Below, piece by piece: positions 1 through 64,000 of a stretch of DNA of 64,000 nt (positions within the stretch are counted from its first letter, which is position 1; each line of letters starts with the position of its first letter). The notes beneath the pieces were generated by a model, which made no database searches, was not told the DNA's origin, and saw only the letters and a program-made list of their open reading frames with translations. The stretch is from Candidatus Fervidifonticultor tertius (GTDB taxonomy: Bacteria; Sysuimicrobiota; Sysuimicrobiia; Sysuimicrobiales; Humicultoraceae): the NCBI GenBank assembly GCA_031459235.1, contig JAVKIY010000005.1:6559-70558 (forward strand), in the 5' to 3' direction. The translations under genes and the position numbers were made by a program.

Positions 1-2
1 AC

Positions 3-947
3 TCCTCGCACGTACGCGGGGAAGGCGACACGCTGGTCGGGGCGATCGAGGAAGCGCTGGAGGTGGGCCGGCGGGCGGGGGTGCCGGTGCAGTTGAGCCA
101 CCACAAGGCCAGCGGCCGGCGGAACTGGGGACGCGTCGCGCAGACGCTGGCAATGGTGGACCGCGCGCGGGCGGCGGGGCAGGACGTGCTCGCCGACCAG
201 TACCCGTACACCGCGGGCAGCACGACGCTGGCCGCGACCGTGCCCGCGTGGGCGATGCAGGGCGGGCTGGACGCGTTGCTGGCGCGCCTGGCCGACCCGC
301 CGACGCGCGAGCGCATCCGGACCGAGATGGCCGGCGGCGGCGCGCCGGGCGAAAGGGAGTTCGAGCCGGAAGCGATCATGATCAGCGCCCTCCCCCCGGG
401 TCCCGACTCGGCCTGCGAGGGCATGATGCTCACCGAGATCGCGGCGGCGCGTGGCGAGGAGCCGGTGGACGCGGCGCTCGGCCTGCTCGAGCGGCACCGC
501 GGCGCGGTGCAGATGGTGGTCTTCTCAATGTCCGAGGACGACGTGCGATGCGTGATGCGCCACCCGGCGGTGGCCATCGCGAGCGACGGCTGGACGCTCG
601 CGCCCGAGGCGGGCGGCCGGCCGCACCCCCGCAGCTACGGCACCTACGCGCGCGTGCTGGGCCGCTACGTCCGCGAGGAGGGCGTGCTCCGACTGGAGGA
701 GGCGGTGCGCAAGATGACGTCGCTGCCGGCCCGGCGCCTGGGTCGGCGCGATCTCGGGCTCATCCGGCCAGGCTGCGCGGCCGACCTCGTGGTCTTCGAC
801 CCGGACCGCGTCGCCGACCTGGCGACGTTCCAGGAGCCCCACCGCTTCTGCGCGGGCGTCTCCCACGTCGTGGTGGGGGGCCAGCTCGTGATCGAGGACG
901 GCCGCGACACCGGCGCGCGGGCCGGGCGCGTGCTGCGGCGCGCGTGA
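3..947 (+). CDS. N-acyl-D-amino-acid deacylase family amidohydrolase (5' truncated by window edge)
   Basis: Frame is open from position 3 (SSHVRGEGD). Motifs QLSHHK, DQYPYTAGST, IASDG, HPRSYGTY, EEAVRKMTSLPA and G..ADLVVFDP are typical of D-aminoacylases. Confidence 0.9.
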   Translation, partial: SSHVRGEGDTLVGAIEEALEVGRRAGVPVQLSHHKASGRRNWGRVAQTLAMVDRARAAGQDVLADQYPYTAGSTTLAATVPAWAMQGGLDALLARLADPPTRERIRTEMAGGGAPGEREFEPEAIMISALPPGPDSACEGMMLTEIAAARGEEPVDAALGLLERHRGAVQMVVFSMSEDDVRCVMRHPAVAIASDGWTLAPEAGGRPHPRSYGTYARVLGRYVREEGVLRLEEAVRKMTSLPARRLGRRDLGLIRPGCAADLVVFDPDRVADLATFQEPHRFCAGVSHVVVGGQLVIEDGRDTGARAGRVLRRA

Positions 948-977
948 TGCGACACCGGGACGGCGAGCGGGGCCCCG

Positions 978-1550
978 CTATCGCGGGTTGACCTGCGCGT
1001 CCAGGTCTCGGAACACCCGCACGAACGGCGACGAGAGTGTTTGCTCGAACTCCTCGAGCCACCGCTCGATGTACGGCCGGTCGAGGCACTGTACCCTTGC
1101 CAGAATCGCCCGCGCATCCTCCACGTCCCTGGGGCGGCCAGCGACGATCTTGTGGATGAGGACGTCCTCGGGAGCGGCGAAGCGCACCGGAACGCCCCCG
1201 ATCGGCACCGCCCGGGTGCGCATCATGGCCTCCTGTTCGTAGGCCGACACGGAGAGAATGACATCCACGTCGATCTGCGTGGTTGGGTCGGTGCACGGCA
1301 GGACGTAGTTCCTGCGGGCCAGCTCCTCGGCCCCGACGGCCGGCATCAGCCCGAGGCCGCGTACCACACTCAGGAGTTCGTTGAGCCGGTCGGGACCTCT
1401 GGCGACCGTGATGTCGATGTCGCGGGTCAGGCGGGGCTCACCGTAGAGGATGGCCGCATGCCCCCCGATGACCATGTAAGGGATACCGCCAGCCTCAAGC
1501 GCGCTCGCGATCCTCGCCAGGAGTGCGGAGACGGTTGATGGCTCTGGCAT
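978..1550 (-). CDS. Pol-beta-like nucleotidyltransferase (DUF6036/AbiEii-like), putative toxin
   Basis: YMVIGGHAA..YGEPRLTRDIDI (GG plus DxD) and C-terminal EDVLIHKIVAGRPRDVED. ATG at 1550. Confidence 0.85.
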   Translation of the reverse strand: MPEPSTVSALLARIASALEAGGIPYMVIGGHAAILYGEPRLTRDIDITVARGPDRLNELLSVVRGLGLMPAVGAEELARRNYVLPCTDPTTQIDVDVILSVSAYEQEAMMRTRAVPIGGVPVRFAAPEDVLIHKIVAGRPRDVEDARAILARVQCLDRPYIERWLEEFEQTLSSPFVRVFRDLDAQVNPR

Positions 1551-1719
1551 ACCGGATGTCCGGGTGCAGGTCTTCCGGGTCACGGGGACGATCGAACGCT
1601 CCCATCTCCCGGGCGAACCGCCACAACTGTTCCAGGACGGCCAGGTTTTCCCTGTAGCCTGCCGGGCGGCGGAGCCGTTGCAGCTCGAAGGCATCGAGCT
1701 CCGGCGTGCGCTTGATCAT
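1495..1719 (-). CDS. 74-aa helical hypothetical protein, putative antitoxin partner
   Basis: SD-like AAGGGGGG before ATG 1719, non-shadow amino-acid composition, overlaps the start of the NTase gene. Confidence 0.75.
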   Translation of the reverse strand: MIKRTPELDAFELQRLRRPAGYRENLAVLEQLWRFAREMGAFDRPRDPEDLHPDIRYARAINRLRTPGEDRERA

Positions 1720-1738
1720 CGGGACCCCCCTTACGCCT

Positions 1739-1747
1739 ACTGTACCA
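1739..1747 (-). promoter_or_regulatory. Putative extended -10 promoter (TGgTACAGT) for the small protein/NTase pair
   Basis: TGnTAnnnT about 20 nt upstream of ATG 1719. Confidence 0.4.
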
Positions 1748-1767
1748 GTTCCCGCGGGCTCCCTTCG

Positions 1768-2349
1768 TCAGCCGTGGAGATCGGACGGCCGGTCCACATC
1801 CGCGGCAGCCTCCTCGGGCAGCGAGATGATCACCGCGTCCGCGGCGTGAGCCTCGACGACCGCGCGCGCGCCGCGGTCCCCGTGCAGGGCGAGTAGCTCG
1901 GGGAACACGGCGCGCGCGAAGTACACCGGCGGCCCCACGACGCCACGCGCACGCGACGCCGCGACGAGGGCGTCCGCGGCCCGCGCGATCAGGCTGTCGA
2001 TGACCGCCGCGGTCACGAACGGCTGGTCGCCCAGCAGGATCACCGCGCCGTCCGCCTCGGGCGCCACGACGCGGATGCCGACCCGCAGCGAGCTCGCGAT
2101 GCCCTCGCGATGGTCGGGGTTGTGCACGACCCGCACCGGCAGGTCGGCCAGGAGCGGCGCATAGAGGGGCGCGTCGGCACCGAGCACCACCACGACCTCC
2201 CGGCAGCGGGAGGCGAGCGCCGCCCGCGCCACCCGGCGCAACATGGCCTCGCCGTCGATCGCCAGCGCGAGCTTCGGCCGCCCCATGCGCGTGCTGCTGC
2301 CGGCGGCCAGGACGACCGCGCAGACGCGCGCCGCTCGCGGCGGTGTCAT
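1768..2349 (-). CDS. mocA: Molybdenum cofactor cytidylyltransferase
   Basis: VLAAGSSTRMGRPK, LGDQP, GDRGAR, DVD motifs; lies next to xdhC. Confidence 0.88.
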   Translation of the reverse strand: MTPPRAARVCAVVLAAGSSTRMGRPKLALAIDGEAMLRRVARAALASRCREVVVVLGADAPLYAPLLADLPVRVVHNPDHREGIASSLRVGIRVVAPEADGAVILLGDQPFVTAAVIDSLIARAADALVAASRARGVVGPPVYFARAVFPELLALHGDRGARAVVEAHAADAVIISLPEEAAADVDRPSDLHG

Positions 2350-3518
2350 CCTCGCCCGGCGGAGGCAGGAGGCGGCGTCGCGGGTGTCTGGTCGGGCGCC
2401 TGGTCAAGCGCTTCGTGGATGGGCCCGCGGCGGTCGCGCAGCAGGCCGCCAGGCCGGCCGCGCGCGACGGCCAGGATCTCGGCGAGCGCCGCGAGTGCGA
2501 TCTCCTCCGGCGTCTCGCTACCGATGTCGAGGCCCACCGGCCCGTAGATCTGCCTGCGGCGCTCCGGCGAGATCACCACGCCCTCGGCCGCAAGCTCGCG
2601 CAGGATCTTCTCGGTCCGCGCGCGCGGGCCGAGCATCCCGAGGTAGGCGGCCGGCGTGGGGAGGAACGCGCGCAGCAGGTTGCGGTCGTGGATGTAGTTG
2701 TGCGTCATCACCAGCACGAAGGTGTGCGCGTCGGTGGGCACCATGCGGCCCGCGTCGGGGAACTCTGTGCGGACGAACGTCGCGCCCGGGAAGCGCTCGG
2801 CGGTCAGGAACGCCTCGCGCCGGTCCACGACCAGCACCCGCCAGCCGAGCTGGCCCGCCAGCCGGACGACCGGGATGGCATCGTGCCCGGCCCCGCACAC
2901 GACCAGGCGGTAGGGCGGGTGGAGGACCTCGACGAACAGGCGCGCGGCGCGGCCCCGCACGGTCACCGGGTGGACGGCCGTGCGCAGCTCGCGCATCGCC
3001 TGACGCGCCAGGCGGTCGGCCTCGGCATCCAGCGCCGCCTCCCCGAGGGTGCCCTCGCGGCGGCCGTCCGGCCACACGAGCGCGCGGGCGCCCACCGGCC
3101 CGCCGTCACGCTCGACGACCGTCACGACCGCGACGGCCCCCTCGCTCGCGAGTGCCGCGCGGGCGGCCCGCCAGAACGGGTCGTCGCCGCGGGCCGGTTC
3201 GACGAACACCTCGATCGCCCCGTTGCACCCCAGGCCCAGCCCCCACACCGCGTCGTCGTCCGCGGTGAGGTCGTAGAGCATCAGGCGCGGGACGCCGGAG
3301 GCGAGCACCTCGGCGCCGACCACCGCGACGTCGCCCTCCAGGCACCCGCCGCTGATGTTGCCGGCCTGCCGGCCGGACGGCGAGATGAGCAGGTGCGCGC
3401 CCGCGCGCCGGTAGGTGGACCCCCGCACGCCGATGATGGTGGCGAGCGCGGTCGCCTCGCCGGCCGCCGCGGCCTCGTCGAACGAGGCCAGGATGTCGGC
3501 CAGCTCCCTGCCGCTCAT
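2346..3518 (-). CDS. xdhC: XdhC/CoxI molybdoenzyme maturation factor
   Basis: GSTYRRAGA, ISGGCLE, GLGCNG, VMTHN, GPVGLDIGSETPEEIA. ATG 3518 overlaps the coxE stop. Confidence 0.92.
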   Translation of the reverse strand: MSGRELADILASFDEAAAAGEATALATIIGVRGSTYRRAGAHLLISPSGRQAGNISGGCLEGDVAVVGAEVLASGVPRLMLYDLTADDDAVWGLGLGCNGAIEVFVEPARGDDPFWRAARAALASEGAVAVVTVVERDGGPVGARALVWPDGRREGTLGEAALDAEADRLARQAMRELRTAVHPVTVRGRAARLFVEVLHPPYRLVVCGAGHDAIPVVRLAGQLGWRVLVVDRREAFLTAERFPGATFVRTEFPDAGRMVPTDAHTFVLVMTHNYIHDRNLLRAFLPTPAAYLGMLGPRARTEKILRELAAEGVVISPERRRQIYGPVGLDIGSETPEEIALAALAEILAVARGRPGGLLRDRRGPIHEALDQAPDQTPATPPPASAGRG

Positions 3519-4699
3519 GAGGTGCGCGCCAGGTAGCGCTCGAGCCGGCGCAGGCTCTCCAGGTTGTGGGCGGGCGCGAACACGTCCACGTGGGGCAGCG
3601 CGACGCGCATGCCCTGGCAGATGGGCTCGTAGCCCGGGCTCGCGAGCAGCGGGTTCAGCCAGATCACGCGGCCCGCCCGACGCCGCAACTCGGCCATCGC
3701 CTCCTCCAGCACCTCGGCGTCGCCGGTGTCCCACCCGTCGCTGATGATGATGGCGACGGTGCGGTGGTCCAGCGCCCCCGCGTGGCGGTCGAGGAACGCG
3801 CGGAGGCTACGCCCGATCTTGGTGCCGCCCGACCAGTCGGGCACCTGCCGCGCGACCTCGTCGAGCGCGGCGCGCAGGTCGGTGCGGGCGAGGGAGCCCG
3901 TGACCTCCGACAGCCCGGTGCTGAAGACGAAGGTTTCCACGCGGCCGACCGCGTGCTGGAGCGCGTAGACGAACTGGATCAGGAAGCGGCTGTAGAGGTC
4001 CATCGAGCCGCTCACGTCGCAGAGCAGTACCACGCGCGTCTTGGTGATCTTGCGCTCGCGCCGCAGGATCTCGAGGATCTCGCCGCCCCGGCGCAGGCTG
4101 TGCCGGATGGTACGCCGCAGGTCCACCAGGTGGCCGCGCCGCGCGGCCCGCGTGCGGCGCGACAGCCGCGTCGCGACCCGGCGCGCGATCGCGAAGACGA
4201 CCGCGGTGATCTCGTCGAGCTCGTCCGCGGAGAACGTGCTGAAGTCCTTGCGCGTGAGCACCTCGACCGGACTGTAGGCCGGCATGGACTCGCCGTCGGC
4301 GGCCGCCTCGCCCGCCTCCTCCCAGTCGAGCAGCGCGCGGTCGAGCGCCTGCTGGCCATCGGCCGCGGTCTCGCCCGGGGCGCGGCCGTCGGCGGGCTGC
4401 TCATCGCCGGTCGGCGGCATCCAGTACTCCCAGAACGCCGCGTCGAAGATGCGCTGCGCGTCCGGGCTCGAGGCGAGCACTGCCCGCAGGGCCAGGTACG
4501 CCTCGCGCCGGTCCGCCAGGTCCACGGCGTGCAGCGCGCGCAGGGCATCCGCCGCCTCCGCCGCGCCCACGGACAGCCCCCGGCGGCGCAGCAGGCGGCA
4601 GAAGCCCACCACGTGGGCGACCAGGGTGCCCCGGCGCGGCCGGTCTAGCGCCGCGGCTGGAGCCGGTCGGCGATCCTCGCGACCGCTTCGCCGTTCCAC
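3515..4699 (-). CDS. coxE: CoxE-type VWA domain protein
   Basis: CDVSGSMD MIDAS motif, WSGGTKIG, ISDGWDTG, WLNPL. GTG 4699 is preceded by GGAGGGAG (start uncertain). Confidence 0.9.
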   Translation of the reverse strand: MERRSGREDRRPAPAAALDRPRRGTLVAHVVGFCRLLRRRGLSVGAAEAADALRALHAVDLADRREAYLALRAVLASSPDAQRIFDAAFWEYWMPPTGDEQPADGRAPGETAADGQQALDRALLDWEEAGEAAADGESMPAYSPVEVLTRKDFSTFSADELDEITAVVFAIARRVATRLSRRTRAARRGHLVDLRRTIRHSLRRGGEILEILRRERKITKTRVVLLCDVSGSMDLYSRFLIQFVYALQHAVGRVETFVFSTGLSEVTGSLARTDLRAALDEVARQVPDWSGGTKIGRSLRAFLDRHAGALDHRTVAIIISDGWDTGDAEVLEEAMAELRRRAGRVIWLNPLLASPGYEPICQGMRVALPHVDVFAPAHNLESLRRLERYLARTS

Positions 4700-5595
4700 G
4701 GCCGTCCCGCTCCCTCCAGGGTTCGGATGCCGTCCAGGATGCCGTCGAGCCACTGCCCGCGCACCGCGGCCGCATCGTCCTGGTGCTTGAAGAGCACACC
4801 CAGCGTCTCCTCGACCGCGGCGCGGTCGAGGTGCTCGCGGTGGAGCGCGATGAGCGCCGCGCTCCAGTCGAGGGTCTCGGCGACGCCCGGGGTCTTCTCC
4901 AGACGCACCCGCCGCACGAGCTGCATGAAGGCGCTGATCTGCTCCGCGAGGTGCGCGTCGATCCCCGGCACCTTGCGCTGGACGATCTCGAGCTCCTTGT
5001 CGAAGGTCGGGTAGTCGATCCACAGGTACAGGCAGCGCCGGCGCAGCGCGTCGCCGAGCTCCCGCGTCCGGTTGCTGGTCAGGACCACATAGGGGACGGT
5101 CGTGGCCGCCACCGTGCCGATCTCCGGGATGGAGACCTGGAAATCGGAGAGCACCTCGAGCAGGAACGCCTCGAACTCCTCGTCGGCGCGGTCGATCTCG
5201 TCCACCAGCAGCACCGGCGCCTGCGCCCGCGTGATCGCGTCGAGCAGCGGCCGCTTGAGCAGGAACGCCTCGCTGAAGATCTCGGCCTCGCGCTCCGCGA
5301 CCGGCCGGTCGCTCCCCTCCATCAGCCGGATGTGGAGAAGCTGCTTCTGGTAGTTCCACTCGTACAGCGCGGTCGTCGCGTCCAGCCCCTCGTAGCACTG
5401 CAGGCGGATCAGGTCGGTCTCCAGCGCCCGCGCCATCACCTTGGCGACCTCGGTCTTGCCGACGCCCGCCGCGCCCTCGATGAGCAGCGGCTTGCGCAGC
5501 GCGATCGAGAGGTAGACGCTCGTCGCGATCGTGCGGTCGGCGATGTAGCCGCCGCGGGCGAGTAGCTCGTGAATGCGGGCAATCTCCGGATGCAT
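4645..5595 (-). CDS. coxD: CoxD-type MoxR AAA+ ATPase
   Basis: EGAAGVGKT Walker A, RLQCYEG, LLVDEIDRAD, TSNRTREL, ALRRRC. Confidence 0.92.
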   Translation of the reverse strand: MHPEIARIHELLARGGYIADRTIATSVYLSIALRKPLLIEGAAGVGKTEVAKVMARALETDLIRLQCYEGLDATTALYEWNYQKQLLHIRLMEGSDRPVAEREAEIFSEAFLLKRPLLDAITRAQAPVLLVDEIDRADEEFEAFLLEVLSDFQVSIPEIGTVAATTVPYVVLTSNRTRELGDALRRRCLYLWIDYPTFDKELEIVQRKVPGIDAHLAEQISAFMQLVRRVRLEKTPGVAETLDWSAALIALHREHLDRAAVEETLGVLFKHQDDAAAVRGQWLDGILDGIRTLEGAGRPWNGEAVARIADRLQPRR

Positions 5596-5642
5596 CCTCA
5601 ACTCCGACGACGTCGTCGTGGCGCGCAGTCGCCCTGCGGGGC

Positions 5643-6530
5643 CTAGCGCCCTCCCCTGGCGCGGCCACGGGCACGCTCGACCGCCGCCGCCAGCGCGCGC
5701 CTCGTCATGACCCGCCCCAGGTGCAGACGGTACTCGGCGCTTGCGTGCGGGTCTTCGTTCGCGACGATACCGTCGGTGGCCAGCCGCGCGGCATCCGCGA
5801 TCAACTCGTCGGTCGGCTCGCGGCCCACCAGCGCCGTCTCGACGCCGGTCGCCCGGTACGCCGCCGGCCCGACACCGGTCACGCCGACGCGCACATGTGC
5901 GCATCGCCCAGTCTCGTCGAGCCCGACCACCGCCGCCGCACCAGCGAGCGCAAAACCTGACGCTGGGTTCGGCATCTTGTGGTACGCGCCGCCGACCCTC
6001 GTGCCCGATACCGGCAGACGAACCTCCGTCAGTAGTTCGCCGGGATCGGCAGCGGTCGTCATGATGCCTCGAAAGAACTCGCGCGCGGGCACCGTCCGAT
6101 GACCGTCCGGGCCGTCCAGCGCGAACTCCGCGTCCAGCGCCAGCATCACCGCCGGGTAGTCCGCGGCCGGATCGCCGTGCACGAGTGCGCCGCCCAGGGT
6201 CCCCAGGTTGCGCACCTGCGGGTCACCAATCACGCCGGCGGTCTCCGCGAGGACCGGCGCGGCCCTGCGCACCGCCGGTGAGGACTCGATCATCCAATGG
6301 GTCGCCAGCGCCCCGATGATCAGCCAACCGTCACGCACGCGGATCTTACGCAGCGACGCGATCCGGCCGATGTCCACGACGTGCGCGGGCTCCAGGAGCC
6401 TCAGCTTCATCATCGGCAACAGACTCTGCCCGCCGGCCAGCACCTTCGCGGCATCTCCGTACGCCCGCAGCAGCCGCAGGGCGGCCTGCACGGTGCGGGG
6501 ACGATGATACGCGAACCCAGCTGGAATCAT
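5643..6530 (-). CDS. Molybdo-hydroxylase FAD-binding medium subunit (CoxM/CutM family), set 1
   Basis: LAGGQSLLPMMKLR, VRNLGTLGG, DPAAD motifs. Confidence 0.92.
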   Translation of the reverse strand: MIPAGFAYHRPRTVQAALRLLRAYGDAAKVLAGGQSLLPMMKLRLLEPAHVVDIGRIASLRKIRVRDGWLIIGALATHWMIESSPAVRRAAPVLAETAGVIGDPQVRNLGTLGGALVHGDPAADYPAVMLALDAEFALDGPDGHRTVPAREFFRGIMTTAADPGELLTEVRLPVSGTRVGGAYHKMPNPASGFALAGAAAVVGLDETGRCAHVRVGVTGVGPAAYRATGVETALVGREPTDELIADAARLATDGIVANEDPHASAEYRLHLGRVMTRRALAAAVERARGRARGGR

Positions 6531-6594
6531 GGTGATGTGCCCGCCCCGGTTCTCCTTCGATCTCCACGGGGGAACGCCTCCGCCCGTGGTCGTG

Positions 6595-6654
6595 TTGACA
6601 CAAGGTCCCCGACAGGGCCATTATAGAGCCATCTCGATCCTGAAACAAAGTTTC
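6595..6654 (+). promoter_or_regulatory. Sigma70-like promoter (TTGACA-N18-CATTAT) followed by palindromic operator GAAAC-N3-GTTTC
   Basis: Perfect TTGACA at 6595-6600 and an AT-rich inverted repeat at 6642-6654, just upstream of the IclR gene. Confidence 0.6.
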
Positions 6655-6681
6655 TCTATCCTGGGAGGGTATCGACCTCCA

Positions 6682-7476
6682 ATGCCGCAGGCACCCTGGG
6701 CGGCCGTCCTCGAGGCCCTCGCGGGCACTGCCGACGGTCTGACCGTGAGCGAACTGGCTGAGCGGCTCGCGACCCACCGGGGCGTCGTCTCCCGAACCCT
6801 CAGCACCTTGATCGCGCTGGACTACGTGCGTGCGAACGCCGCGGCCCGTCGGTACACGCTCGGCCCGTCGCTTGTCGCCCTCGCGTTCCGCTTCGCCGAC
6901 ATGACGGGGTTCCCAGGCGTGTGTCAGCCCGTGCTCCAGGACCTGGCGGACGCGACCGGTGAGCTCGTGCAACTGGCGGTGGCAGAGCGCCATCGCGTGC
7001 TCTTCATTGCCAAGGCCGAGGGGCGCGAGCAGCGCATCCGCATGGCCTCCCTCGTGGGCCAGACGCCGCCGCTGCACGCGACGGCTGCCGGCAAGCTCTA
7101 TCTAGCCAGCTTGCCGGAGGACGAAGCGCTGGAGATCGCCGCCGGGGCCGGACTGCGCTCCTTCACCCGTCGCACGATCACCACACTGGCGCGGCTCCGG
7201 CGCGAACTGCGCGCCGTGCGACGGCGCGGGTTCGCGACCGTCGAGGAAGAACTGTTCGACGGCGCCGGTGCGGTCGGGGTCCCCATTCGGCTGGCGCGGC
7301 AGGGCGGCCGCGTCGTCGGCGCCGTCGTGCTGTCCGGACCGACATTCCGGCTCCCCGCGGCGCGGAAGCGCGAGAGTGTACCGCTGCTCCTAACCGCGGC
7401 CGACCGGATGAGCCGTCTGTGGCCGCTTCACGCACCCGAAGACGTGTCCGCGGCGGCCGTCTGGAACCGGCGGTGA
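6682..7476 (+). CDS. IclR family transcriptional regulator
   Basis: HTH LTVSELAERL..HRGVVSRTL, PLHATAAGK, VRRRGFA, LSGP. SD GGGAGGG. Confidence 0.93.
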   Translation: MPQAPWAAVLEALAGTADGLTVSELAERLATHRGVVSRTLSTLIALDYVRANAAARRYTLGPSLVALAFRFADMTGFPGVCQPVLQDLADATGELVQLAVAERHRVLFIAKAEGREQRIRMASLVGQTPPLHATAAGKLYLASLPEDEALEIAAGAGLRSFTRRTITTLARLRRELRAVRRRGFATVEEELFDGAGAVGVPIRLARQGGRVVGAVVLSGPTFRLPAARKRESVPLLLTAADRMSRLWPLHAPEDVSAAAVWNRR

Positions 7477-7994
7477 GTCGCGGCCGACCGCAGACGCTCA
7501 TGCTCCCGCGGACGCGCCGGGTTCGAGTTGCCCTCGACGTCAACGGCCGTCGGCATGTGCTCCAGATCCCCCCCCACCACACGCTTCTCGATCTGCTGCG
7601 CGCGCATCTCGGACTGCTCGGCACCAAAGAGTCCTGTGGCGAAGGCGTCTGCGGCGCGTGCACGGTCTTGCTCGATGGCCGGCCCATCAACGCCTGTGTG
7701 ATGCTCGGGGCGTCGGCCCATGGCCGGTCGGTGACCACAGTCGAGGGGCTGAGCCAGGATGGGACGCTGCACCCGCTGCAACTGGCGTTCGTCGAGTGTG
7801 GCGCTATCCAGTGCGGGTACTGCACACCGGGCATGCTGCTCTCGGCCAAGGCGCTCCTCGACGTGTGCCCAGCCCCAAGCGACGAGCAGATCCGACAGAG
7901 CCTCTCGGGGAACCTCTGCCGCTGCACGGGGTTCGTCAAGATCATCGACGCGGTCCGCCTGGCCGCCCGACGGCTCGCCGCGGGGAGCGGGTAG
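7473..7994 (+). CDS. Molybdo-hydroxylase 2x[2Fe-2S] small subunit, set 1
   Basis: [32 protein letters not shown]. Start is GTG 7473 or ATG 7500. Confidence 0.93.
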   Translation: MSRGRPQTLMLPRTRRVRVALDVNGRRHVLQIPPHHTLLDLLRAHLGLLGTKESCGEGVCGACTVLLDGRPINACVMLGASAHGRSVTTVEGLSQDGTLHPLQLAFVECGAIQCGYCTPGMLLSAKALLDVCPAPSDEQIRQSLSGNLCRCTGFVKIIDAVRLAARRLAAGSG

Positions 7995-7997
7995 CAC

Positions 7998-10310
7998 ATG
8001 GCGGCGGCGACAGACGGGCTGAGGAGCCCCGCGGGCCCGCTGATCGGGCGCTCGGTGCCGCGCCTGGACGGCTTTCACAAGGCGACCGGCCGCTTCGCCT
8101 ACGGCACCGACGTCGTGGTCGCGGGCATGCTGCATGGCCGCGTTGCGCGAAGTCCCTACCCTCACGCCAGGATTCGCGCTATCGACACGTCGGCCGCGCT
8201 GGCCACACCGGGAGTCGTGGCAGTGGTCACCGGTCGCGATCTACCCGAACGACGCTTCGGCGCCCTTGTCAAAGACGAGACGGTGTTGGCCGTCGACGTC
8301 GTGCGCTACGTCGGGCAGCCCGTGGCCGCGGTGGCGGCCCTCGCCGTCGAGGCGGCGATCGAAGCGGCGGCGCGCATCGCCGTCGAGTACGACCCCCTTC
8401 CCGCGGTCGACACCCCCGAGGCCGCGCTGCGGGCGGGTGCGCCCCTGGTCCACGAGGCGTGGACGACGTATGTGGCACATCCTCAACTGATCCGAGCCGG
8501 CAACGTCTGCGGCGCCGCCACGATCGCCAAGGGCGACCCGTCGCGGGGTCTGGCTGACGCCGATCATGTCTTCGAGGACGTCTTCACGACCGAGCCGGTC
8601 CACCAAGCGTATCTCGAGCCTCGCGTGGCCATCGCGGCCTGGGAGCCGCCCGGAGTCCTCACGGTGCACTCGAACACCCAACTGCCGTTCGAGGCTCAGA
8701 CGGTGCTGGCTGACCTGCTCGGGATCCCCCCCGGACGCGTCCGCGTCATCACGACGGGGATCGGCGGCGCGTTCGGTGGCAAGCTCCGTGTCGGCGTGGA
8801 ACACATCGCGGCCGTGCTGGCGCAGCGCGTCGGTCGGCCCGTGCGGATCGTCCTCACGATGGCAGAAGAGTTCGCCGCCGCGTACCCGCGGCACGCGATG
8901 CGCATTACGCTGCGCACCGGCGTGCGACGCGACGGCACGATCGTGGCCAAGGAGGCACACGCGTTGCTGGACGCGGGCGCCTTTGGCGGCTCGAGCCCCG
9001 GGCTCCCGTCGGTCGCGACGCTCGTGCTCGCCGGACCGTATCGCATTCCCCACCTGTCGATCGAGGCCACATCGGTCTACACCCACAAGCAGAACTTCGG
9101 TTCGTACCGCGCGCCGACCGGACCACAGTGTGCGTTCGCCGTCGAGTCGCAGATGGACATGATCGCGCGGCGCCTCCGTCTCGACCCGCTGGAGTTTCGG
9201 CTGCGGAATATCGTGCGGGACGGCGACGAGGGACCCTCCGGGCAGGTGTTCGGCAAGGTCAGTCTGGAAGCGGCGCTCCGGAAGGCGGCCGCCGCGATCG
9301 GCTGGGGCCACCGCAGGCAGCCGCATCACGGCAAGGGGTTGGCGTGCAGCTGGTGGACGACGACCGGTGGCCCCTCTGCCGTGTACGCGAGGTTGCATGC
9401 CGACGGGACGGCGACGCTCGCGACGGGCTGCGCCGAGATTGGCACCGGTGCCCTCACCGCCGTTGCGCAGATCTTTGCCGACGACCTCGGACTGCCGGTC
9501 GAGAACGTCACGCTCATCAGCGCCGACACCCTCGCGACCCCGTACGATCACGGGGCCCAGGGGAGCCGGTCCACGTTCGCCGTCGGGAACGCCGCGCGCG
9601 CTGCGGCTGCGGACATCCGGCGACAGGTCCTGGGGCTGGCCGCCGAGGTCTTGGAAGCCAGGGTCTCGGACCTGGGCCTGCGCGATGGCAGGGTGTACGT
9701 GCGGGGCACGCCCTCTCGACAGGTGGAACTGGGCGATGTCGTCAGGCTAGCGATGCAGCGGCATGGCGGCCTCGTGTCCAGCGGCACCTTCGTTGCTCCG
9801 GCGACCCCGTACAAGACCGACTGTGTCAGCGGGCACTTCTATCCAGCGTTCCACGCGCCGAGTTTCCACGCCCACGCAGCCGAGGTGGTGGTGGATCCCG
9901 AGACCGGTACCGTGCGGGCGCTGCGGTACGTGGTCGCACAAGACGTGGGGAAAGCGATCAACCCCCGCCTGATCGAGGGCCAGATCGAGGGTGGCGTGGT
10001 GCAGGGCCTGGGACAGGCGCTGCGGGAGCGCATTGCCTACCAGGGCGCCTATCCGCTGGTCCACAACTTCAGCGACTACGCGCTCCCTCGATGTGGCGAT
10101 GTGCCCCAGATCACCAGCATCCTCATCGAGGAACCCAGCGATAGCGGCCCGCACGGTGCGCGCGGCGTGGGCGAGCCGCCGATCATCACGCCGCCCGCCG
10201 CCATCGCGAACGCCGTGCACGACGCGGTCGGCGCGCGGGTCACCGACCTGCCGCTGTCGCCGGAGCGCGTGCTGCGTGCCATGCGAGGCCGACTGGAGGG
10301 AGCGGCGTAA
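7998..10310 (+). CDS. Xanthine-dehydrogenase-family molybdopterin large subunit, set 1 (atypical YRAPTGPQ loop)
   Basis: RSPYPHARI, GGAFGGK, GSRST, GQIEGGVVQGLG, RGVGEPP. Confidence 0.92.
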   Translation: MAAATDGLRSPAGPLIGRSVPRLDGFHKATGRFAYGTDVVVAGMLHGRVARSPYPHARIRAIDTSAALATPGVVAVVTGRDLPERRFGALVKDETVLAVDVVRYVGQPVAAVAALAVEAAIEAAARIAVEYDPLPAVDTPEAALRAGAPLVHEAWTTYVAHPQLIRAGNVCGAATIAKGDPSRGLADADHVFEDVFTTEPVHQAYLEPRVAIAAWEPPGVLTVHSNTQLPFEAQTVLADLLGIPPGRVRVITTGIGGAFGGKLRVGVEHIAAVLAQRVGRPVRIVLTMAEEFAAAYPRHAMRITLRTGVRRDGTIVAKEAHALLDAGAFGGSSPGLPSVATLVLAGPYRIPHLSIEATSVYTHKQNFGSYRAPTGPQCAFAVESQMDMIARRLRLDPLEFRLRNIVRDGDEGPSGQVFGKVSLEAALRKAAAAIGWGHRRQPHHGKGLACSWWTTTGGPSAVYARLHADGTATLATGCAEIGTGALTAVAQIFADDLGLPVENVTLISADTLATPYDHGAQGSRSTFAVGNAARAAAADIRRQVLGLAAEVLEARVSDLGLRDGRVYVRGTPSRQVELGDVVRLAMQRHGGLVSSGTFVAPATPYKTDCVSGHFYPAFHAPSFHAHAAEVVVDPETGTVRALRYVVAQDVGKAINPRLIEGQIEGGVVQGLGQALRERIAYQGAYPLVHNFSDYALPRCGDVPQITSILIEEPSDSGPHGARGVGEPPIITPPAAIANAVHDAVGARVTDLPLSPERVLRAMRGRLEGAA

Positions 10311-10618
10311 TGCCCATCGTGGTGTTCCTGGCCCGCCTGAAGCCGGGTGTGGACCCGGCCGCGTATGAACGGTGGGTTCGCGAGGTCGACTATCCACGGG
10401 CTCGTCGCCTGCCCAGTGTCATCTCCTATGTCAACCACCGCCTGCAGGCACCCCTGCGAAAAGCCGATGTCCACTACGACTACCTGGAGATCTTGCAGGT
10501 CACCGACCTCGACGCGTACAAGCAGGATCTCGCGCGTCCCGACATTCTCGACCTGCGGCGCCAGTTGATGGAGTTCATCGAACCGTCGGACAACTGGATC
10601 GGCGAGGTCATCGCATGA
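10310..10618 (+). CDS. RedY/HapK-like (EthD-type alpha+beta barrel) protein
   Basis: LKPGVDPAAYERWVREVDYP...LPSV...YDYLEILQVTDLDAY resembles the REDY-like HapK family. Translationally coupled (TAATG) with SD GGAGG. Confidence 0.75.
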   Translation: MPIVVFLARLKPGVDPAAYERWVREVDYPRARRLPSVISYVNHRLQAPLRKADVHYDYLEILQVTDLDAYKQDLARPDILDLRRQLMEFIEPSDNWIGEVIA

Positions 10619-11673
10619 CGCTCGATACCGGCGTCCTGCTACTGGGCGAGCACTCGCCGACGCGCCTCGCCGCGCTCGCCCAGCTGGCCGAAGCGCTCGG
10701 CTACGGCTACGTCTGGTATGCCGACGAACGATTCTTCCGGGAAGTGTACAGCGGCCTGACCGTCATCGCGACACGCACGTCCCGCGTACGGCTCGGCCCG
10801 TGCGTCACCGATCCTTACGCCCGACATCCGGCGCTGACCGCGATGGCGATTGCGACGCTCGACGAGATCAGCGGCCACCGCGCCGTCCTCGGTCTCGGCG
10901 CCGGCGTCTCCGGCTTCAAAGAGTTGGGCGTCGCGCGCGACCGGCCGGCCGTCGCGATGCGCGAAACCATCGAGATAGTCCGCGCGCTCCTGCGCGGCGA
11001 GCGTGTCGCCTACGACGGCGCGGTGGTTCGCGCAGCCGGGGTCCGATTGAACTTCGCCCCGCCGCGCGCCGCGGTGCCCATCTTCGTCGCCAGCAACGCG
11101 CCCCGCGGGCTGGAGGTCGCCGGCCGCCTCGCCGACGGCGCCATCATGCAGGGGTGCGTGGCAGACCGGGCGCTCCGGTACTTCAAGGAACACGTGGCGC
11201 GGGGGGCCACGGCCGCGGGCCGGCCGCCGGCCGATGTGGCGCTCGTGGCACGCATCAACGTCTGTATCGATGACGATCCGCGCGTTGCCAAGGATTTGAT
11301 GCGGCGATCTATCGCCAACAGCCTGCTCGCGCAACAGCCGGACTTCCCCGGGTTCGTCGCCGCGGGCCTCGAGGTCCCGCAGGGGCTCCGCGAGAAGCTC
11401 CGCGGCCTGAGCTACGGCTACGGGAACGACGCGCTCGCGCGCATCGCTGCCGAGGTCCCCGACGTCTACGTCGACAGTCTCACGCTGGCGGGCACCGCAG
11501 ACGACGTGGCCGCCGGCGTGGCACGCCTGACCGCAGCCGGCATCCGTCAGCTCCTGATGTTCCCGATGGATCCGGCGGGGAAGATCGAGCGCACCATCGA
11601 GCGCTTCGCGACCGAGGTCCTCCCGCGTGCCGCGCGCCTGGCGGGCGGCACGACGGGTCGGATGCTCACCTGA
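10615..11673 (+). CDS. LLM-class (Mer-like, possibly F420-dependent) oxidoreductase
   Basis: VWYADE, TSRVRLGPCVTDPYARHPA, TLDEISGHRAVLGLGAG. ATGA overlap with the upstream gene. Confidence 0.9.
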   Translation: MTLDTGVLLLGEHSPTRLAALAQLAEALGYGYVWYADERFFREVYSGLTVIATRTSRVRLGPCVTDPYARHPALTAMAIATLDEISGHRAVLGLGAGVSGFKELGVARDRPAVAMRETIEIVRALLRGERVAYDGAVVRAAGVRLNFAPPRAAVPIFVASNAPRGLEVAGRLADGAIMQGCVADRALRYFKEHVARGATAAGRPPADVALVARINVCIDDDPRVAKDLMRRSIANSLLAQQPDFPGFVAAGLEVPQGLREKLRGLSYGYGNDALARIAAEVPDVYVDSLTLAGTADDVAAGVARLTAAGIRQLLMFPMDPAGKIERTIERFATEVLPRAARLAGGTTGRMLT

Positions 11674-11692
11674 CCGAGGAGGCCAACGCAAG

Positions 11693-12358
11693 ATGCCGAC
11701 GCGCTTCGTGCTCGTGGGCCTGCAACCTGGCGTGGATCGGACCGCGTACGAAGAGTTCATCCGCGCGTTCGACTACCCGTGCCTCCCGGAGTTGTCGACG
11801 ATCGTGCACTACCGGACGCACCGGATCGACGGCAGCACCGTCCAGGGGGCGCCGCTGCCGTACGACTACATCGAGCAGATCGTCGTGACCGATCCGGACG
11901 CATACTGGCGAGATCTGGATGCCTCCCCGCGTTTCGCCGAGTTCAGGCGGCGCAATCCGGCGTTCGTGGCGCATCGGCTGGACTTCTGGGCCGAGGTCGT
12001 CCCGCCCGCGCCGATCGCGGACCACGGCCCCCGCGCGAACGGCGTCGCCCATCGATGGGAGACCATTCCGCCCGACGAGTCCCGACCGGGGCTGAGCCTC
12101 CGGAGGCTGGAAGGACAAACGATGACCGCGATGGTGGTGACGCTGCATCCAGGCATCGTCGTGACCCCGCAGCAACACCGGGAAGAGCAGCTGATCCACA
12201 TGCTCTCGGGCCGGCTGCGCCTGCGGGTCGGCGGCGAGACCTGCGAGATCGAGGCGGGCGATGTCGCGCTGGTTCCGTCGCTGGTGCCCCACAGCGGTGA
12301 AGCGCTGGGCGCGGGTCCCGCAGTGTACCTGGAAGTGCTCGCGCGACGAAGCGGGTGA
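11693..12358 (+). CDS. HapK-like domain fused to a C-terminal cupin
   Basis: N-terminal LQPGVDRTAYEEFIRAFDYP...YDYIEQIVVTDPDAY parallels 10310-10618. C-terminal QQHREEQLIHMLSG...AGDVALVPSLVPHS are cupin motifs. SD GAGGAGG. Confidence 0.8.
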   Translation: MPTRFVLVGLQPGVDRTAYEEFIRAFDYPCLPELSTIVHYRTHRIDGSTVQGAPLPYDYIEQIVVTDPDAYWRDLDASPRFAEFRRRNPAFVAHRLDFWAEVVPPAPIADHGPRANGVAHRWETIPPDESRPGLSLRRLEGQTMTAMVVTLHPGIVVTPQQHREEQLIHMLSGRLRLRVGGETCEIEAGDVALVPSLVPHSGEALGAGPAVYLEVLARRSG

Positions 12359-12370
12359 CCACAGGGGGAG

Positions 12371-14017
12371 GTGCGTAAGATGGACAGTCGCACGTCGGAC
12401 GGCATCAAGCGTCGGGAACTGCTGATCCGATCGGCCCATGCCGCCGCGGGCGTCGGGCTCACCGGGCTCGCGGGGGCAGTCTGGGTTCGGCCGCTTGCGG
12501 CCCTGGCCGCGCCAGCCAGGGTCTCCACCCGCCCCCTGGTCTTCGTTGTGCGTACCGAGACGCTGACCCTCGACCCGCACCAGAATGACTTCATCTACTC
12601 GCAAAACGCCCAGCGCCCGGTCTACGAGCCCCTGGTCGACTACGCGCCCGACGGCAAGGGTGGCGCGACGATCGTCCCGGTCCTCGCGACAGACTGGCGG
12701 GTGTCCAACGACGCCAAGACCTACACGTTCCGACTGCGGCCGAACGTTCGCTTCACCGACGGGACGCCCTTCGACGCCGCGGCCGCCAAGTGGAACTTCG
12801 ACCGTCTCAAGGCGGTCAACAAAGGGCCGGCCGCGCGCCTCCCGGCCATCGACCGGGTCGAGACGCTGGATCGCTTGACCGTACGGGTGCACCTGAGGGC
12901 CCCGTTTGCGCCGTTCATCCAGGCCCTGGCCAAAGCGCCGTACATGATCAGCCCGGCAGCCCAGAGCCGCGAGAGCGGCGGCGACCTCGCGCAGCGGTGG
13001 CTCGACACCAACGCGGTCGGCACCGGGCCGTTCGTGGTCGACTCCTGGGTCCGCGGCCAACAGCTCACCTACGCCCGCAATCCGAACTACTGGCGCGGGT
13101 GGAGTGGACCGCACGCGGAGCGCGTCACCATTCGACTCGTCCGCGAGTCGGCGACACAACGCCTGATGCTCGAAACGGGCGAGGCCGACTTGGCCGACGG
13201 GATCATCATCACGGACGCCGATGCGATGAAGAAGAACTCTGCGCTGGTCATCGAGGAGCACAGCACACCGGCGCAGATTCACGTCATGCTCCGAATGCGT
13301 GGCGCGATGCTGGACCCCAAGTTTCGTGAAGCGATGCGTGCGGTGTTTAGCTACACGAGCTTCGTCGGTGGTGTGCTGCTGAACAAAGGCCGGGTGCCGA
13401 ACGGCCCGATAGCGAAGGGTATCTGGGCGCACGATCCATCACTGCCGCAGTACCGCCGCGAGTTGGTACGGGCGCGTCAACTCATTCAGGAAGCCGCGCC
13501 GTCACAGCGCTCATTCGTGCTTCAGACGATCTCGCCGTTCTTCCCCTACTACCCGCAACTCGCACAGATCCTCCAGCAGAACCTCGCGGAAGTCGGGATC
13601 TCGCTGACCATCGAAGATCGGTTGGACGCCGCCGGTTTCATCGGTGCGCTCACGGCCCTCGAGCGTGGCCCGGACATGTACGGCTGGGCGATCAACCCGG
13701 CGTACGACGACCCGCACGACATCCTGCACCGCACCTACCACTCGACGTCCACGCCACCGACCGCCCAAAACTTTACATTCTACAGGAACCCCCGCCTCGA
13801 CGAACTGATCGATCGTGGGGTGTCCGCGGCGGACCGGGCCAGCCGGCAGCCGTTCTACAACCAAGCACAACGGCTACTCCGCGAGGACGGCCCCGCGATC
13901 TATTGCGCACAGTTCTTCCAAATCTTTGGCCGGCGGAAACCGCTCCAGGGGTTCGTGTGGCATCCGTTTCTCTTCAACCTGCCGCCGGACTTCTACAACC
14001 TGTGGGTCGAAGCGTGA
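12371..14017 (+). CDS. Family-5 (Dpp/Opp) ABC substrate-binding protein with TAT signal
   Basis: KRRELL twin-Arg signal, TLDPH, YTFRLRPNVRFTDGTPF, GTGPF, RNPNYW. Confidence 0.92.
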   Translation: MRKMDSRTSDGIKRRELLIRSAHAAAGVGLTGLAGAVWVRPLAALAAPARVSTRPLVFVVRTETLTLDPHQNDFIYSQNAQRPVYEPLVDYAPDGKGGATIVPVLATDWRVSNDAKTYTFRLRPNVRFTDGTPFDAAAAKWNFDRLKAVNKGPAARLPAIDRVETLDRLTVRVHLRAPFAPFIQALAKAPYMISPAAQSRESGGDLAQRWLDTNAVGTGPFVVDSWVRGQQLTYARNPNYWRGWSGPHAERVTIRLVRESATQRLMLETGEADLADGIIITDADAMKKNSALVIEEHSTPAQIHVMLRMRGAMLDPKFREAMRAVFSYTSFVGGVLLNKGRVPNGPIAKGIWAHDPSLPQYRRELVRARQLIQEAAPSQRSFVLQTISPFFPYYPQLAQILQQNLAEVGISLTIEDRLDAAGFIGALTALERGPDMYGWAINPAYDDPHDILHRTYHSTSTPPTAQNFTFYRNPRLDELIDRGVSAADRASRQPFYNQAQRLLREDGPAIYCAQFFQIFGRRKPLQGFVWHPFLFNLPPDFYNLWVEA

Positions 14018-14080
14018 CCGACGGGCGTCAGGGTCTCGGAGCGGCGGCCTCGGCCTCGGGGGCTTGCTGAGCCGCCACGG

Positions 14081-15085
14081 ATGACGCTGTACGTCGCCCG
14101 GCGCCTCGTCAGCCTAGGCTTCGTCCTGCTGGGAATGTCCGTGCTCACGTTCACCCTTTCCCGCGTGATCCCAGCGGATCCGGCCGCCGCCGCGGCGGGA
14201 TTCCACGCGACCGCGGAACAGGTCGCCCAATACCGCCGCGAGATGGGACTCGATCAACCGCTCCACGCGCAGTACCTGCGGTACATGACCGGTATCGTGC
14301 TTCACGGGGACCTCGGCCGCTCGATCCTCAATCAACGACCGGTCGTCGAGGACATCGCGACGTTCCTCCCCGCGAGCCTGGAGCTTGCTATGGTGTCGCT
14401 CATCCTGTGCGTCCCGCTCGGCATTGGTCTCGGGACGTACACGGCGGTGCGGGCCGGACGCTTCTCGGACGCGGCGACGCGCGGGTTCGCCGTCCTGGGC
14501 GTGTCGATGCCGATCTTCATCGTGGCCTTGCTGCTGCAACTCGTGTTCTACAAAGCGCTACGCTGGTTTCCTTCGGGCGGTCGGCTCGGCAGCGAGTTCG
14601 CGCCACCGGAAGCCATCACCGGATTCCTCCTGGTCGACACGCTGCTGCGCGGCAGCTGGCCGATGTTCGTGAGCGCGGCGCACCACATCGCCCTGCCCGC
14701 CGCGACACTCGCGGTCGCCAACCTGGCGGTCATCACGCGGATGACCCGCAGCAGCCTCCTGGAGGTGCTCTCGGCCGACTACGTCCGGACGGCGCGCGCG
14801 AAGGGCCTGAGTGAGAGCCGCGTCCTGCGGCACGCGCTGAAGAACAGCCTGATCCCCGTGGTCACGGTCATCGGGCTGCAGTTTGCGTCGATGATCGCCT
14901 ACGTGTTCTTGGTGGAGCACATCTTCTCGTGGCCCGGCATTGGCTCGTATGCGGTCCGGGCGATCGTCGGTCTCGACTTTCAACCCATCATGGCGATCAC
15001 GCTGTTGTTCTCCGTCATCTATGTCGCGGTGAACTTCGCCGTGGACTTGAGTTACCTGGCGCTCGACCCGCGAATTCGCTACTAA
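14081..15085 (+). CDS. DppB-like ABC permease
   Basis: GLDQPLHAQY, GDLGRS, DYVRTARAKGL, WPGIG, LDPRIRY. Confidence 0.94.
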   Translation: MTLYVARRLVSLGFVLLGMSVLTFTLSRVIPADPAAAAAGFHATAEQVAQYRREMGLDQPLHAQYLRYMTGIVLHGDLGRSILNQRPVVEDIATFLPASLELAMVSLILCVPLGIGLGTYTAVRAGRFSDAATRGFAVLGVSMPIFIVALLLQLVFYKALRWFPSGGRLGSEFAPPEAITGFLLVDTLLRGSWPMFVSAAHHIALPAATLAVANLAVITRMTRSSLLEVLSADYVRTARAKGLSESRVLRHALKNSLIPVVTVIGLQFASMIAYVFLVEHIFSWPGIGSYAVRAIVGLDFQPIMAITLLFSVIYVAVNFAVDLSYLALDPRIRY

Positions 15086-15102
15086 ACCACACGGCGGCAG
15101 CG

Positions 15103-16008
15103 ATGCCTGACCATTTGGCCGCAGTGCCCCCTCAGAGCCGGTGGATGCCGCGTCAAGCGGCGGGGCCCGGGCGGGCGTTTGTGCACAGGATGCGGCGGAA
15201 CGGCGGGGCGCTCCTCGGCGTGACGCTGCTCGCGATCCTCGGGGCCGTCGCGGTCCTCTCCTGGGTTGCCACGCCCGCTGACCCCTACACCATTGCCGTC
15301 GAACGACGCTTTCAAGGACCGAGCGCCGCGCACCCGTTCGGGACCGACGACCTCGGCCGCGACGTGCTCAGTCGGGTGATGGTGGGGACCCGAATCTCCT
15401 TCGGCGTCGCGTCGTTCGTGCTGGCGATCGCGAGCGGGCTCGGCGTACCACTGGGTGTGCTCTCGGGCTATCGAGGCGGCTGGCTGGACGAGATCATCAT
15501 GCGCGCCAGCGACATCTTCCTGGCGTTTCCGTCGTTCCTGCTCGCCATGGCCATTGTCGCCGCCCTGGGCTCGAGCCTGACCAACGCCGTGCTGGCGCTG
15601 GGGATCGCCTGGTGGCCCCGCTACGCCAGGCTGCTCCGGGGGCAAGTGCTGTCGGTGAAACAGAGCCTGTACGTGGACGCGGCTCGCGCGGTTGGCGCAC
15701 GGGACAACCGCGTGCTGGCTCGTCACATCCTTCCGAACTGCGGGGCCCCGCTGCTCGTGCAACTGGCGACGGACGCCGGCAACGCCATCCTGATCACCGC
15801 GAGCCTCAGCTTCGTGGGACTCGGCGCCAAGCCGCCATCGCCGGAGTGGGGGTTCATGGTCGCCCAGGGTCGACAGTTCCTGCTGACGGCGTGGTGGGTT
15901 CCCATCTTCCCGGGCCTGGCCATCGCGACGATGGTGGCCGCGTTCCTGTTCATGGGCGACGGGCTACGAGACGTGCTCGACCCGCGCCTCCGGGGCAGCT
16001 CGACCTAG
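15103..16008 (+). CDS. DppC-like ABC permease
   Basis: HPFGTDDLGRDVLSR, YVDAARAVGA, HILPN, LSFVGLG..PPSPEWG, GDGLRDVLDPR. Confidence 0.93.
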   Translation: MPDHLAAVPPQSRWMPRQAAGPGRAFVHRMRRNGGALLGVTLLAILGAVAVLSWVATPADPYTIAVERRFQGPSAAHPFGTDDLGRDVLSRVMVGTRISFGVASFVLAIASGLGVPLGVLSGYRGGWLDEIIMRASDIFLAFPSFLLAMAIVAALGSSLTNAVLALGIAWWPRYARLLRGQVLSVKQSLYVDAARAVGARDNRVLARHILPNCGAPLLVQLATDAGNAILITASLSFVGLGAKPPSPEWGFMVAQGRQFLLTAWWVPIFPGLAIATMVAAFLFMGDGLRDVLDPRLRGSST

Positions 16009-16032
16009 ATTGTCGCGTTCGGACTCGCTCCA

Positions 16033-16485
16033 CTAGCCCTTCTTGCCCCGCGCGGCCACCTCGCGCGCGACTGCCTTGAAGAACTCGCCCGCCATCTGCC
16101 GGGCGACGCCGGGGATGAGCCGGTGCCCGACGCTCAGCAGGACGCCCGTCACCTGCGCGTCCCCGACGTACCGCACCAGCGTCTGGTCGCCCTGGGCCTC
16201 GAGCGTGAGCGCACCGGTGGCCCGGATCGTGCCCGGCCGGCCACCGCCCTCGACGATCAGGGTCATGGCTTCGGGCGGCCGCTTGTCGGTGATGCGGACC
16301 TTGCCGGCATACGCGCCCCGCACCGGGCCGACCGCGAGCTCGATCTCGGCGTCGTAGGCGTCCGGGCCGGTCGGGACCAGCGCTTTGAGCCCGGGCGTGG
16401 CGCGGGTGAGCACGGCCGGGTCGTTGAGCGCACGCCAGACCTGCTCGCGCGTCGCGGGCATCAGGTGCTCGCCTTCGATCTTCAT
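16033..16485 (-). CDS. coxG: CoxG/SRPBCC protein
   Basis: REQVWRALNDPAVL...PG, VGPVRGAY, VG.RLI...A.QM..EFF. SD GGAGG before ATG 16485. Confidence 0.88.
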   Translation of the reverse strand: MKIEGEHLMPATREQVWRALNDPAVLTRATPGLKALVPTGPDAYDAEIELAVGPVRGAYAGKVRITDKRPPEAMTLIVEGGGRPGTIRATGALTLEAQGDQTLVRYVGDAQVTGVLLSVGHRLIPGVARQMAGEFFKAVAREVAARGKKG

Positions 16486-16502
16486 GGCGACCTCCACAAG
16501 CC

Positions 16503-16562
16503 ACGCGGCGGAGCCGAAAGCCTGAGGCTTGCAGCACCCGCCGCGTTATTTTCAGTATATCA
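16503..16562 (-). promoter_or_regulatory. Extended -10 promoter (TGaTATACT) plus long 5'-UTR hairpin of coxG
   Basis: TGATATACT at 16562-16554 overlaps the asparaginase stop. Stem ACGCGGCGG/CCGCCGCGT encloses AAGCC-TCA-GGCTT. Confidence 0.55.
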
Positions 16563-17537
16563 GAACAGATCGTCGGCCAGGTAGTCCCGCAGCGCCTCGC
16601 CGCGCAGCCCGTTGCCCAGCCCGACCGCCAGCCGTAGCCGCGCCTTGTGACCGGGCAGGTCGTGGACGAAGGCGACCCCGCGGCGTTGCAGGTCGCGGAA
16701 CGCGCCCTCGTACCCGTAGGCGTCCCACATCGCGCCGGCGTGGCAGCGGGTCGTCGCCACGACCGCCACCCCGCCGGCGATCGCCTGGTCGATCGCCGGC
16801 AGCAGCGCGGGTGGGACCCGGCCGCCGCCGAAGGCCTCGAGCACGATGCCGCGCGCGCCCGAGGCCAGGCTGCAGCGGATGAACCGGTCGTCGGCATCCA
16901 CCGCCAGCCGGATCAAGTCCACGGCGGGTTCCAGGCGATTGGGCAGCACGCGTCGCGGTACCGGCGCGGTCACGAACGCGATCCGATCGCCGTAGCAGAG
17001 GCCGGCCGGCCCGGTCACCGGCGAGCGGTACGTGTCCTCCTTCTGCCCGTTGGTCTTGGTGACCCAGCGAGCCGAGTGCACCTCCTCGTTGAGCACCACG
17101 AGCACGCCGCGGCCGCGCGCGCCCGGCGCAGCCGCGGTGCGGATGGCATCGTAGAGGTTCCGGTAGCCGTCGAAGCCGATCTGCGAGGCGTTGCGCATCG
17201 CGCCGGTGAAGACGACCGGGACCTCCCCGGGGACCGTGAGGTGCAGGTAGTACGCCGTCTCCTCCAGCGTGTCGGTGCCGTGCGTCACGACGATCCCGTC
17301 GGTGCCGGGACGCGCCGCCAGCGCCGCGACGCGGTCGGCGAGGTCACGGATCATCGCCAGCGTGACGTGGGCGCCGGGCACGAACGCGAACTCCTCCACC
17401 TCGACCGTGGCCACGGCGTCCAGCCCCGGGATCTCGCGCAGCAGGTCGGCGCCCCGCAGCGCCGGCCGCGCGCCCCGGCCGTCGGTATCGCGCGTGGAGA
17501 TGGTGCCGCCGGTTGTGACGACCACGATGTGGGGCAT
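16560..17537 (-). CDS. L-asparaginase/glutaminase family amidohydrolase
   Basis: VTTGGTIS, VVTHGTDTLEETAY, VFTGAMR. SD GGAGG. Confidence 0.92.
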   Translation of the reverse strand: MPHIVVVTTGGTISTRDTDGRGARPALRGADLLREIPGLDAVATVEVEEFAFVPGAHVTLAMIRDLADRVAALAARPGTDGIVVTHGTDTLEETAYYLHLTVPGEVPVVFTGAMRNASQIGFDGYRNLYDAIRTAAAPGARGRGVLVVLNEEVHSARWVTKTNGQKEDTYRSPVTGPAGLCYGDRIAFVTAPVPRRVLPNRLEPAVDLIRLAVDADDRFIRCSLASGARGIVLEAFGGGRVPPALLPAIDQAIAGGVAVVATTRCHAGAMWDAYGYEGAFRDLQRRGVAFVHDLPGHKARLRLAVGLGNGLRGEALRDYLADDLF

Positions 17538-17648
17538 ACTAGCCTCCGAGGGCCCGCCCCGCGCATCGGGCGCCGGCGGCGGGTGGTACCACACCCTTTG
17601 ATACGCGGGCGCGGGCGTCCTGCGCCCGCGCGAGCGAGGGGGTGCGCG

Positions 17649-18236
17649 ATGCGCAGGCGTGTCAGGGTCATCGCGGCGGCGGGGCTGGCGTTCGCCCTGA
17701 TCGGCGCGCCCGCGCTCGCCCAGCCCGAGGGGCCGGGCAGCGGGGGCGCGCCCGGGCCGGGCAGCCGGGTGCTCGGAGACGGGTTGATCGTGCCGGGCCA
17801 GCGCATCGGCCCGGCGCGGCTCGCCATGACCGTCGAGCAGATCATCGCGGCGGTGGGCCGGCCGCCCACGCGCGACGAGTTCCCCGCCGACGGGGTCGTG
17901 CTCTACGAGTGGCGCGAGGAAGGCCTGTGGGTCTCACAGGTCGCGGGCACCGGCCGCATCCGGGTGATCAGCGTCTTTGGCACCTCCGATCGCTACCGCA
18001 CCGACCGCGGTGTCGTCCTGCTGACGCCACGCGCGCGCATCGAGGCGGTCTACGGCCGGGGCTTTCGCGCCTACGACTACCCGGCGGAGGGCATCACGCT
18101 GCTCCGCTACCACGCGCTCGGGCTGCAGTTCGGCATCGTGAACCAGCCGTCCAACCCGACCATCCACGGCCGCGCGTTCCAGATCGGCGTGTTCCGCCCG
18201 GGCGACCTGCCGCCGGTGCGGCGGCCGGCGCCCTAG
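17649..18236 (+). CDS. Secreted hypothetical protein
   Basis: SD GAGGGGG and signal peptide MRRRVRVIAAAGLAFALIGAPALA. Contains IVPGQRIG..LAMT.EQI and YRTDRGV...IEAVYG units. Confidence 0.8.
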   Translation: MRRRVRVIAAAGLAFALIGAPALAQPEGPGSGGAPGPGSRVLGDGLIVPGQRIGPARLAMTVEQIIAAVGRPPTRDEFPADGVVLYEWREEGLWVSQVAGTGRIRVISVFGTSDRYRTDRGVVLLTPRARIEAVYGRGFRAYDYPAEGITLLRYHALGLQFGIVNQPSNPTIHGRAFQIGVFRPGDLPPVRRPAP

Positions 18237-18260
18237 CGCGGCGCTGGCGGTCCCTCGTCC

Positions 18261-19754
18261 TCAGTAGAGGTTCCCGGTGCGCGGGACGCCCGTGTAGTCC
18301 AGGTAGACGACCTTCAGCTCGCTGTAGAAGTCGATCGCCACGCTGCCCTGCTCGCGTGGGCCGACGCCCGTGGCTTTGGTCCCGCCGAAGGGCAGGTGGG
18401 CCTCGCCGCCGACCGTCGGGTTGTTGACGTGGACGATGCCGACCTCGCTGCGGTCCACGAACCGCATCGCCGCGCCGACGTCGCGCGTGTAGACGGAGGA
18501 CGCCAGGCCGTAGGGCACCGCGTTGGCCGCCTCGAGCGCCGCGTCGAAGTCGGGCACGCGGCAGACCGCGAGCACCGGCCCGAAGATCTCCTCCTGGAAG
18601 ATACGCATGGACGGGGTGACGTGGTCGAAGACGGTCGGCGCGACGAACCAACCGGCCGCCAGCGCGCCGTCGGTCAGCCGCCGGCCGCCGGTGAGCAGCC
18701 GGGCACCCTCGCGGACGCCGATGTCGATGTAGTCGAGCACGGTGCGCATCTGGGCCTCGTCCACCGACGGCCCCACCTCGGTGGACGGCTGCAGTCCGTC
18801 GCCCACGACCAGGCGCGCGGCGCGGGCGACGACCTCCTCCACGAAGCGGTCCGCGATGCCCGGGGTGACGATGACGCGGCTGGTGGCTGTACACCGCTGG
18901 CCGGTGCTCCCGTAGGCGCCCTGGATCGTCCCGGTGACAGCCAGCTCCAGGTCCGCGTCGTCGAGCACCACCACGGGGTTCTTGCCGCCCATCTCCGCCT
19001 GCACGCGCATGCCCGCCGCCGCGGCCTGGCGGTAGAGGCGCGTGCCGATCTCGTTGGAGCCGGTGAACGACACCGCCCGCACCGCGGGGTGCGTGAGGAG
19101 CTCCTCGCCCACGGTGCCGCCCGGACCGATGACCATGTTCACCACGCCCGGCGGCATGCCGGCTTCGTGAAAGATCTCCATCAAGACCGAGGCGGTCCAC
19201 GGGGTGAGCGTGGCCGGCTTGAGCACCACCGTGTTGCCACACACCAGCGCCGGCGCCAGCTTCCAGATCGGGATCGCCACCGGGAAGTTCCAAGGGGTGA
19301 TCAGCGCCACCACCCCGAGCGGCTCGCGCTTCGTGTAGGTGAACGTATCGGGCCGCTCGCTGGGGAGCGTCTCGCCGCGCAGCCGGCGGCCCTCCCCGGC
19401 GATGTACTCGAGGATGTTGCGGCTGCGCTGGAGCTCACCCGTGGCCTCGGCCAGGGTCTTGCCCTCCTCGCGCGTGAGGATCTCGGCCAGCCGCGGGAGC
19501 TCGCGCTCGAAGAGCTCGAGCACGCGGAAGAGCATCCGGCCGCGCACCGGCCCGGGCGTATCGCGCCAGGCGGGGAAAGCCGCGGCGGCGGCCTCGATCG
19601 CCGCGGCCGCCTCCTCGCGGCTCGACTGCGGCACCTGGCCGAGCACCTCGCCGGTCGCCGGATTGCGGTTCGTGACGAAGCGGGTCGCGGCGGACTCCTG
19701 CCAGCGGCCGGCGATGAAGTTGCGATAGGTGTGCGTCCCGGCGGTGATAGCCAT
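18261..19754 (-). CDS. NAD(P)-dependent aldehyde dehydrogenase (KGSA-dehydrogenase-like)
   Basis: ITPWNFP, SFTGS, EMGGKNP, GQRCTA, EEIFGPV. Confidence 0.95.
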
Positions 19755-19837
19755 GGGGAACCCCTCCTCTGCCGCGCCCGAATCGGGGGAAACTTCCGGG
19801 CAGGTTCTACGGACGGGCCCGCCGGTCCTCGCGGCGG

Positions 19838-20773
19838 CTACCGGAGGAGGGCGTAGGCCTCGAAGAGCACGGACGCGATCAGCGAGGCGGCGGCCACGCT
19901 GGCCAGCCAGGTGGCGGGGATGAGCCAGAGCAGCCTCCGGTTGACGGCCATCATGCCCTTGGTCAGCCCCACCCCGGCGACGGCGCCCACGATCGCCTGC
20001 GAGGTGGAAACCGGCACCCCGACCTGCGTGAAGACGTGGGTGGTGAGCGCGGTCGCGGTCGCGGCGACCAGGGCCGAGACCGGGTCGAGCGCCGTGATCT
20101 GCTTGCCGACCAGCATGATGACGCGTCGGCTGAATGTGAGCACGCCCGAGGCGATCGCCACCCCGCCGAGCACCGCGCCCGCGGCCGGGCTGACGAGCCC
20201 CACCGCCACGAAGGGCGCCATGGCGTTGCCCACGTTGTTCGACCCAAGCGCGTACGCCGCGTAGCAACCGACCAGGACCCCGGCGACCCGGACCGTCTGC
20301 TGGAACGCCAGGGTCCCGCCCAGCCGGCGGGCCGAGAGCGCCGCGAGCGCGCGGTACAGCACGTAGGCGATCGCCCCGGCCCCGAGTGGGGCGGTCACCA
20401 TTGAGGCCACCACCCTGACCAGCGACGGCGCGTGGAACCCGGTCCGCTGGATCAGCCCCACCGCGACCAGCGCGCCGACGATCGCGTGCGAGGTCGAGAT
20501 CGGGACCCCGTAGAGCGTGAGGACATTCACGACGACCGCCGCGGACAGCGCGGCCACCACGCTCATCTCCAGGCTGAGCGGCGTCAGCCGGCCCAGCACA
20601 CCGAAGACCTTCTGGCCTTCCACCACCGCGCCCAGGAAGGTGAAGATCGCGGCCAGCACGATTGCGCGGCGATAGGAGATGATGTTGGCGCCGATCTGCG
20701 GGCCGAAGGTGTTGGCCGCGTCGTTGGCGCCGACACCCCAGCCCAGGTAGAGCCCCGGCAGCAGGGCGAGCAT
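19838..20773 (-). CDS. PiT-family inorganic phosphate transporter
   Basis: GANDAAN, PISTSHAIVG, GSNNVGNA, PVSTSQAIVG repeats. Confidence 0.93.
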   Translation of the reverse strand: MLALLPGLYLGWGVGANDAANTFGPQIGANIISYRRAIVLAAIFTFLGAVVEGQKVFGVLGRLTPLSLEMSVVAALSAAVVVNVLTLYGVPISTSHAIVGALVAVGLIQRTGFHAPSLVRVVASMVTAPLGAGAIAYVLYRALAALSARRLGGTLAFQQTVRVAGVLVGCYAAYALGSNNVGNAMAPFVAVGLVSPAAGAVLGGVAIASGVLTFSRRVIMLVGKQITALDPVSALVAATATALTTHVFTQVGVPVSTSQAIVGAVAGVGLTKGMMAVNRRLLWLIPATWLASVAAASLIASVLFEAYALLR

Positions 20774-20783
20774 CGCCGGGGCG

Positions 20784-21452
20784 CTACAGGCTGGTCCCGA
20801 TGTGCAGGATCTCCAGGCGGTCCCCCGTGTCCTCGACCTGGTCGGAGATCTCGGTGAGCGTCTCCAGGAACTGCTTCTGGTGGATCTTGTGCGCCAGCGT
20901 CGCGCCCGACGTGAAGATCTGGCGCGTGAGCTTCCACTCAATGTCGTCGATCTCGGACTCGGTGACGCCCACGATGCGGAGCCGGTCACGCAGCACCCGC
21001 TCGTCGCCCGAACTGAAGAACGTCGTCACCGCGTCGTGCAGCGCCGCGAACGCGGCCTGCGTGCGCTCCGCGATCTGCCGCAGCGGCTCGGCGAGCTCCG
21101 CGGCCAGCTCGGGGCGCTGGCCCAGCAGGAAGTCGCACGTGGTCTCCGCGGCGTCAGCGACCATGTCCATGCGCTCCACGAACCCGTGGATGTCGGAACG
21201 GAAGATGGGCAGGAACGCGCCTCGGTAGAGCAGGTCGTTGACCGACCGGCGCAGGGCGTCGGCGTCGGTCTCCAGGTGGTCCACGTGGATGGCGCCGGCC
21301 TTCGCCGCCTCCAGCCGGCCCCCCAGGTAGTCGTCGAGCACCTCACGCGTGCGCGCCACGCACTCGCCGACCTTGTCCAGGTGCTGGAGGAGGAGCGTCC
21401 GGACCTCGCGCTCCCGGCCCTGTCCGAACAGAAACTGCACCGCCCGCGCCAT
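20784..21452 (-). CDS. DUF47/PhoU-like phosphate transport regulator
   Basis: LETDADALRR...LP..RSDI...MDMVAD and ESEIDDIE...ISDQVED. Directly upstream of the PiT gene. Confidence 0.88.
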   Translation of the reverse strand: MARAVQFLFGQGREREVRTLLLQHLDKVGECVARTREVLDDYLGGRLEAAKAGAIHVDHLETDADALRRSVNDLLYRGAFLPIFRSDIHGFVERMDMVADAAETTCDFLLGQRPELAAELAEPLRQIAERTQAAFAALHDAVTTFFSSGDERVLRDRLRIVGVTESEIDDIEWKLTRQIFTSGATLAHKIHQKQFLETLTEISDQVEDTGDRLEILHIGTSL

Positions 21453-21555
21453 GGGGTCCCTCCACCGCAGTTTTCCCCCGACCTCTTCGTCGGCGCCCGC
21501 GACGCGCCCTCCGGGGGAGGACCGTCGCGCGAGCGCCGCGAAGGGGGAGGAGCCC

Positions 21556-23901
21556 ATGGGCACGCGGTATTTCGGCGAACCGGTGCGGCGCCGCGAGGAC
21601 CCGCGCCTGCTGACCGGGCGGGGCACCTACGTGGACGACGTTCGGCCGCCGCTGCTCCTCCACGCGGCGGTGCTGCGCAGCCCGCACGCGCGCGCCCGCA
21701 TCAGCCGGCTCGACGCCTCGCGCGCGGCGGCGGCGCCGGGCGTCGCGCTCGTGCTCACGCACGCCGACCTGCCGCCGGCGCTGCGCGAGCCCCTGCCGCG
21801 GCTCATCCCCCACCCCGCGCTCGTCCACCACAAGACCCAGTACGCCCTGGCTCCGGGCCAGGTGCGGCACGTGGGCGAGCCCGTCGCGTTCGTGGTCGCC
21901 GAGAGCCGCTACCAGGCCGAGGACGCTCTCGACCTGATCGACGTCGCCTATGAGCCGCTGCCCGCGGTCACCGACCTGGAGGACGCGGTGCGGCCGGGCG
22001 CGCCGCTGGTGCACGACGACATGGGGACCAACGTGTGCGCCGAGTACACGCAGCGCGTGGGCGACCCCGACGCGGCGTTCGCGGCCGCGCCGCACGTCTT
22101 CCGCGAGCGGCTGCGCATGGACCGCGGCGCGGCGTCGCCCATCGAGACCCGCGGCGTGGTCGCGCTCTGGGACGCGCAGACGCGCGAGCTGGTGGTCTAC
22201 GACTCGACGCAGGCGCCCATCCGAATCCGCAACTACCTGGCGGCCCTGCTCGGGCTCCCGCAGAACCACGTCCGCGTGATCGCGCCCGACGTGGGCGGGG
22301 GCTTCGGCCCGAAGATCATGATGTGCTATCCGGAGGAGCTCCTGGTGCCGCACGCGGCGATGCGCCTGGGGCGGCCCGTCAAGTGGATCGAGGACCGCCG
22401 CGAGAACTTCGTCTCGATGAACCAGGAGCGCGAGCAGATCCACGACGCGGAGATCGCCGTGGACGCCGACGGCCGCATCCTGGCCGTGCGCACGCGGTTC
22501 CTCTACGACTCGGGCGCCTACATCCCCTACGGGATCATCGTGCCCATCGTCGCGAGCACGCAGCTCGTGGGGCCTTACCGCATCCCCAACTACGAGTGCA
22601 CCTTCAAAGCGGTCTTCACCAACAAGGTGATCGTGAGCCCCTACCGCGGCGCGGGCCGGCCGCACGGCTGCTTCGTCATGGAGCGGCTGATGGACCGGGT
22701 CGCCCGCGAGCTCGGGCTCGACCGCGCCGAGGTGCGGCGCCGGAACCTGATCCAGCCCCACGAGTTCCCCTACGACACCGGGCTGATCTTCCAGGACAAC
22801 GCCCCGCTCATCTACGACAGCGGAAACTACCCGGCGCTGTTCGCGCGCGCGCTCGAGCTGATCGACTACGAGGGCTGGCCGGCGGCCCAGGCCGCGGCGC
22901 GCCGCGAGGGCCGCGCGCTCGGCCTCGGGCTCGCGCTGTACGTGGAGGGCACGGGGATCGGCCCCTACGAGGGCTGCCGCGTCACCGTCGAGCCCAGCGG
23001 CAAGGTCTACGCCGCCACCAGCGTTGGCACCCAGGGCCAGGGACACTTCACGTCGTTCGCGCAGATCGTCGCCGATGCGCTCGGTGTGGACGTCGCGGAC
23101 GTGACGGTGACCACCGGCGATTCGGGCGCGTTCGGCTGGGGCACCGGCACGTTCGCGAGCCGGGCCGCGGTCGTGGCCGGCAACGCCGTGGCGCTCGCGG
23201 CCCGCGCGGTTCGCGACAAGGCGCTGCTCGTCGCGGCGCGGCTGCTCGAGGCCCGTCCCGAGGATATCGAGCTCGCCGGCGGCCGCGCCTTCGTCCGCGG
23301 CGCGCCCGCGCGGTCGGTGGCGCTCGGCGAGGTGGCCGTGGCCGCGAACCCGCTGCGCGGCACCATCCCCGCGGAGTGGGAAGGACCGGGGCTGGAGGCC
23401 TCCCGCTACTTCGCGCCGCCGCGCGGGACGTTCGCCGCGGGCTGCCACGCCGCCGTGGTGGAGGTGGACCGCGAGACCGGCGCGCTGCGTGTCCTGCGCT
23501 ACGTGGTCGTGCACGACTGCGGCCCGATTATCAACCCGCTCATTCTGACCGGTCAGATCGAGGGCGGCGTCGCGCAGGGCATCGGCAACGCCTTCTACGA
23601 ACAGATCGTCTACGATCCCGACGGGCAGGTCCTGACCCAAACCTTCATGGACTACCTGCTGCCCACCGCCTCGGAGGTGCCGCCGGTGGAGATCGCGCAC
23701 ATCGAGACCCCCTCGCCGCTGAACCCGCTGGGCGTCAAGGGGGCGGGTGAGGCCGGTGTCATCCCGGTCCCGGCAACGATCGCCTCGGCGATCGACGACG
23801 CGCTGGGAACCCGGATCACGCAGATGCCGCTGTCGCACCAGCGACTGCTTGAGCTGGCGCGGCGCGCGCCCGTGGGCGCGGCCGCTGGGGGCGCGGCGTG
23901 A
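21556..23901 (+). CDS. CoxL form-II-like molybdopterin large subunit, set 2 (PYRGAGRP)
   Basis: RREDPRLLTG, DVGGGFGPK, PYRGAGRP, GTFASR, KGAGEAG. Confidence 0.93.
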   Translation: MGTRYFGEPVRRREDPRLLTGRGTYVDDVRPPLLLHAAVLRSPHARARISRLDASRAAAAPGVALVLTHADLPPALREPLPRLIPHPALVHHKTQYALAPGQVRHVGEPVAFVVAESRYQAEDALDLIDVAYEPLPAVTDLEDAVRPGAPLVHDDMGTNVCAEYTQRVGDPDAAFAAAPHVFRERLRMDRGAASPIETRGVVALWDAQTRELVVYDSTQAPIRIRNYLAALLGLPQNHVRVIAPDVGGGFGPKIMMCYPEELLVPHAAMRLGRPVKWIEDRRENFVSMNQEREQIHDAEIAVDADGRILAVRTRFLYDSGAYIPYGIIVPIVASTQLVGPYRIPNYECTFKAVFTNKVIVSPYRGAGRPHGCFVMERLMDRVARELGLDRAEVRRRNLIQPHEFPYDTGLIFQDNAPLIYDSGNYPALFARALELIDYEGWPAAQAAARREGRALGLGLALYVEGTGIGPYEGCRVTVEPSGKVYAATSVGTQGQGHFTSFAQIVADALGVDVADVTVTTGDSGAFGWGTGTFASRAAVVAGNAVALAARAVRDKALLVAARLLEARPEDIELAGGRAFVRGAPARSVALGEVAVAANPLRGTIPAEWEGPGLEASRYFAPPRGTFAAGCHAAVVEVDRETGALRVLRYVVVHDCGPIINPLILTGQIEGGVAQGIGNAFYEQIVYDPDGQVLTQTFMDYLLPTASEVPPVEIAHIETPSPLNPLGVKGAGEAGVIPVPATIASAIDDALGTRITQMPLSHQRLLELARRAPVGAAAGGAA

Positions 23902-24773
23902 AGCCCGCGCCGTTTCGCTACGTGGCCCCGCGCACCCGCGCGGAGGCGCTCGACGCGCTGCGGCGGTACGGGTCGGACGCGAAGCTGCTCGCCGGCGGAC
24001 AGAGCCTGGTGCCGCTGCTGGCGATGCGGCTCGCACGTCCGGGGATCGTCATCGACCTCAACCGCATCGGTGACCTGGCCTACGTGCGGCCGGCGCGCGG
24101 GGGGGTGGCGATCGGGGCGATGACCCGGCAGCGCGCGGCCGAGGACGACCCGCTCATCGCGTCCCGGTACCCGCTGATGGTCGCGGCCTTGCGCTGGGTG
24201 GGCCACCCGCAGATCCGGACCCGCGGCACGATCGGCGGCAGCCTGGCGCACGCCGACCCCGCGGCCGAGCTCCCGGCGGTCGCCGCGGTGCTGGGCGCGC
24301 GCTTCGTGCTGGCGAACGCGCGGCGCGAGCGGATCGTGGACGCGGCCGACTTCTTCACCGGGTACCTGACGACGGCGCTCGGGCCAGACGAGATGCTGAC
24401 CGAGATCCGCCTCCCCCCACCGCCCGAACGGACCGGGTGGGCGTTCACCGAGGTCGCCCGCCGCCACGGTGACTTCGCCCTGGTCGGTGCGGCCGTACTG
24501 CTCGTCGGCGACGGCGAGGGCCGGTGCGCCGAAGCGCGCCTGGCGTTTGCGGGCGTGGGATACGGCCCGGTGCGTGTGCCCGAGGCGGAGCGTGCACTGG
24601 CCGGCGAGCGCGTGACCGAGGCGCTGGCCGCCGAGGTCCGCCGCATCGTCTCGCGCAGCGTCGAACCCGAGGGCGACATCCACGCGACGGCCGACTACCG
24701 CCGGCATGTCGCCGGCGTGCTGGCGGCGCGCGCCTTGATCGAAGCCGCCAGCCGTCTGGAGGTGCGAACATGA
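23898..24773 (+). CDS. FAD-binding medium subunit, set 2
   Basis: MKPAPF, LAGGQSLVP, IRTRGTIGGSLAHADPAAELP, RRHGDFA. Confidence 0.93.
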   Translation: MKPAPFRYVAPRTRAEALDALRRYGSDAKLLAGGQSLVPLLAMRLARPGIVIDLNRIGDLAYVRPARGGVAIGAMTRQRAAEDDPLIASRYPLMVAALRWVGHPQIRTRGTIGGSLAHADPAAELPAVAAVLGARFVLANARRERIVDAADFFTGYLTTALGPDEMLTEIRLPPPPERTGWAFTEVARRHGDFALVGAAVLLVGDGEGRCAEARLAFAGVGYGPVRVPEAERALAGERVTEALAAEVRRIVSRSVEPEGDIHATADYRRHVAGVLAARALIEAASRLEVRT

Positions 24774-25423
24774 AGCGAGCGCCGAAGAACGCGCGTCGGA
24801 GCCGGACAGCGGGCGCGTCCCGGCCAAGGCCCGGACGGGCACGGCGCCGCGCCCCGGGCGGGCGGAAGGTCGCGGGGCCGCGGGCGGCCGCGACCAGAGC
24901 GACAGCCGCCCTGCGGGGTCGCGCCGGGCGCCTCGTACCGGTCGGCGAGGCCGAGGTGCGCCTGGTGGTCAACGGCGCCGAGGTGCGCCGCACGGTCGAG
25001 GTGCGCCGGACGCTCGCGGACTTCCTGCGGGAGAACCTGGGCCTGACCGGTACGCACCTGGGCTGCGAGCACGGCGTCTGCGGTGCGTGCACCGTGCTCC
25101 TGGACGGCCAGCCCGTGCGGTCGTGCCTGCTGTTCGCGGTGCAGGCCACGGGCCACGAGGTCACGACGGTCGAGGCGCTCGGCACGCCCGAGGCGCTCTC
25201 ACCGCTGCAGCAGGCGTTTATGGACCACCACGGCCTGCAGTGCGGCTTCTGCACGCCGGGCATCCTGATGAGCGCCCATGCGCTGCTCCGCGACCGCCCC
25301 CGCGCCACCGAAGAGGAGATCCGCGAGATGCTCGGCGGCCACCTCTGCCGCTGCACCGGCTACCAGGGCATCCTCCGCGCGCTGCGCGCCGCCGCCGGCC
25401 TGCCACCGAACCCGGTGCACTGA
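24770..25423 (+). CDS. [2Fe-2S] small subunit, set 2, with Arg-rich N-terminal extension
   Basis: [32 protein letters not shown] overlap with SD GGAGGT; alternative GTG at 24956. Confidence 0.9.
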   Translation: MKRAPKNARRSRTAGASRPRPGRARRRAPGGRKVAGPRAAATRATAALRGRAGRLVPVGEAEVRLVVNGAEVRRTVEVRRTLADFLRENLGLTGTHLGCEHGVCGACTVLLDGQPVRSCLLFAVQATGHEVTTVEALGTPEALSPLQQAFMDHHGLQCGFCTPGILMSAHALLRDRPRATEEEIREMLGGHLCRCTGYQGILRALRAAAGLPPNPVH

Positions 25424-25443
25424 CCCGCAGCCGACGGGGCGCT

Positions 25444-25515
25444 GGCCATTGCATCGGATCCGTCCTCGGCGCGGTCCTGATCCTGGCCCTCTACCGCGCC
25501 GTCAGGAAGCCGTCA
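25444..25515 (+). pseudogene. C-terminal remnant of a GlsB/YeaQ/YmgE (transglycosylase-associated) membrane protein
   Basis: Reads GHCIGSVLGAVLILALYRAVRKP, like the last TM helix of that family, with no start codon or N-terminal part. Confidence 0.5.
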
Positions 25516-26384
25516 CGAGCATCGTCTTGCGCGCACGCTGGCTCCCGGCGCCGCTGGGCGGCTTCATCGGTGCCGCAGGTCGCGGGCGCGTGCTCGCCGC
25601 GTTCGCGCGCAGCGCCTACCTCGAGGTGCGCGGCGAGGTCGTGGCGCTGGCCGCCGCCGGCCTGGACCGCGGGCCGCTGGTGATCCTGGTGGACGGCTTC
25701 GACGGCGGGCGGCTGTCACCGGGTGACGAGGTGGCGCTCGCGGGCGGGCGGCTGCGCGTGGCCGCCTACGACATCGCGCTCGACGGCGCGGATCCGTGGG
25801 ACCCCACCCTGCCGACTCCTCCGGCCGGTGCGGTCTCGCGCCTGCCCGACGTGGAGCGTGCGCTCGCCCGAGGGGCGCCGCCAGAGAGCGCTGCGGCGCT
25901 GCTCGGGCACCCGCCGGCCGCGGTGTCCGCCCGGCACCGGCGGCTCCTTGACAGTCTTTGCGCAGGGCTCGCCGTCCTGGAAGACACGCTGCGAGGCCTC
26001 GACGCGTGCGGCGATCTCGCCGCAGCCGTGGGCCACATCGCCGGCCGGGGCCCGGGGCTCACGCCGTCGGGCGACGACGTGCTGGTCGGCGTCCTGCACG
26101 CGATGACAGCATGGCCCGCCCTCGCCGCAGCGGCGGGCGGCCCCGAGGTGCGACGCCGCATCGCCCGTGCGGCGAGTCCCCTGACCACGCGCATCAGCGC
26201 GGCCTACCTGCGGGCCGCATCCGAGGGATGGGCGGCCGAACCGTGGCACACGCTGGTGGGGGCGCTGGACGGGACGGACGAGGCGCTGGGGGCCGCGGTG
26301 GCGGCACTGCTTCGGGTGGGCGAGACATCCGGCGCCGACGCGTTGACCGGGTTCTGCTGGGCGGCGCGGAGGCTTGGCGCCTGA
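25512..26384 (+). CDS. DUF2877 protein (YlbF/YahE/AllH-like)
   Basis: GRGPGLTPSGDDVLVG and GETSGADALTG signatures. Start unclear (GTC at 25512 or TTG 25527). Confidence 0.85.
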   Translation, partial: VTSIVLRARWLPAPLGGFIGAAGRGRVLAAFARSAYLEVRGEVVALAAAGLDRGPLVILVDGFDGGRLSPGDEVALAGGRLRVAAYDIALDGADPWDPTLPTPPAGAVSRLPDVERALARGAPPESAAALLGHPPAAVSARHRRLLDSLCAGLAVLEDTLRGLDACGDLAAAVGHIAGRGPGLTPSGDDVLVGVLHAMTAWPALAAAAGGPEVRRRIARAASPLTTRISAAYLRAASEGWAAEPWHTLVGALDGTDEALGAAVAALLRVGETSGADALTGFCWAARRLGA

Positions 26385-26385
26385 G

Positions 26386-28149
26386 TCAGCCGGCCTGGCC
26401 GCCGCCGGCGCCCGCCGCAGAGGGCCCGGCCGGACGTCGCTGCAGCCGCTGCTCGACCGACTCGAGCAGTTCCTGCACGCCGCGCGCCACCTCGCGCCAG
26501 GCGCTGCCGTACTGCCCCATGGTCCGGTACTTCCGGTAACGCCGCTCAACCAGCCGACGCGGAGGCAGCCGCCCCAGCTCCGCGAGCGCGGAGACCACGT
26601 AGCGACGCACCGCGGCCGCGGCCGCGTCGTGGTCGGCGTGCGCGCCGCCGGCCGGCTCCGGGATAATGCCGTCGATGACCCCGAGGCGCAGCAGGTCGGC
26701 CGCGGTGAGCTTGAGAGCCGCGGCCACCTCGGGCGCGCGCGCGGCGTCGCGGTAGAGGATCGCGGCGGCCGCCTCTGGGGAGATGACCGAGTAGAACGCA
26801 TGCTCCAGCATGTACACCCGGTCGGCGAGGCCCAGGGCGAGCGCCCCGCCGCTGCCGCCCTCGCCGATGACCACGGCCACCACGGGCGTCGGGAGCAGGG
26901 CCATTGCCTGGAGGTTGGCCGCCAGTGCCGGCGCGATGCCGCGCAGCTCGGCCTCGTAGCCGGGGTAGGCGCCGGGCGTGTCGATGAGCGTCAGCACCGG
27001 CAGGCCGAACGTGCCCGCGAGCCGCATCAGCCGCAGCGACTCGCGGTAGCCCTCGGGCAGCGGCATGCCCTGGTGGGGACCGCCGGGCCGGTCGGGCCAC
27101 GACCCGCGCTCCTGGCCGATGACGACCACCGGCTGGCCGTCGATCTCGCCGAGCCCGCCGACGATCGAGGGGTCGTCGCCCGACTGGCGGTCGCCGTGGA
27201 GCTCGACGAACGAGGCGACCATCCGCCGGATGTAGGCGAGCGCCGTGGGCCGCTGCGGGTGACGCGCAGCCTGGACGACGTCCCAGGCTTCCGGTGGCTG
27301 CGTCTGCGGCGCACGCGGGAGCCGCTCGGCGGCCAGGTGTCCCCGCGGGCCGCGGCGGAGGTGGCGCAGGAGGTACTGCACGACCTCGCGCAGCCGCCGC
27401 CGGTCGAGCACCAGGTCCACCATGCCACCGGCAAACAGGCGCTCCGCGCGGTGCGAGTCCGGCGGCAGCACCTCGCCGACCGTGGCCTCGATCACGCGCG
27501 GGCCGACGAACCCGACCTGGGCACCCGGTTCCGCGATGAGGATATCTCCCAGCGAGGCGAAGCTCGCGGTCACGCCGCCGAACGTAGGGTGCGCGAGCAC
27601 CGAGACGTACGCCAGCCCGGCCGCGTGGTGGCGCGCGCGCGCGGCCGCGGTCTTGGCCATCTGGACCAACGATAGCATGCCCTCCTGCATGCGCGCGCCG
27701 CCGCTGGCGGTCACCGTCACCACGGGCAGCCGCCGGCGTGTGGCAACCTCGAACGCCTTCGCGATCTTCTCGCCGACGACCGACCCCATGGTGCCGCCCA
27801 GGAACGCGAACTCGAAGACCGCGAGCACCACCGGGAGACCGCCGATGCGCGCCGCTCCGACCACGACCGCCTCGCGCAGGCCCGTGCGGCGGCGCGCCTC
27901 GATCAGGCGCGCGCGGTAGGCGCGCTGGTCCGCGAACCGTAGCGGGTCGGTGGAGATGAGCCCGCGGTCGAACTCGCGGAACGTGCCAGCGTCGACCAGC
28001 GAGGCGATGCGATCGCGCGCCGGCATCCCGAGGTGCGCGCCACAGGCAGGACACACCCACAGGCTCTGGCGCAGCGCGTCCTCCGACGCCTCGGCCCCGC
28101 AGGCCGGGCAACGGTGCACAGCCGGCCCGGCCGACCTAGACCGCGCCAT
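26386..28149 (-). CDS. accDA: Fused carboxyltransferase beta/alpha subunit (AccD-AccA)
   Basis: CPAC...CPAC Zn finger, GGTMGSVVGEK, SGGARMQEG, then ELHGDR, LIDTPGAYPG, GEGGSGGA, SVISPEA. Confidence 0.92.
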   Translation of the reverse strand: MARSRSAGPAVHRCPACGAEASEDALRQSLWVCPACGAHLGMPARDRIASLVDAGTFREFDRGLISTDPLRFADQRAYRARLIEARRRTGLREAVVVGAARIGGLPVVLAVFEFAFLGGTMGSVVGEKIAKAFEVATRRRLPVVTVTASGGARMQEGMLSLVQMAKTAAARARHHAAGLAYVSVLAHPTFGGVTASFASLGDILIAEPGAQVGFVGPRVIEATVGEVLPPDSHRAERLFAGGMVDLVLDRRRLREVVQYLLRHLRRGPRGHLAAERLPRAPQTQPPEAWDVVQAARHPQRPTALAYIRRMVASFVELHGDRQSGDDPSIVGGLGEIDGQPVVVIGQERGSWPDRPGGPHQGMPLPEGYRESLRLMRLAGTFGLPVLTLIDTPGAYPGYEAELRGIAPALAANLQAMALLPTPVVAVVIGEGGSGGALALGLADRVYMLEHAFYSVISPEAAAAILYRDAARAPEVAAALKLTAADLLRLGVIDGIIPEPAGGAHADHDAAAAAVRRYVVSALAELGRLPPRRLVERRYRKYRTMGQYGSAWREVARGVQELLESVEQRLQRRPAGPSAAGAGGGQAG

Positions 28150-29326
28150 CGCGGTGCATCGCGGCGATCGCCGCGTCGTCGAAACCGCATTCGCGCAGGA
28201 TCGCGTCGGTGTGCTGACCCAGCACGGGTGGCGGCGCGGCGACGCGGCCCGGCGTCTCGGACAGCTTCACGGGCACACCGGTCTGCCGGATGCGGCCCGC
28301 GCGCGGGTGGTCGACCTCCACCACCATCCCGCGGTGACGCACCTGCGCATCCGCGAACAGGTCGGCCATCAGGTAGATGGGGCCAGCGGGCACGCCGGCC
28401 GCCTCGAGGGCGCGCGTCCACTCCGCGGTCGTCCGCGACGCGAAGAGCTCCTCGAGCAGCGCCACCAGCGCGTCGCGGTGGGCCACCCGGTCAGCGTTGG
28501 TACGGAACCGGGCGTCCGCGGCCAGGTGGGGCGCGCCGACGGCCTGGGTGAAGCGGCTCCAGATCGCCTCGCTGCCGACGGCCACGTTGACGTAGCCATC
28601 GCGCGTGCGGAACGCCTGGTAGGGCACCAGCGAGGGATGCGCGCTGCCCAGCCGCCGCGGGTTCTCACCGGTCGCGAAGTAGTGCCCGGCCTGGTAGGTC
28701 ATCCAGCCTACCTGGGCGTCGAGCATGGCGGCGTCCACGTGCTGGCCGCGGCCCGTCCGGGCGCGCACGTGCAGCGCCACCATGATGCCGAAGGCCGCGA
28801 ACATGCCCGCGGCGATGTCGGTCACCGCCACCCCCACCTTCACGGGTGGCCGGCCCTCCTCCCCGGTCGTCCCCATCAGTCCGCCCATGCCCTGGACGAT
28901 CAGATCGTAGGCGACGCGCTCGCGGTAGGGCCCGTCCTGGCCGAACCCCGAGATGGACGCGTACACCAGCCGCGGATAGGCGGCGGCCACCGCCGCGTAG
29001 CCGAAGCCGAGCCGGTCCATGATACCCGGCCGGAAGTTCTCGACCAGGACGTCGGCGCGGGCGAGCAGCCGCCGCAGCACCTCCTGGCCCGCCGGGTGCT
29101 TGAGGTTGAGGGTAAGGCTCTCCTTGTTGCGGTTCACCCCGAGGAAGTACGCGCTCTCGCCGCCCACGAACGGCGGGCCCCAGCCGCGGGTGTCGTCGCC
29201 GCCGTCGGGGCTCTCCACCTTGATGACGCGCGCCCCCATGTCGCCGAGCATGGTGGTGCAGTAGGGCCCGGCGAGCGCGCGGGTGAGGTCGAGGACCAGC
29301 AGGTCGCCCAGCGGACCGTCGCGCAT
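28136..29326 (-). CDS. CaiB/BaiF family III CoA-transferase
   Basis: VLDLTRALAGPYC, GARVIKVE, NRNKESL, ENFRPG, VTDIAAG. Confidence 0.95.
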   Translation of the reverse strand: MRDGPLGDLLVLDLTRALAGPYCTTMLGDMGARVIKVESPDGGDDTRGWGPPFVGGESAYFLGVNRNKESLTLNLKHPAGQEVLRRLLARADVLVENFRPGIMDRLGFGYAAVAAAYPRLVYASISGFGQDGPYRERVAYDLIVQGMGGLMGTTGEEGRPPVKVGVAVTDIAAGMFAAFGIMVALHVRARTGRGQHVDAAMLDAQVGWMTYQAGHYFATGENPRRLGSAHPSLVPYQAFRTRDGYVNVAVGSEAIWSRFTQAVGAPHLAADARFRTNADRVAHRDALVALLEELFASRTTAEWTRALEAAGVPAGPIYLMADLFADAQVRHRGMVVEVDHPRAGRIRQTGVPVKLSETPGRVAAPPPVLGQHTDAILRECGFDDAAIAAMHRDGAV

Positions 29327-29344
29327 GCTCAGAGGCCCGGGGGC

Positions 29345-30175
29345 CTACGCCTCCACGAACGCGACGAGCCGGCAGAACGCCGCCTCGCCGCCCTTGAACC
29401 GGAACGGGAAGCAACCAACCCAGACCCTCTGGTCGAGCACCAGGTCGATATCCCCGCCGACGTTCTCCACGTGGAAGACGCCCCGGGGGAACAGCTTCGT
29501 GTGGGTCGCCTGGTAGTCGCGCGGCCAGGGGAACGCCTCGTCCATGGACATGCCGATCTTCCGCTCGACCTCGGGGATCAGGTCACGCCGCGCGTCGCGC
29601 ACCTTGGTGTTGAAGGGATGGTCGGTGGAAATGGCGTCGACCGCCATCCACCGGATGCCCCGGTCCAGCACCCAGTCGCAGAACTCGGCGCGCGGGCCGG
29701 GGTGCCGGAGGAACGAGCGAGGCAGGTCGGGCCCGGCGTCGCGGTGCCGCCCCCTCGTGGCCTCGGACCAGTCCTCGTTGTAGTACGCGTGGTAGCCGGT
29801 GTGAATGACCAGGATGTCGCCGCGCTCGATCCGGATGCCGTGCGTCTTCTCCCATTGTTCGAAATGCTGCGGGCCGTAGATGTCGTAGTCGCCGATCCCG
29901 AACGGCTGCAGGTCCACGACGCACGCCGGGCCGACCAGGGTGGCGATCGGGATGCCCGCGACGTCGGGGCCGGGGTCGTTGAAGTGCAGCGGTGCGTCCA
30001 GATGCGTGGCGATGTGGTTGGTGCTGCTGATGTGCTGGGCGTTGACGCCCTCGAAGGCCATCTTCTTGACCCACTTGACGGTCGGACCCTCGTAGTAGGC
30101 GAACGGCGGCGAGTCCACGCTGAAGTTCTGCGAGAGGTCGAGCACGCGGCAGCGGGACAGGTCGAACGGCTTCAT
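29345..30175 (-). CDS. Cyclase-family (kynurenine formamidase-like) metal amidohydrolase
   Basis: HIATHLDAPLH (HxxTHxDxPxH), GDILVIHTG, VDAISTDHP, HVEN, KGGEAAFCR. Confidence 0.9.
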   Translation of the reverse strand: MKPFDLSRCRVLDLSQNFSVDSPPFAYYEGPTVKWVKKMAFEGVNAQHISSTNHIATHLDAPLHFNDPGPDVAGIPIATLVGPACVVDLQPFGIGDYDIYGPQHFEQWEKTHGIRIERGDILVIHTGYHAYYNEDWSEATRGRHRDAGPDLPRSFLRHPGPRAEFCDWVLDRGIRWMAVDAISTDHPFNTKVRDARRDLIPEVERKIGMSMDEAFPWPRDYQATHTKLFPRGVFHVENVGGDIDLVLDQRVWVGCFPFRFKGGEAAFCRLVAFVEA

Positions 30176-30322
30176 GCAGGCTCCTCCTCGGGCGGATCGA
30201 TCTGGTGGGGACTAGCTTCGGCGCCGCGCCGGCGGTGCCTGCGTGCCGCCGGTGGCGGCGCGGCGACCGCACAGGCGGCCCTCGGGCTGTGGCGGGCGCG
30301 GCGCGCCTGACGCCGCACAGAA

Positions 30323-31348
30323 CTAGCCGGGGACGAACGCCTCGTGCGTGGTCGAGGGGCGGCTGCCGCCGACGGTGAGCCCGCCGCCGGGGATGTAGAT
30401 CGTCCCGCCCACGGCCGCGGCCCCGGTACCGTGGCGCGGCGTGGGCATCGGCGGCAGCGCCGCCCACCCGTCGGCGCGGGGATCGTAGACCTCGGCCTCC
30501 TGGAAGACGCGGCCGGTCTCCTCGCCGCCGAACACGTACGCCCGGCCGCCCAGGGCCGCGGCCGCGGCGCCGCTGCGGGGCGTGGGCAGCGGCGCCCGCT
30601 CCTGCCACCGGTCGGCCGCGGGATCGTAGGCGTGGTGGCGCCCGGTGTTGTTCGCGAAGGTGTTGAACCGGCCGCCGATCGCGTGGATGCGGCCGTCGAG
30701 GACGACGAGCGCGATGTGGTCGCGGCCGTCGGGCAGCGGCGCCCGCGCGCTCCAGGTGTCGGCCGCTGGGTCGTAGACCTCGTGCGTGCCCACGCTGGTG
30801 ACATCCCGACCGCCGACGACGTGGAGCCGGCCACCCACCTCGGCGACCGACATCGCGCCGCGCTTGGCGGGCAGCGGGGCGATCTCGCGCCAGGCGTTCG
30901 CCGCCACGTCGTAGACGAAGCAGTTGGCGATCGCGGTGCGGTTCTGCTCGATGAACCCGCCGAACGCGTAGATGCGGCCGTTGAACCCGACCACGCCCAC
31001 GTGGTTGAGGCCCCGCGGCATCGGGGCGAGCGTGCGCCAGGCATCGGTGGCCGGGTCGTAAACCTGATTGAGCGGCTGATCGACGCGGCCCTCGGCGTAG
31101 CCTCCGAGCACGTAGACCTTGCCGTCGAGGACGGCGACGCTGATCTCGGTACGCGCAAGCGGCAGCGCGGCCCGCGTGATCCACCGGCCGCCCCCGGTCT
31201 GCGCCACGCGCGGCGCCCCGGCCGGGGACGCCTGCGTCACACGGGCGAGCGTCCCGGCCGCGGCGGCCCATCCGAGCGCCGCGGCGCCCGCGACGAACGC
31301 GCGGCGGGTGATCCCATCGGCTGCGGTGTGGCGGCGGGTTTGCGACAT
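30323..31348 (-). CDS. TAT-exported Kelch-repeat beta-propeller protein
   Basis: ITRRAFVAG signal followed by six Kelch units (G.IY..GG...YDP..D.W...APLP..R). Confidence 0.9.
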   Translation of the reverse strand: MSQTRRHTAADGITRRAFVAGAAALGWAAAAGTLARVTQASPAGAPRVAQTGGGRWITRAALPLARTEISVAVLDGKVYVLGGYAEGRVDQPLNQVYDPATDAWRTLAPMPRGLNHVGVVGFNGRIYAFGGFIEQNRTAIANCFVYDVAANAWREIAPLPAKRGAMSVAEVGGRLHVVGGRDVTSVGTHEVYDPAADTWSARAPLPDGRDHIALVVLDGRIHAIGGRFNTFANNTGRHHAYDPAADRWQERAPLPTPRSGAAAAALGGRAYVFGGEETGRVFQEAEVYDPRADGWAALPPMPTPRHGTGAAAVGGTIYIPGGGLTVGGSRPSTTHEAFVPG

Positions 31349-31385
31349 CTCCCCCTCCTGGCCGGCTGGTGCACCACGACCCTCG

Positions 31386-31410
31386 TACGCAGGGGGCGCC
31401 CGGCCGGTTC
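31386..31410 (-). promoter_or_regulatory. Putative ECF-sigma promoter GAACC-N16-CGTA
   Basis: Lies upstream of the Kelch gene with the same spacing as the motif at 46545-46570. Confidence 0.45.
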
Positions 31411-31502
31411 GCGCGCCCGGGAGATGCGGGCCACACGCGCCGTTCGGCCCGGCCCGGGCAGGGAAAGGCGCGGGTGGAGCGTAATCTCCCTGCGACCCCA
31501 CG

Positions 31503-32771
31503 ATGGACCTCATCATCAGACGGGCGGCGACCCTGGCCCACCCCGGGCCCGTGGACATCGGGATCGACGGCGGGCGCATCGTCCGCCTCGCCCCGGCGCT
31601 GCCCGACCGCGCCGCCGAGGAGATCGACGCCGACGGACGCCTGGTCACCCCCGGGCTGGTCGAGCCGCACATCCACCTGGACGCCGCCCTCACCGCGGGC
31701 GAGCCGCGGTACAATGCGACGGGCTCGCTGTTCGAGGGGATCGAGATCTGGGGCGAGCGCGTCCGCTCGCTGACCCGCGACGACGTCCGGCGCCGCGCCC
31801 ACGAGGCGATCACCTGGATGCTGGCCTGCGGGGTCACCCACATCCGCACCCACGTGGACGTCTGCGACCCGTCGCTCGTGGCGTTGCGCGCGCTGGTCGA
31901 GGTCCGGGACGCGTGGCGGGGCGTGGTCGGCATCCAGATCGTCGCGTTCCCCCAGCAGGGCATCTACTCGTTCCCCGACGGCGAGGCGCTCCTCGTCGAG
32001 GCCCTGGGGCTGGGCGCCGACGTGGTGGGCGGCATCCCGCACTACGAGTGGACCCGCGAGTATGGCGAGCGGGACGTTCGCACCGCGCTGCGGCTGGCCG
32101 CCGAGCACGATCGGCGGGCCGACCTGCATTGCGACGAGACCGACGACGACCAGAGCCGGTACCTCGAGCTGGTGGCTGCCGAGACGATCCGCCTGGGGCT
32201 CCAGGGCCGGGTGACCGCGAGCCACACCACCGCGATGCACTCGTACAACAACGCCTACGCCTACCGGCTCATCCGGTGGATGCGCCACGCCGGGGTCCAC
32301 ATCGTCACCAACCCCCTGGACAACGCCGTGCTCCAGGGCCGCTTCGACGGCTACCCGGTGCGGCGCGGCTATACGCGCGTGCGCGAGTTGCTGGCGGCCG
32401 GCATCAACGTCTGCATCGGCCATGACTCGATCATGGACCCGTGGTACCCGCTGGGGGTCGGCGACCCGATCCAGGCCTGCTTCGTGATGGTGCACTACGG
32501 CCACATGTCGGCGCACGCCGACTTCACCACGCTGCTCGAGATGGTCACCACCCGCGCCGCGGCCGCGCTCGGGCTCGCGGACTACGGCCTGGCGGAGGGG
32601 TGCCGGGCGGACCTGGTGGTCTTCGACGCGCCCACGGCCATGGACGCCATCCGGCGGCTGGCACCGCGGGTAGCGGTCATCGCGGGCGGCCGCGTGGTGG
32701 CCCGCACGACGCCCGCGCGCACAGAGGTCCTCGCCGGCGGGGAGCGCCGGACGGTGACGTTCCAGCGATGA
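31503..32771 (+). CDS. codA: Cytosine deaminase
   Basis: EPHIHLD, QIVAFPQ, GGIPHYE, LHCDETDD, ASHTTAMHSY, GHDSIMDPWYPLG match bacterial CodA. Confidence 0.9.
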   Translation: MDLIIRRAATLAHPGPVDIGIDGGRIVRLAPALPDRAAEEIDADGRLVTPGLVEPHIHLDAALTAGEPRYNATGSLFEGIEIWGERVRSLTRDDVRRRAHEAITWMLACGVTHIRTHVDVCDPSLVALRALVEVRDAWRGVVGIQIVAFPQQGIYSFPDGEALLVEALGLGADVVGGIPHYEWTREYGERDVRTALRLAAEHDRRADLHCDETDDDQSRYLELVAAETIRLGLQGRVTASHTTAMHSYNNAYAYRLIRWMRHAGVHIVTNPLDNAVLQGRFDGYPVRRGYTRVRELLAAGINVCIGHDSIMDPWYPLGVGDPIQACFVMVHYGHMSAHADFTTLLEMVTTRAAAALGLADYGLAEGCRADLVVFDAPTAMDAIRRLAPRVAVIAGGRVVARTTPARTEVLAGGERRTVTFQR

Positions 32772-33586
32772 GCGCGGACGCCGCGCCGGCCCGGCCCGCC
32801 GCGCGCCCCGGCCCGCGGGTGCGGCTCCCGGTCGCGGAGCTGCGCTCCTGGGCGATCTTCGGTGCGCTCGCCGTGGCCGCGTGGGAGGCGGCCTCCCGAC
32901 TGTACGGGCAGCCCTACCTGCTGCCCGCGCCGTCGGCGATCGCCGCGGAGTTCCGCGAGCACTGGCCGCTGGTGCTCGGCTACGCGGCGATCACCAGCCA
33001 GGAGATCGTCGTCGGGTTCCTGGCGGGCGCCCTGGCGGCCCTGCTGTGCGCGATGGTGTTCCTGCGGCTCCCGCGCCTGGTCGAAGACTTCCTCTACCGG
33101 GTGATCGTCACGCTCAACAGCACGCCCTTCGTCGCGCTGGCTTCGCTGGCGGTGGTGTGGTTCGGGCTGGGGCTGCAGAGCAAGATCGTCATCGCGGGCA
33201 TGTACACGTTCTTCGCGGTCCTCTACACGACGCACAAAGAGTTCATCTCGGTCGAGGTCATCCGCGAGCAGTTGATGGACATCTACAACGCGACCTGGTG
33301 GCAGCGGATCTTCCTGCTCAAGATCCCCTCGGCGCTGCCCATCATCTTCGTGAGCCTCAAGGGCGGGGTCATGGCCGCCGTGAATGGCGCGATCGTCGGC
33401 GAGCTCTTCGGCGCGTTCGAAGGGCTCGGCTACATGATCCTGGACTCGCGGTACGTGGGCAACACTGTGCGGGTGTTCCTGGCCGCGGTCTTCTGCACCG
33501 CTATCGGGTGGCTGCTCCTCGGCGCCGTCACGCTCGCCGAGCGCCTGCTGCTGCCCTGGCACGTGAGCATGGCCGGGCGCCGGTAG
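32768..33586 (+). CDS. NitT/TauT-family ABC permease
   Basis: LLPAPSAI, VWFGLG, IPSALP, GAIVGEL..GLGY. ATGA overlap with codA. Confidence 0.9.
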   Translation: MSADAAPARPAARPGPRVRLPVAELRSWAIFGALAVAAWEAASRLYGQPYLLPAPSAIAAEFREHWPLVLGYAAITSQEIVVGFLAGALAALLCAMVFLRLPRLVEDFLYRVIVTLNSTPFVALASLAVVWFGLGLQSKIVIAGMYTFFAVLYTTHKEFISVEVIREQLMDIYNATWWQRIFLLKIPSALPIIFVSLKGGVMAAVNGAIVGELFGAFEGLGYMILDSRYVGNTVRVFLAAVFCTAIGWLLLGAVTLAERLLLPWHVSMAGRR

Positions 33587-33672
33587 CGCCCGGCGCGAGA
33601 GGAGGACGGAGGCCCAGGGGCGCTGCCCGGCCAGCAGTACGGTTCCACCAGACGCACGAGGGGGGAGACGCG

Positions 33673-34671
33673 ATGCGCATCGCACTGCGAATGGCCGCCC
33701 TGCTCGCCGCGGTCGTGCTGGCCAGCGCCGGGACGCTGGCGGCGCAGGGCCTAACGAAGGTCACGATCATCGAGGCGTGGTTCATCCACAACGAGTCCAT
33801 GGGCGATCCGGTCGCCGTGGAGAAGGGGTTCTACCGGAACCTGGGGCTCGACGTCCGCGTCGTCGGCGGCGGCCCGGGGCTCTCTCCGATCGACCGCGTG
33901 ATGGCCGAGTCCAAGAAGGGCACGATCGTCTTCGGCGTGGACTACCCTTACAACATCCTCGACGCGCGGGAGAAGCAGCGACTCCCGCTGGTCGTCGTGG
34001 CGCACGACTTCCAGCGCTCCGCGGTGCGGCTCTTGTCGTGGAAGGAGCTGCGGGGCCCGCGCGATGTGGAGGGCACGGTGGCCACCTGGATCGGATACGA
34101 CAAGCAGATCAAGGCGGCGATCGGTCCGGACTGGGAGCGCCGCATCCGAGTCGTCAACCAGCAGGGCGACCCGGCCACCATCGGCTCCTGGCTGAAGAAG
34201 GACTACCAGTTCGCGCACGCGATGATCTACAACGAGGTGCTGGTCGCCAAGCGCACCGCCAAGGAGCGGTACTACGTCTACGACTTCCCGTCCTGGGGGA
34301 TCGACTGGCCGGAGAACGTCGTCTTCACCACCGAGGAGATCGTCCAGAAGCACCCGCAGGTCGTGCAGGCCTTCGTGACCGGCCGCTACCAGGGCTACAA
34401 GTACGCGCTGGCTAACCGGCAGGAGACCGTGCGGATCCTGGTCCAGTACAACAGCAATCTCAAGGGCGGCGAGGCGCACGAGCTCGAGGGCATGGACGGC
34501 ATCGCCTCGATCATGGTGACCGACACCTCGCGGCGCCACGGGCTGGGGTACGTGGACCCGGCCGGCTGGCAGCGCGTGGGCCGCGACATGCAGCGAGCGG
34601 GCTTCTACCGCACGATGCCGAACGTCACCGCGGCCTACTCCACCCGGTTCCCGAGCAAGGTGATGCCGTAG
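33673..34671 (+). CDS. NMT1/THI5-like ABC substrate-binding protein
   Basis: Signal peptide, W......VAVEKGFY..LGLDV....GGP, AMIYNE. Lies in the codA operon. Confidence 0.85.
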   Translation: MRIALRMAALLAAVVLASAGTLAAQGLTKVTIIEAWFIHNESMGDPVAVEKGFYRNLGLDVRVVGGGPGLSPIDRVMAESKKGTIVFGVDYPYNILDAREKQRLPLVVVAHDFQRSAVRLLSWKELRGPRDVEGTVATWIGYDKQIKAAIGPDWERRIRVVNQQGDPATIGSWLKKDYQFAHAMIYNEVLVAKRTAKERYYVYDFPSWGIDWPENVVFTTEEIVQKHPQVVQAFVTGRYQGYKYALANRQETVRILVQYNSNLKGGEAHELEGMDGIASIMVTDTSRRHGLGYVDPAGWQRVGRDMQRAGFYRTMPNVTAAYSTRFPSKVMP

Positions 34672-34679
34672 GCACCGCC

Positions 34680-34712
34680 CGGGCGGGGGCGGCGGGCCGC
34701 CGCCCCCGCCCG
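34680..34712 (+). other. Strong GC stem-loop between the SBP and ATPase genes (mRNA stabiliser/attenuator)
   Basis: GGGCGGGGGCGGCGG (34681-34695) is the exact reverse complement of 34697-34711. No U-tract follows. Confidence 0.65.
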
Positions 34713-34729
34713 CCGCGGGTGTTCGCCCC

Positions 34730-35581
34730 ATGACCGCCGCCGTGACCGCGCCGATCATCCGGCTGGAGGCCGTTTCGAAGACCTACGACCTGCCCCGCGC
34801 CGGCGCGCGCGGCGCCGCCGACCGCGCGCTCAACGTCGTCTACGACCTCTCGCTGGACGTCCAACCGCGGGAGTTCGTCTCGATCGTGGGGCCCTCGGGG
34901 TGCGGCAAGACCACCGCGCTGTTCATGCTGGCCGGGCTGCGCGAGGCCAGCGCGGGCCGCATCGAGGTCTGCGGCCGGCCGCCGCGGGAGGCTGTACGCG
35001 CGGGGCTCTCGAGCGTGATCTTCCAGCAGCCGGTGCTGTTCGAGTGGCTCACGGCCGAGGAGAACGTGCTGCTGCCGCTGCGCATGCGCGACGCCCGCTG
35101 GTGGGCCTGGCCCGCGCGCCGGGGTCGCTACCTGGCCGCGGCGCGGCGCGCGCTCGAGACCGTCGAACTCTCCGGGTTCGAACACTACTACCCGGACGCG
35201 CTGTCGGGCGGCATGCAGCAGCGCGTGGCGATCGCCCGCGCGCTCACGCTCGACCCCCAGGTGCTGCTCATGGACGAGCCTTTCGGCGCGCTGGACGAGA
35301 TCACGCGCGACCGCATGAACCTGGAGCTGATCCGTCTGGCCGAGGCCCGCGGGCTCACCATCGTGTTCGTCACGCACTCGATCGAGGAGGCGGTCTTCCT
35401 CTCGGACCGTGTGGTCGTCATGAGCCGCGGGCCGTCGCCGGCCACGGGATCGAGCGTGGTGCGGGTGCTCGACGTCGGACTGCCCCACCCGCGGCAGCTC
35501 GCCCTCAAAGAGGAGCCGGCGTTCTTCCAGAAGGTGCGCGAGGGCCGCGAGGCGCTGCGCCAGACGCAGGGCGTGGCCTGA
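34730..35581 (+). CDS. NitT/TauT-family ABC ATPase
   Basis: GPSGCGKT, LSGGMQQR, LLMDEPFGALD, VTHSIEEA. Confidence 0.95.
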   Translation: MTAAVTAPIIRLEAVSKTYDLPRAGARGAADRALNVVYDLSLDVQPREFVSIVGPSGCGKTTALFMLAGLREASAGRIEVCGRPPREAVRAGLSSVIFQQPVLFEWLTAEENVLLPLRMRDARWWAWPARRGRYLAAARRALETVELSGFEHYYPDALSGGMQQRVAIARALTLDPQVLLMDEPFGALDEITRDRMNLELIRLAEARGLTIVFVTHSIEEAVFLSDRVVVMSRGPSPATGSSVVRVLDVGLPHPRQLALKEEPAFFQKVREGREALRQTQGVA

Positions 35582-35859
35582 AGCCGCGCAGGCGCCCCTC
35601 TTCCTCGACCTCCAGCACCATCTCGATCTCGACCGCGATGTTCTGCGGTAGCGAGCCCGTCCCCACCGCCGAGCGCGCGTGCCGCCCGCCTCCCCGTAGA
35701 GCGCGACCAGCAGGTCCGCGGCGCCGTTGATCACCTGCGGCTGCTGCGCGAACTCGGGGTGCAGTGCACCATGCCGAGGAGCTTGACGACGCGCCGGACC
35801 CGGTCCAGGTCGCCGATCGCCTCCTTCACCGAGGCCAGGCAGTTGAGTGTTCCCACCAT
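35582..35859 (-). pseudogene. Degraded RidA/YjgF-family gene (5'-truncated, two frameshifts)
   Basis: Three frames join as LNCLASVKEAIGDLDRVRRVVKLLGMVHC / PEFAQQPQVINGAADLLVALYGEAG / RHARSAVGTGSLPQNIAVEIEMVLEV. Confidence 0.85.
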
Positions 35860-35998
35860 CCTCTCGGTCTCGCCCCGGGGGCGGCCTCTTCCCCATCAGG
35901 CCCACCGGGGGTAATCTCTTGCCCAGATGGGCCGTTGCTACGCTGGTGCCTCCGCGACGCCACGGAGCCTCGCCGCATCGAGGAAGGAGTGGCCTGAC

Positions 35999-36772
35999 AT
36001 GCATGCGATCCGTCCAGCCCTGGCCGCGGCGCGCCGCGCCGCCGGCCCGCTCGTTCTGGCGCTCGCCGCTGCCCTGGCGGGCGCCGCGGCGCCACCGCTG
36101 ACGGGCGCCCAGTCCACCACCACCCCCGTCAGCATCGTCGGCAAGCTGCGCGAGCTGAACCAGGCCGCGGTCGAGATCCGCCACATCGCGTTCACCCCGT
36201 CGGTCGGCGCGGTCATCCTGCACGGCCGGAACGACGCGACCTGGATCCGCGTGCCCACGAGCACCGGCGACAAGCTGCGCGAGCTCATCAATGCGGGATC
36301 GCTGATCCGCTACGTCGCTTTCGCCCCGGACGGCGGGTGGGTGATCTTGCACGGCACGAACGAGGCCACCTGGAACGGCATCCCCACAGCCCTCGCTGAC
36401 AAGATCCGCGAGCTCTACGGCGCCGGCAACCAGATGAAGGCCGTGGCCTTCACCCCCTCCGGCGGCTGGATCATCCTGCACGGCGGCAACGGCGCCAACT
36501 GGAGCACGGTGCCGCAGACCGCGGTGGACAAACTGCGCGAACTCAACCAGGCGGGCGAGACCTTCCGGGGCATCGCCTTCTCCGCCGGCGGCTGGGTCCT
36601 GCTCCACGGCGCCAACGAGGCCACCTGGAACGGCATCCCGCAGGGGACCGCCGATAAGATCCGCGAGCTCTACGCCGCCGGCAACCAGATGAAGCAGATC
36701 GCCTTCACCTCGGCGGGCGGCTGGATCATCCTGCACGGCACGAACGCCGCCGTGTGGAGCAACGTGCCCTAG
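35999..36772 (+). CDS. Secreted protein made of five ~43-aa tandem repeats
   Basis: SD GAGGAAGGAG and signal peptide, then 5x P....DK(L/I)REL..AG.....(I/V)AF...GGW.ILHG.N.A.W. Confidence 0.88.
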   Translation: MHAIRPALAAARRAAGPLVLALAAALAGAAAPPLTGAQSTTTPVSIVGKLRELNQAAVEIRHIAFTPSVGAVILHGRNDATWIRVPTSTGDKLRELINAGSLIRYVAFAPDGGWVILHGTNEATWNGIPTALADKIRELYGAGNQMKAVAFTPSGGWIILHGGNGANWSTVPQTAVDKLRELNQAGETFRGIAFSAGGWVLLHGANEATWNGIPQGTADKIRELYAAGNQMKQIAFTSAGGWIILHGTNAAVWSNVP

Positions 36773-38010
36773 CGGCCCAGCGCCTCCGCCATCGCCTCGA
36801 CGGCCTGCTCAAAGCAGGCCATCGGCGGCCGCACGAGCCCGGCGCCGATCTGGCCGACGCCCGGGCGGTGGTGCGCGATCCCGGTGTTGACCCGCGGGGT
36901 GAGGCCGGTGCGCACGACCTTGCGGATATCGATGCCCGTGGGCGTGCCCCGGAAGTCGAGCGGCGGCAGCCCGAAGGCCGGGTTCTCGCCGACCGTAATC
37001 TCGTACATCTCGAGCGTGGCGGCGACGGCCTCGGCGGGCGTGCCCCCGACGAACTTGACAATCGCCGGGGCGGCCGCCATGGCGAAGGCGCCGATGCCGG
37101 CGGTCTCCGTGATGGTGGAATCGCCGATGTCCGGGTTGGCGTCGGCGGCGGAGAATCCCGGGAAGTAGAGGCCGACCGGGACCTCGGCGGGCGCGACGAA
37201 CCAGCGGTCGCCTAGCCCGCTGACGCGGATGCCGAAGTCCGTGCCGTTGCGCGCCATGCAGGTCACGACCGTACTTCCGGCCACCCCGTGGGCCGCGTCC
37301 ATGGTGACCTTGCAGGCGGCCATGACCGGGTTCAGCACCGCCAGGTCGTTGTCGGCGAAGTAGCGCAGCACCGCCTCGAGCGCCTCGGCTGGTAGCCCGA
37401 CGCGCGCCAGGTGCGGCGCGAGCAGCCGGCCGAAGAGCGCCGAGCCGGCGCGGTTGCGGTTGTGTCCTTCGTCGCCCATCGTGAGCTGCTGGGCGATGAG
37501 GCTCTTGAGGTCGAGCCCGCCCATGCGCGCCAGGGCGTCAGCGACCGCGGGGCCCAGCACGTCGTTCATCCAGCGCAGCCGCGCGAGTACGTCGCCGGCG
37601 TAGGCGCCGTAGCGGAGCACCTTGCCGTAGCCCTCGTTCAGGTTGGAGTAGGCCCGCGCGCCCGACCCCCGGTCCTCCACAACGTACACCTGCATCGAGG
37701 CCGTGGTCACGCCGGCCATGGGTCCCACGGCGGCGTGGTGGTGGCAGGGTGCGAGCCGCACGTCGCCGCGCTCCACCAGGGCGACAGCCTCGGCCTCGGT
37801 CGCCGCGAGCCCCTCGAAGAGCAGTCCGCCGATCACCGCCCCGCGCAGCGGCCCGGACGCGCGGTCCCACGTCACCGGTGGCCCGGCGTGGAGGATGAGG
37901 TCGGGCCGCATGCCCGGAATGACGTCCCGGGCGGGCGCGACGCCGACGAGCGCGGGCTGCGCGCCCAGAATGCGGTCGAGGGCGATCTGGTTGGCGGCGT
38001 TGATGTCCAT
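36769..38010 (-). CDS. DUF1116 protein (YlbE/YahG/AllG-like)
   Basis: ILHAGPP, PCHH..AVGPMAG, MGDEGHNRN, RNGTDFGIR, NPDIGDSTITE, NTGIAH. Confidence 0.92.
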   Translation of the reverse strand: MDINAANQIALDRILGAQPALVGVAPARDVIPGMRPDLILHAGPPVTWDRASGPLRGAVIGGLLFEGLAATEAEAVALVERGDVRLAPCHHHAAVGPMAGVTTASMQVYVVEDRGSGARAYSNLNEGYGKVLRYGAYAGDVLARLRWMNDVLGPAVADALARMGGLDLKSLIAQQLTMGDEGHNRNRAGSALFGRLLAPHLARVGLPAEALEAVLRYFADNDLAVLNPVMAACKVTMDAAHGVAGSTVVTCMARNGTDFGIRVSGLGDRWFVAPAEVPVGLYFPGFSAADANPDIGDSTITETAGIGAFAMAAAPAIVKFVGGTPAEAVAATLEMYEITVGENPAFGLPPLDFRGTPTGIDIRKVVRTGLTPRVNTGIAHHRPGVGQIGAGLVRPPMACFEQAVEAMAEALGR

Positions 38011-39777
38011 CTATGCCTCCAGCCGGTCCAGCAGGTCCATCAGGTGCGGCTTGCCGCCCGCGGGCGGCCGCCAGTCCACCGCGACCACCGGCACCCCTTG
38101 GGTCTGCAGGCTCTCCGTGAACAGGTCCAGCCCGACAGAGATCACCGCGGGGCGCCCGGCCAGCAGGCTGGCGATCGGCCCGACCTCGGGCCACGGCGGT
38201 GGAACGGCTGCCGGCGCGACGCGCGACGGCGTCCACGCCGCGCGGGGGGCGCCGCGGCCCTCCAGCACGAGCCCGGCGAGCCGCGCGGCGCGCGCGTTGC
38301 TGTCCTCGACCAGCATGCCGGCCTCGGCCAGAACCTCGCGCTGCGCCGCGGCGTCCTGGGGATCCTCGTCGGTGCCGCACACCGAGCCCACGACCACCAA
38401 GTAGCGGCCGGCCCGGCGGGCCGCCTCGCGCACCTCGCGTAGCACGGGGGCGAGCGCGGTCGCCGGATCGGGGTGCGCGCCGTAGCCCAGCACAACGTCG
38501 AGGTCGATGACCGCGGTCTCGGGATCGGCCGCCTCCTGCCGCAGGCGTTGCAGGCGCAGGGTCGGGTCGAGCATCGGGTGCAGGCGACCCTGGGTGAACT
38601 CGTCCCCGCCCATGTCCACCACCGCGTGCCCGCGGCTGCGGGTCACCGGGTCGAGGACGTCCTCGGGCACCAGGGGCGCATTGGAGTAGATCGGGCCGAT
38701 GTGCGGTCGAAGCAGGACCAGCGTCTCGTAGCACAGCGTGCCACCGGAGAACAGGCCTCGCAGGTAGCGCGCACCCGCGTGCAGGCGCGCGGCCTCCTGG
38801 GCCGGCAGGCCGCGCAGCGCCGGGGGACCCGGATCACCGCCGCCCACGAGCCGCACAGCCTGACGCGCCGCGTCCTCCAGGCTGACTGCAGCGTGAACGT
38901 TGCCGCCGGCGGCGACCTGCGCGCCCAGAAACGCCACGACGACGGGCTTGCCGCATGCCGCCGCGGCGGCCAGCACCGTCGCCGCGACCGCCGGCGCCGG
39001 CGGCTTGCTGACCAGCACGATGACCGCGGTCGCCGGGTCCAGGGCGAGCGCCCGCAGCCCCTGGAGCATCGTCACACCGCCCACCGCCTCGGAGAGGTCG
39101 CGGCTCCCGGTGCCGATGGCGTGGGTGATGCCGGCGCCGAACCGGTGGATGAGGGACGTGACTTCCTGGAGCCCGGTGCCGGCCGCGCCGACGAGCCCGA
39201 TGCGGCCGGCGCGCACGCGGTTGGCGAACCCGAGCGCGGCGCCCGCGATGATCGCGGTGCCGCAGTCCGGGCCCATCAACAGCAGGCCCGCGGCGCGGCT
39301 GCGGGCCTTGAGCTCGATCTCGTGCTCGAGCGGGACGTTGTCGGAAAACAGCAGGACGTGCAGCCCTTCGTCGAGGGCCTCGGCGGCGACCGCCCGCGCG
39401 AACCGGCCGGGGACCGAGACGAGTGCGAGCCGCGCCTGTGGGAGCTGCCGGCGCGCCGCAGCGATGGTCTTCGGCCGGTAGGCGCCGCCCCCGGCGGTCT
39501 CGCGCCGCCGCACCAGCGCCTCCTGCGCGCGAGCCACCGCGGCCTCGGCCTGCTGGAGGGTCGCGGCGCGCGCGGCCACAACCAGATCGTCGGGGCCTGC
39601 GCGGTCCAGGTCGGGAAAGGCCAGCCCACCCTCGCGCAGGAGCGCCTTGTTGGCCTCGGTCGCCATGACGACGCCGGCCTCCTCGACGCCGGGCAACTCG
39701 CGCGCCTCGCGCTGCGCGAGCATCAGGGCCACGGAGTCGAAGTAGGCGCTGCGGCGGACGATCCCGACGACGGGCAC
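38011..39777 (-). CDS. fdrA: FdrA/YahF (AllF-like) acyl-CoA-synthetase-alpha-like protein
   Basis: YFDSVALM, LFSDNV, MGPDCGT, GTGSRDLS, GLFSGGTLCYE, DEFTQGRLHPMLDP, VDWRPPAGG. Confidence 0.92.
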   Translation of the reverse strand: MPVVGIVRRSAYFDSVALMLAQREARELPGVEEAGVVMATEANKALLREGGLAFPDLDRAGPDDLVVAARAATLQQAEAAVARAQEALVRRRETAGGGAYRPKTIAAARRQLPQARLALVSVPGRFARAVAAEALDEGLHVLLFSDNVPLEHEIELKARSRAAGLLLMGPDCGTAIIAGAALGFANRVRAGRIGLVGAAGTGLQEVTSLIHRFGAGITHAIGTGSRDLSEAVGGVTMLQGLRALALDPATAVIVLVSKPPAPAVAATVLAAAAACGKPVVVAFLGAQVAAGGNVHAAVSLEDAARQAVRLVGGGDPGPPALRGLPAQEAARLHAGARYLRGLFSGGTLCYETLVLLRPHIGPIYSNAPLVPEDVLDPVTRSRGHAVVDMGGDEFTQGRLHPMLDPTLRLQRLRQEAADPETAVIDLDVVLGYGAHPDPATALAPVLREVREAARRAGRYLVVVGSVCGTDEDPQDAAAQREVLAEAGMLVEDSNARAARLAGLVLEGRGAPRAAWTPSRVAPAAVPPPWPEVGPIASLLAGRPAVISVGLDLFTESLQTQGVPVVAVDWRPPAGGKPHLMDLLDRLEA

Positions 39778-39813
39778 GCGTGGGCTCCCCCCGAGGCCGC
39801 GCCCCGGCCGCGG

Positions 39814-41139
39814 CTAGGGCGTGCCGGTGGACGGCAGCGCCTGCGCGGTCTGTGTGAGCATCGCCACGGCGCGATTGAGCGGCGCGTCGTCCGGGCTGCC
39901 GATCGGCCCGGTGAAGGACACCTCGATGTCCGGGGGCAGCCCGCGGCCCTCGATGTCGCGGCCGGCGGGCGTGACATACCGGGACACGGTCACGCGCATG
40001 CCGCTGCCGTCGCGCAGGCGGTAGACCGCCTGAACCGTGGCCTTGCCATACGTGCGTGTCCCGATAAGTTTGACACCCGCGTCCTGGAGCGCGCCGGCCA
40101 CGACCTCCGAGGCGCTGGCGCTCCCCCGGTCCACGAGCACGACGAGCGGGCCGGTGTACCGCGGCGCGCGCGGCCGCACCACATAGGCGGTGGACTGGCC
40201 CCGACCGCTCTCCAGCGTGACCACGACCCCGGCCTCCAGGAAGTGGCTCGCGATGTTGACCGCCGCCTCGAGCAGGCCGCCCGGGTTGCCGCGCATGTCG
40301 AGCACGATGCCCCGCGCGCCCTGCTCAAGCAGCGCCCGCAGGCCCTCGGCCACCAGCGCGTCCGAGCCCTGCGTGAACTGGGCCAGCCGAAGATAGCCGA
40401 CCCCGGAGCCCAGGATGCGGGTGGTCACGACGCGTGGCGAGATCCGACGGCGCTCGATTGTCAGGGTGACGGGCTCAACCTGGCCGTTGCGCTGGAGCCG
40501 GAGGGTGACCGTCGTGCCCTCGGCCCCCCGAATCATCTGACTGACCTCTTCCAGCGAGCGCCCCGCGGTCGGCACCCCGTCCACCGCCAGGATGACGTCG
40601 CCCCCCCGCACGCCCGCCTCGCCCGCGGGTGAGTTCTCGAGCACGTCGGTGATCACCGGCTGGCCGGCGCGATCCTCGATGACGATGCCGATGCCGACGA
40701 ACTCCTCGCGGCCGATGCGGCGGTTGAACTGCGCGAACGCCTCGGGCGTATAGAACGCGCTGTTGGGATCGCGAAGCGCCGCCACCATGCCGGCGATCGC
40801 GGCGTGGGCGGCCTGGGCCGGCCGGCGCGACAGCGCGCGGGTGGCCTCGATGCGATGCAGCACCTGATCGACGTCGGTGCGCTCGTCGCCGGTCAGCGTC
40901 AACGCGCCCAGCGACGCCGGGGCCTGGCCCTCTTCGCGGAGGAACTGCCGCAGCCCGGCATCGGCGCCCTGGAGGAGCGTCTCGACCGGCGGGCGGGCGA
41001 GCGCCTCGTCCCGGAGGACGCGGTACGCCTCGACGAAGACCAGCGCGCCGACATCCGTGGACTGCGCGGCGGCGGCGGGCGCGAGCAGCCCCACGATGAG
41101 GACGAGCGTAACGAGCAGGTGCGTCAATCGCGTGCGCAT
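39814..41139 (-). CDS. S41 carboxyl-terminal processing protease (PDZ)
   Basis: Signal peptide, GIGI PDZ, LDMRGNPGGLL, SASASE, TYGKATVQ, RYVTPAG. Confidence 0.93.
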   Translation of the reverse strand: MRTRLTHLLVTLVLIVGLLAPAAAAQSTDVGALVFVEAYRVLRDEALARPPVETLLQGADAGLRQFLREEGQAPASLGALTLTGDERTDVDQVLHRIEATRALSRRPAQAAHAAIAGMVAALRDPNSAFYTPEAFAQFNRRIGREEFVGIGIVIEDRAGQPVITDVLENSPAGEAGVRGGDVILAVDGVPTAGRSLEEVSQMIRGAEGTTVTLRLQRNGQVEPVTLTIERRRISPRVVTTRILGSGVGYLRLAQFTQGSDALVAEGLRALLEQGARGIVLDMRGNPGGLLEAAVNIASHFLEAGVVVTLESGRGQSTAYVVRPRAPRYTGPLVVLVDRGSASASEVVAGALQDAGVKLIGTRTYGKATVQAVYRLRDGSGMRVTVSRYVTPAGRDIEGRGLPPDIEVSFTGPIGSPDDAPLNRAVAMLTQTAQALPSTGTP

Positions 41140-41264
41140 GTCCGGCCTCCGACCCGGGCGTTCAGCGTCAGGTTCGTCGCCGCGACCCGAACCGCCTGCC
41201 GGGCGTCGAACCGCCGTGGCCTTCCCATACCCTACCATCGGCCCCTTCAGGCCGCTTTCCGGCT

Positions 41265-42533
41265 TCAGATGGCGCCGTCCACCACGGAGCGACCGAGCGC
41301 ATAGCGGAGCGCGATCACCCCTGCCACCTCATCGAACTCGGCCGAGGCCAACGTGACCTCCGCCGCCACCAGGGCGGTCTGCGCGTCCACCACCTCGAGG
41401 ATTGACCCGGCGCCGGCGGCGTAGCGGCCCTGCGCGAGCCGCAGGGACTCCTGCGCGAACGCGAGACCGGCTCGGGCGCTGGCGATGCGGGCGCGCGCGT
41501 TGCCGACGGCAAGCAGCGCGGCCACGGCCTGCTGCTGCGCGGTCAACCGCGCCGCGGCCAGCCGCGCCCTCGCCGCGGCGACGGCCGCGGAGGCCGCCTC
41601 GACCTGCGCCTGCACCCGGCCGGCATCCGCCAGCGGCAGGCTGACCGTCCCGCCAACCGTGTAGGTCGTGTTGGTGCTCGGGGTGATGCCCTGGGAGACG
41701 CTGCCGCTCAGGCTCACGCGGAGCCCGTTGCCCGCCTGGGCGAGGGCCAGCCCCGCCTCCGCCGCCTCCAGGTCGGCCTGCGCACGGCGCACGTCCGGCC
41801 GCTGCTCGACGAGCTCCGCCAGCGCGGCGGCGCTCACGGTCACCAGCGGGACGGCGGGCGCCGCGGCCACCGCGATCGGCGCGAGCGGCGGGCTGCCCAG
41901 GGCGGCGTTGAGCTGCGCGCGGCTCTGATCGGCCGCGTTCCGCGCCGCGATGAGCTCACCCTCGGCCGCCGTCAGGGTCGCCTGCGCGCGCACGACGTCG
42001 GCCCGGGGCACCACGCCCGCGGCGAACTGCCCCTCCGCCAGGCGCAGCAACTCGCGGTTCTGCACGACTGCCTGTTCGCGCTGCACTACGGCCCGCTCGG
42101 CCCGGAGCACCGCGACGTAGGCCAGGGCCGCGGTCTGGGCGACGTCCTGGCGGGCGGCGTCCAGGGCGAGCCGCGCCGCGCGCAGGTTCGCCTCGGCCTG
42201 GCGCACTGCGAGCGCGGTCTGGTTGCTGTCGTAGACCACGTAGGACGCGGCGACACCGATGCTGCTCGAGAACCCGGCGGAGGTCGCGGTCCCGCCAGCC
42301 TGGGAGGCACCGCCCGAGGCCGAGACCGTCGGTCCCCGGCCGGCGCGGGCCAGGGCCACGCTGGCCTCGGCCGAACGCACGACCTGGCTCGCGGCGAGGA
42401 CCGCAGGATTGCGGTCGACCGCCGCGGCCACCACGTCGGCGAGGCTCATCGGCCGTGGCACCTGCGCGGCCGCCGGGGTCCCGCCGGCGGTGGCGCCCAG
42501 CAGCATGAGGACGAACAGCGCACACGTGCGCAT
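41265..42533 (-). CDS. tolC: TolC-family outer-membrane efflux protein
   Basis: Signal peptide, RNP, two OEP repeats (QFAAGVVPRADV; RYAAGAGSILEVVDAQ). Confidence 0.88.
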   Translation of the reverse strand: MRTCALFVLMLLGATAGGTPAAAQVPRPMSLADVVAAAVDRNPAVLAASQVVRSAEASVALARAGRGPTVSASGGASQAGGTATSAGFSSSIGVAASYVVYDSNQTALAVRQAEANLRAARLALDAARQDVAQTAALAYVAVLRAERAVVQREQAVVQNRELLRLAEGQFAAGVVPRADVVRAQATLTAAEGELIAARNAADQSRAQLNAALGSPPLAPIAVAAAPAVPLVTVSAAALAELVEQRPDVRRAQADLEAAEAGLALAQAGNGLRVSLSGSVSQGITPSTNTTYTVGGTVSLPLADAGRVQAQVEAASAAVAAARARLAAARLTAQQQAVAALLAVGNARARIASARAGLAFAQESLRLAQGRYAAGAGSILEVVDAQTALVAAEVTLASAEFDEVAGVIALRYALGRSVVDGAI

Positions 42534-42565
42534 GCGGAGCCTCCTGACGCCTCGTCCGGGGAGTG

Positions 42566-43066
42566 CTACTGCATTCGCTGCTCGAGCGACCGGATCATGC
42601 CGTCGAACAGGCGCGCCCGCAGTTGGGCCCGCCGCTCCTCGGACGCGGCGGCCTGCCCACCGGGCCCGAGCGGCGAGAAGCCAAACGGCCTGGGCCCCGG
42701 CGGGCGGACGCCGTCTGTGGCCTCGGCGCGCTCGCGGAACCGCCGGCGTGCCTCACGCAGCGCCTCGACCTGTTCCGGGGTGAGCGCCGCGCGGATCGAC
42801 CGCGCGAGTGACGCGGCCGCGCGCACGTCGCCGGCCGGGACGTCGCGTAGCGCCCGCAGGAGCGGCAGGATGGTCGCGATCTGCTCCCTCGTCAGCCTGG
42901 TCTGTGGCCTCGACTCCAGCACCCGCAGCGCGACCAGCGTCGCCATCGCGGGGTCGCGCCGCCCGCCGGCCTCGGCGGGGGGCCGCTGCTGCGTGTAGTA
43001 CCAGGCGGCGCCCGCCGCGACGACCACGGCCGCCGCGCCTGCCACTGCCAGCCACCTGCGCGTCAT
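42566..43066 (-). CDS. Membrane-anchored hypothetical protein with two LTxxQ motifs
   Basis: N-terminal TM, LTREQ and LTPEQ motifs, SD GGAGGAG; lies inside the efflux operon. Confidence 0.75.
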   Translation of the reverse strand: MTRRWLAVAGAAAVVVAAGAAWYYTQQRPPAEAGGRRDPAMATLVALRVLESRPQTRLTREQIATILPLLRALRDVPAGDVRAAASLARSIRAALTPEQVEALREARRRFRERAEATDGVRPPGPRPFGFSPLGPGGQAAASEERRAQLRARLFDGMIRSLEQRMQ

Positions 43067-43087
43067 CGTCTCCTCCGCTCCACGGCG

Positions 43088-44299
43088 CTACTCGTGTCGC
43101 AGCGCCTCGATGGGGTCGAGCCGGGCCGCGCGCTGCGCCGGGTAGAGGCCGAAGAAGAGGCCCACCGCCAGCGCGAACGAGAACGCCAGCGCGACCGCTG
43201 ACGGCGCGAGCAGCGTCGCCCAGCCCGCGAACTGCGCGATCAGGCGCGTGGCGAGCACTCCGAGCCCGATCCCGAGGATCCCGCCGCCGGCGCTCAGCGC
43301 GACCGCTTCCACCAGGAACTGCATCAGGATGTCGCGCCGGCGCGCGCCCACGGCCTTGCGGATGCCGATCTCCCGGGTGCGCTCGGTCACCGACACCAGC
43401 ATGATATTCATGATACCGATGCCGCCAACGACCAGCGACACCGCGGCGATCCCCCCCAGGAGCACGGTCATCGTCTGCGCGACCCCTGTCAGTGTCTGGA
43501 GGACGTCGGCCTGGCTGCGGATGGTGAAGTCGTCGGCCTGCCCCGGCGCCAGCCGGTGGCGGGTACGCATCAGCGCGGTCAGGGCCTCTTCCGCGTCGGG
43601 CATCTGCGCCTCCGAGGCCACCTGAACCTGGATCGAGCTGACCGAGCGCGTGCCAAACAGCCGGCGCTGCGCCGTGGTGATCGGCACGAGCACGACGTCG
43701 TCCCGGTCGAAGAACGCGGTGGCGCCCTTGGACTCGAGCACCCCGACGACCGTAAAGGTCACCCCGCGGATCTTCACCTGGGCGCCCACGGGGTCGACCT
43801 CGCCGAACAGGCGCGCGGCCACGGTCTGGCCGAGCAGCGCGACACGGGCGCGGGCGCGCAGCTCGTCGTCGGTGAAGTAGCTGCCACGGACGGTCCGGAA
43901 GTTGCGGACGGTCTCGTACTCCGGGGTCACCCCCAGGACGCGCGTGAAGGTGTTCTCGGCACGGTAGACGACCTGGGCCTGCCGCTGCAGCTCGGCGCTC
44001 ACGCCGGTGACGCCCGGCACCTCGGCGCGGATCGCCTCGGCGTCCTCCAGGGTGAGCGACTGCGCGGGCTCGGCGCGGGCCACCCCGCCCACCGACGGCG
44101 TGCCCGCGAAGACCGTCAGCAGGTTGCTGCCGAGCGCCTGCACCTGCTCGGTGGTCGCCTGGCGCGCGCCCTGGCCGATCGCCACCATGGTGACGACCGA
44201 CGCGACGCCGATGATGACCCCGAGCGCGGTGAGCAGCGACCGGAGCGGGTTAGCCCACATCGCTCGGACCGCCACGCGGGCGCTCGCGAGCAGGGTCAC
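43088..44299 (-). CDS. MacB-type ABC permease
   Basis: [60 protein letters not shown]. Confidence 0.95.
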
Positions 44300-45000
44300 C
44301 GCCCCGCCCCCCGCGCGGGGGCTCCCCGCAGTGGCGCGTCGCGCACGATCCGGCCATCGCGGAACTGCACCAGCCGCCGGGCGTGCGCGGCGATGTCGGC
44401 CTCGTGCGTGACCAGGACGATGGTCATCCCCCCGCCCGCCAGATCCCGCAGCAGCCCCATGATCTCCTCGGCGGTCGCGGAGTCCAGGTTGCCCGTGGGC
44501 TCGTCCGCCAGGATGATCGCCGGCCGCATCACCAGCGCACGGGCGATCGCCACGCGCTGCTGCTCACCCCCGGAGAGCTGGGTCGGGAGGTGGCCGGCGC
44601 GCTCCCGGAGCCCGACCTGCTCGAGCGCCGCCAGCGCCCGCGCGCGCCGGTCGGCGACCCCGGCGTAGATCATCGGCAGCTCGACGTTCTCCACCGCGGG
44701 CGTCCGCGGGAGCAGGTTGAACGACTGGAAGACGAACCCGATGCGCCGGTTCCGCAGCCGGGCGAGCGCGACGTCGTCCAGCGTCGAGGTGTCCGTGCCG
44801 TCCAGGCGGTACGTCCCCGCCGTGGGGCGGTCGAGCAGCCCCAGGATGTTCATGCACGTGGACTTGCCCGACCCGCTCGGCCCCATGATCGCGACGAACT
44901 CGCCGGCGTCGATGCGGAGCGAGACGCCGCGCAGCGCCCAGACCTCCACGCCGTCCATGCGGTAGACCTTCTCCACATCGCGCAGCTCGATCAGCGCCAC
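44296..45000 (-). CDS. MacB/LolD-type ABC ATPase
   Basis: [37 protein letters not shown]. Confidence 0.95.
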
Positions 45001-45006
45001 GGCCGG

Positions 45007-46470
45007 CTACCGCCGCTGCCGGAACTGCGGCTGGAAGGGGTTGACGGGCTGGCGGGGCGCGACGCTGTTGGCCGGCCGGCCGGCGCCCAGGTACACAATC
45101 TGCCCTTCCCGCAGGCCGCTTCTGATTTCCACCTGGCGCCCGTCGGTGGCGCCCACGGTCACGGGCACCGGGGTGAGCGTCTCGCCCTCGACCACGAGCA
45201 CCACGCGGGTCGGGTCGGCCCCGCGCACGGCCTCGGCCGGCACCAGCAGGACGTCGCGGCGCTCGAGCACCACGAACTCGGCGTCCACCGTCATGCCGAG
45301 CCGCAGCGCGCGGTCCGGGTTGGCCACCTCCACCACCACGGCGTACTGGGTGACGTTCTGCACCACCGTCGCCTGGGGCGCGATGCGGGCGACGCGGCCG
45401 TCGAACGTGCGATCGCGCAGCGCGTCCGCCGTGATCCGCACCGCCATCCCCACCCGCACCTGGGCGACGTCCGACTCGTCCACGTTCACCACGGCCTGCA
45501 GCGCGCGCAGGTCGGCGATGGTCATGACGAGCGTGCCGCCGCTCGTCAGCCCGCCGATCACGCTCTGCCCGACCCCGACCGCGAGCTGGGCGACGATGCC
45601 GCCGATCGGCGCGGTGATCTGCGTCTCGGCCAGCCGGTCGCGGGCCTGCCCGGCCTGCGCGCGGGCATTGCGGACCTGCGCCTCGGCCGCGGCCACGTCC
45701 GCGGCCTGGACGCGCTCCGAGAGCTGCTGCGCGCGGGCCTGCTGCAGGGCGACCTCGGCCTCGCGCACCTGCGCGCGAGCGATGGCGACCTCCTCGGGCC
45801 GGCTGCCGGCCTCGGCCTCACGCAGCCGCGCCTGCGCCGCGCGCAGCTGCGCCTCGGCGACCTCGGCCTGGTTCTGCGCCTGGTCGAGCTGGGAGCGGGC
45901 GACCAGCCCACCGTCGTAGAGGGCCTGTGTGCGCTCCAGGTTCTGCCGCGCGAGCGCCGCGGCCAACTCGGCCTGGCGCAGCGCCTCCTTCGCCTGCTCC
46001 ACCTGCTCGGGCCGCGTGCCCGCCAGCACCTGCGCGAGCCGCGCCCGCGCCGTGGCCAGCGCGCTCTCGGCCGCCGCCACGCGCGCCGCGTTCTGGGCCT
46101 GCGAGGCCGCCAGCGTGCTGCGCGCCTGCTGGAGACGGGCCTCCGCCGCGGTGAGCGAGGCCTCGGCCGTCTGGAGGCTCGCGCGCGCGTCACGGTCGTC
46201 GATCACCGCCAGGAGCTGCCCGCGCTCGACCCGGTCGCCCTCCTGCACCGCGAGTTGCACGACGGTGCCGGTGGCGCGCGAGCGCACCTCCACCTGAGCG
46301 TAGGGCCGCAGGGTCCAGGTCGCCGAGACGCTCGACGTCAGCGTGCCGCGGGTCACGCGCGCGGTGCGGAGCGTCTCGGAGGCCGCTGGCGCGGCGGTGC
46401 GGGCGCGGTAGAACCAGACCCCGGCGCCAGCGGTCGCCAGGATCGCCAGCACGGCGAGCCAGCGTCTCAC
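45007..46470 (-). CDS. MacA-like periplasmic adaptor with long coiled coil
   Basis: N-terminal TM, V.EGD.V..GQLL, APIGGIV, VDESDV..V.VG, SGLREG. Confidence 0.92.
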   Translation of the reverse strand: MRRWLAVLAILATAGAGVWFYRARTAAPAASETLRTARVTRGTLTSSVSATWTLRPYAQVEVRSRATGTVVQLAVQEGDRVERGQLLAVIDDRDARASLQTAEASLTAAEARLQQARSTLAASQAQNAARVAAAESALATARARLAQVLAGTRPEQVEQAKEALRQAELAAALARQNLERTQALYDGGLVARSQLDQAQNQAEVAEAQLRAAQARLREAEAGSRPEEVAIARAQVREAEVALQQARAQQLSERVQAADVAAAEAQVRNARAQAGQARDRLAETQITAPIGGIVAQLAVGVGQSVIGGLTSGGTLVMTIADLRALQAVVNVDESDVAQVRVGMAVRITADALRDRTFDGRVARIAPQATVVQNVTQYAVVVEVANPDRALRLGMTVDAEFVVLERRDVLLVPAEAVRGADPTRVVLVVEGETLTPVPVTVGATDGRQVEIRSGLREGQIVYLGAGRPANSVAPRQPVNPFQPQFRQRR

Positions 46471-46514
46471 GGCCGGCCCCGCATGGGCGTGTCGGTGCGC
46501 TCGCTCTCGATCAT
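46467..46514 (-). other. 15-codon upstream ORF (MIESERTDTPMRGRP) coupled to the adaptor gene
   Basis: GAGG SD before ATG 46514. Its TGA overlaps the adaptor GTG start (GTGA). Confidence 0.4.
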
Positions 46515-46544
46515 GCCGCCTCGCACACAGGGTGCAGGTGCGTA

Positions 46545-46570
46545 TACGCGCCCGCCGAGGCCGCAGTTCC
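46545..46570 (-). promoter_or_regulatory. Putative ECF-sigma promoter GGAACT-N16-CGTA
   Basis: Matches the ECF GGAAC/CGT consensus about 30 nt upstream of the uORF and efflux operon. Confidence 0.5.
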
Positions 46571-46676
46571 TCCGGCCGGCGGACGCCTTCACTGACTCCG
46601 ACAGGGTGACGGGCCGAATGGTTGAGTGCGGTGCGCCGGTGCCGGCGCCACGGGCGGACTCACGACCGCGGAATTC

Positions 46677-47123
46677 CTAGGTGGACGCCTCGACGAGCAG
46701 CACCGCCTCGCCGTCCAGCACCGTCTCCCCCCGCTGGTTCGTGCAGGTCGTCCGCACCGTGAGGCGACGGCGCACCGGGTCGTAGGCCGTGACCTCGGCG
46801 GTCGCGGTGATGGCGTCCCCGGGACGCACGGGCCGGAGGAAGCGGAGACTCTGGCTCACGTAGATGCCCCCGGGCCCGGGCAGGTGCATGCCGAGCACGG
46901 TCGAGATCAGCCCGGCCGTTAGCAGGCCGTGCGCGATCCGGCCGCCGAAGCGGCTGCGCGCGGCGAACGCCTCGTCGAGGTGGAGCGGGTTGTGGTCGCC
47001 GACGAGCGCGGCGTAGGCGTCGATGTCGGAGGCCGCGAGCCTGCGGGTGACCGCGGCGCGCTGGCCCGGGACGAACGCCGGGCCGGCCCCAGGCCTCGCC
47101 GCCGGCGGGCCCTCCGCCGCCAC
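46677..47123 (-). CDS. MaoC-family (R)-hydratase/dehydratase
   Basis: GDHNPLHLDE.FA..SRFGGRIAHG, LPGPG, FLRPV. Confidence 0.92.
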   Translation of the reverse strand: MAAEGPPAARPGAGPAFVPGQRAAVTRRLAASDIDAYAALVGDHNPLHLDEAFAARSRFGGRIAHGLLTAGLISTVLGMHLPGPGGIYVSQSLRFLRPVRPGDAITATAEVTAYDPVRRRLTVRTTCTNQRGETVLDGEAVLLVEAST

Positions 47124-47124
47124 C

Positions 47125-47979
47125 CTACCCCAGCGCGGCCAGCACGGCCCTCGCCCCGTAGACGCGGACCAGCTGCGCGCGGTAGGCCGCGTCGGCCACC
47201 AGATCCTCGAGCAGGTCGACCCCCTCGGGTGCGCGCGCCATCGCCGCGCGCACCGCGGCCTCTGTCGGCTCCTGGCCGCGCAGGGCCTCCTCAGCGGCGC
47301 GGGCGCGGAACGCGTGCGAGGCCGCGCCGGTGAACGCGAGGCGCACGTCCGCGACCCTGCCGTCGCGTCCCAGGCGCACCACCGCCGCGGCGCCCACGAC
47401 CGCGAAGCCGCTCGCCGGGTGCTTCATCTTCACGTACGCGCTCCGCGTGCCCGCGGGGAGGATCGGGAACTGCACCTCGACCACGATCTCGCCGCTCCGC
47501 AGCGCGGTCGCGAACAACCCGGTGAACCACTGCCCCGCGGGCACCTTGCGGGTGCCCCGCGGGCCGCGTACCACCACGACGCCGTCACAGGCAAGCAGAA
47601 CCGCGGGGTAGTCGGCCGCCGGGTCGGCGTGCGCCAGGCTCCCGCCGATGGTGCCGACGTTGCGCACCTGGAGGTCGCCGATCGCCTCCGCGGCCTGGGC
47701 GAGCGCGGGCAGCCGGCGCCGCACGAGGGCAGCGGCTGCCAGCGCCGCGTGGGTGGTCATCGCGCCGACGGCGATGGCGCCCTTGTCTTCCTTCACGTAG
47801 GCCAGGCGGCCGATCCGGCGCAGGTCGATGATGAACGACGGGCTCGCCACCCGCAGCTTCATCAGCGACAGCAGGCTCTGCCCGCCGGCCATGACCTTCG
47901 CGTGGCGGTGCCGCCGCAGCAGGCGCAGCGCTTCGTCGAGCGTCGCGGGCGCGGCGTAGTCGAACGCGGCCGGAATCAT
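47125..47979 (-). CDS. FAD-binding medium subunit, set 3
   Basis: MIPAAFDY, AGGQSLL, VRNVGTIGGSLAHADPAADYP. Confidence 0.93.
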   Translation of the reverse strand: MIPAAFDYAAPATLDEALRLLRRHRHAKVMAGGQSLLSLMKLRVASPSFIIDLRRIGRLAYVKEDKGAIAVGAMTTHAALAAAALVRRRLPALAQAAEAIGDLQVRNVGTIGGSLAHADPAADYPAVLLACDGVVVVRGPRGTRKVPAGQWFTGLFATALRSGEIVVEVQFPILPAGTRSAYVKMKHPASGFAVVGAAAVVRLGRDGRVADVRLAFTGAASHAFRARAAEEALRGQEPTEAAVRAAMARAPEGVDLLEDLVADAAYRAQLVRVYGARAVLAALG

Positions 47980-50336
47980 GGGCGCACCTCCCCGCGCTGC
48001 TGAATGGCGTGCCAGACGCGCCGCGGCGTGTACGGCATGTCGAGGTGGGTGATGCCAAGCGGCGCCAGCGCGTCCATGACCGCGTTGGCGACCGCGGCGG
48101 TGGACGCGATCGTTCCTGTCTCGCCGATGCCCTTCAGGCCCAGCGGGTGGTGCGGCGAGGGCGTGACCGTGCGGTCGGTCTCCATGCGCGGCACCTGCGG
48201 CGCGCGCGGTACCGCGTAGTCGAGCATCGACGCGGTGAGGAGCTGCCCGTTGCGGTCGTAGACCGCCTCCTCGAGGAGCGCCTGGGCGATGCCCTGCACG
48301 ATGCCGCCATGCACCTGGCCGTCCACGATCATCGGGTTGATCACCCGGCCGCAGTCGTCCACGGCGACGTAGCGCAGCAGCCGCACCTCGCCGGTTTCCG
48401 GCACCACCTCCACGGTGCAGGCGTGCGCGCCGAAGGGGTAGACGAAGTTGGGCGGGTCGTAGAACGCCGTCGCCTCCATGCCGGGCTCGACGCCGGCGGG
48501 CAGGTTCCATGCCAGCGTGGCCTGCAGCGTGATCTCCTGAATAGACTTGCTCCGGTCCGGGCTGCCGCGCACGCTGAAGCGGCCGTCCTGGAAAACGACA
48601 TCGTCCGGGGAGGCCTCGAGCAGGTGCGCAGCGATTTGCCGGCCCTTCTCGATCAGCCGGTCGCACGCGGTGACCACCGCGCCGCTCCCGACCACGGTGG
48701 TCCGGCTCCCGTAGGTCCCCCACCCCATTGGCGTGCGGGCCGTGTCGCCCGAGACGATCTCCACGTCCTCGAACGGCACACCCAGCCGGTCGGCGACGAT
48801 CTGGGCGAAGGTGGTCTCCTCGCCCTGGCCGTGGGGCGACTCGCCGATCATCACCTCGACCTTTCCGGTGGGCGCCATGCGCACCGTGGCCGACCCGTAC
48901 AGCCCGCCCTGAAAGCCGACCGCGCCGGCCACGGGCGAGGGCCCGAGCCCGCAGATCTCCACGTAGGTGGACAGCCCCAGACCCAGGTAGCGCCCGGCCT
49001 TGCGGGCCGCGGCCTGCTCGCGCCGAAACGCCTCATAGTCGACCATCGCGAGCGCGCGCGCGAGCGCGACGTCGTAGTCGCCGCTGTCGTAGGTGATGCC
49101 GGCGGGGACGGTGTAGGGGAACTTCTCCTTGGGGATGAAGTTGCGGCGTCGTACCTCGGCGGGGTCGAGGCCGGTCTTCGCGGCCACGAGGTCGACGGCG
49201 CGTTCGACCAGGTAGGTCGCCTCGGGCCGACCCGCGCCGCGGTAGGCGTCCACCGGCGTCGTGTTGGTCACGACCCCGTGCACCGTGTACTCCACGGCGC
49301 TGATCGTGTAGGCCCCGGCGAGCATGAGGCCGTGCAGGATAGTCGGGATCCCGGGCGCGGCCAGCGACAGGTAGGCTCCCAGGTTGGCGTAGGTCCGACC
49401 GCGCAGCGCGAGCAGCGTCCCGTCGCTGCGCGCGGCGATCTCCAGGTCGGTGATGTGATCGCGGCCGTGGATGGTCGCCAGGTAGTTCTCGCGCCGGTCC
49501 TCGGTCCACTTGACCGGCCGGCCGAGCTCGCGCGCCAGGAACGCGACCAGGGCGTCCTCGGGGTAGACCGGGATCTTGGACCCGAACCCACCCCCGACCT
49601 CGGGCGCGATCACGCGGAGCTTGTGCTCGGGCATCTTGAGGACGATCGAGAGCACGAACCGGTGGATGTGCGGGTTCTGCGAGGTCACCCACACCGTCAG
49701 CTCGCCCGTCGCCGGGTTGGCGTGCGCGGTCGCCGCGCGCGCCTCCATCGCGTTCGGGATGAGCCGCTGGTTGGTGAACCGCTGGTGGATCACGACGTCT
49801 GCGGCGGCGAACGCTGCGCGGGCGTCGCCGCCTGTGGTCGTCCACGTGAAGGCCGTGTTGTCGGGGACGTCGTCGTGGAGCCTCGGCGCGCCGGCCCGGG
49901 TGGCCTCTTCCTGGTTGATCACGGCGGGCAGCGGCTCGTAGCTCACCGCGACGAGCTCCGCCGCGTCTCGCGCCGCGTACCGATCCTCGGCGACCACCAC
50001 CGCGACGCCCTCGCCCACGTGGCGGACGCGGTCATCCGCCAGCACCGGCCGACGCGGGACCTTGAGCTCGCAGCCCGGCACCAGCCAGGCGCACGGCATC
50101 GGCGCCAGGCGGTCGGCCAGGTCGCGCCCGGTGAAGACCGCGCGCACGCCCGGGTGGCGGCGGGCGCGGCTCGCGTCGATCCTGGTGATCCGGGCGTGGG
50201 CGTGGGGGCTGCGGACGACCGCGGCGTAGAGCACGCCGGGGAGCGTGACGTCATCGGTGAAGGTGGCCTTGCCGGTAATCAGCTGCGGGTCGTCGCGGCG
50301 CTTGACGCGCGCGCCGAAGAGCCTGCTGACTGCCAT
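47976..50336 (-). CDS. CoxL form-II/CutA-like molybdopterin large subunit, set 3 (AYRGAGRPE)
   Basis: EVGGGFGSK, AYRGAGRPEA, GTYGSR, KGIGETG. Confidence 0.94.
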   Translation of the reverse strand: MAVSRLFGARVKRRDDPQLITGKATFTDDVTLPGVLYAAVVRSPHAHARITRIDASRARRHPGVRAVFTGRDLADRLAPMPCAWLVPGCELKVPRRPVLADDRVRHVGEGVAVVVAEDRYAARDAAELVAVSYEPLPAVINQEEATRAGAPRLHDDVPDNTAFTWTTTGGDARAAFAAADVVIHQRFTNQRLIPNAMEARAATAHANPATGELTVWVTSQNPHIHRFVLSIVLKMPEHKLRVIAPEVGGGFGSKIPVYPEDALVAFLARELGRPVKWTEDRRENYLATIHGRDHITDLEIAARSDGTLLALRGRTYANLGAYLSLAAPGIPTILHGLMLAGAYTISAVEYTVHGVVTNTTPVDAYRGAGRPEATYLVERAVDLVAAKTGLDPAEVRRRNFIPKEKFPYTVPAGITYDSGDYDVALARALAMVDYEAFRREQAAARKAGRYLGLGLSTYVEICGLGPSPVAGAVGFQGGLYGSATVRMAPTGKVEVMIGESPHGQGEETTFAQIVADRLGVPFEDVEIVSGDTARTPMGWGTYGSRTTVVGSGAVVTACDRLIEKGRQIAAHLLEASPDDVVFQDGRFSVRGSPDRSKSIQEITLQATLAWNLPAGVEPGMEATAFYDPPNFVYPFGAHACTVEVVPETGEVRLLRYVAVDDCGRVINPMIVDGQVHGGIVQGIAQALLEEAVYDRNGQLLTASMLDYAVPRAPQVPRMETDRTVTPSPHHPLGLKGIGETGTIASTAAVANAVMDALAPLGITHLDMPYTPRRVWHAIQQRGEVRP

Positions 50337-50340
50337 GGCC

Positions 50341-50823
50341 TCACCTCCGCTTCGCGTTCTGTCCCTCCATCTTGCGGGCGGCCGCCTGCACCGCGTTGAC
50401 GATGTGCTGGTAGCCGGTGCAGCGGCAGAGGTTGCCCTCCAGGCCGTGGCGGATCTGGTCCTCGGTCGGCTTCGGGTGGCGCTCCAGAATCTGGAGCGCG
50501 GTCATCATCATGCCCGGGGTGCAGAAGCCGCACTGGAGCCCGTGCTCTTCCCAGAACGCCTCCTGGATGGGGTGGAGCTGGCCGTTGCGCGCCAGGCCCT
50601 CGACCGTGCGCACCTCGCCGCCGTCCGCCTGGACGGCGAGCAGCGTGCACGACTTCACCGCCAGGCCGTTGAGGTGCACGGTACAGGCCCCGCAGCTCGT
50701 CGTGTCGCAGCCGATGTGCGTGCCGGTCAGGCCCAGGACGTCGCGGAGGTAGTGCACCAGCAGCAGGCGGGGCTCGACGTCGTGCGTGGTCTTCGCCCCG
50801 TTGACGGTGATGGTGACCTTCAT
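50341..50823 (-). CDS. [2Fe-2S] small subunit, set 3
   Basis: [38 protein letters not shown]. Confidence 0.94.
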
Positions 50824-50881
50824 ATGGCGATCACCTCCCGGATCGGCGCGTGTCACCGAGGTGCTGGGCGTGTAGCGCCGG

Positions 50882-50942
50882 ATTCGCGCGCGCGCCGCGG
50901 ATTCCTGCGACCGGCAGGGAGCGCCCGGGGCGCGGTCCAAAT
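50882..50942. promoter_or_regulatory. Back-to-back sigma-H-like promoters (GCAGGA-N17-GAAT on minus; GCAGGG-N18-CAAAT on plus)
   Basis: Divergent intergenic region between the set-3 small subunit and the acyl-CoA synthetase. Best example of a motif recurring in the window. Confidence 0.55.
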
Positions 50943-50954
50943 GGGTAGGCGGAG

Positions 50955-52928
50955 ATGAGCGACCGAGCCCCTCACGCCGGCGGCAGTCGGTACGCCTGGA
51001 CGCCGGACCCCGCGGCGGCGCGCGCGAGCCGCCTGCAGCGCCTGATCGACCGGACCGGCACAGGCGACTACGACACGCTGTACCGCCGATCGGTAGACGA
51101 CCCGGCGTGGTTCTGGGGCACGGTTGCCGAGGACCTCGGGCTCGAGTGGCTACACCGCTACGACCAGGTGCTCGACCTCTCCCGCGGCATCCCCTGGGCC
51201 CGCTGGTTCACTGGCGGCCGCACCAACCTGACCCTGAACGCGCTCGACCGGTGGGTGCGGGCCGGGGCCGGAGCCCACCCCGCGATCATCTGGGAGGGTG
51301 AGGACGGCGCCACGCGGGCGCTCACGTACGCGGCGCTCCTGGCCGAGGTGGAACGTGTGGCCGGCGGCCTGCGCCGGCTCGGGATCGGCCGCGGGGACCC
51401 TGTCGGCGTCTTTACGCCCATGATCCCCGAGACCGCGGTTGGGCTGCTGGCGCTCGCGCGCGTGGGCGCGATCGCCGTACCGGTCTTCTCGGGGTTCGCG
51501 GCCCCGGCGGCGGCCGCACGGCTCGCCGACTGCCGGGCGCGGCTGCTCATCACAGCCGACGGGTTCGACCGGCGCGGCCGGCGCGTGGCGATGAAGGCGG
51601 TCGCGGACGAGACCGCGGCGGAGGTGCCCTCGCTCGAGCACGTGGTGGTCATCCGCCGCGCGGGCGGCGACGTCCCCTGGACGCCGGGGCGCGACGTGTG
51701 GTGGCACGAGCTCGGCAACGGGGTGCGCGCGTCCGGTGGGCCGGCGGGCGAGGCCGAGGCCATGGACCCGGAAGATCCCTTCATGGTCATCTACACCTCC
51801 GGAACCACCGGCCGGCCCAAGGGTACCGTGCACGTGCACATGGGCTTCCCGCTCAAGGGTGCCGCGGATATGGCGTACTGCTTCGACGTGCGGCCCGCGG
51901 ACCGCGTCCTCTGGTACACCGACATCGGCTGGATGATGGGGCCGTGGCTCATCCTGGGCGCGCTGTGGCTGGGCGCCACGATGGTGCTCTACGACGGGAC
52001 ACCGGACCATCCGGGGCCAGACCGGCTGTGGGCGCTGGTCGCGCGCCACCGGGTCACGGTGCTGGGCGTCTCGCCCACGGTGATCCGTGCGCTGATGCGA
52101 GCCGGGCCGGAGCCGCCGCGCCGCTGGGACCTCTCGAGCCTGCGGATCCTGGGCGCCACGGGCGAGCCGTGGAATCCGGAACCGTGGCGGTGGTACTTCG
52201 AGCACGTGGGCGGCGGGCGGCTGCCGATTATGAACTACTCCGGCGGCACCGAGGTCTCCGGAGGCATCGTCTGCTGCGACCTCCTTCATCCCCAGGTGCC
52301 GACCGCGTTCACCGGGCCGATCCCGGGCATGGCCGCCGACGTCTACGACGAGACCGGCCGGCCGGTACGCGGCGAGGTCGGCGAGCTGGTGCTCACGCAG
52401 CCGTGGCCGGGGATGACGCGCGGCTTCTGGGGTGACGCGCAGCGCTACCTGGACACCTACTGGTCGCGATGGCCGGGCGTGTGGGTCCACGGCGACTGGG
52501 TGCGCGTGGACGCCGATGGCTTCTGGTACATTCTGGGCCGCAGCGACGACACGCTCAACGTGGCGGGCAAGCGCATCGGCCCGGCCGAGGTGGAGTCCGC
52601 GCTGGTGGCGCACCCCGCGGTGAGCGAGGCGGCGGCCATCGGCGTGCCCCACCCGGTCAAAGGCGAGGTGATCGCCTGCTTCGTGGTGCTGCGGCCCGGC
52701 GCGGCCCCGGACGAGGCTCTGCGCGAGGCCCTCCGGCAAACCGTGGCCGCCTCGCTCGGCCGCGCGCTCGCGCCGGAGGTGGTCTATATCGTGGGCGATT
52801 TGCCCAAAACCCGTAATGCCAAGGTGATGCGGCGGGTCATCCGGGCCCGGGCCCTGGGGCTAGACCCCGGTGAAGTCTCCTCGCTCGAGAACCCTCAGGC
52901 GGTGGAGGAGATTCCACGGGTTATCTGA
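50955..52928 (+). CDS. Acetate/short-chain acyl-CoA ligase (AMP-forming)
   Basis: [61 protein letters not shown]. Confidence 0.93.
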
Positions 52929-53078
52929 ATCGCGGGTCTTCGCGCGACAGCACCAGGGGAGGACCCCACCGCCGCCCGTCAAAGCAACGTTGAACACGAC
53001 TAGAACGTCAGGTTGTGGCCGATCGCGCCAGCGACACCGGACGGGCCGGACGGCCGGTGGAGGTCGTCGGGCGGAGCC

Positions 53079-53954
53079 ATGTCCGCGCGTGACGACGCAG
53101 GGGGCGGCCCGCTGTTCAGCGTGATCCTCCCCACCTACAACCGGGCAGCACTGCTGGCGGAGGCGGTCGCCTCCGTGCTCAGGCAGACCGTGGAGGAGTT
53201 CGAGTGCCTGGTGGTAGACGATGGCAGCCCGAACTCGTTCCAGCTGCCGCGTGATCCGCGGGTGCGGGTGATCGCACGCTCGAGCAACAGCGGGCCGGCC
53301 GCCTCGCGGAACACGGGCCTTCGGGCGGCCCGCGGACGGTACGTCACGTTCCTGGACGACGACGATCTGTACACACCCGATCGACTGGCCCTGGCGCTCG
53401 AAGGCCTGCGGCGGGCGCCGATCACGGTCTGCTGGCTTCGATTCCTCGACGCCCCGGAGGGCCGCAACCGCGTCCTCGACGGCGATGTGCGCGACACCAT
53501 CCTCGAGGACTTCGCCCCGCATGTGGGTGTCACGGCGGTCGCGCGGGAGCTGGTCCCGCTGTTCGACGAGCGCTTCCTCGCGGCGGAGGATGCCGAGTGG
53601 TGGATCCGGCTCGCCTCCCGCGGGCCGGTCAGCACCACGCCGCGCGTCGGGTACCTGCTACGCCGGCACCCCGAGGCCCGTCACCTGCTGCATGCCGAGG
53701 CCCGCGTCGAAGGACGGCGGCTGCTCCTGCAGGTGCACGCGTCGTACTTTGCGACCCGACCCCGCGCCGCGGGCTTTCAGTGGAAGCGCCTCGGCCACCT
53801 CGCCCGGATCAGCGGCGACTTCAAGCTGGCCAGGGCGGCGTTCGTACGTGCCTTGAGGCTCCGACCCGAACTCCGGAGCCTGTGGCACCTCCTGGCCTGC
53901 CTCCGGCCCTCGGCACGGCGGCCCGGACGCCGCGAGCCACTCCACGACCGGTGA
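53079..53954 (+). CDS. Glycosyltransferase family 2
   Basis: SVILPTYNR, VVDDGS, RNTGL, FLDDDD, AED.EWW. Confidence 0.92.
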   Translation: MSARDDAGGGPLFSVILPTYNRAALLAEAVASVLRQTVEEFECLVVDDGSPNSFQLPRDPRVRVIARSSNSGPAASRNTGLRAARGRYVTFLDDDDLYTPDRLALALEGLRRAPITVCWLRFLDAPEGRNRVLDGDVRDTILEDFAPHVGVTAVARELVPLFDERFLAAEDAEWWIRLASRGPVSTTPRVGYLLRRHPEARHLLHAEARVEGRRLLLQVHASYFATRPRAAGFQWKRLGHLARISGDFKLARAAFVRALRLRPELRSLWHLLACLRPSARRPGRREPLHDR

Positions 53955-54799
53955 CGCGCCCCGCGCCGCCGGCCGCGCCCCCCCGGGACCTGCGGTTTCG
54001 CCGCCGAATCGACATCCGCGTGGCGGCGCGAGAGCTGTGGAGGAGCCGGGAGCTCGTCCACAGCCTCGTCGAGCGGGACCTCCGGGCCCAGTACAAGCAA
54101 GCGGTGCTGGGCGTCGCGTGGGCGGTGGTCACGCCGCTCGCCTTCATGGTCGTGTTCTCGGTGTTCTTCCGGCGCGTGGCGACCGTCGACACGCAGGGCA
54201 TCCCCTACCCGCTGTTCTCGTATGTGGGTGTCGTCCCCTGGACGTTCTTCTCCAGCGCCGTGACGCGAGGGGGCCTTAGCCTCCTGTCGAACGCCGCGCT
54301 CCTGAACAGGGTGTACTGCCCGCGCGAGGTCTTCCCCCTCGCCGGCGTCATCTCGGCGGGCATCGACACGCTGGTGGCCCTGGCGGTACTGGGTATCCTG
54401 TTCGCGCTAAGCGGCGTGGCGCCCCGCCCCACATCGGTGCTCGCCCCGATGCTCGTGTTGACACAGCTGGCGTTCACCGTAGGGGTGACGCTGACGGTGG
54501 CAGCGCTCGTCGTCTACTTCCGCGACCTGCGACACGCGCTGTCGTTGGTTCTCCAGTTCGGAGTCCTGGCGACCCCGGTAGCCTACGGCCTGGAGGTGAT
54601 CCCGCGCCACCTCCAGGTGCTCTACGGTCTCGTCAACCCGCTGGGGCCGGTCATCGACGGGTATCGGCGCGTCATCTTGTTCGGACAGACGCCGCAGTGG
54701 GAAACGCTGGCGCCCGCGGTCCTGGCGTCGTGTGTCTGGCTCGTCGGGGCGTTCGTGCTGTTCAAGAAGCTCGAGGTCGGGTTCGCCGATGTCGTCTAG
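53951..54799 (+). CDS. wzm: ABC-2 polysaccharide export permease
   Basis: RDLRAQYKQAVLG.AW, PYPLF, VYCPRE, FRDL, TPVAY, NPL. Confidence 0.92.
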   Translation: MTRPAPPAAPPRDLRFRRRIDIRVAARELWRSRELVHSLVERDLRAQYKQAVLGVAWAVVTPLAFMVVFSVFFRRVATVDTQGIPYPLFSYVGVVPWTFFSSAVTRGGLSLLSNAALLNRVYCPREVFPLAGVISAGIDTLVALAVLGILFALSGVAPRPTSVLAPMLVLTQLAFTVGVTLTVAALVVYFRDLRHALSLVLQFGVLATPVAYGLEVIPRHLQVLYGLVNPLGPVIDGYRRVILFGQTPQWETLAPAVLASCVWLVGAFVLFKKLEVGFADVV

Positions 54800-55973
54800 G
54801 GGGCTTGTCCGCGCGCGACGCGTGTGGAAGCGGTTCCGCACGGACCGACAGCGGCGCCTGCTGCGGGATCAGGTCGGCAGCCTGGTGGCGAGACTGCGCG
54901 GTGAGCACGCCGGCGGCTGGCGGTGGGCGCTCCGCGACGTCAGCCTCGAGGTGGCACCCGGAGAGGCGGTGGGCATCGTCGGCGTCAACGGCTCGGGCAA
55001 ATCGACCTTCCTGAAGATCCTCTCGCGCGTCACGTACCCCTACGCGGGCGAGGTGGAACTGATCGGGCGGGTGGCGGGGTTGATCGAAATCCGCGCCGGC
55101 ATCCATCCGGACCTCACCGGGCGGGAGAACGTCTACCTGTACGGATCGTTGCTCGGGCTCTCGCGCGCCGAGGTCGCCGCGCGGTTCGACGACATCGTGG
55201 CGTTCGCCGAGCTGGGCGACGCGATCGACCGGCAGACGAAGTATTTCTCGTCGGGCATGCAGATGCGCCTGGCGTTCTCGGTGGCGGCGTCGCTGGAACC
55301 CGACATCCTGCTCGTGGACGAGGTCCTGGCGGTCGGCGACGCGGCATTCCAGCAGAAGTGCTTCGATCGGATGCAGACGCTGCTCGGTCGGGGCGTGACG
55401 CTGGTGTTCGTGTCGCACGACCTGGCGTCTGTGGAAGCGCTGTGCACGCGGGGGCTGTGGCTACAGGAGGGGTGCGTGGAGAGCGAGGGTCCGGTGCGCG
55501 AGGTCCTCGGCGCCTACCGGAGCCACATTGAAGGCCTCGCGGAGGCGTCCCGAAGCGTGGGAGACCTGGTGCGGCTGGCGCAGTCGCGCATCGCCGGAGC
55601 GGCGGGCATGAGCATTCGCACCCAGCACCCGCTGGAGGTGAGCGTCGTCCTCGAGAGCGACGCGGCGCGCACCGTGCGCGTGTGCTTCGGGCTCAGTGAG
55701 GGTCCGGCGACGCCGATGGTGGTTCTGCAACGCGAGCTCTCCATCGCCCACGGCGCCACGCGCGTGGCGTGCCGCATCGAACGCCTCCCCTTCCCCAGGG
55801 GTCGCTACTACCTCTGGGCGACCGTCGTCGACGCCGACAGGCACGAGCTGCTGGCCTGGCAACCGGTGACGCACTTCGACGTGGCGGGCCCCGACCTGGA
55901 TCGCCCCCCCCGGGGGATCGTGCGCCTAGCGCCTGTCCACGTCGAGGCGACGTGGCAGCACGACGCGGTGTGA
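54789..55973 (+). CDS. wzt: Polysaccharide export ATPase with C-terminal (Wzt_C-like) domain
   Basis: WALRDVS, GVNGSGKST, LTGREN, FSSGMQMRLAF, DEVLAVGD..FQQKC, plus a ~140-aa C-terminal extension. Confidence 0.93.
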   Translation: MSSRGLVRARRVWKRFRTDRQRRLLRDQVGSLVARLRGEHAGGWRWALRDVSLEVAPGEAVGIVGVNGSGKSTFLKILSRVTYPYAGEVELIGRVAGLIEIRAGIHPDLTGRENVYLYGSLLGLSRAEVAARFDDIVAFAELGDAIDRQTKYFSSGMQMRLAFSVAASLEPDILLVDEVLAVGDAAFQQKCFDRMQTLLGRGVTLVFVSHDLASVEALCTRGLWLQEGCVESEGPVREVLGAYRSHIEGLAEASRSVGDLVRLAQSRIAGAAGMSIRTQHPLEVSVVLESDAARTVRVCFGLSEGPATPMVVLQRELSIAHGATRVACRIERLPFPRGRYYLWATVVDADRHELLAWQPVTHFDVAGPDLDRPPRGIVRLAPVHVEATWQHDAV

Positions 55974-57184
55974 GAGTGCTCGTCGCCAGCCAGACCGTGC
56001 CCTCCCCGCCGATCTCGGGTGCGAGGATCCGGCTGGCGCACGTGGTCGCCTCGCTGACCGCCCTCGGCCACGTGGACCTGTTCGCCATGCCCGACCGACC
56101 GATGCCGCCCCAGGGACCGACGGGGGTCCGGCTGGAGGTGGCGGTGCGCGCGCCAGCGACCACCCCATGGTGGCGCAGGCTCTCGTGGTGGGCACGCGCG
56201 GACTGCCCGCCGGCGCTCGCCGGCGCCGGTCGCGCCACGGTGCGCGGGCGGTTCATGGCCTGGGCCCACCCGTCGTACGATCTCGTCTGGTTTCACCGGG
56301 CTGAGAGCTACGCGCTCCTGCACGACCTCGCCGTCGGACCCACCATTGTGGACCTCGACGACCTGGAGGACCGGAAGATCCTCGGCCGGCTGGCCGTCGC
56401 CCCCGTCACGCTCCCTGGCCCGGGGCCCCTGCGCGCCGTGCGCCGGGCGCTGGCGGAGGTCGCCGGCCGCCGCGACGCGCACGCCTGGCGGCGATGGCAG
56501 ACTCGAATCGCCGCCTCCGTCCAGGCCGTGGCTGTGTGCAGCGAAGCCGACCGCAGGCACCTGGGGGCGCCCAATGCCAGCGTGATCGCGAACGGCTACG
56601 ACGACGCGGACCGGCCGGCCGGCCGCGAGGCCGTGGCGGACCCGCCGACGATCCTGTTCGCGGGTTTCCTGGCCTACCCGCCCAACCTCGACGGGGCCGT
56701 GTGGCTCCTCGACGAGATTGCACCGCGGATATGGCGGCGGCGGCCCCGAGTACGATTCCGGCTCGTGGGGGACGCCCCGGAGGCACTGCGCCAGCGGCAC
56801 GACCCGCCGGCCGTCACGGTGAGGGGCGTGGCTTCCGACATGTGGCCGGAGCTGGCAACCGCCGACCTGGTCGTCGTCCCGATCCGGTTCGGAAGCGGCA
56901 CCCGCATCAAGATCCTGGAGGCGTTCGCGCACCGTCTCCCGGTCGTGGCCACACCCGCCGGCGCCGAAGGGCTGGAGGTCACGCATGAGCGCGAGCTGCT
57001 GCTCGCCGGGGATGCGGACGCCTTCGCCGACGCCTGCCTGCGCGCGCTGGGCGACCCCCCGCTGCGCCGGAGACTCGCGGACGCGGGATGGCACCTCTAC
57101 CGGACGCGCTACCGGTGGGCGGACATCGAGCGGACGATCCTCGCACTCGCCCGACGGGTCGCCTCGGGAGGTCGCTGTGCCTGA
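55970..57184 (+). CDS. Glycosyltransferase family 4
   Basis: P.SGARIR, VCSE.DR, NG, Y.PN.DG, VPIRFGSGTRIKILEAFA. Confidence 0.9.
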   Translation: MRVLVASQTVPSPPISGARIRLAHVVASLTALGHVDLFAMPDRPMPPQGPTGVRLEVAVRAPATTPWWRRLSWWARADCPPALAGAGRATVRGRFMAWAHPSYDLVWFHRAESYALLHDLAVGPTIVDLDDLEDRKILGRLAVAPVTLPGPGPLRAVRRALAEVAGRRDAHAWRRWQTRIAASVQAVAVCSEADRRHLGAPNASVIANGYDDADRPAGREAVADPPTILFAGFLAYPPNLDGAVWLLDEIAPRIWRRRPRVRFRLVGDAPEALRQRHDPPAVTVRGVASDMWPELATADLVVVPIRFGSGTRIKILEAFAHRLPVVATPAGAEGLEVTHERELLLAGDADAFADACLRALGDPPLRRRLADAGWHLYRTRYRWADIERTILALARRVASGGRCA

Positions 57185-57914
57185 GTGGCTCCGGCCGGTC
57201 CGGATGGTCCTCCGGCGGGCGCCGTGGCAGACGCTGATGCGGCTGCGCGAGCGGACCGGCCCCGTCATCGCGGAGCTCGTCGGACCGCTCCGCCTCGACG
57301 TGCTGGTCGTGCGCGACTTCTTGCGGTTCTACGTGGACCATCAGGACCTGGCGGCGGACAGCTTCGACGCGTTCGTCCACGCCGCCCGCGACCACCGGTT
57401 CTGGGATCTGATCTACGGATGGTTCAGTCTCTACCAGCCGGAGGCCGTGCGCGACCCCAGGGTCTTTGGCGAGCACTTCGCCGGCCAGGTCCGCAGATCG
57501 GTCATGCTGTGGCACGAGCTCGCGGACGGATATGACCGACAACGGCCGATCGAAGTCAAGGTCGCCGCGCGCGTGCTCCCGACGCACACAGGGAAGATCG
57601 TGCACAGCCGCCAGGGACTGGGCGACGGCGGTCACAGGGCGGCCTGCCTCATGCTGAGGGGCCTGCGAACGCTACCGGCTGGCGTGGTCCGCTACACGTG
57701 GTTTCGGCGGCGGCGGCCGTACGACGGCACCTGGGTGCTCACCCACCGGCGGGCGCTCGGGCCGACCGAGTACTTCGGCTATCTCTCGGAGGTCTATGGG
57801 TCGCCAAACCCCCTCCGCACGGCGGCCGCACTGCGCCGGTTCGTGGCCGCAGCGGCACCGGCACGACTTCGCGAGCTCGAGTCGGTCATCCGCGGCGACG
57901 GCTACGACGGGTGA
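57177..57914 (+). CDS. Hypothetical protein with ParB/sulfiredoxin-like DGxHR motif
   Basis: SD GGAGG plus GTG 57177. Contains GYD..RPIEV...LGDGGHRAACL. Confidence 0.75.
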   Translation: MPEWLRPVRMVLRRAPWQTLMRLRERTGPVIAELVGPLRLDVLVVRDFLRFYVDHQDLAADSFDAFVHAARDHRFWDLIYGWFSLYQPEAVRDPRVFGEHFAGQVRRSVMLWHELADGYDRQRPIEVKVAARVLPTHTGKIVHSRQGLGDGGHRAACLMLRGLRTLPAGVVRYTWFRRRRPYDGTWVLTHRRALGPTEYFGYLSEVYGSPNPLRTAAALRRFVAAAAPARLRELESVIRGDGYDG

Positions 57915-57917
57915 GCG

Positions 57918-59186
57918 ATGAACGCGCGGGTCGGACCGCTGGTCAGCGTGATCATCCCGTCGCACAACTACGCCCACTTCCTCGGCGCCGCGATCCAGAG
58001 CGCCCTCGACCAGCGCTACCGCCCCCTGGAGGTCATCGTGGTGGACGACGGCTCCACCGACGACACGCCCGCGGTCCTCGAGCGCTACGCCGGGCGGGTG
58101 AAGGCGCTGCGCCTCGACGGCCGCGGGGTCGCGGCCGCGCGCAACGCCGGGCTCGCCCGGGCCGAGGGTCGATACGTGATCTTTCTTGACGCGGACGACC
58201 TGCTGCTGCCGGACGGGGTCACCGCCCAGGTGGCGCGGTGCGCGCGGGACCCGGACCTGGGCGTCGTCATCGGCGCCTGGTACGTGTGCGACGTCCGGCT
58301 CGGCACGAGCGCGCTGGTCCATAGCCCGTTGCGTGCGGGCAGCGTGCTCCCGCAGCTCCTGCGGGGCAACGTCGTCACGACACCGTCGGCGCTGCTCGCG
58401 CGCCGCGACGTGCTCGCCGCCGCCGGGGGATTCGATACCGACCTGAGCTTCACCGCGGACTGGGAGATGTGGATTCGCCTGGCCCGGGGCGGGGTCAGGT
58501 TCGCGACGATCGAGACGCCGACGGCGGTCTACCGCGTCCACGGGCACAGCATGACGCGGGACCTCGAGCGCGCGGTGCGCGATGTGGTCCTGGTCCAGGA
58601 CCGGTGCTTCGCCGATCCGCTCCTGGACGGAGAGACCAGGGCGGTGGAGCCCGCAGCCCGCGGGTCCATGCTGCAGTACCTCGGCCGGCTGGCCACGCAG
58701 CAGGGCGATGCCGATCGCGCGGCGGCGCTGTTGCGGCGTGCGCTCGCCTGCGACCCGTCGCTGGCGGACTCGCTCGACTTCTACCACGGCATCGCCCGAG
58801 CGCTGTGGGACCGGGAGCGGCGCGCCGGCCGCGGCCGCGTGGCGGCGGCCACGACCCGTCTGCCCGCGGTGCTCGCGCGGATCGACCCAACGCCCACCGC
58901 GCATCGCCGGGCGCTGCTCCTCCTGGCCGCCGGCATCGTCGCCCGCGGCGCCGGGGCATGGGGCCAGGCCGTGCGCTCGCTGCTCGCCGCGCTACGCGCC
59001 TCCCCATCCACCGTCCTGGCGGCCCCGCAGCGGACGGCGGCCCTCCGTCTGCCGGTTCCGCCGTGGCTTACCGGCGCGGTCCGGGGGCTGCTCGCGCGTG
59101 CCGGGCTGCGTCCCGCGACAGACCCTCCGCTTCCACCGCTCGTCGCGGCACTGCTGGGAGACCATCATGGCCACCGCCGTGCTTGA
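57918..59186 (+). CDS. Glycosyltransferase family 2 with helical C-terminal extension
   Basis: VSVIIPSHN, VVDDGSTD, ARNAG, FLDADD, GGFD...ADWEMW. Confidence 0.92.
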   Translation: MNARVGPLVSVIIPSHNYAHFLGAAIQSALDQRYRPLEVIVVDDGSTDDTPAVLERYAGRVKALRLDGRGVAAARNAGLARAEGRYVIFLDADDLLLPDGVTAQVARCARDPDLGVVIGAWYVCDVRLGTSALVHSPLRAGSVLPQLLRGNVVTTPSALLARRDVLAAAGGFDTDLSFTADWEMWIRLARGGVRFATIETPTAVYRVHGHSMTRDLERAVRDVVLVQDRCFADPLLDGETRAVEPAARGSMLQYLGRLATQQGDADRAAALLRRALACDPSLADSLDFYHGIARALWDRERRAGRGRVAAATTRLPAVLARIDPTPTAHRRALLLLAAGIVARGAGAWGQAVRSLLAALRASPSTVLAAPQRTAALRLPVPPWLTGAVRGLLARAGLRPATDPPLPPLVAALLGDHHGHRRA

Positions 59187-60342
59187 CCTGGACCTGAGCG
59201 CTGCACCGGCGGACATCGCCGGCCTCAATCGGTACGACCGCGCCCTGGTGTTGATACGCTGGTGTGGGCACCCCGTCGGGGTTGTCGAGCTGCCGGTGGC
59301 GGGCGGACGCCTCGACGGCCAGGCGACGCGACGAGCCATGATCGACCGCCTGGACTGGGCGTTCTGGGAGCGCTGGCTGCGCGACCGCCTCGGCGAACCC
59401 GCGCCGGCGAGGCGGCCCGCGACCGTGGCCATCTGCACGCGCGAACGCCCGGACGACCTGCAGCGCGCCCTGGAGGCGGTCACCCGCGGCCTCGACGACG
59501 GTGACGAGCTGCTCGTCATCGACAACGCGCCGTCCTCGGACGCCACGCGGCGCGTGGTGGAGCGCTTCCCCGTTGCGCGCTACGTGTGCGAGACCCGCCA
59601 GGGGCTCGATGTGGCCCGCAACCGGGCACTCCGCGAGGCCCGGTGGGACGTGGTGGCGTTCACTGACGACGATGCGGTCCCCGACCGCGGGTGGCTACGC
59701 GCGCTGCTGCCGCCCTTCGCCGATCCCCTGGTCCTCTGCGTGACCGGGTTGACGATGCCGCTCGAGCTCGAAACCCCGGCGCAGGAAGCATTCGAGCGCT
59801 ACGCGCCCTTCGGGCGGGGGTTCCGGCGCCGCGTGTTCGACGGGACACGTGACGACCCGCTCGCGGTCGGTCACGTGGGCGCCGGCGCGAACATGGCGAT
59901 TCGGCGCAGCGCGCTTGAGGTGGTGGGGCCGTTCGACGAGGCCCTCGACGCGGGCACGGCGTCGCGGACCGGCGGCGATCACGAGATGTTCGCGCGCATC
60001 CTGGCCGCAGGGTACCGCATCGTCTACGAGCCCGACGCGCTGAGCTGGCACCGCCACCGGCGCGCGTGGCCGGAGGTGCGACAGACGGCGTACGGGTACG
60101 GGGTGGGCGTCTACGCCATGTGGACGCGACTCCTCTTCGAGGCCGGCGAGGTGGGCGTCCTCAGCCGCAGCCTGACCTGGCTCTTCGACTACCAGCTCCC
60201 CAGGATCGCGCGCGCCGCATCGCGGCGCGCCGGCAGCCCGCCGGTTCTCCTCCTGCTGGCCGAGCTCTGGGGCTGCGCCGCCGGCCCGTGGGCCTATCTG
60301 AGCGCACGTCGGCGCCTCCGCCGTGGCCTCGCCGCAGGGTAG
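59167..60342 (+). CDS. Glycosyltransferase family 2 with N-terminal accessory domain
   Basis: VAICTRER, VIDNAP, ARNRAL, FTDDDA, GANMA, GGDHEM. Confidence 0.9.
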   Translation: MATAVLDLDLSAAPADIAGLNRYDRALVLIRWCGHPVGVVELPVAGGRLDGQATRRAMIDRLDWAFWERWLRDRLGEPAPARRPATVAICTRERPDDLQRALEAVTRGLDDGDELLVIDNAPSSDATRRVVERFPVARYVCETRQGLDVARNRALREARWDVVAFTDDDAVPDRGWLRALLPPFADPLVLCVTGLTMPLELETPAQEAFERYAPFGRGFRRRVFDGTRDDPLAVGHVGAGANMAIRRSALEVVGPFDEALDAGTASRTGGDHEMFARILAAGYRIVYEPDALSWHRHRRAWPEVRQTAYGYGVGVYAMWTRLLFEAGEVGVLSRSLTWLFDYQLPRIARAASRRAGSPPVLLLLAELWGCAAGPWAYLSARRRLRRGLAAG

Positions 60343-61678
60343 TCCTCCCCTGAACGCGGCGGAGGTGACGCCGGCGGTGAGCATCGTCATTCCGACGCAC
60401 AACCGGCGCGAGCGACTGCGCCGGACCCTCGACGCCCTGGCCACCGTCACCCGGCCGCCTGGCGGCCTCGAGGTCGTCGTCGTCATGGACCGCTGCACCG
60501 ACGGCACGGACGCCATGCTCCAGCGGCTGCACCCGCCCTTCCCCCTCCGCGCGCTGGCGCTCGCCGGCCAGGGCGGACCGGCGGCGGCGCGCAATGCCGG
60601 CGCCGCGGCCGCGCAGGGATCGCTGCTGCTGTTCATGGACGACGACGTGGAGCCCTCGCCCGGGTTCGTCGCGGCCCACGTCGCGGCGCATGCCGCGCCC
60701 GACGCGGTGGTCATCGGTGCCCTCTCCCCCGCGCTGGACGGACAGGCGGGGTTCTTCCGGATCGCCCTGCGCCGGTGGTGGGAAGATATGTTCGACCGCA
60801 TGCGTCGCCCCGGACATCGCTTCTGCGCTTTCGACCTGCTGTCGGGCAACGTCTCCCTGCCTGCAGCCCTGTTTCATCGCGCCGGGGGATTCGACCCGAC
60901 GTTTACCTGCCACGAGGACTACGAGCTCGGCGTCAGGTTGATGCGGCTGGGCGCCCGGTTCACATTCGCGGAGGCGGCGGTTGCCCGGCATCACGAGGCG
61001 ACCGACCTGCGAGGGGCCCTGCAGCGCAAGTTCGAGGAGGGGCGCGCTGACGTCGCCCTGGGCCACAAGCATCCCGAGATCATCCCCGAACTTCCGCTGC
61101 ACCGGCTGTGGGAACTGCGGTCGCGCCGGGCACGGGCCGTGCGGCGCCTGGCGTTTCTCGCCCCGGCCGCCACCGGCGTGACCACGCGGGCGGGCCTCGT
61201 CGCGCTGTGGGTGCTAGAACGCGTCCGTGCGCGTCGCCTCTGGCGCCGGGTACTCAACGACCTGTTGACGTACTGGTACTGGCGCGGAGCGGCCGGCGCG
61301 CTGGGGTCGCCCGCGGCCCTGGCCCGGTTTGCAACCGCAAGGTCCGGCGACGCAAGCGGCGCAGAGGAGGTGCTGATCGACCTGCGCGACGGGGTGGCGA
61401 CGGCGGAGGCGAGCCTGGACCGGCTGCGGCCCGCGGCCGCGCGCCTCGTGTACGGTCCCCACCCGGTGGGGCGGCTCCCCGCGCGTCCCGGCGCGGAAGC
61501 CCTGGCTGGCAGGCATCTGCGGCCTCTCCTGGAGGGGGCCCTCGCGGCGCCCTTGCTGGACGCGATGGCCCGGGCCGGGGCGGTACCGGCCGACTTGGAC
61601 GCGACGCGGCTCCGCGCGCTGTGCCGCGCCGTGCCGGCCAGACCGACGTCGGACGCGGAGCCGGCGACCCGGTCGTGA
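60323..61678 (+). CDS. Glycosyltransferase family 2 with C-terminal accessory domain
   Basis: SIVIPTHNR, ARNAG, FMDDD, SGNVS, GGFD...HEDYELG. Confidence 0.9.
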   Translation: MASPQGSPPLNAAEVTPAVSIVIPTHNRRERLRRTLDALATVTRPPGGLEVVVVMDRCTDGTDAMLQRLHPPFPLRALALAGQGGPAAARNAGAAAAQGSLLLFMDDDVEPSPGFVAAHVAAHAAPDAVVIGALSPALDGQAGFFRIALRRWWEDMFDRMRRPGHRFCAFDLLSGNVSLPAALFHRAGGFDPTFTCHEDYELGVRLMRLGARFTFAEAAVARHHEATDLRGALQRKFEEGRADVALGHKHPEIIPELPLHRLWELRSRRARAVRRLAFLAPAATGVTTRAGLVALWVLERVRARRLWRRVLNDLLTYWYWRGAAGALGSPAALARFATARSGDASGAEEVLIDLRDGVATAEASLDRLRPAAARLVYGPHPVGRLPARPGAEALAGRHLRPLLEGALAAPLLDAMARAGAVPADLDATRLRALCRAVPARPTSDAEPATRS

Positions 61679-63285
61679 GGCCGCGCGCCTCGGTGGTCAT
61701 CACCTGTCACAACCAGGGCGCCTTTCTGGCGCAGGCCATCGAGAGCGCGCTGGCCCAGACGTATCCAGGGGTCGAGGTGATCGTGGTCGACGACGGGTCC
61801 ACCGACGAGACCGCCGAGGTTGCCGCGCGCTACCCGGACGTGCGGCTGGTCTCCCAGCCTCGCGCCGGCCTGCCGGCGGCCCGCAACGCCGGGCTAGGGC
61901 TCTGTACCGGAGACGTTGTGACTTTCCTGGACGCGGATGACCGCCTGTTGCCGCACGCCGTGGAGACCGGGGTGCGGGCCCTGCTCGCGCACCCCGAGGC
62001 GGCGTGTGTGGCCGGCCACTACCGGCTCATCGACGCCGCCGGCACCGTGACGGCCGAGTGGGCGCGCGCGCCCGTGGATTTCGACCCCTACGCCGCCTTG
62101 CTGCGGCGGAACCACATCGGGATGCACGCCGCCGTCCTCTACCGCCGCGCGGTTCTGGTCGAGCTCGGCGGGTTCGACACCACCCTGCGCGCGTGCGAGG
62201 ACTATGACGTCTACCTGCGTCTCGCGCGCGCGCACGACATCCACGTCCACGGGGTCCTGATCGCCGAGTACCGGCGCCACGCGGGCAACCTCAGCCGCGA
62301 CCCCGTTCTCATGCTCGAGGCGGCGCTGCGCGTCCACCGGCGCCAGTGGCCGTACGTCCGGACCCGGCCGCGGTACCTGGCAGCCTACCGTGAGGGCCGC
62401 GCGTTCTGGCGGGACTACTACGGCGGTCAGGTCCTGGAGCTGCTGCGGACGGGCACCGGGGATGCGACCCGCATCCGGCGCGCCGCGTGGGCGCTGCTCG
62501 TCCATCACCCGTGGGGCCTCGCACGCGCCGGCCTTCCCGCGGTGCGCGCCGCGTTGCTCCGCCGGATCTGGCGCCGCATCCGGCGGGGCATCGCCGCGGC
62601 TATCCGTCGGGGCGCGCCGGCCCCGCGGAGGAGATCTGTGCGGTTCGGCGACCTCCGGCGGCTCACGCCGATCAGCGAGGTCTTCGGCTTCGACCGGGGG
62701 CAGCCGATCGACCGCCGGTACATCGAAGCGTTCGTGGCGCGCCACCGCGCCGACGTGCGGGGACGGGTGCTGGAGTTCGGGGACGCCGTGTACACGACGC
62801 GGTTCGGCGGGGACCGCGTCGCGCACAGCGACGTGTGGCACGTCGAGGAGGAGCGCCCGGGGACGACGATCGTGGGCGACCTCACGCGGGCCGACCATGT
62901 CCCGTCGGAAGCGTTCGACTGTATCATCTGCACGCAGACGCTCCACTTGATCTACGACTTGCCTGCGGCGGTCCGGACGCTTCACCGGATCCTCAAGCCC
63001 GGCGGCGTGGTCCTGGCCACGGTGCCCGGCGTCAGCCGGGTGGCGTCCGACGAGTGGGGCCCGCGGTGGTGCTGGTCGCTTACCGTCACCTCGGCCCGAC
63101 GCCTGTTCGAGGAGTGCTTCCCGACCGACCGCATCGAGGTCGCCGCGGCGGGCAACGTTCTCGCCGCGACCGCCTTCCACTATGGACTCGCATCACACGA
63201 GCTGCGGCCTGAAGAACTCGACACCCACGACCCGCACTACCCTGTGGTCGTCACCGTGCGCGCGCAGAAGCCACAGGCCGGATGA
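61675..63285 (+). CDS. GT2 fused to a class-I SAM methyltransferase
   Basis: GT2 part (VVDDGSTD, FLDADD, CEDYD), then FGFDRG.PIDRRYIE, VLEFG, FDCIICTQTL, LKPGGVVL. Confidence 0.9.
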   Translation: MRPRASVVITCHNQGAFLAQAIESALAQTYPGVEVIVVDDGSTDETAEVAARYPDVRLVSQPRAGLPAARNAGLGLCTGDVVTFLDADDRLLPHAVETGVRALLAHPEAACVAGHYRLIDAAGTVTAEWARAPVDFDPYAALLRRNHIGMHAAVLYRRAVLVELGGFDTTLRACEDYDVYLRLARAHDIHVHGVLIAEYRRHAGNLSRDPVLMLEAALRVHRRQWPYVRTRPRYLAAYREGRAFWRDYYGGQVLELLRTGTGDATRIRRAAWALLVHHPWGLARAGLPAVRAALLRRIWRRIRRGIAAAIRRGAPAPRRRSVRFGDLRRLTPISEVFGFDRGQPIDRRYIEAFVARHRADVRGRVLEFGDAVYTTRFGGDRVAHSDVWHVEEERPGTTIVGDLTRADHVPSEAFDCIICTQTLHLIYDLPAAVRTLHRILKPGGVVLATVPGVSRVASDEWGPRWCWSLTVTSARRLFEECFPTDRIEVAAAGNVLAATAFHYGLASHELRPEELDTHDPHYPVVVTVRAQKPQAG

Positions 63286-64000
63286 TCCGGGGAGCCCTCG
63301 CGGCATGGCGCCGGCGCGTGCGCCGGCCGCGGCGAGCCGCAGCGCCGCGGGCCCTCATCCTGCTCTACCACCGGATCGGGGAACCGGGCGTCGATCCGTG
63401 GGGGCTCACCGTCACCCCCGCGCGGCTGGCGCAGCACCTGGACGCGCTGCGGCGCTCCCGCCGCGTGGTTCCCTTGCACGAGCTGCTCGAGCGGCTCCGC
63501 CGCGGGGAGGGGCGGCTGGCCGCGGTCACCTTCGATGACGGCTATAGCGACGCCCTCACCCAGGCGGCCCCGCGGCTCGCGGATGCGGGCGTCCCCGCCA
63601 CGGTCTTCGTGACCACGGGTGCCCTCGACCGCCCCGCCGAGCACTGGTGGGATACACTGGCGCACCTCGTGTTTGCTGGCGCCCTCCCGGCGACGTGCGA
63701 CCTCGAGCTGGCCGGCCGGCCGTTTCGGATGTCGCTCGAGGCAGGGGCCAGCGGGGACCACGCAGAGGCCACCGACGGCCCGTGGCGCGCGTGGGAGCCG
63801 CCGCCCGGTCCGCGTGAGGCGCTGTACCGGGCCCTCTACGATCTCCTGCTTCCCCTGCGGGAACTGGAGCGTCGCCGCGCGCTCGACGCGCTCCACGCGT
63901 GGGCGGGAGTAGCTCAGGCGATCAGGGCCTCGCACCGACTGCTGACCGCCGCCGAGCTGCGCGACCTCGCCCGGCGCGACCACATCGAGATCGGCGCTCA
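63282..64000 (+). CDS. Polysaccharide deacetylase (NodB-like), 3' truncated by window edge
   Basis: ATGA overlap; ILLYHRI, VTFDDGY, PATVFV, IEIGAH. Not in the ORF track because it runs off the window. Confidence 0.9.
   Translation, partial: MIRGALAAWRRRVRRPRRAAAPRALILLYHRIGEPGVDPWGLTVTPARLAQHLDALRRSRRVVPLHELLERLRRGEGRLAAVTFDDGYSDALTQAAPRLADAGVPATVFVTTGALDRPAEHWWDTLAHLVFAGALPATCDLELAGRPFRMSLEAGASGDHAEATDGPWRAWEPPPGPREALYRALYDLLLPLRELERRRALDALHAWAGVAQAIRASHRLLTAAELRDLARRDHIEIGA

Follow-up and report, generated by a model that had tools for sequence, protein, structure and literature searches.

The genome of Candidatus Fervidifonticultor tertius, a member of the phylum Candidatus Sysuimicrobiota, raises the question of whether uracil can be oxidised and its ring opened without a barbiturase. 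Within the window, i.e. the whole stretch of 64,000 nucleotides of contig JAVKIY010000005.1 that was analysed, genes for a molybdenum hydroxylase, a cyclase-family hydrolase, a CoA-transferase, a fused carboxyltransferase and a carbamoyltransferase-like enzyme lie at positions 21556-39777 together with a cytosine deaminase and an ABC importer, and a first-pass annotation had read them as a route from cytosine to acetyl-CoA. Gene calling by third-position GC, Pfam domains and NCBIfam family models placed every gene named there. They also bore out the statement that the window is without a barbiturase: the barbiturase/cyanuric acid hydrolase family (PF09663) has no match in the window or elsewhere in the genome (completeness 92%), and the same search does detect members in 3/94 genomes of the phylum. 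We suggest that this cluster, conserved across several bacterial phyla, most likely serves the oxidative catabolism of uracil (from cytosine) and probably of thymine also; we infer the substrate from the neighbouring genes only. Our search of the literature found no paper describing such a cluster or pathway.

With moderate confidence we infer each step of the following route. Cytosine would be imported by an NMT1-type ABC system and deaminated to uracil by CodA. The MoL-MoM-MoS hydroxylase would oxidise uracil to barbiturate, with the electrons passing to the respiratory chain, and the cyclase-family metallohydrolase, doing the job of barbiturase, would open the ring to ureidomalonate. This acyl-urea would be split with phosphate by the FdrA/AllG/AllH enzyme into carbamoyl phosphate, which may yield ATP via carbamate kinase or enter biosynthesis, and malonamate, from which an amidase would release ammonia and malonate. 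CaiB would then convert malonate to malonyl-CoA, and the fused AccDA would strip the carboxyl group to leave acetyl-CoA.

Conservation of the gene cluster

The co-occurrence of these gene families, which the first-pass annotation had proposed as a check, was confirmed: nine genes stay linked in the phylum despite rearrangements, namely MoL-MoM-MoS-AllH, cyclase-CaiB-fused AccDA and FdrA-AllG. The cyclase is present in 55/61 relatives (77-91% identity) and AllG in 54/61; the two are concordant in 58/61, both being present in 53/61 and both absent in 5/61, and the 3 discordant genomes are all at most 73% complete. At 20 loci, picked from 55 genomes for long contigs, CaiB and AccDA lie within 10 kb of the cyclase in 18/20, an AllF/G/H gene in 15/20 and a Mo subunit in 12/20, and in one family (f4) the nine genes form an uninterrupted block. 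In a set of 32 related loci, each extending 5 kb or more to both sides of the cyclase, 24 have a Mo-hydroxylase subunit, 19 an AllF/G/H gene, 17 CaiB and 16 AccDA; at 4/32, Mo subunits and AllFGH genes are both absent within 10 kb. The complete set is also found in MAGs titled Bacillota and ANGP1. The grouping of these genes exceeds chance.

Co-occurrence, together with the variant clusters described below, lends in silico support to the annotated pathway, but codA and the importer, which it had included, are lineage-specific additions outside the conserved core; codA adjoins the cyclase in 6/20 relatives' loci. In the window, codA (31503-32771, plus strand; NF006685 505 against 483, NF005748 499 against 438) is followed on the same strand by the importer genes for a permease (32768-33586; PF00528), whose ATG overlaps the codA stop, an NMT1/THI5-like substrate-binding protein (33673-34671; PF09084, 67 bits), whose start is preceded by the ribosome-binding site GAGGGGGGAG, and an ATPase (34730-35581; PF00005, 102 bits). 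As upp is present, CodA could serve salvage alone. The pyrimidine context itself recurs, as pyrimidine-type transporters and cytosine deaminase are found beside the cluster in other genomes, haloarchaea included: in Halostagnicola, one plasmid groups cytosine deaminase and codB with Mo-hydroxylase subunits and a cyclase homologue of 41% identity as neighbouring genes. Relatives have Bmp/PnrA ABC systems, an NCS2 permease or an NMT1-type ABC system with CodA beside the cluster. Bmp systems also carry purine nucleosides, and the cluster-adjoining permease of one relative (G008) is nearer xanthine permease than uracil permease (256 versus 110 bits). Two unrelated genes, encoding a Kelch-repeat protein (30323-31348, minus strand) and a secreted-looking repeat protein (35927-36772, plus strand), stand between the units.

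Enzymes of the cluster

The hydroxylase is encoded by three overlapping genes on the plus strand. MoL, the molybdopterin-binding large subunit of a CoxL/Qor-type hydroxylase (21556-23901), contains MoCoBD_1, MoCoBD_2 and hammerhead domains and starts at ATG 21556, preceded by the ribosome-binding site GGGGGAGGAG. MoM, the FAD-binding medium subunit (23898-24773; FAD_binding_5 PF00941, 157 bits; CO_deh_flav_C PF03450, 86 bits), shares 4 nt with the end of MoL, and MoS, the 2x[2Fe-2S] small subunit (24770-25423; Fer2_2 PF01799, 107 bits; Fer2 PF00111), starts at ATG 24770, which overlaps the MoM stop and is preceded by GGAGGTG, or alternatively at GTG 24956. MoL scores 1043.7 with NF040766 (cut-off 950), and the NCBIfam label for its clade is "CO dehydrogenase group 5" or "aerobic carbon-monoxide dehydrogenase large subunit". 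Its active-site loop reads PYRGAGR, not AYRCSFR, the cysteine-bearing loop of the copy on contig C38 of the same genome. In the tree, 13 cluster-linked MoL, among them copies from other phyla and that of the actinomycete Embleya sp. NBC_00888, form one side of a branch (SH-aLRT 99), 11 paralogues from the Ca. Fervidifonticultor tertius genome fall apart from them, and the haloarchaeal Mo subunit lies outside on a long branch. Loop and tree place the large subunit in a distinct clade with the PYRGAGR motif, and we propose that it is a uracil/thymine dehydrogenase. Elsewhere in the window, a CoxG/SRPBCC protein (16033-16497, minus strand; PF06240, 85 bits) is probably an accessory of the hydroxylase; its gene adjoins MoL in Chloroflexia and Embleya clusters, and in family f1 it occupies the syntenic position. 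The genes for a MocA-like (MobA-family) nucleotidyltransferase and XdhC/CoxI (1768-3734, minus strand; PF12804, PF13478, PF02625) are Mo-cofactor maturation genes common to the window's hydroxylases and are syntenic with the cluster in relatives.

The cyclase-family metal-dependent amidohydrolase (29345-30175, minus strand; PF04199, 115 bits) is our proposed barbiturate ring-opening hydrolase. It carries the segment HIATHLDAPLH, is 71-91% identical across phyla, and finds its best fold matches among isatin hydrolases (predicted model, pLDDT 70). Ureidomalonate, the product expected of it, is a homologue of oxalurate, one carbon longer, an analogy grounded in the known structures of the two compounds. 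The enzyme proposed to cleave ureidomalonate combines an FdrA/AllF-like subunit with CoA-binding and CoA-ligase domains (38011-39777, minus strand; NF004760 528, cut-off 433), which abuts allG with zero gap, the AllG-like protein itself (DUF1116; 36769-38010, minus strand; PF06545, 314 bits) and an AllH-like protein (DUF2877; about 25449-26384, plus strand; PF11392, 86 bits). The last, whose start is uncertain (TTG 25449 or TTG 25527), keeps its place beside MoS in relatives and is, judging from its sequence, the third subunit of an AllFGH-type carbamoyltransferase. Many relatives have a second AllG paralogue (50-57% identity), which in one of them (G047) is located in a purine/urate cluster; the AllG of the window therefore need not act on oxalurate.

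The family III (CaiB/Frc-type) CoA-transferase (28136-29326, minus strand; PF02515, 477 bits), for which no NCBIfam equivalog model reaches its cut-off, is the proposed malonate:acyl-CoA CoA-transferase. Next to it, the fused AccD-AccA carboxyltransferase (26386-28149, minus strand; PF03255, 355 bits; PF01039, 145 bits) scores roughly at the cut-offs of the accA and accD NCBIfam models, and is proposed to act as a decarboxylating carboxyltransferase on malonyl-CoA (or methylmalonyl-CoA); the cluster holds no biotin carrier. The fused protein is a dedicated paralogue and not the housekeeping enzyme: relatives carry a separate housekeeping accA, which adjoins accC in 5/5 good relatives. It is absent from four relatives, one of which (G001) retains the cyclase and AllG; the other three (G035, G042 and G045, 89-99% complete) are also without cyclase and AllG and keep split accD/accA. 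In the present, incomplete MAG it is the only AccA/AccD-type gene found.

Two predicted activities have no gene in the cluster itself. Carbamate kinase, which the first-pass annotation had proposed to look for, is present in the genome, but in a different cluster on contig C42. The Amidase family (PF01425) has no match in the window and three in the genome, all on other contigs. A cytoplasmic asparaginase-family amidohydrolase (16560-17537, minus strand; PF00710, 187 bits), with no evident signal peptide and below the cut-off of every NCBIfam asparaginase model, might tentatively be taken as a candidate malonamate amidase; its gene adjoins CoxG in 3/4 f1 relatives examined.

Variant clusters in other lineages

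The amidase step that had been predicted is without a gene at 21556-39777 but has one inside variant clusters. Chloroflexia- and Acidobacteria-labelled MAGs carry an amidase/CoA-ligase variant instead, in the order cyclase-MoM-MoS-MoL-amidase-CoxG-ACS-like ligase-AllH(-AllG) in the Chloroflexia locus L095 and ligase-MoM-MoS-amidase-AllG-cyclase-MoL in the Acidobacteria locus L130. An AMP-forming ligase thus stands in where CaiB and AccDA are absent, and that of L130 has malonyl-CoA synthase as its best NCBIfam match (NF005702; 480 bits, cut-off 558, next family 360). An AS amidase accompanies MoL in Chloroflexia, Acidobacteria and one family of Sysuimicrobiota, where it lies directly upstream of MoL (G039), and actinomycete clusters have a nitrilase-superfamily hydrolase.

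The Embleya locus contains AllG, FdrA, PucR, a RutG-like permease, MoM-MoS-MoL (53% identical), CoxG and CN_hydrolase, and an operon of CaiB (47% identical to that of the window), fused AccDA (41%), carbamate kinase (NF009007 302 against 266) and a PF09663 hydrolase (498 bits); the cyclase was not found in the 30 kb read of this locus. In Nonomuraea, the same genes are gathered in a region of about 45 kb. In these two actinomycete records, the only ones on which the complementarity of cyclase and PF09663 is based, orthologous MoL, AllFGH, CaiB and fused AccDA are accompanied by a ring-opening amidohydrolase of the PF09663 family, and the cyclase is missing. Since the Embleya member of this family also scores above the cut-off of the NCBIfam model for cyanuric acid amidohydrolase (486, cut-off 360), its sequence alone does not identify it as a barbiturase.

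Alternative explanations

The cluster could instead degrade another ureide or N-heterocycle, e.g. a purine-derived one ending in oxalurate (xanthine/urate, or a hydantoin/parabanate-type ring), with AllFGH a true oxamate carbamoyltransferase and CaiB acting on oxamate or oxalate. PucR regulators take their name from purine catabolism, and their presence in the actinomycete loci would agree with this, as would the xanthine-permease-like transporter of G008 and the Bmp-type nucleoside systems. CaiB scores 319 and 296 bits with the CoA:oxalate and formyl-CoA transferase models, about like others and, as with all of them, below cut-off. AllFGH has been characterised on oxalurate/oxamate only, oxalurate being the sole substrate shown (PMC11326118). 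However, a carboxyltransferase at the accA/accD cut-offs fits malonyl-CoA, whereas oxalyl-CoA has no enolisable position, and the stand-in ligase resembles malonyl-CoA synthase. CodA, codB and the RutG-like permeases indicate pyrimidines, the cluster holds none of the urate-to-oxalurate genes, the purine genes of G047 sit with a different AllG paralogue, and the actinomycete version is accompanied by a PF09663 hydrolase; we consider such a route unlikely. It is quite doubtful, too, that the uracil pathway is right with its roles shuffled, the cyclase being a malonamate (or other) amidase and the ring being opened by an unrecognised protein or by AllFGH. Characterised cyclase-family members do cleave open amides (kynurenine formamidase) as well as lactams, and the cluster is without a separate amidase, but the Chloroflexia, Acidobacteria and G039 versions have such an amidase alongside the cyclase. 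The cyclase is also missing where the PF09663 ring-opener is present, in loci that retain their own CN_hydrolase, and the isatin hydrolases that it matches in a moderate-confidence model are lactam-ring openers.

We regard as very improbable a cluster for triazine-type or urea-rich compounds such as cyanuric acid or biuret, in which AllFGH would split biuret- or allophanate-like molecules. The cyanuric acid amidohydrolase match of the actinomycete protein favours it, and allFGHK adjoins triuret/biuret genes in nitrifier MAGs (PMC12625717), yet such chemistry needs neither a Mo-hydroxylase nor a CoA-transferase, carboxyltransferase or malonyl-CoA-synthase-like ligase, and biuH, atzE and atzF are absent from the Pfam scans of the annotated loci. 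There is equally little to recommend inherited synteny without a common pathway, in which MoL-MoM-MoS would be a form-II CO-dehydrogenase-like enzyme with an unrelated function and AccDA would serve fatty-acid synthesis. The NCBIfam name of the MoL clade and the lack of a second AccA/AccD-type gene in the incomplete MAG would suit it, but the MoL loop is without the cysteine of the C38 copy, relatives have separate accD, accA and accC, and the association outlasts rearrangement, recurs across phyla and ends in joint gene loss.

Comparison with known pathways

The proposed oxidation of uracil would draw on enzymes that had previously not been associated with this process. Malonate decarboxylase would have a CoA-based counterpart in CaiB and the fused AccDA acting together, and the first chemical idea alone would be shared with the textbook oxidative uracil pathway.

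Results

Gene content of the locus

The genome to which the window belongs (contig C55, 6559-70558) is metagenome-assembled, 2.84 Mb in 109 contigs, 92% complete and about 73% G+C; because of this G+C content genes were called by third-position G+C, and the called genes were named with Pfam and NCBIfam. The first-pass annotation had proposed an oxidative pyrimidine/ureide pathway without barbiturase at 21556-39777, and every gene on which it drew was recovered. On the forward strand, the genes for the large, medium and small subunits of a molybdenum hydroxylase (MoL, 21556-23901; MoM, 23898-24773; MoS, 24770-25423) overlap at their ends and are followed by AllH/DUF2877 (about 25449-26384). AllH converges, stop to stop, with a reverse-strand gene for a fused AccD-AccA protein (AccDA, 26386-28149), which overlaps that of a CaiB-type CoA-transferase (28136-29326), and a PF04199 cyclase (29345-30175) lies next to it on the same strand. 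Further along, codA (31503-32771), an ABC permease (32768-33586), an NMT1-type binding protein (33673-34671) and an ABC ATPase (34730-35581) are encoded on the forward strand, and the abutting AllG/DUF1116 (36769-38010) and FdrA (38011-39777) genes on the reverse strand. CodA scores above its NCBIfam cut-offs (NF006685, 505 vs 483; NF005748, 499 vs 438). A promoter and terminator scan of 21000-40500 returned nothing above shuffles.

Between the catabolic units lie a Kelch-repeat gene (30323-31348, reverse strand) and a gene for a repeat protein whose N-terminus is hydrophobic (35927-36772, forward strand), neither of which has a counterpart in the compact clusters of relatives. The repeat protein has 281 residues, no Pfam match and a motif of some 40 residues that recurs about five times (…KLRELN.AG…GGW.ILHG.N.A.W…). 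Beyond FdrA, the reverse strand of 39814-46470 encodes a PDZ-domain peptidase of family S41 and, after it, an OEP outer-membrane factor, a 166-residue protein, MacB, an ABC ATPase and HlyD, which jointly form a tripartite efflux system; in family f1 of the phylum it likewise adjoins fdrA. At 53013-63998 the forward strand encodes a series of glycosyltransferases together with an ABC-2 exporter pair, probably for a surface polysaccharide.

The hydroxylase belongs to a clade of its own

The best solved relatives of MoL are CoxL (8uem, 554 bits), quinoline 2-oxidoreductase (Qor; 1t3q, 537 bits) and 6-hydroxypseudooxynicotine dehydrogenase (KDH; 7dqx, 488 bits); the nearest structures are not xanthine dehydrogenases. 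A tree was built of 25 large subunits, tblastn matches below 600 residues, or whose read-through contained a stop, having been excluded (the copy of Nonomuraea among them). In it, a branch with SH-aLRT 99 separates the 13 cluster-linked copies, that of Embleya included, from 11 paralogues of the window's genome and from a long-branch haloarchaeal copy. Form I aerobic CO dehydrogenase carries the active-site loop AYXCSFR with a Cu-binding cysteine, and a large subunit on contig C38 of the same genome has this form I signature (AYRCSFR). The MoL clade has the form-II-like loop (S/T)PYRGAGR, without that cysteine, and on this loop the reading of MoL as a CO dehydrogenase was rejected. Both MoL (1043.7) and its Embleya orthologue (1540.8) exceed the curated cut-off of 950 of NF040766, 'CODH_aero_grp5', and the name which this model confers, 'aerobic carbon-monoxide dehydrogenase large subunit', is probably wrong or misleading for the clade.

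About 13 molybdenum-hydroxylase large-subunit paralogues are present in these 2.8 Mb (three each on C55 and C22, two each on C84 and C1, one each on C38, C42 and C33). The second set of the window (46677-52928; S 50341-50940, L 47976-50336 and M 47125-47979 on the reverse strand) has the classic form-II AYRGAGR loop. A MaoC dehydratase comes after it, and opposite lies an ACS-like ligase (50955-52928) with 55% identity to that of the Chloroflexia cluster described below. The third unit (1768-12358) comprises MocA, XdhC, a CoxD-like AAA ATPase, MoM (5643-6530, reverse strand), an IclR regulator, MoS and MoL (7998-10310), and is followed by an F420-type luciferase-like oxidoreductase and a cupin; the best NCBIfam match of this MoL, 4-hydroxybenzoyl-CoA reductase alpha, scores 530 bits and is below its cut-off.

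Cyclase, AllFGH proteins and fused carboxyltransferase

The cyclase matches PF04199 with 115 bits against a threshold of 23, and its His/Asp metal-binding segment HIATHLDAPLH is invariant in 15 aligned sequences. It scores far below the kynurenine formamidase equivalog (arylformamidase KynB; TIGR03035, 39.6 bits vs a cut-off of 223). A fold search with the predicted model (pLDDT 70, low over residues 19-70) ranked isatin hydrolases at the top (E 3e-10, TM 0.5-0.6), then cyclase-phosphotriesterase, then kynurenine formamidases. The best sequence match is PDB 8F9X, whose record describes an organophosphate-degrading cyclase-phosphotriesterase and offers no substrate hint. A paralogue on contig C20 (40% identity) is uninformative, as it stands among cupins and an ABC permease, without a hydroxylase.

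All members of the trio exceed their thresholds (FdrA, NF004760, 528 vs 433; AllG, PF06545, 314 vs 27; AllH, PF11392, 86 vs 25). The purified E. coli enzyme AllFGH catalyses, in both directions, the conversion between oxalurate and the pair carbamoyl phosphate and oxamate, for which the Km values are 1.3 mM and 36.9 mM, respectively (Kim and Kim 2024, PMC11326118). Many relatives of the window's genome have a second AllG, 50-57% identical. In one of them, G047, this second AllG (52% identity; C156:1-31820, loci L159/L160) is accompanied by adenosine deaminase, an amidohydrolase, a class-V aminotransferase, a membrane urate oxidase (Urate_ox_N) and another molybdenum hydroxylase, a setting of purine genes; the presence of two AllFGH systems in a single genome would fit two substrates.

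Carbamate kinase, which the first-pass annotation had left to a genome-wide search, is present above cut-off, although on contig C42 and in another cluster. This second N-heterocycle cluster (C42:8500-28400, locus L053) encodes an M20 peptidase, a dihydropyrimidinase/D-hydantoinase (TIGR02033, 451 vs 393), PLP enzymes, two carbamoyltransferases and the carbamate kinase; an NMT1-type ABC importer and a phosphoribosyltransferase lie beside it, and upstream are MoS-MoL. The arrangement is similar to that of ygeW-ygeX-ygeY-hyuA-yqeA in E. coli, a cluster of the reductive uric acid pathway (bioRxiv 10.1101/2025.05.19.654654).

AccDA is one fused chain that retains the AccD zinc ribbon and scores around the NCBIfam cut-offs for its two halves (accA, 356.2 vs 357 and 323 vs 319.3; accD, 315.8 vs 317.45). 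It is far below the models of MdcD/MdcE-type malonate decarboxylase (beta, 74.9 vs 228; gamma, 47.5 vs 237). All five good relatives have, besides the fused gene, a separate accA (381-408 bits) adjoining accC (697-734 bits), and split accD/accA are seen in the relatives generally; these genes rule out AccDA as the housekeeping carboxyltransferase, and on such comparative grounds it is a paralogue. In the window's own assembly no other AccA/AccD gene was found, and its biotin carboxylases lie within methylcrotonyl-CoA and propionyl-CoA carboxylase clusters. In G031, G034, G058, G057 and G048 the fused-AccDA match contains one in-frame TGA/TAG, which may reflect a split gene, a frameshift or an assembly error.

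The gene set is inherited and lost together

The first-pass annotation had suggested gene-neighbourhood co-occurrence as a check on its pathway, and this was borne out: the set is kept through rearrangement, occurs in other phyla and is lost jointly. Of 61 relatives of the order, 55 have the cyclase, at full length and 77-91% identity; this tally, like the others for relatives, takes in two unpublished genomes (G013 and G022), although none of the conclusions depends solely on these two. As for joint presence, 53 of the 61 genomes have cyclase and AllG and five have neither, and the three discordant genomes are at most 73% complete. Among genomes of high completeness, G035, G042 and G045 (89, 99 and 98%) are without cyclase, AllG and fused AccDA and retain split accD/accA; fused AccDA is also missing from G001. 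We sampled 20 loci on long contigs from the 55 cyclase genomes, with 10 kb on each side, and found CaiB and AccDA at 18, an AllF/G/H gene at 15, a molybdenum-hydroxylase subunit at 12 and CodA at six. The order of the genes varies between families and the set is constant. Conservation through rearrangement, together with the joint losses, excludes chance synteny.

In family f4 the nine genes are contiguous, MoL-MoM-MoS-AllH being followed on the opposite strand by AccDA-CaiB-cyclase-AllG-FdrA, and no codA or ABC genes are included, so CodA and the importer are lineage-specific additions.

A wider scan, with one genome per species, returned 80 loci whose cyclase is 71-91% identical. In the 32 with at least 5 kb on either side of the cyclase, a molybdenum-hydroxylase subunit occurs at 24, an AllF/G/H gene at 19, CaiB at 17, AccDA at 16 and CodA at seven; four loci have neither a hydroxylase subunit nor an AllFGH gene. 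The complete nine-gene set is found in metagenome-assembled genomes titled Bacillota and ANGP1.

Variant clusters exchange individual parts

A locus from Chloroflexia (L095) has the order cyclase-MoM-MoS-MoL-amidase-CoxG-ACS-like ligase-AllH, with AllG next, and one from Acidobacteria (L130) the order AMP-ligase-MoM-MoS-amidase-AllG-cyclase-MoL. CaiB and AccDA therefore alternate with an amidase and an AMP-forming ligase, and the best NCBIfam match of the L130 ligase is malonyl-CoA synthase (480 bits, cut-off 558; next family 360). Within the window's own phylum, G039 has an AS amidase (379 bits) immediately upstream of MoL. The window has no PF01425 amidase; an asparaginase-family gene at 16560-17537, predicted to be cytoplasmic, adjoining CoxG and syntenic in f1, is a candidate malonamate amidase, though only as a guess. 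An amidase-ACS pair on contig C46 was rejected for this role: it stands among housekeeping and respiratory genes and shares only 36-42% identity with the amidases of the clusters.

The absence of barbiturase from the window, already recorded in the first pass, extends to the genome, in whose 92%-complete assembly PF09663 was not found. The search is able to detect the family, as it matches in three of 94 genomes of the phylum, in none of which the gene stands beside the cluster; that of G047 has an MFS transporter on one side and a luciferase-like oxidoreductase on the other, and lies 18 kb beyond the purine-type cluster with the second AllG. The actinomycete loci have a different arrangement. 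In a tblastn search of a plasmid collection the top two matches of MoL were on large replicons of cultured actinomycetes, Nonomuraea gerenzanensis (55%) and Embleya sp. NBC_00888 (53%), both exceeding the identity of any paralogue in the window's genome (at most 47%). The Embleya locus encodes CoxD, CoxE, XdhC, AllG, FdrA, a PucR regulator and a permease (best RutG, 368, and uracil permease, 286 bits, vs xanthine permease, 169), then MoM, MoS, MoL, CoxG and CN_hydrolase. An operon 8 kb further on comprises CaiB and a fused AccDA (47% and 41% identical to their counterparts in the window), a carbamate kinase (NF009007, 302 vs 266) and a PF09663 ring-opening amidohydrolase (498 bits), and tblastn found no cyclase in the 30 kb covered. 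Nonomuraea has AllG, FdrA, AllH, PucR, two RutG-like permeases and MoM-MoS-MoL and, in the next 30 kb, a PF09663 gene (77% identical to that of Embleya), CN_hydrolase, the fused carboxyltransferase and CaiB. In these two records the PF09663 enzyme, beside CaiB and AccDA, thus takes the place of the cyclase, an exchange that would be expected if two unrelated hydrolases share one job. The Embleya protein passes the NCBIfam cut-off for cyanuric acid amidohydrolase (486 vs 360), so that sequence alone cannot separate barbiturase from cyanuric acid hydrolase.

Transport genes beside the cluster of relatives encode Bmp/PnrA-type ABC systems of three families, an NCS2 permease, or the NMT1-type ABC importer with CodA. 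Haloarchaeal plasmids carry a cyclase homologue (39-41% identical) amid nucleobase transporters, and in Halostagnicola larsenii it is flanked by molybdenum-hydroxylase subunits and by cytosine deaminase with codB. On the haloarchaeal plasmids L137, L139 and L140 the homologue recurs with NCS2/SLC23 nucleobase transporters, a Bmp ABC system, an IclR regulator, an amidohydrolase of about 475 residues and a CocE/NonD hydrolase; Halobacteria may thus have a nucleobase pathway that is related but distinct.

Discussion

From the gene content, orthology, co-inheritance and alternation of parts observed here, we infer every substrate and reaction of the following route. Cytosine would be deaminated to uracil by CodA and the uracil oxidised to barbiturate by MoLMS, whose ring the cyclase would open to give ureidomalonate. 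FdrA, AllG and AllH would split ureidomalonate with phosphate into carbamoyl phosphate and malonamate, a step that is chemically natural because ureidomalonate is oxalurate extended by one CH2. An amidase would then yield malonate, CaiB would convert this to malonyl-CoA, and AccDA would decarboxylate malonyl-CoA to acetyl-CoA and CO2; with thymine as the starting point, the products would be methylmalonyl-CoA and then propionyl-CoA. In its full extent, our proposal is that the group-5 'CO dehydrogenase' clade of MoL is the uracil/thymine dehydrogenase and that, with a cyclase-family analogue of barbiturase, a ureidomalonate phosphorylase of AllFGH type and CoA-based decarboxylation of malonate, it makes up a widespread route from pyrimidines to acetyl-CoA, ammonia and carbamoyl phosphate, the last of which could yield ATP. 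By record titles the route would be present in five phyla or more, and in a related form in haloarchaea. We give this proposal about even chances of being correct.

A purine-derived or other ureide is a possible substrate instead, since AllFGH is known to act on oxalurate only, one of the neighbouring permeases is xanthine-like and PucR regulators are found in the actinomycete loci; such a substrate would, however, leave AccDA, the malonyl-CoA-synthase-like ligase, CodA with codB and the PF09663 partner unexplained. A role in the breakdown of cyanuric acid or biuret would require no hydroxylase, CoA or carboxyl-transfer genes. The reverse, biosynthetic reading of the cluster, from malonyl-CoA and carbamoyl phosphate to a pyrimidine, was set aside, as pyrF is present and the neighbours are importers and a deaminase.

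For decades the oxidative breakdown of pyrimidines has been known at the level of enzyme activities. Our literature search found no gene assigned to uracil/thymine dehydrogenase, and nothing that describes the cluster or ties its families to uracil or barbiturate. Such a description may exist in subscription journals or supplementary files, which lay outside the search. If the pyrimidine route is correct, candidate genes are named for the first enzyme of the oxidative pathway, an unrelated metallohydrolase can replace barbiturase, the recently discovered AllFGH type of enzyme gains a second substrate and a CoA-based malonate decarboxylation is added. The label 'CO dehydrogenase', which stands on many genomes and feeds surveys of atmospheric CO oxidation, would also be corrected. 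As a related cluster is present in the cultured Embleya sp. NBC_00888 and Nonomuraea gerenzanensis, the idea is directly testable.

The textbook oxidative route of Rhodococcus, Corynebacterium and Mycobacterium consists of uracil/thymine dehydrogenase (EC 1.17.99.4), barbiturase (EC 3.5.2.1) and ureidomalonase (EC 3.5.1.95). The proposed pathway would share with it a Mo/FAD/FeS hydroxylase that makes barbiturate from uracil, and the intermediates barbiturate, ureidomalonate and malonate, and would contain several non-homologous replacements. It departs from the textbook route in that a cyclase-family hydrolase would stand in for the barbiturase family, ureidomalonate would be split with phosphate by an AllFGH-type enzyme rather than hydrolysed to urea, and malonate would continue to acetyl-CoA via CaiB and the fused AccDA. 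The E. coli AllF-AllG-AllH/AllK system offers the same three families and, as proposed here, the same type of reaction, in which an acyl-urea and phosphate give carbamoyl phosphate and an amide. Unlike the single operon of E. coli, the window has its genes split, with allH (25449-26384) after the hydroxylase genes and fdrA-allG (36769-39777) 10 kb away; no allK or allantoin genes adjoin them, and the proposed substrate is one carbon longer.

Known malonate decarboxylase combines the MdcA acyl-carrier transferase with the carboxyltransferase-like decarboxylase MdcD/MdcE, and Malonomonas has the biotin-dependent Mad system. The likeness to CaiB and AccDA is one of logic only, namely activation by thioester exchange, decarboxylation of AccD/AccA type and regeneration of the acetyl thioester, whereas the proposed system would be CoA-based, without acyl carrier protein and without MdcA. 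The cyclase has the Pfam family (PF04199), the metal-binding segment and the fold in common with isatin hydrolase, kynurenine formamidase and cyclase-phosphotriesterase, but is only 16-24% identical to the solved members of the family, carries an insertion and an extended C-terminal region, and is itself 71-91% conserved across phyla. Lastly, the window's hydroxylase shares the L/M/S three-subunit build with the CoxL-family hydroxylases, i.e. quinoline 2-oxidoreductase, 6-hydroxypseudooxynicotine dehydrogenase and form I/II CO dehydrogenases, and differs from them in that MoL forms its own clade, carries the PYRGAGR loop and is always accompanied by genes for a ring-opening hydrolase and AllFGH.
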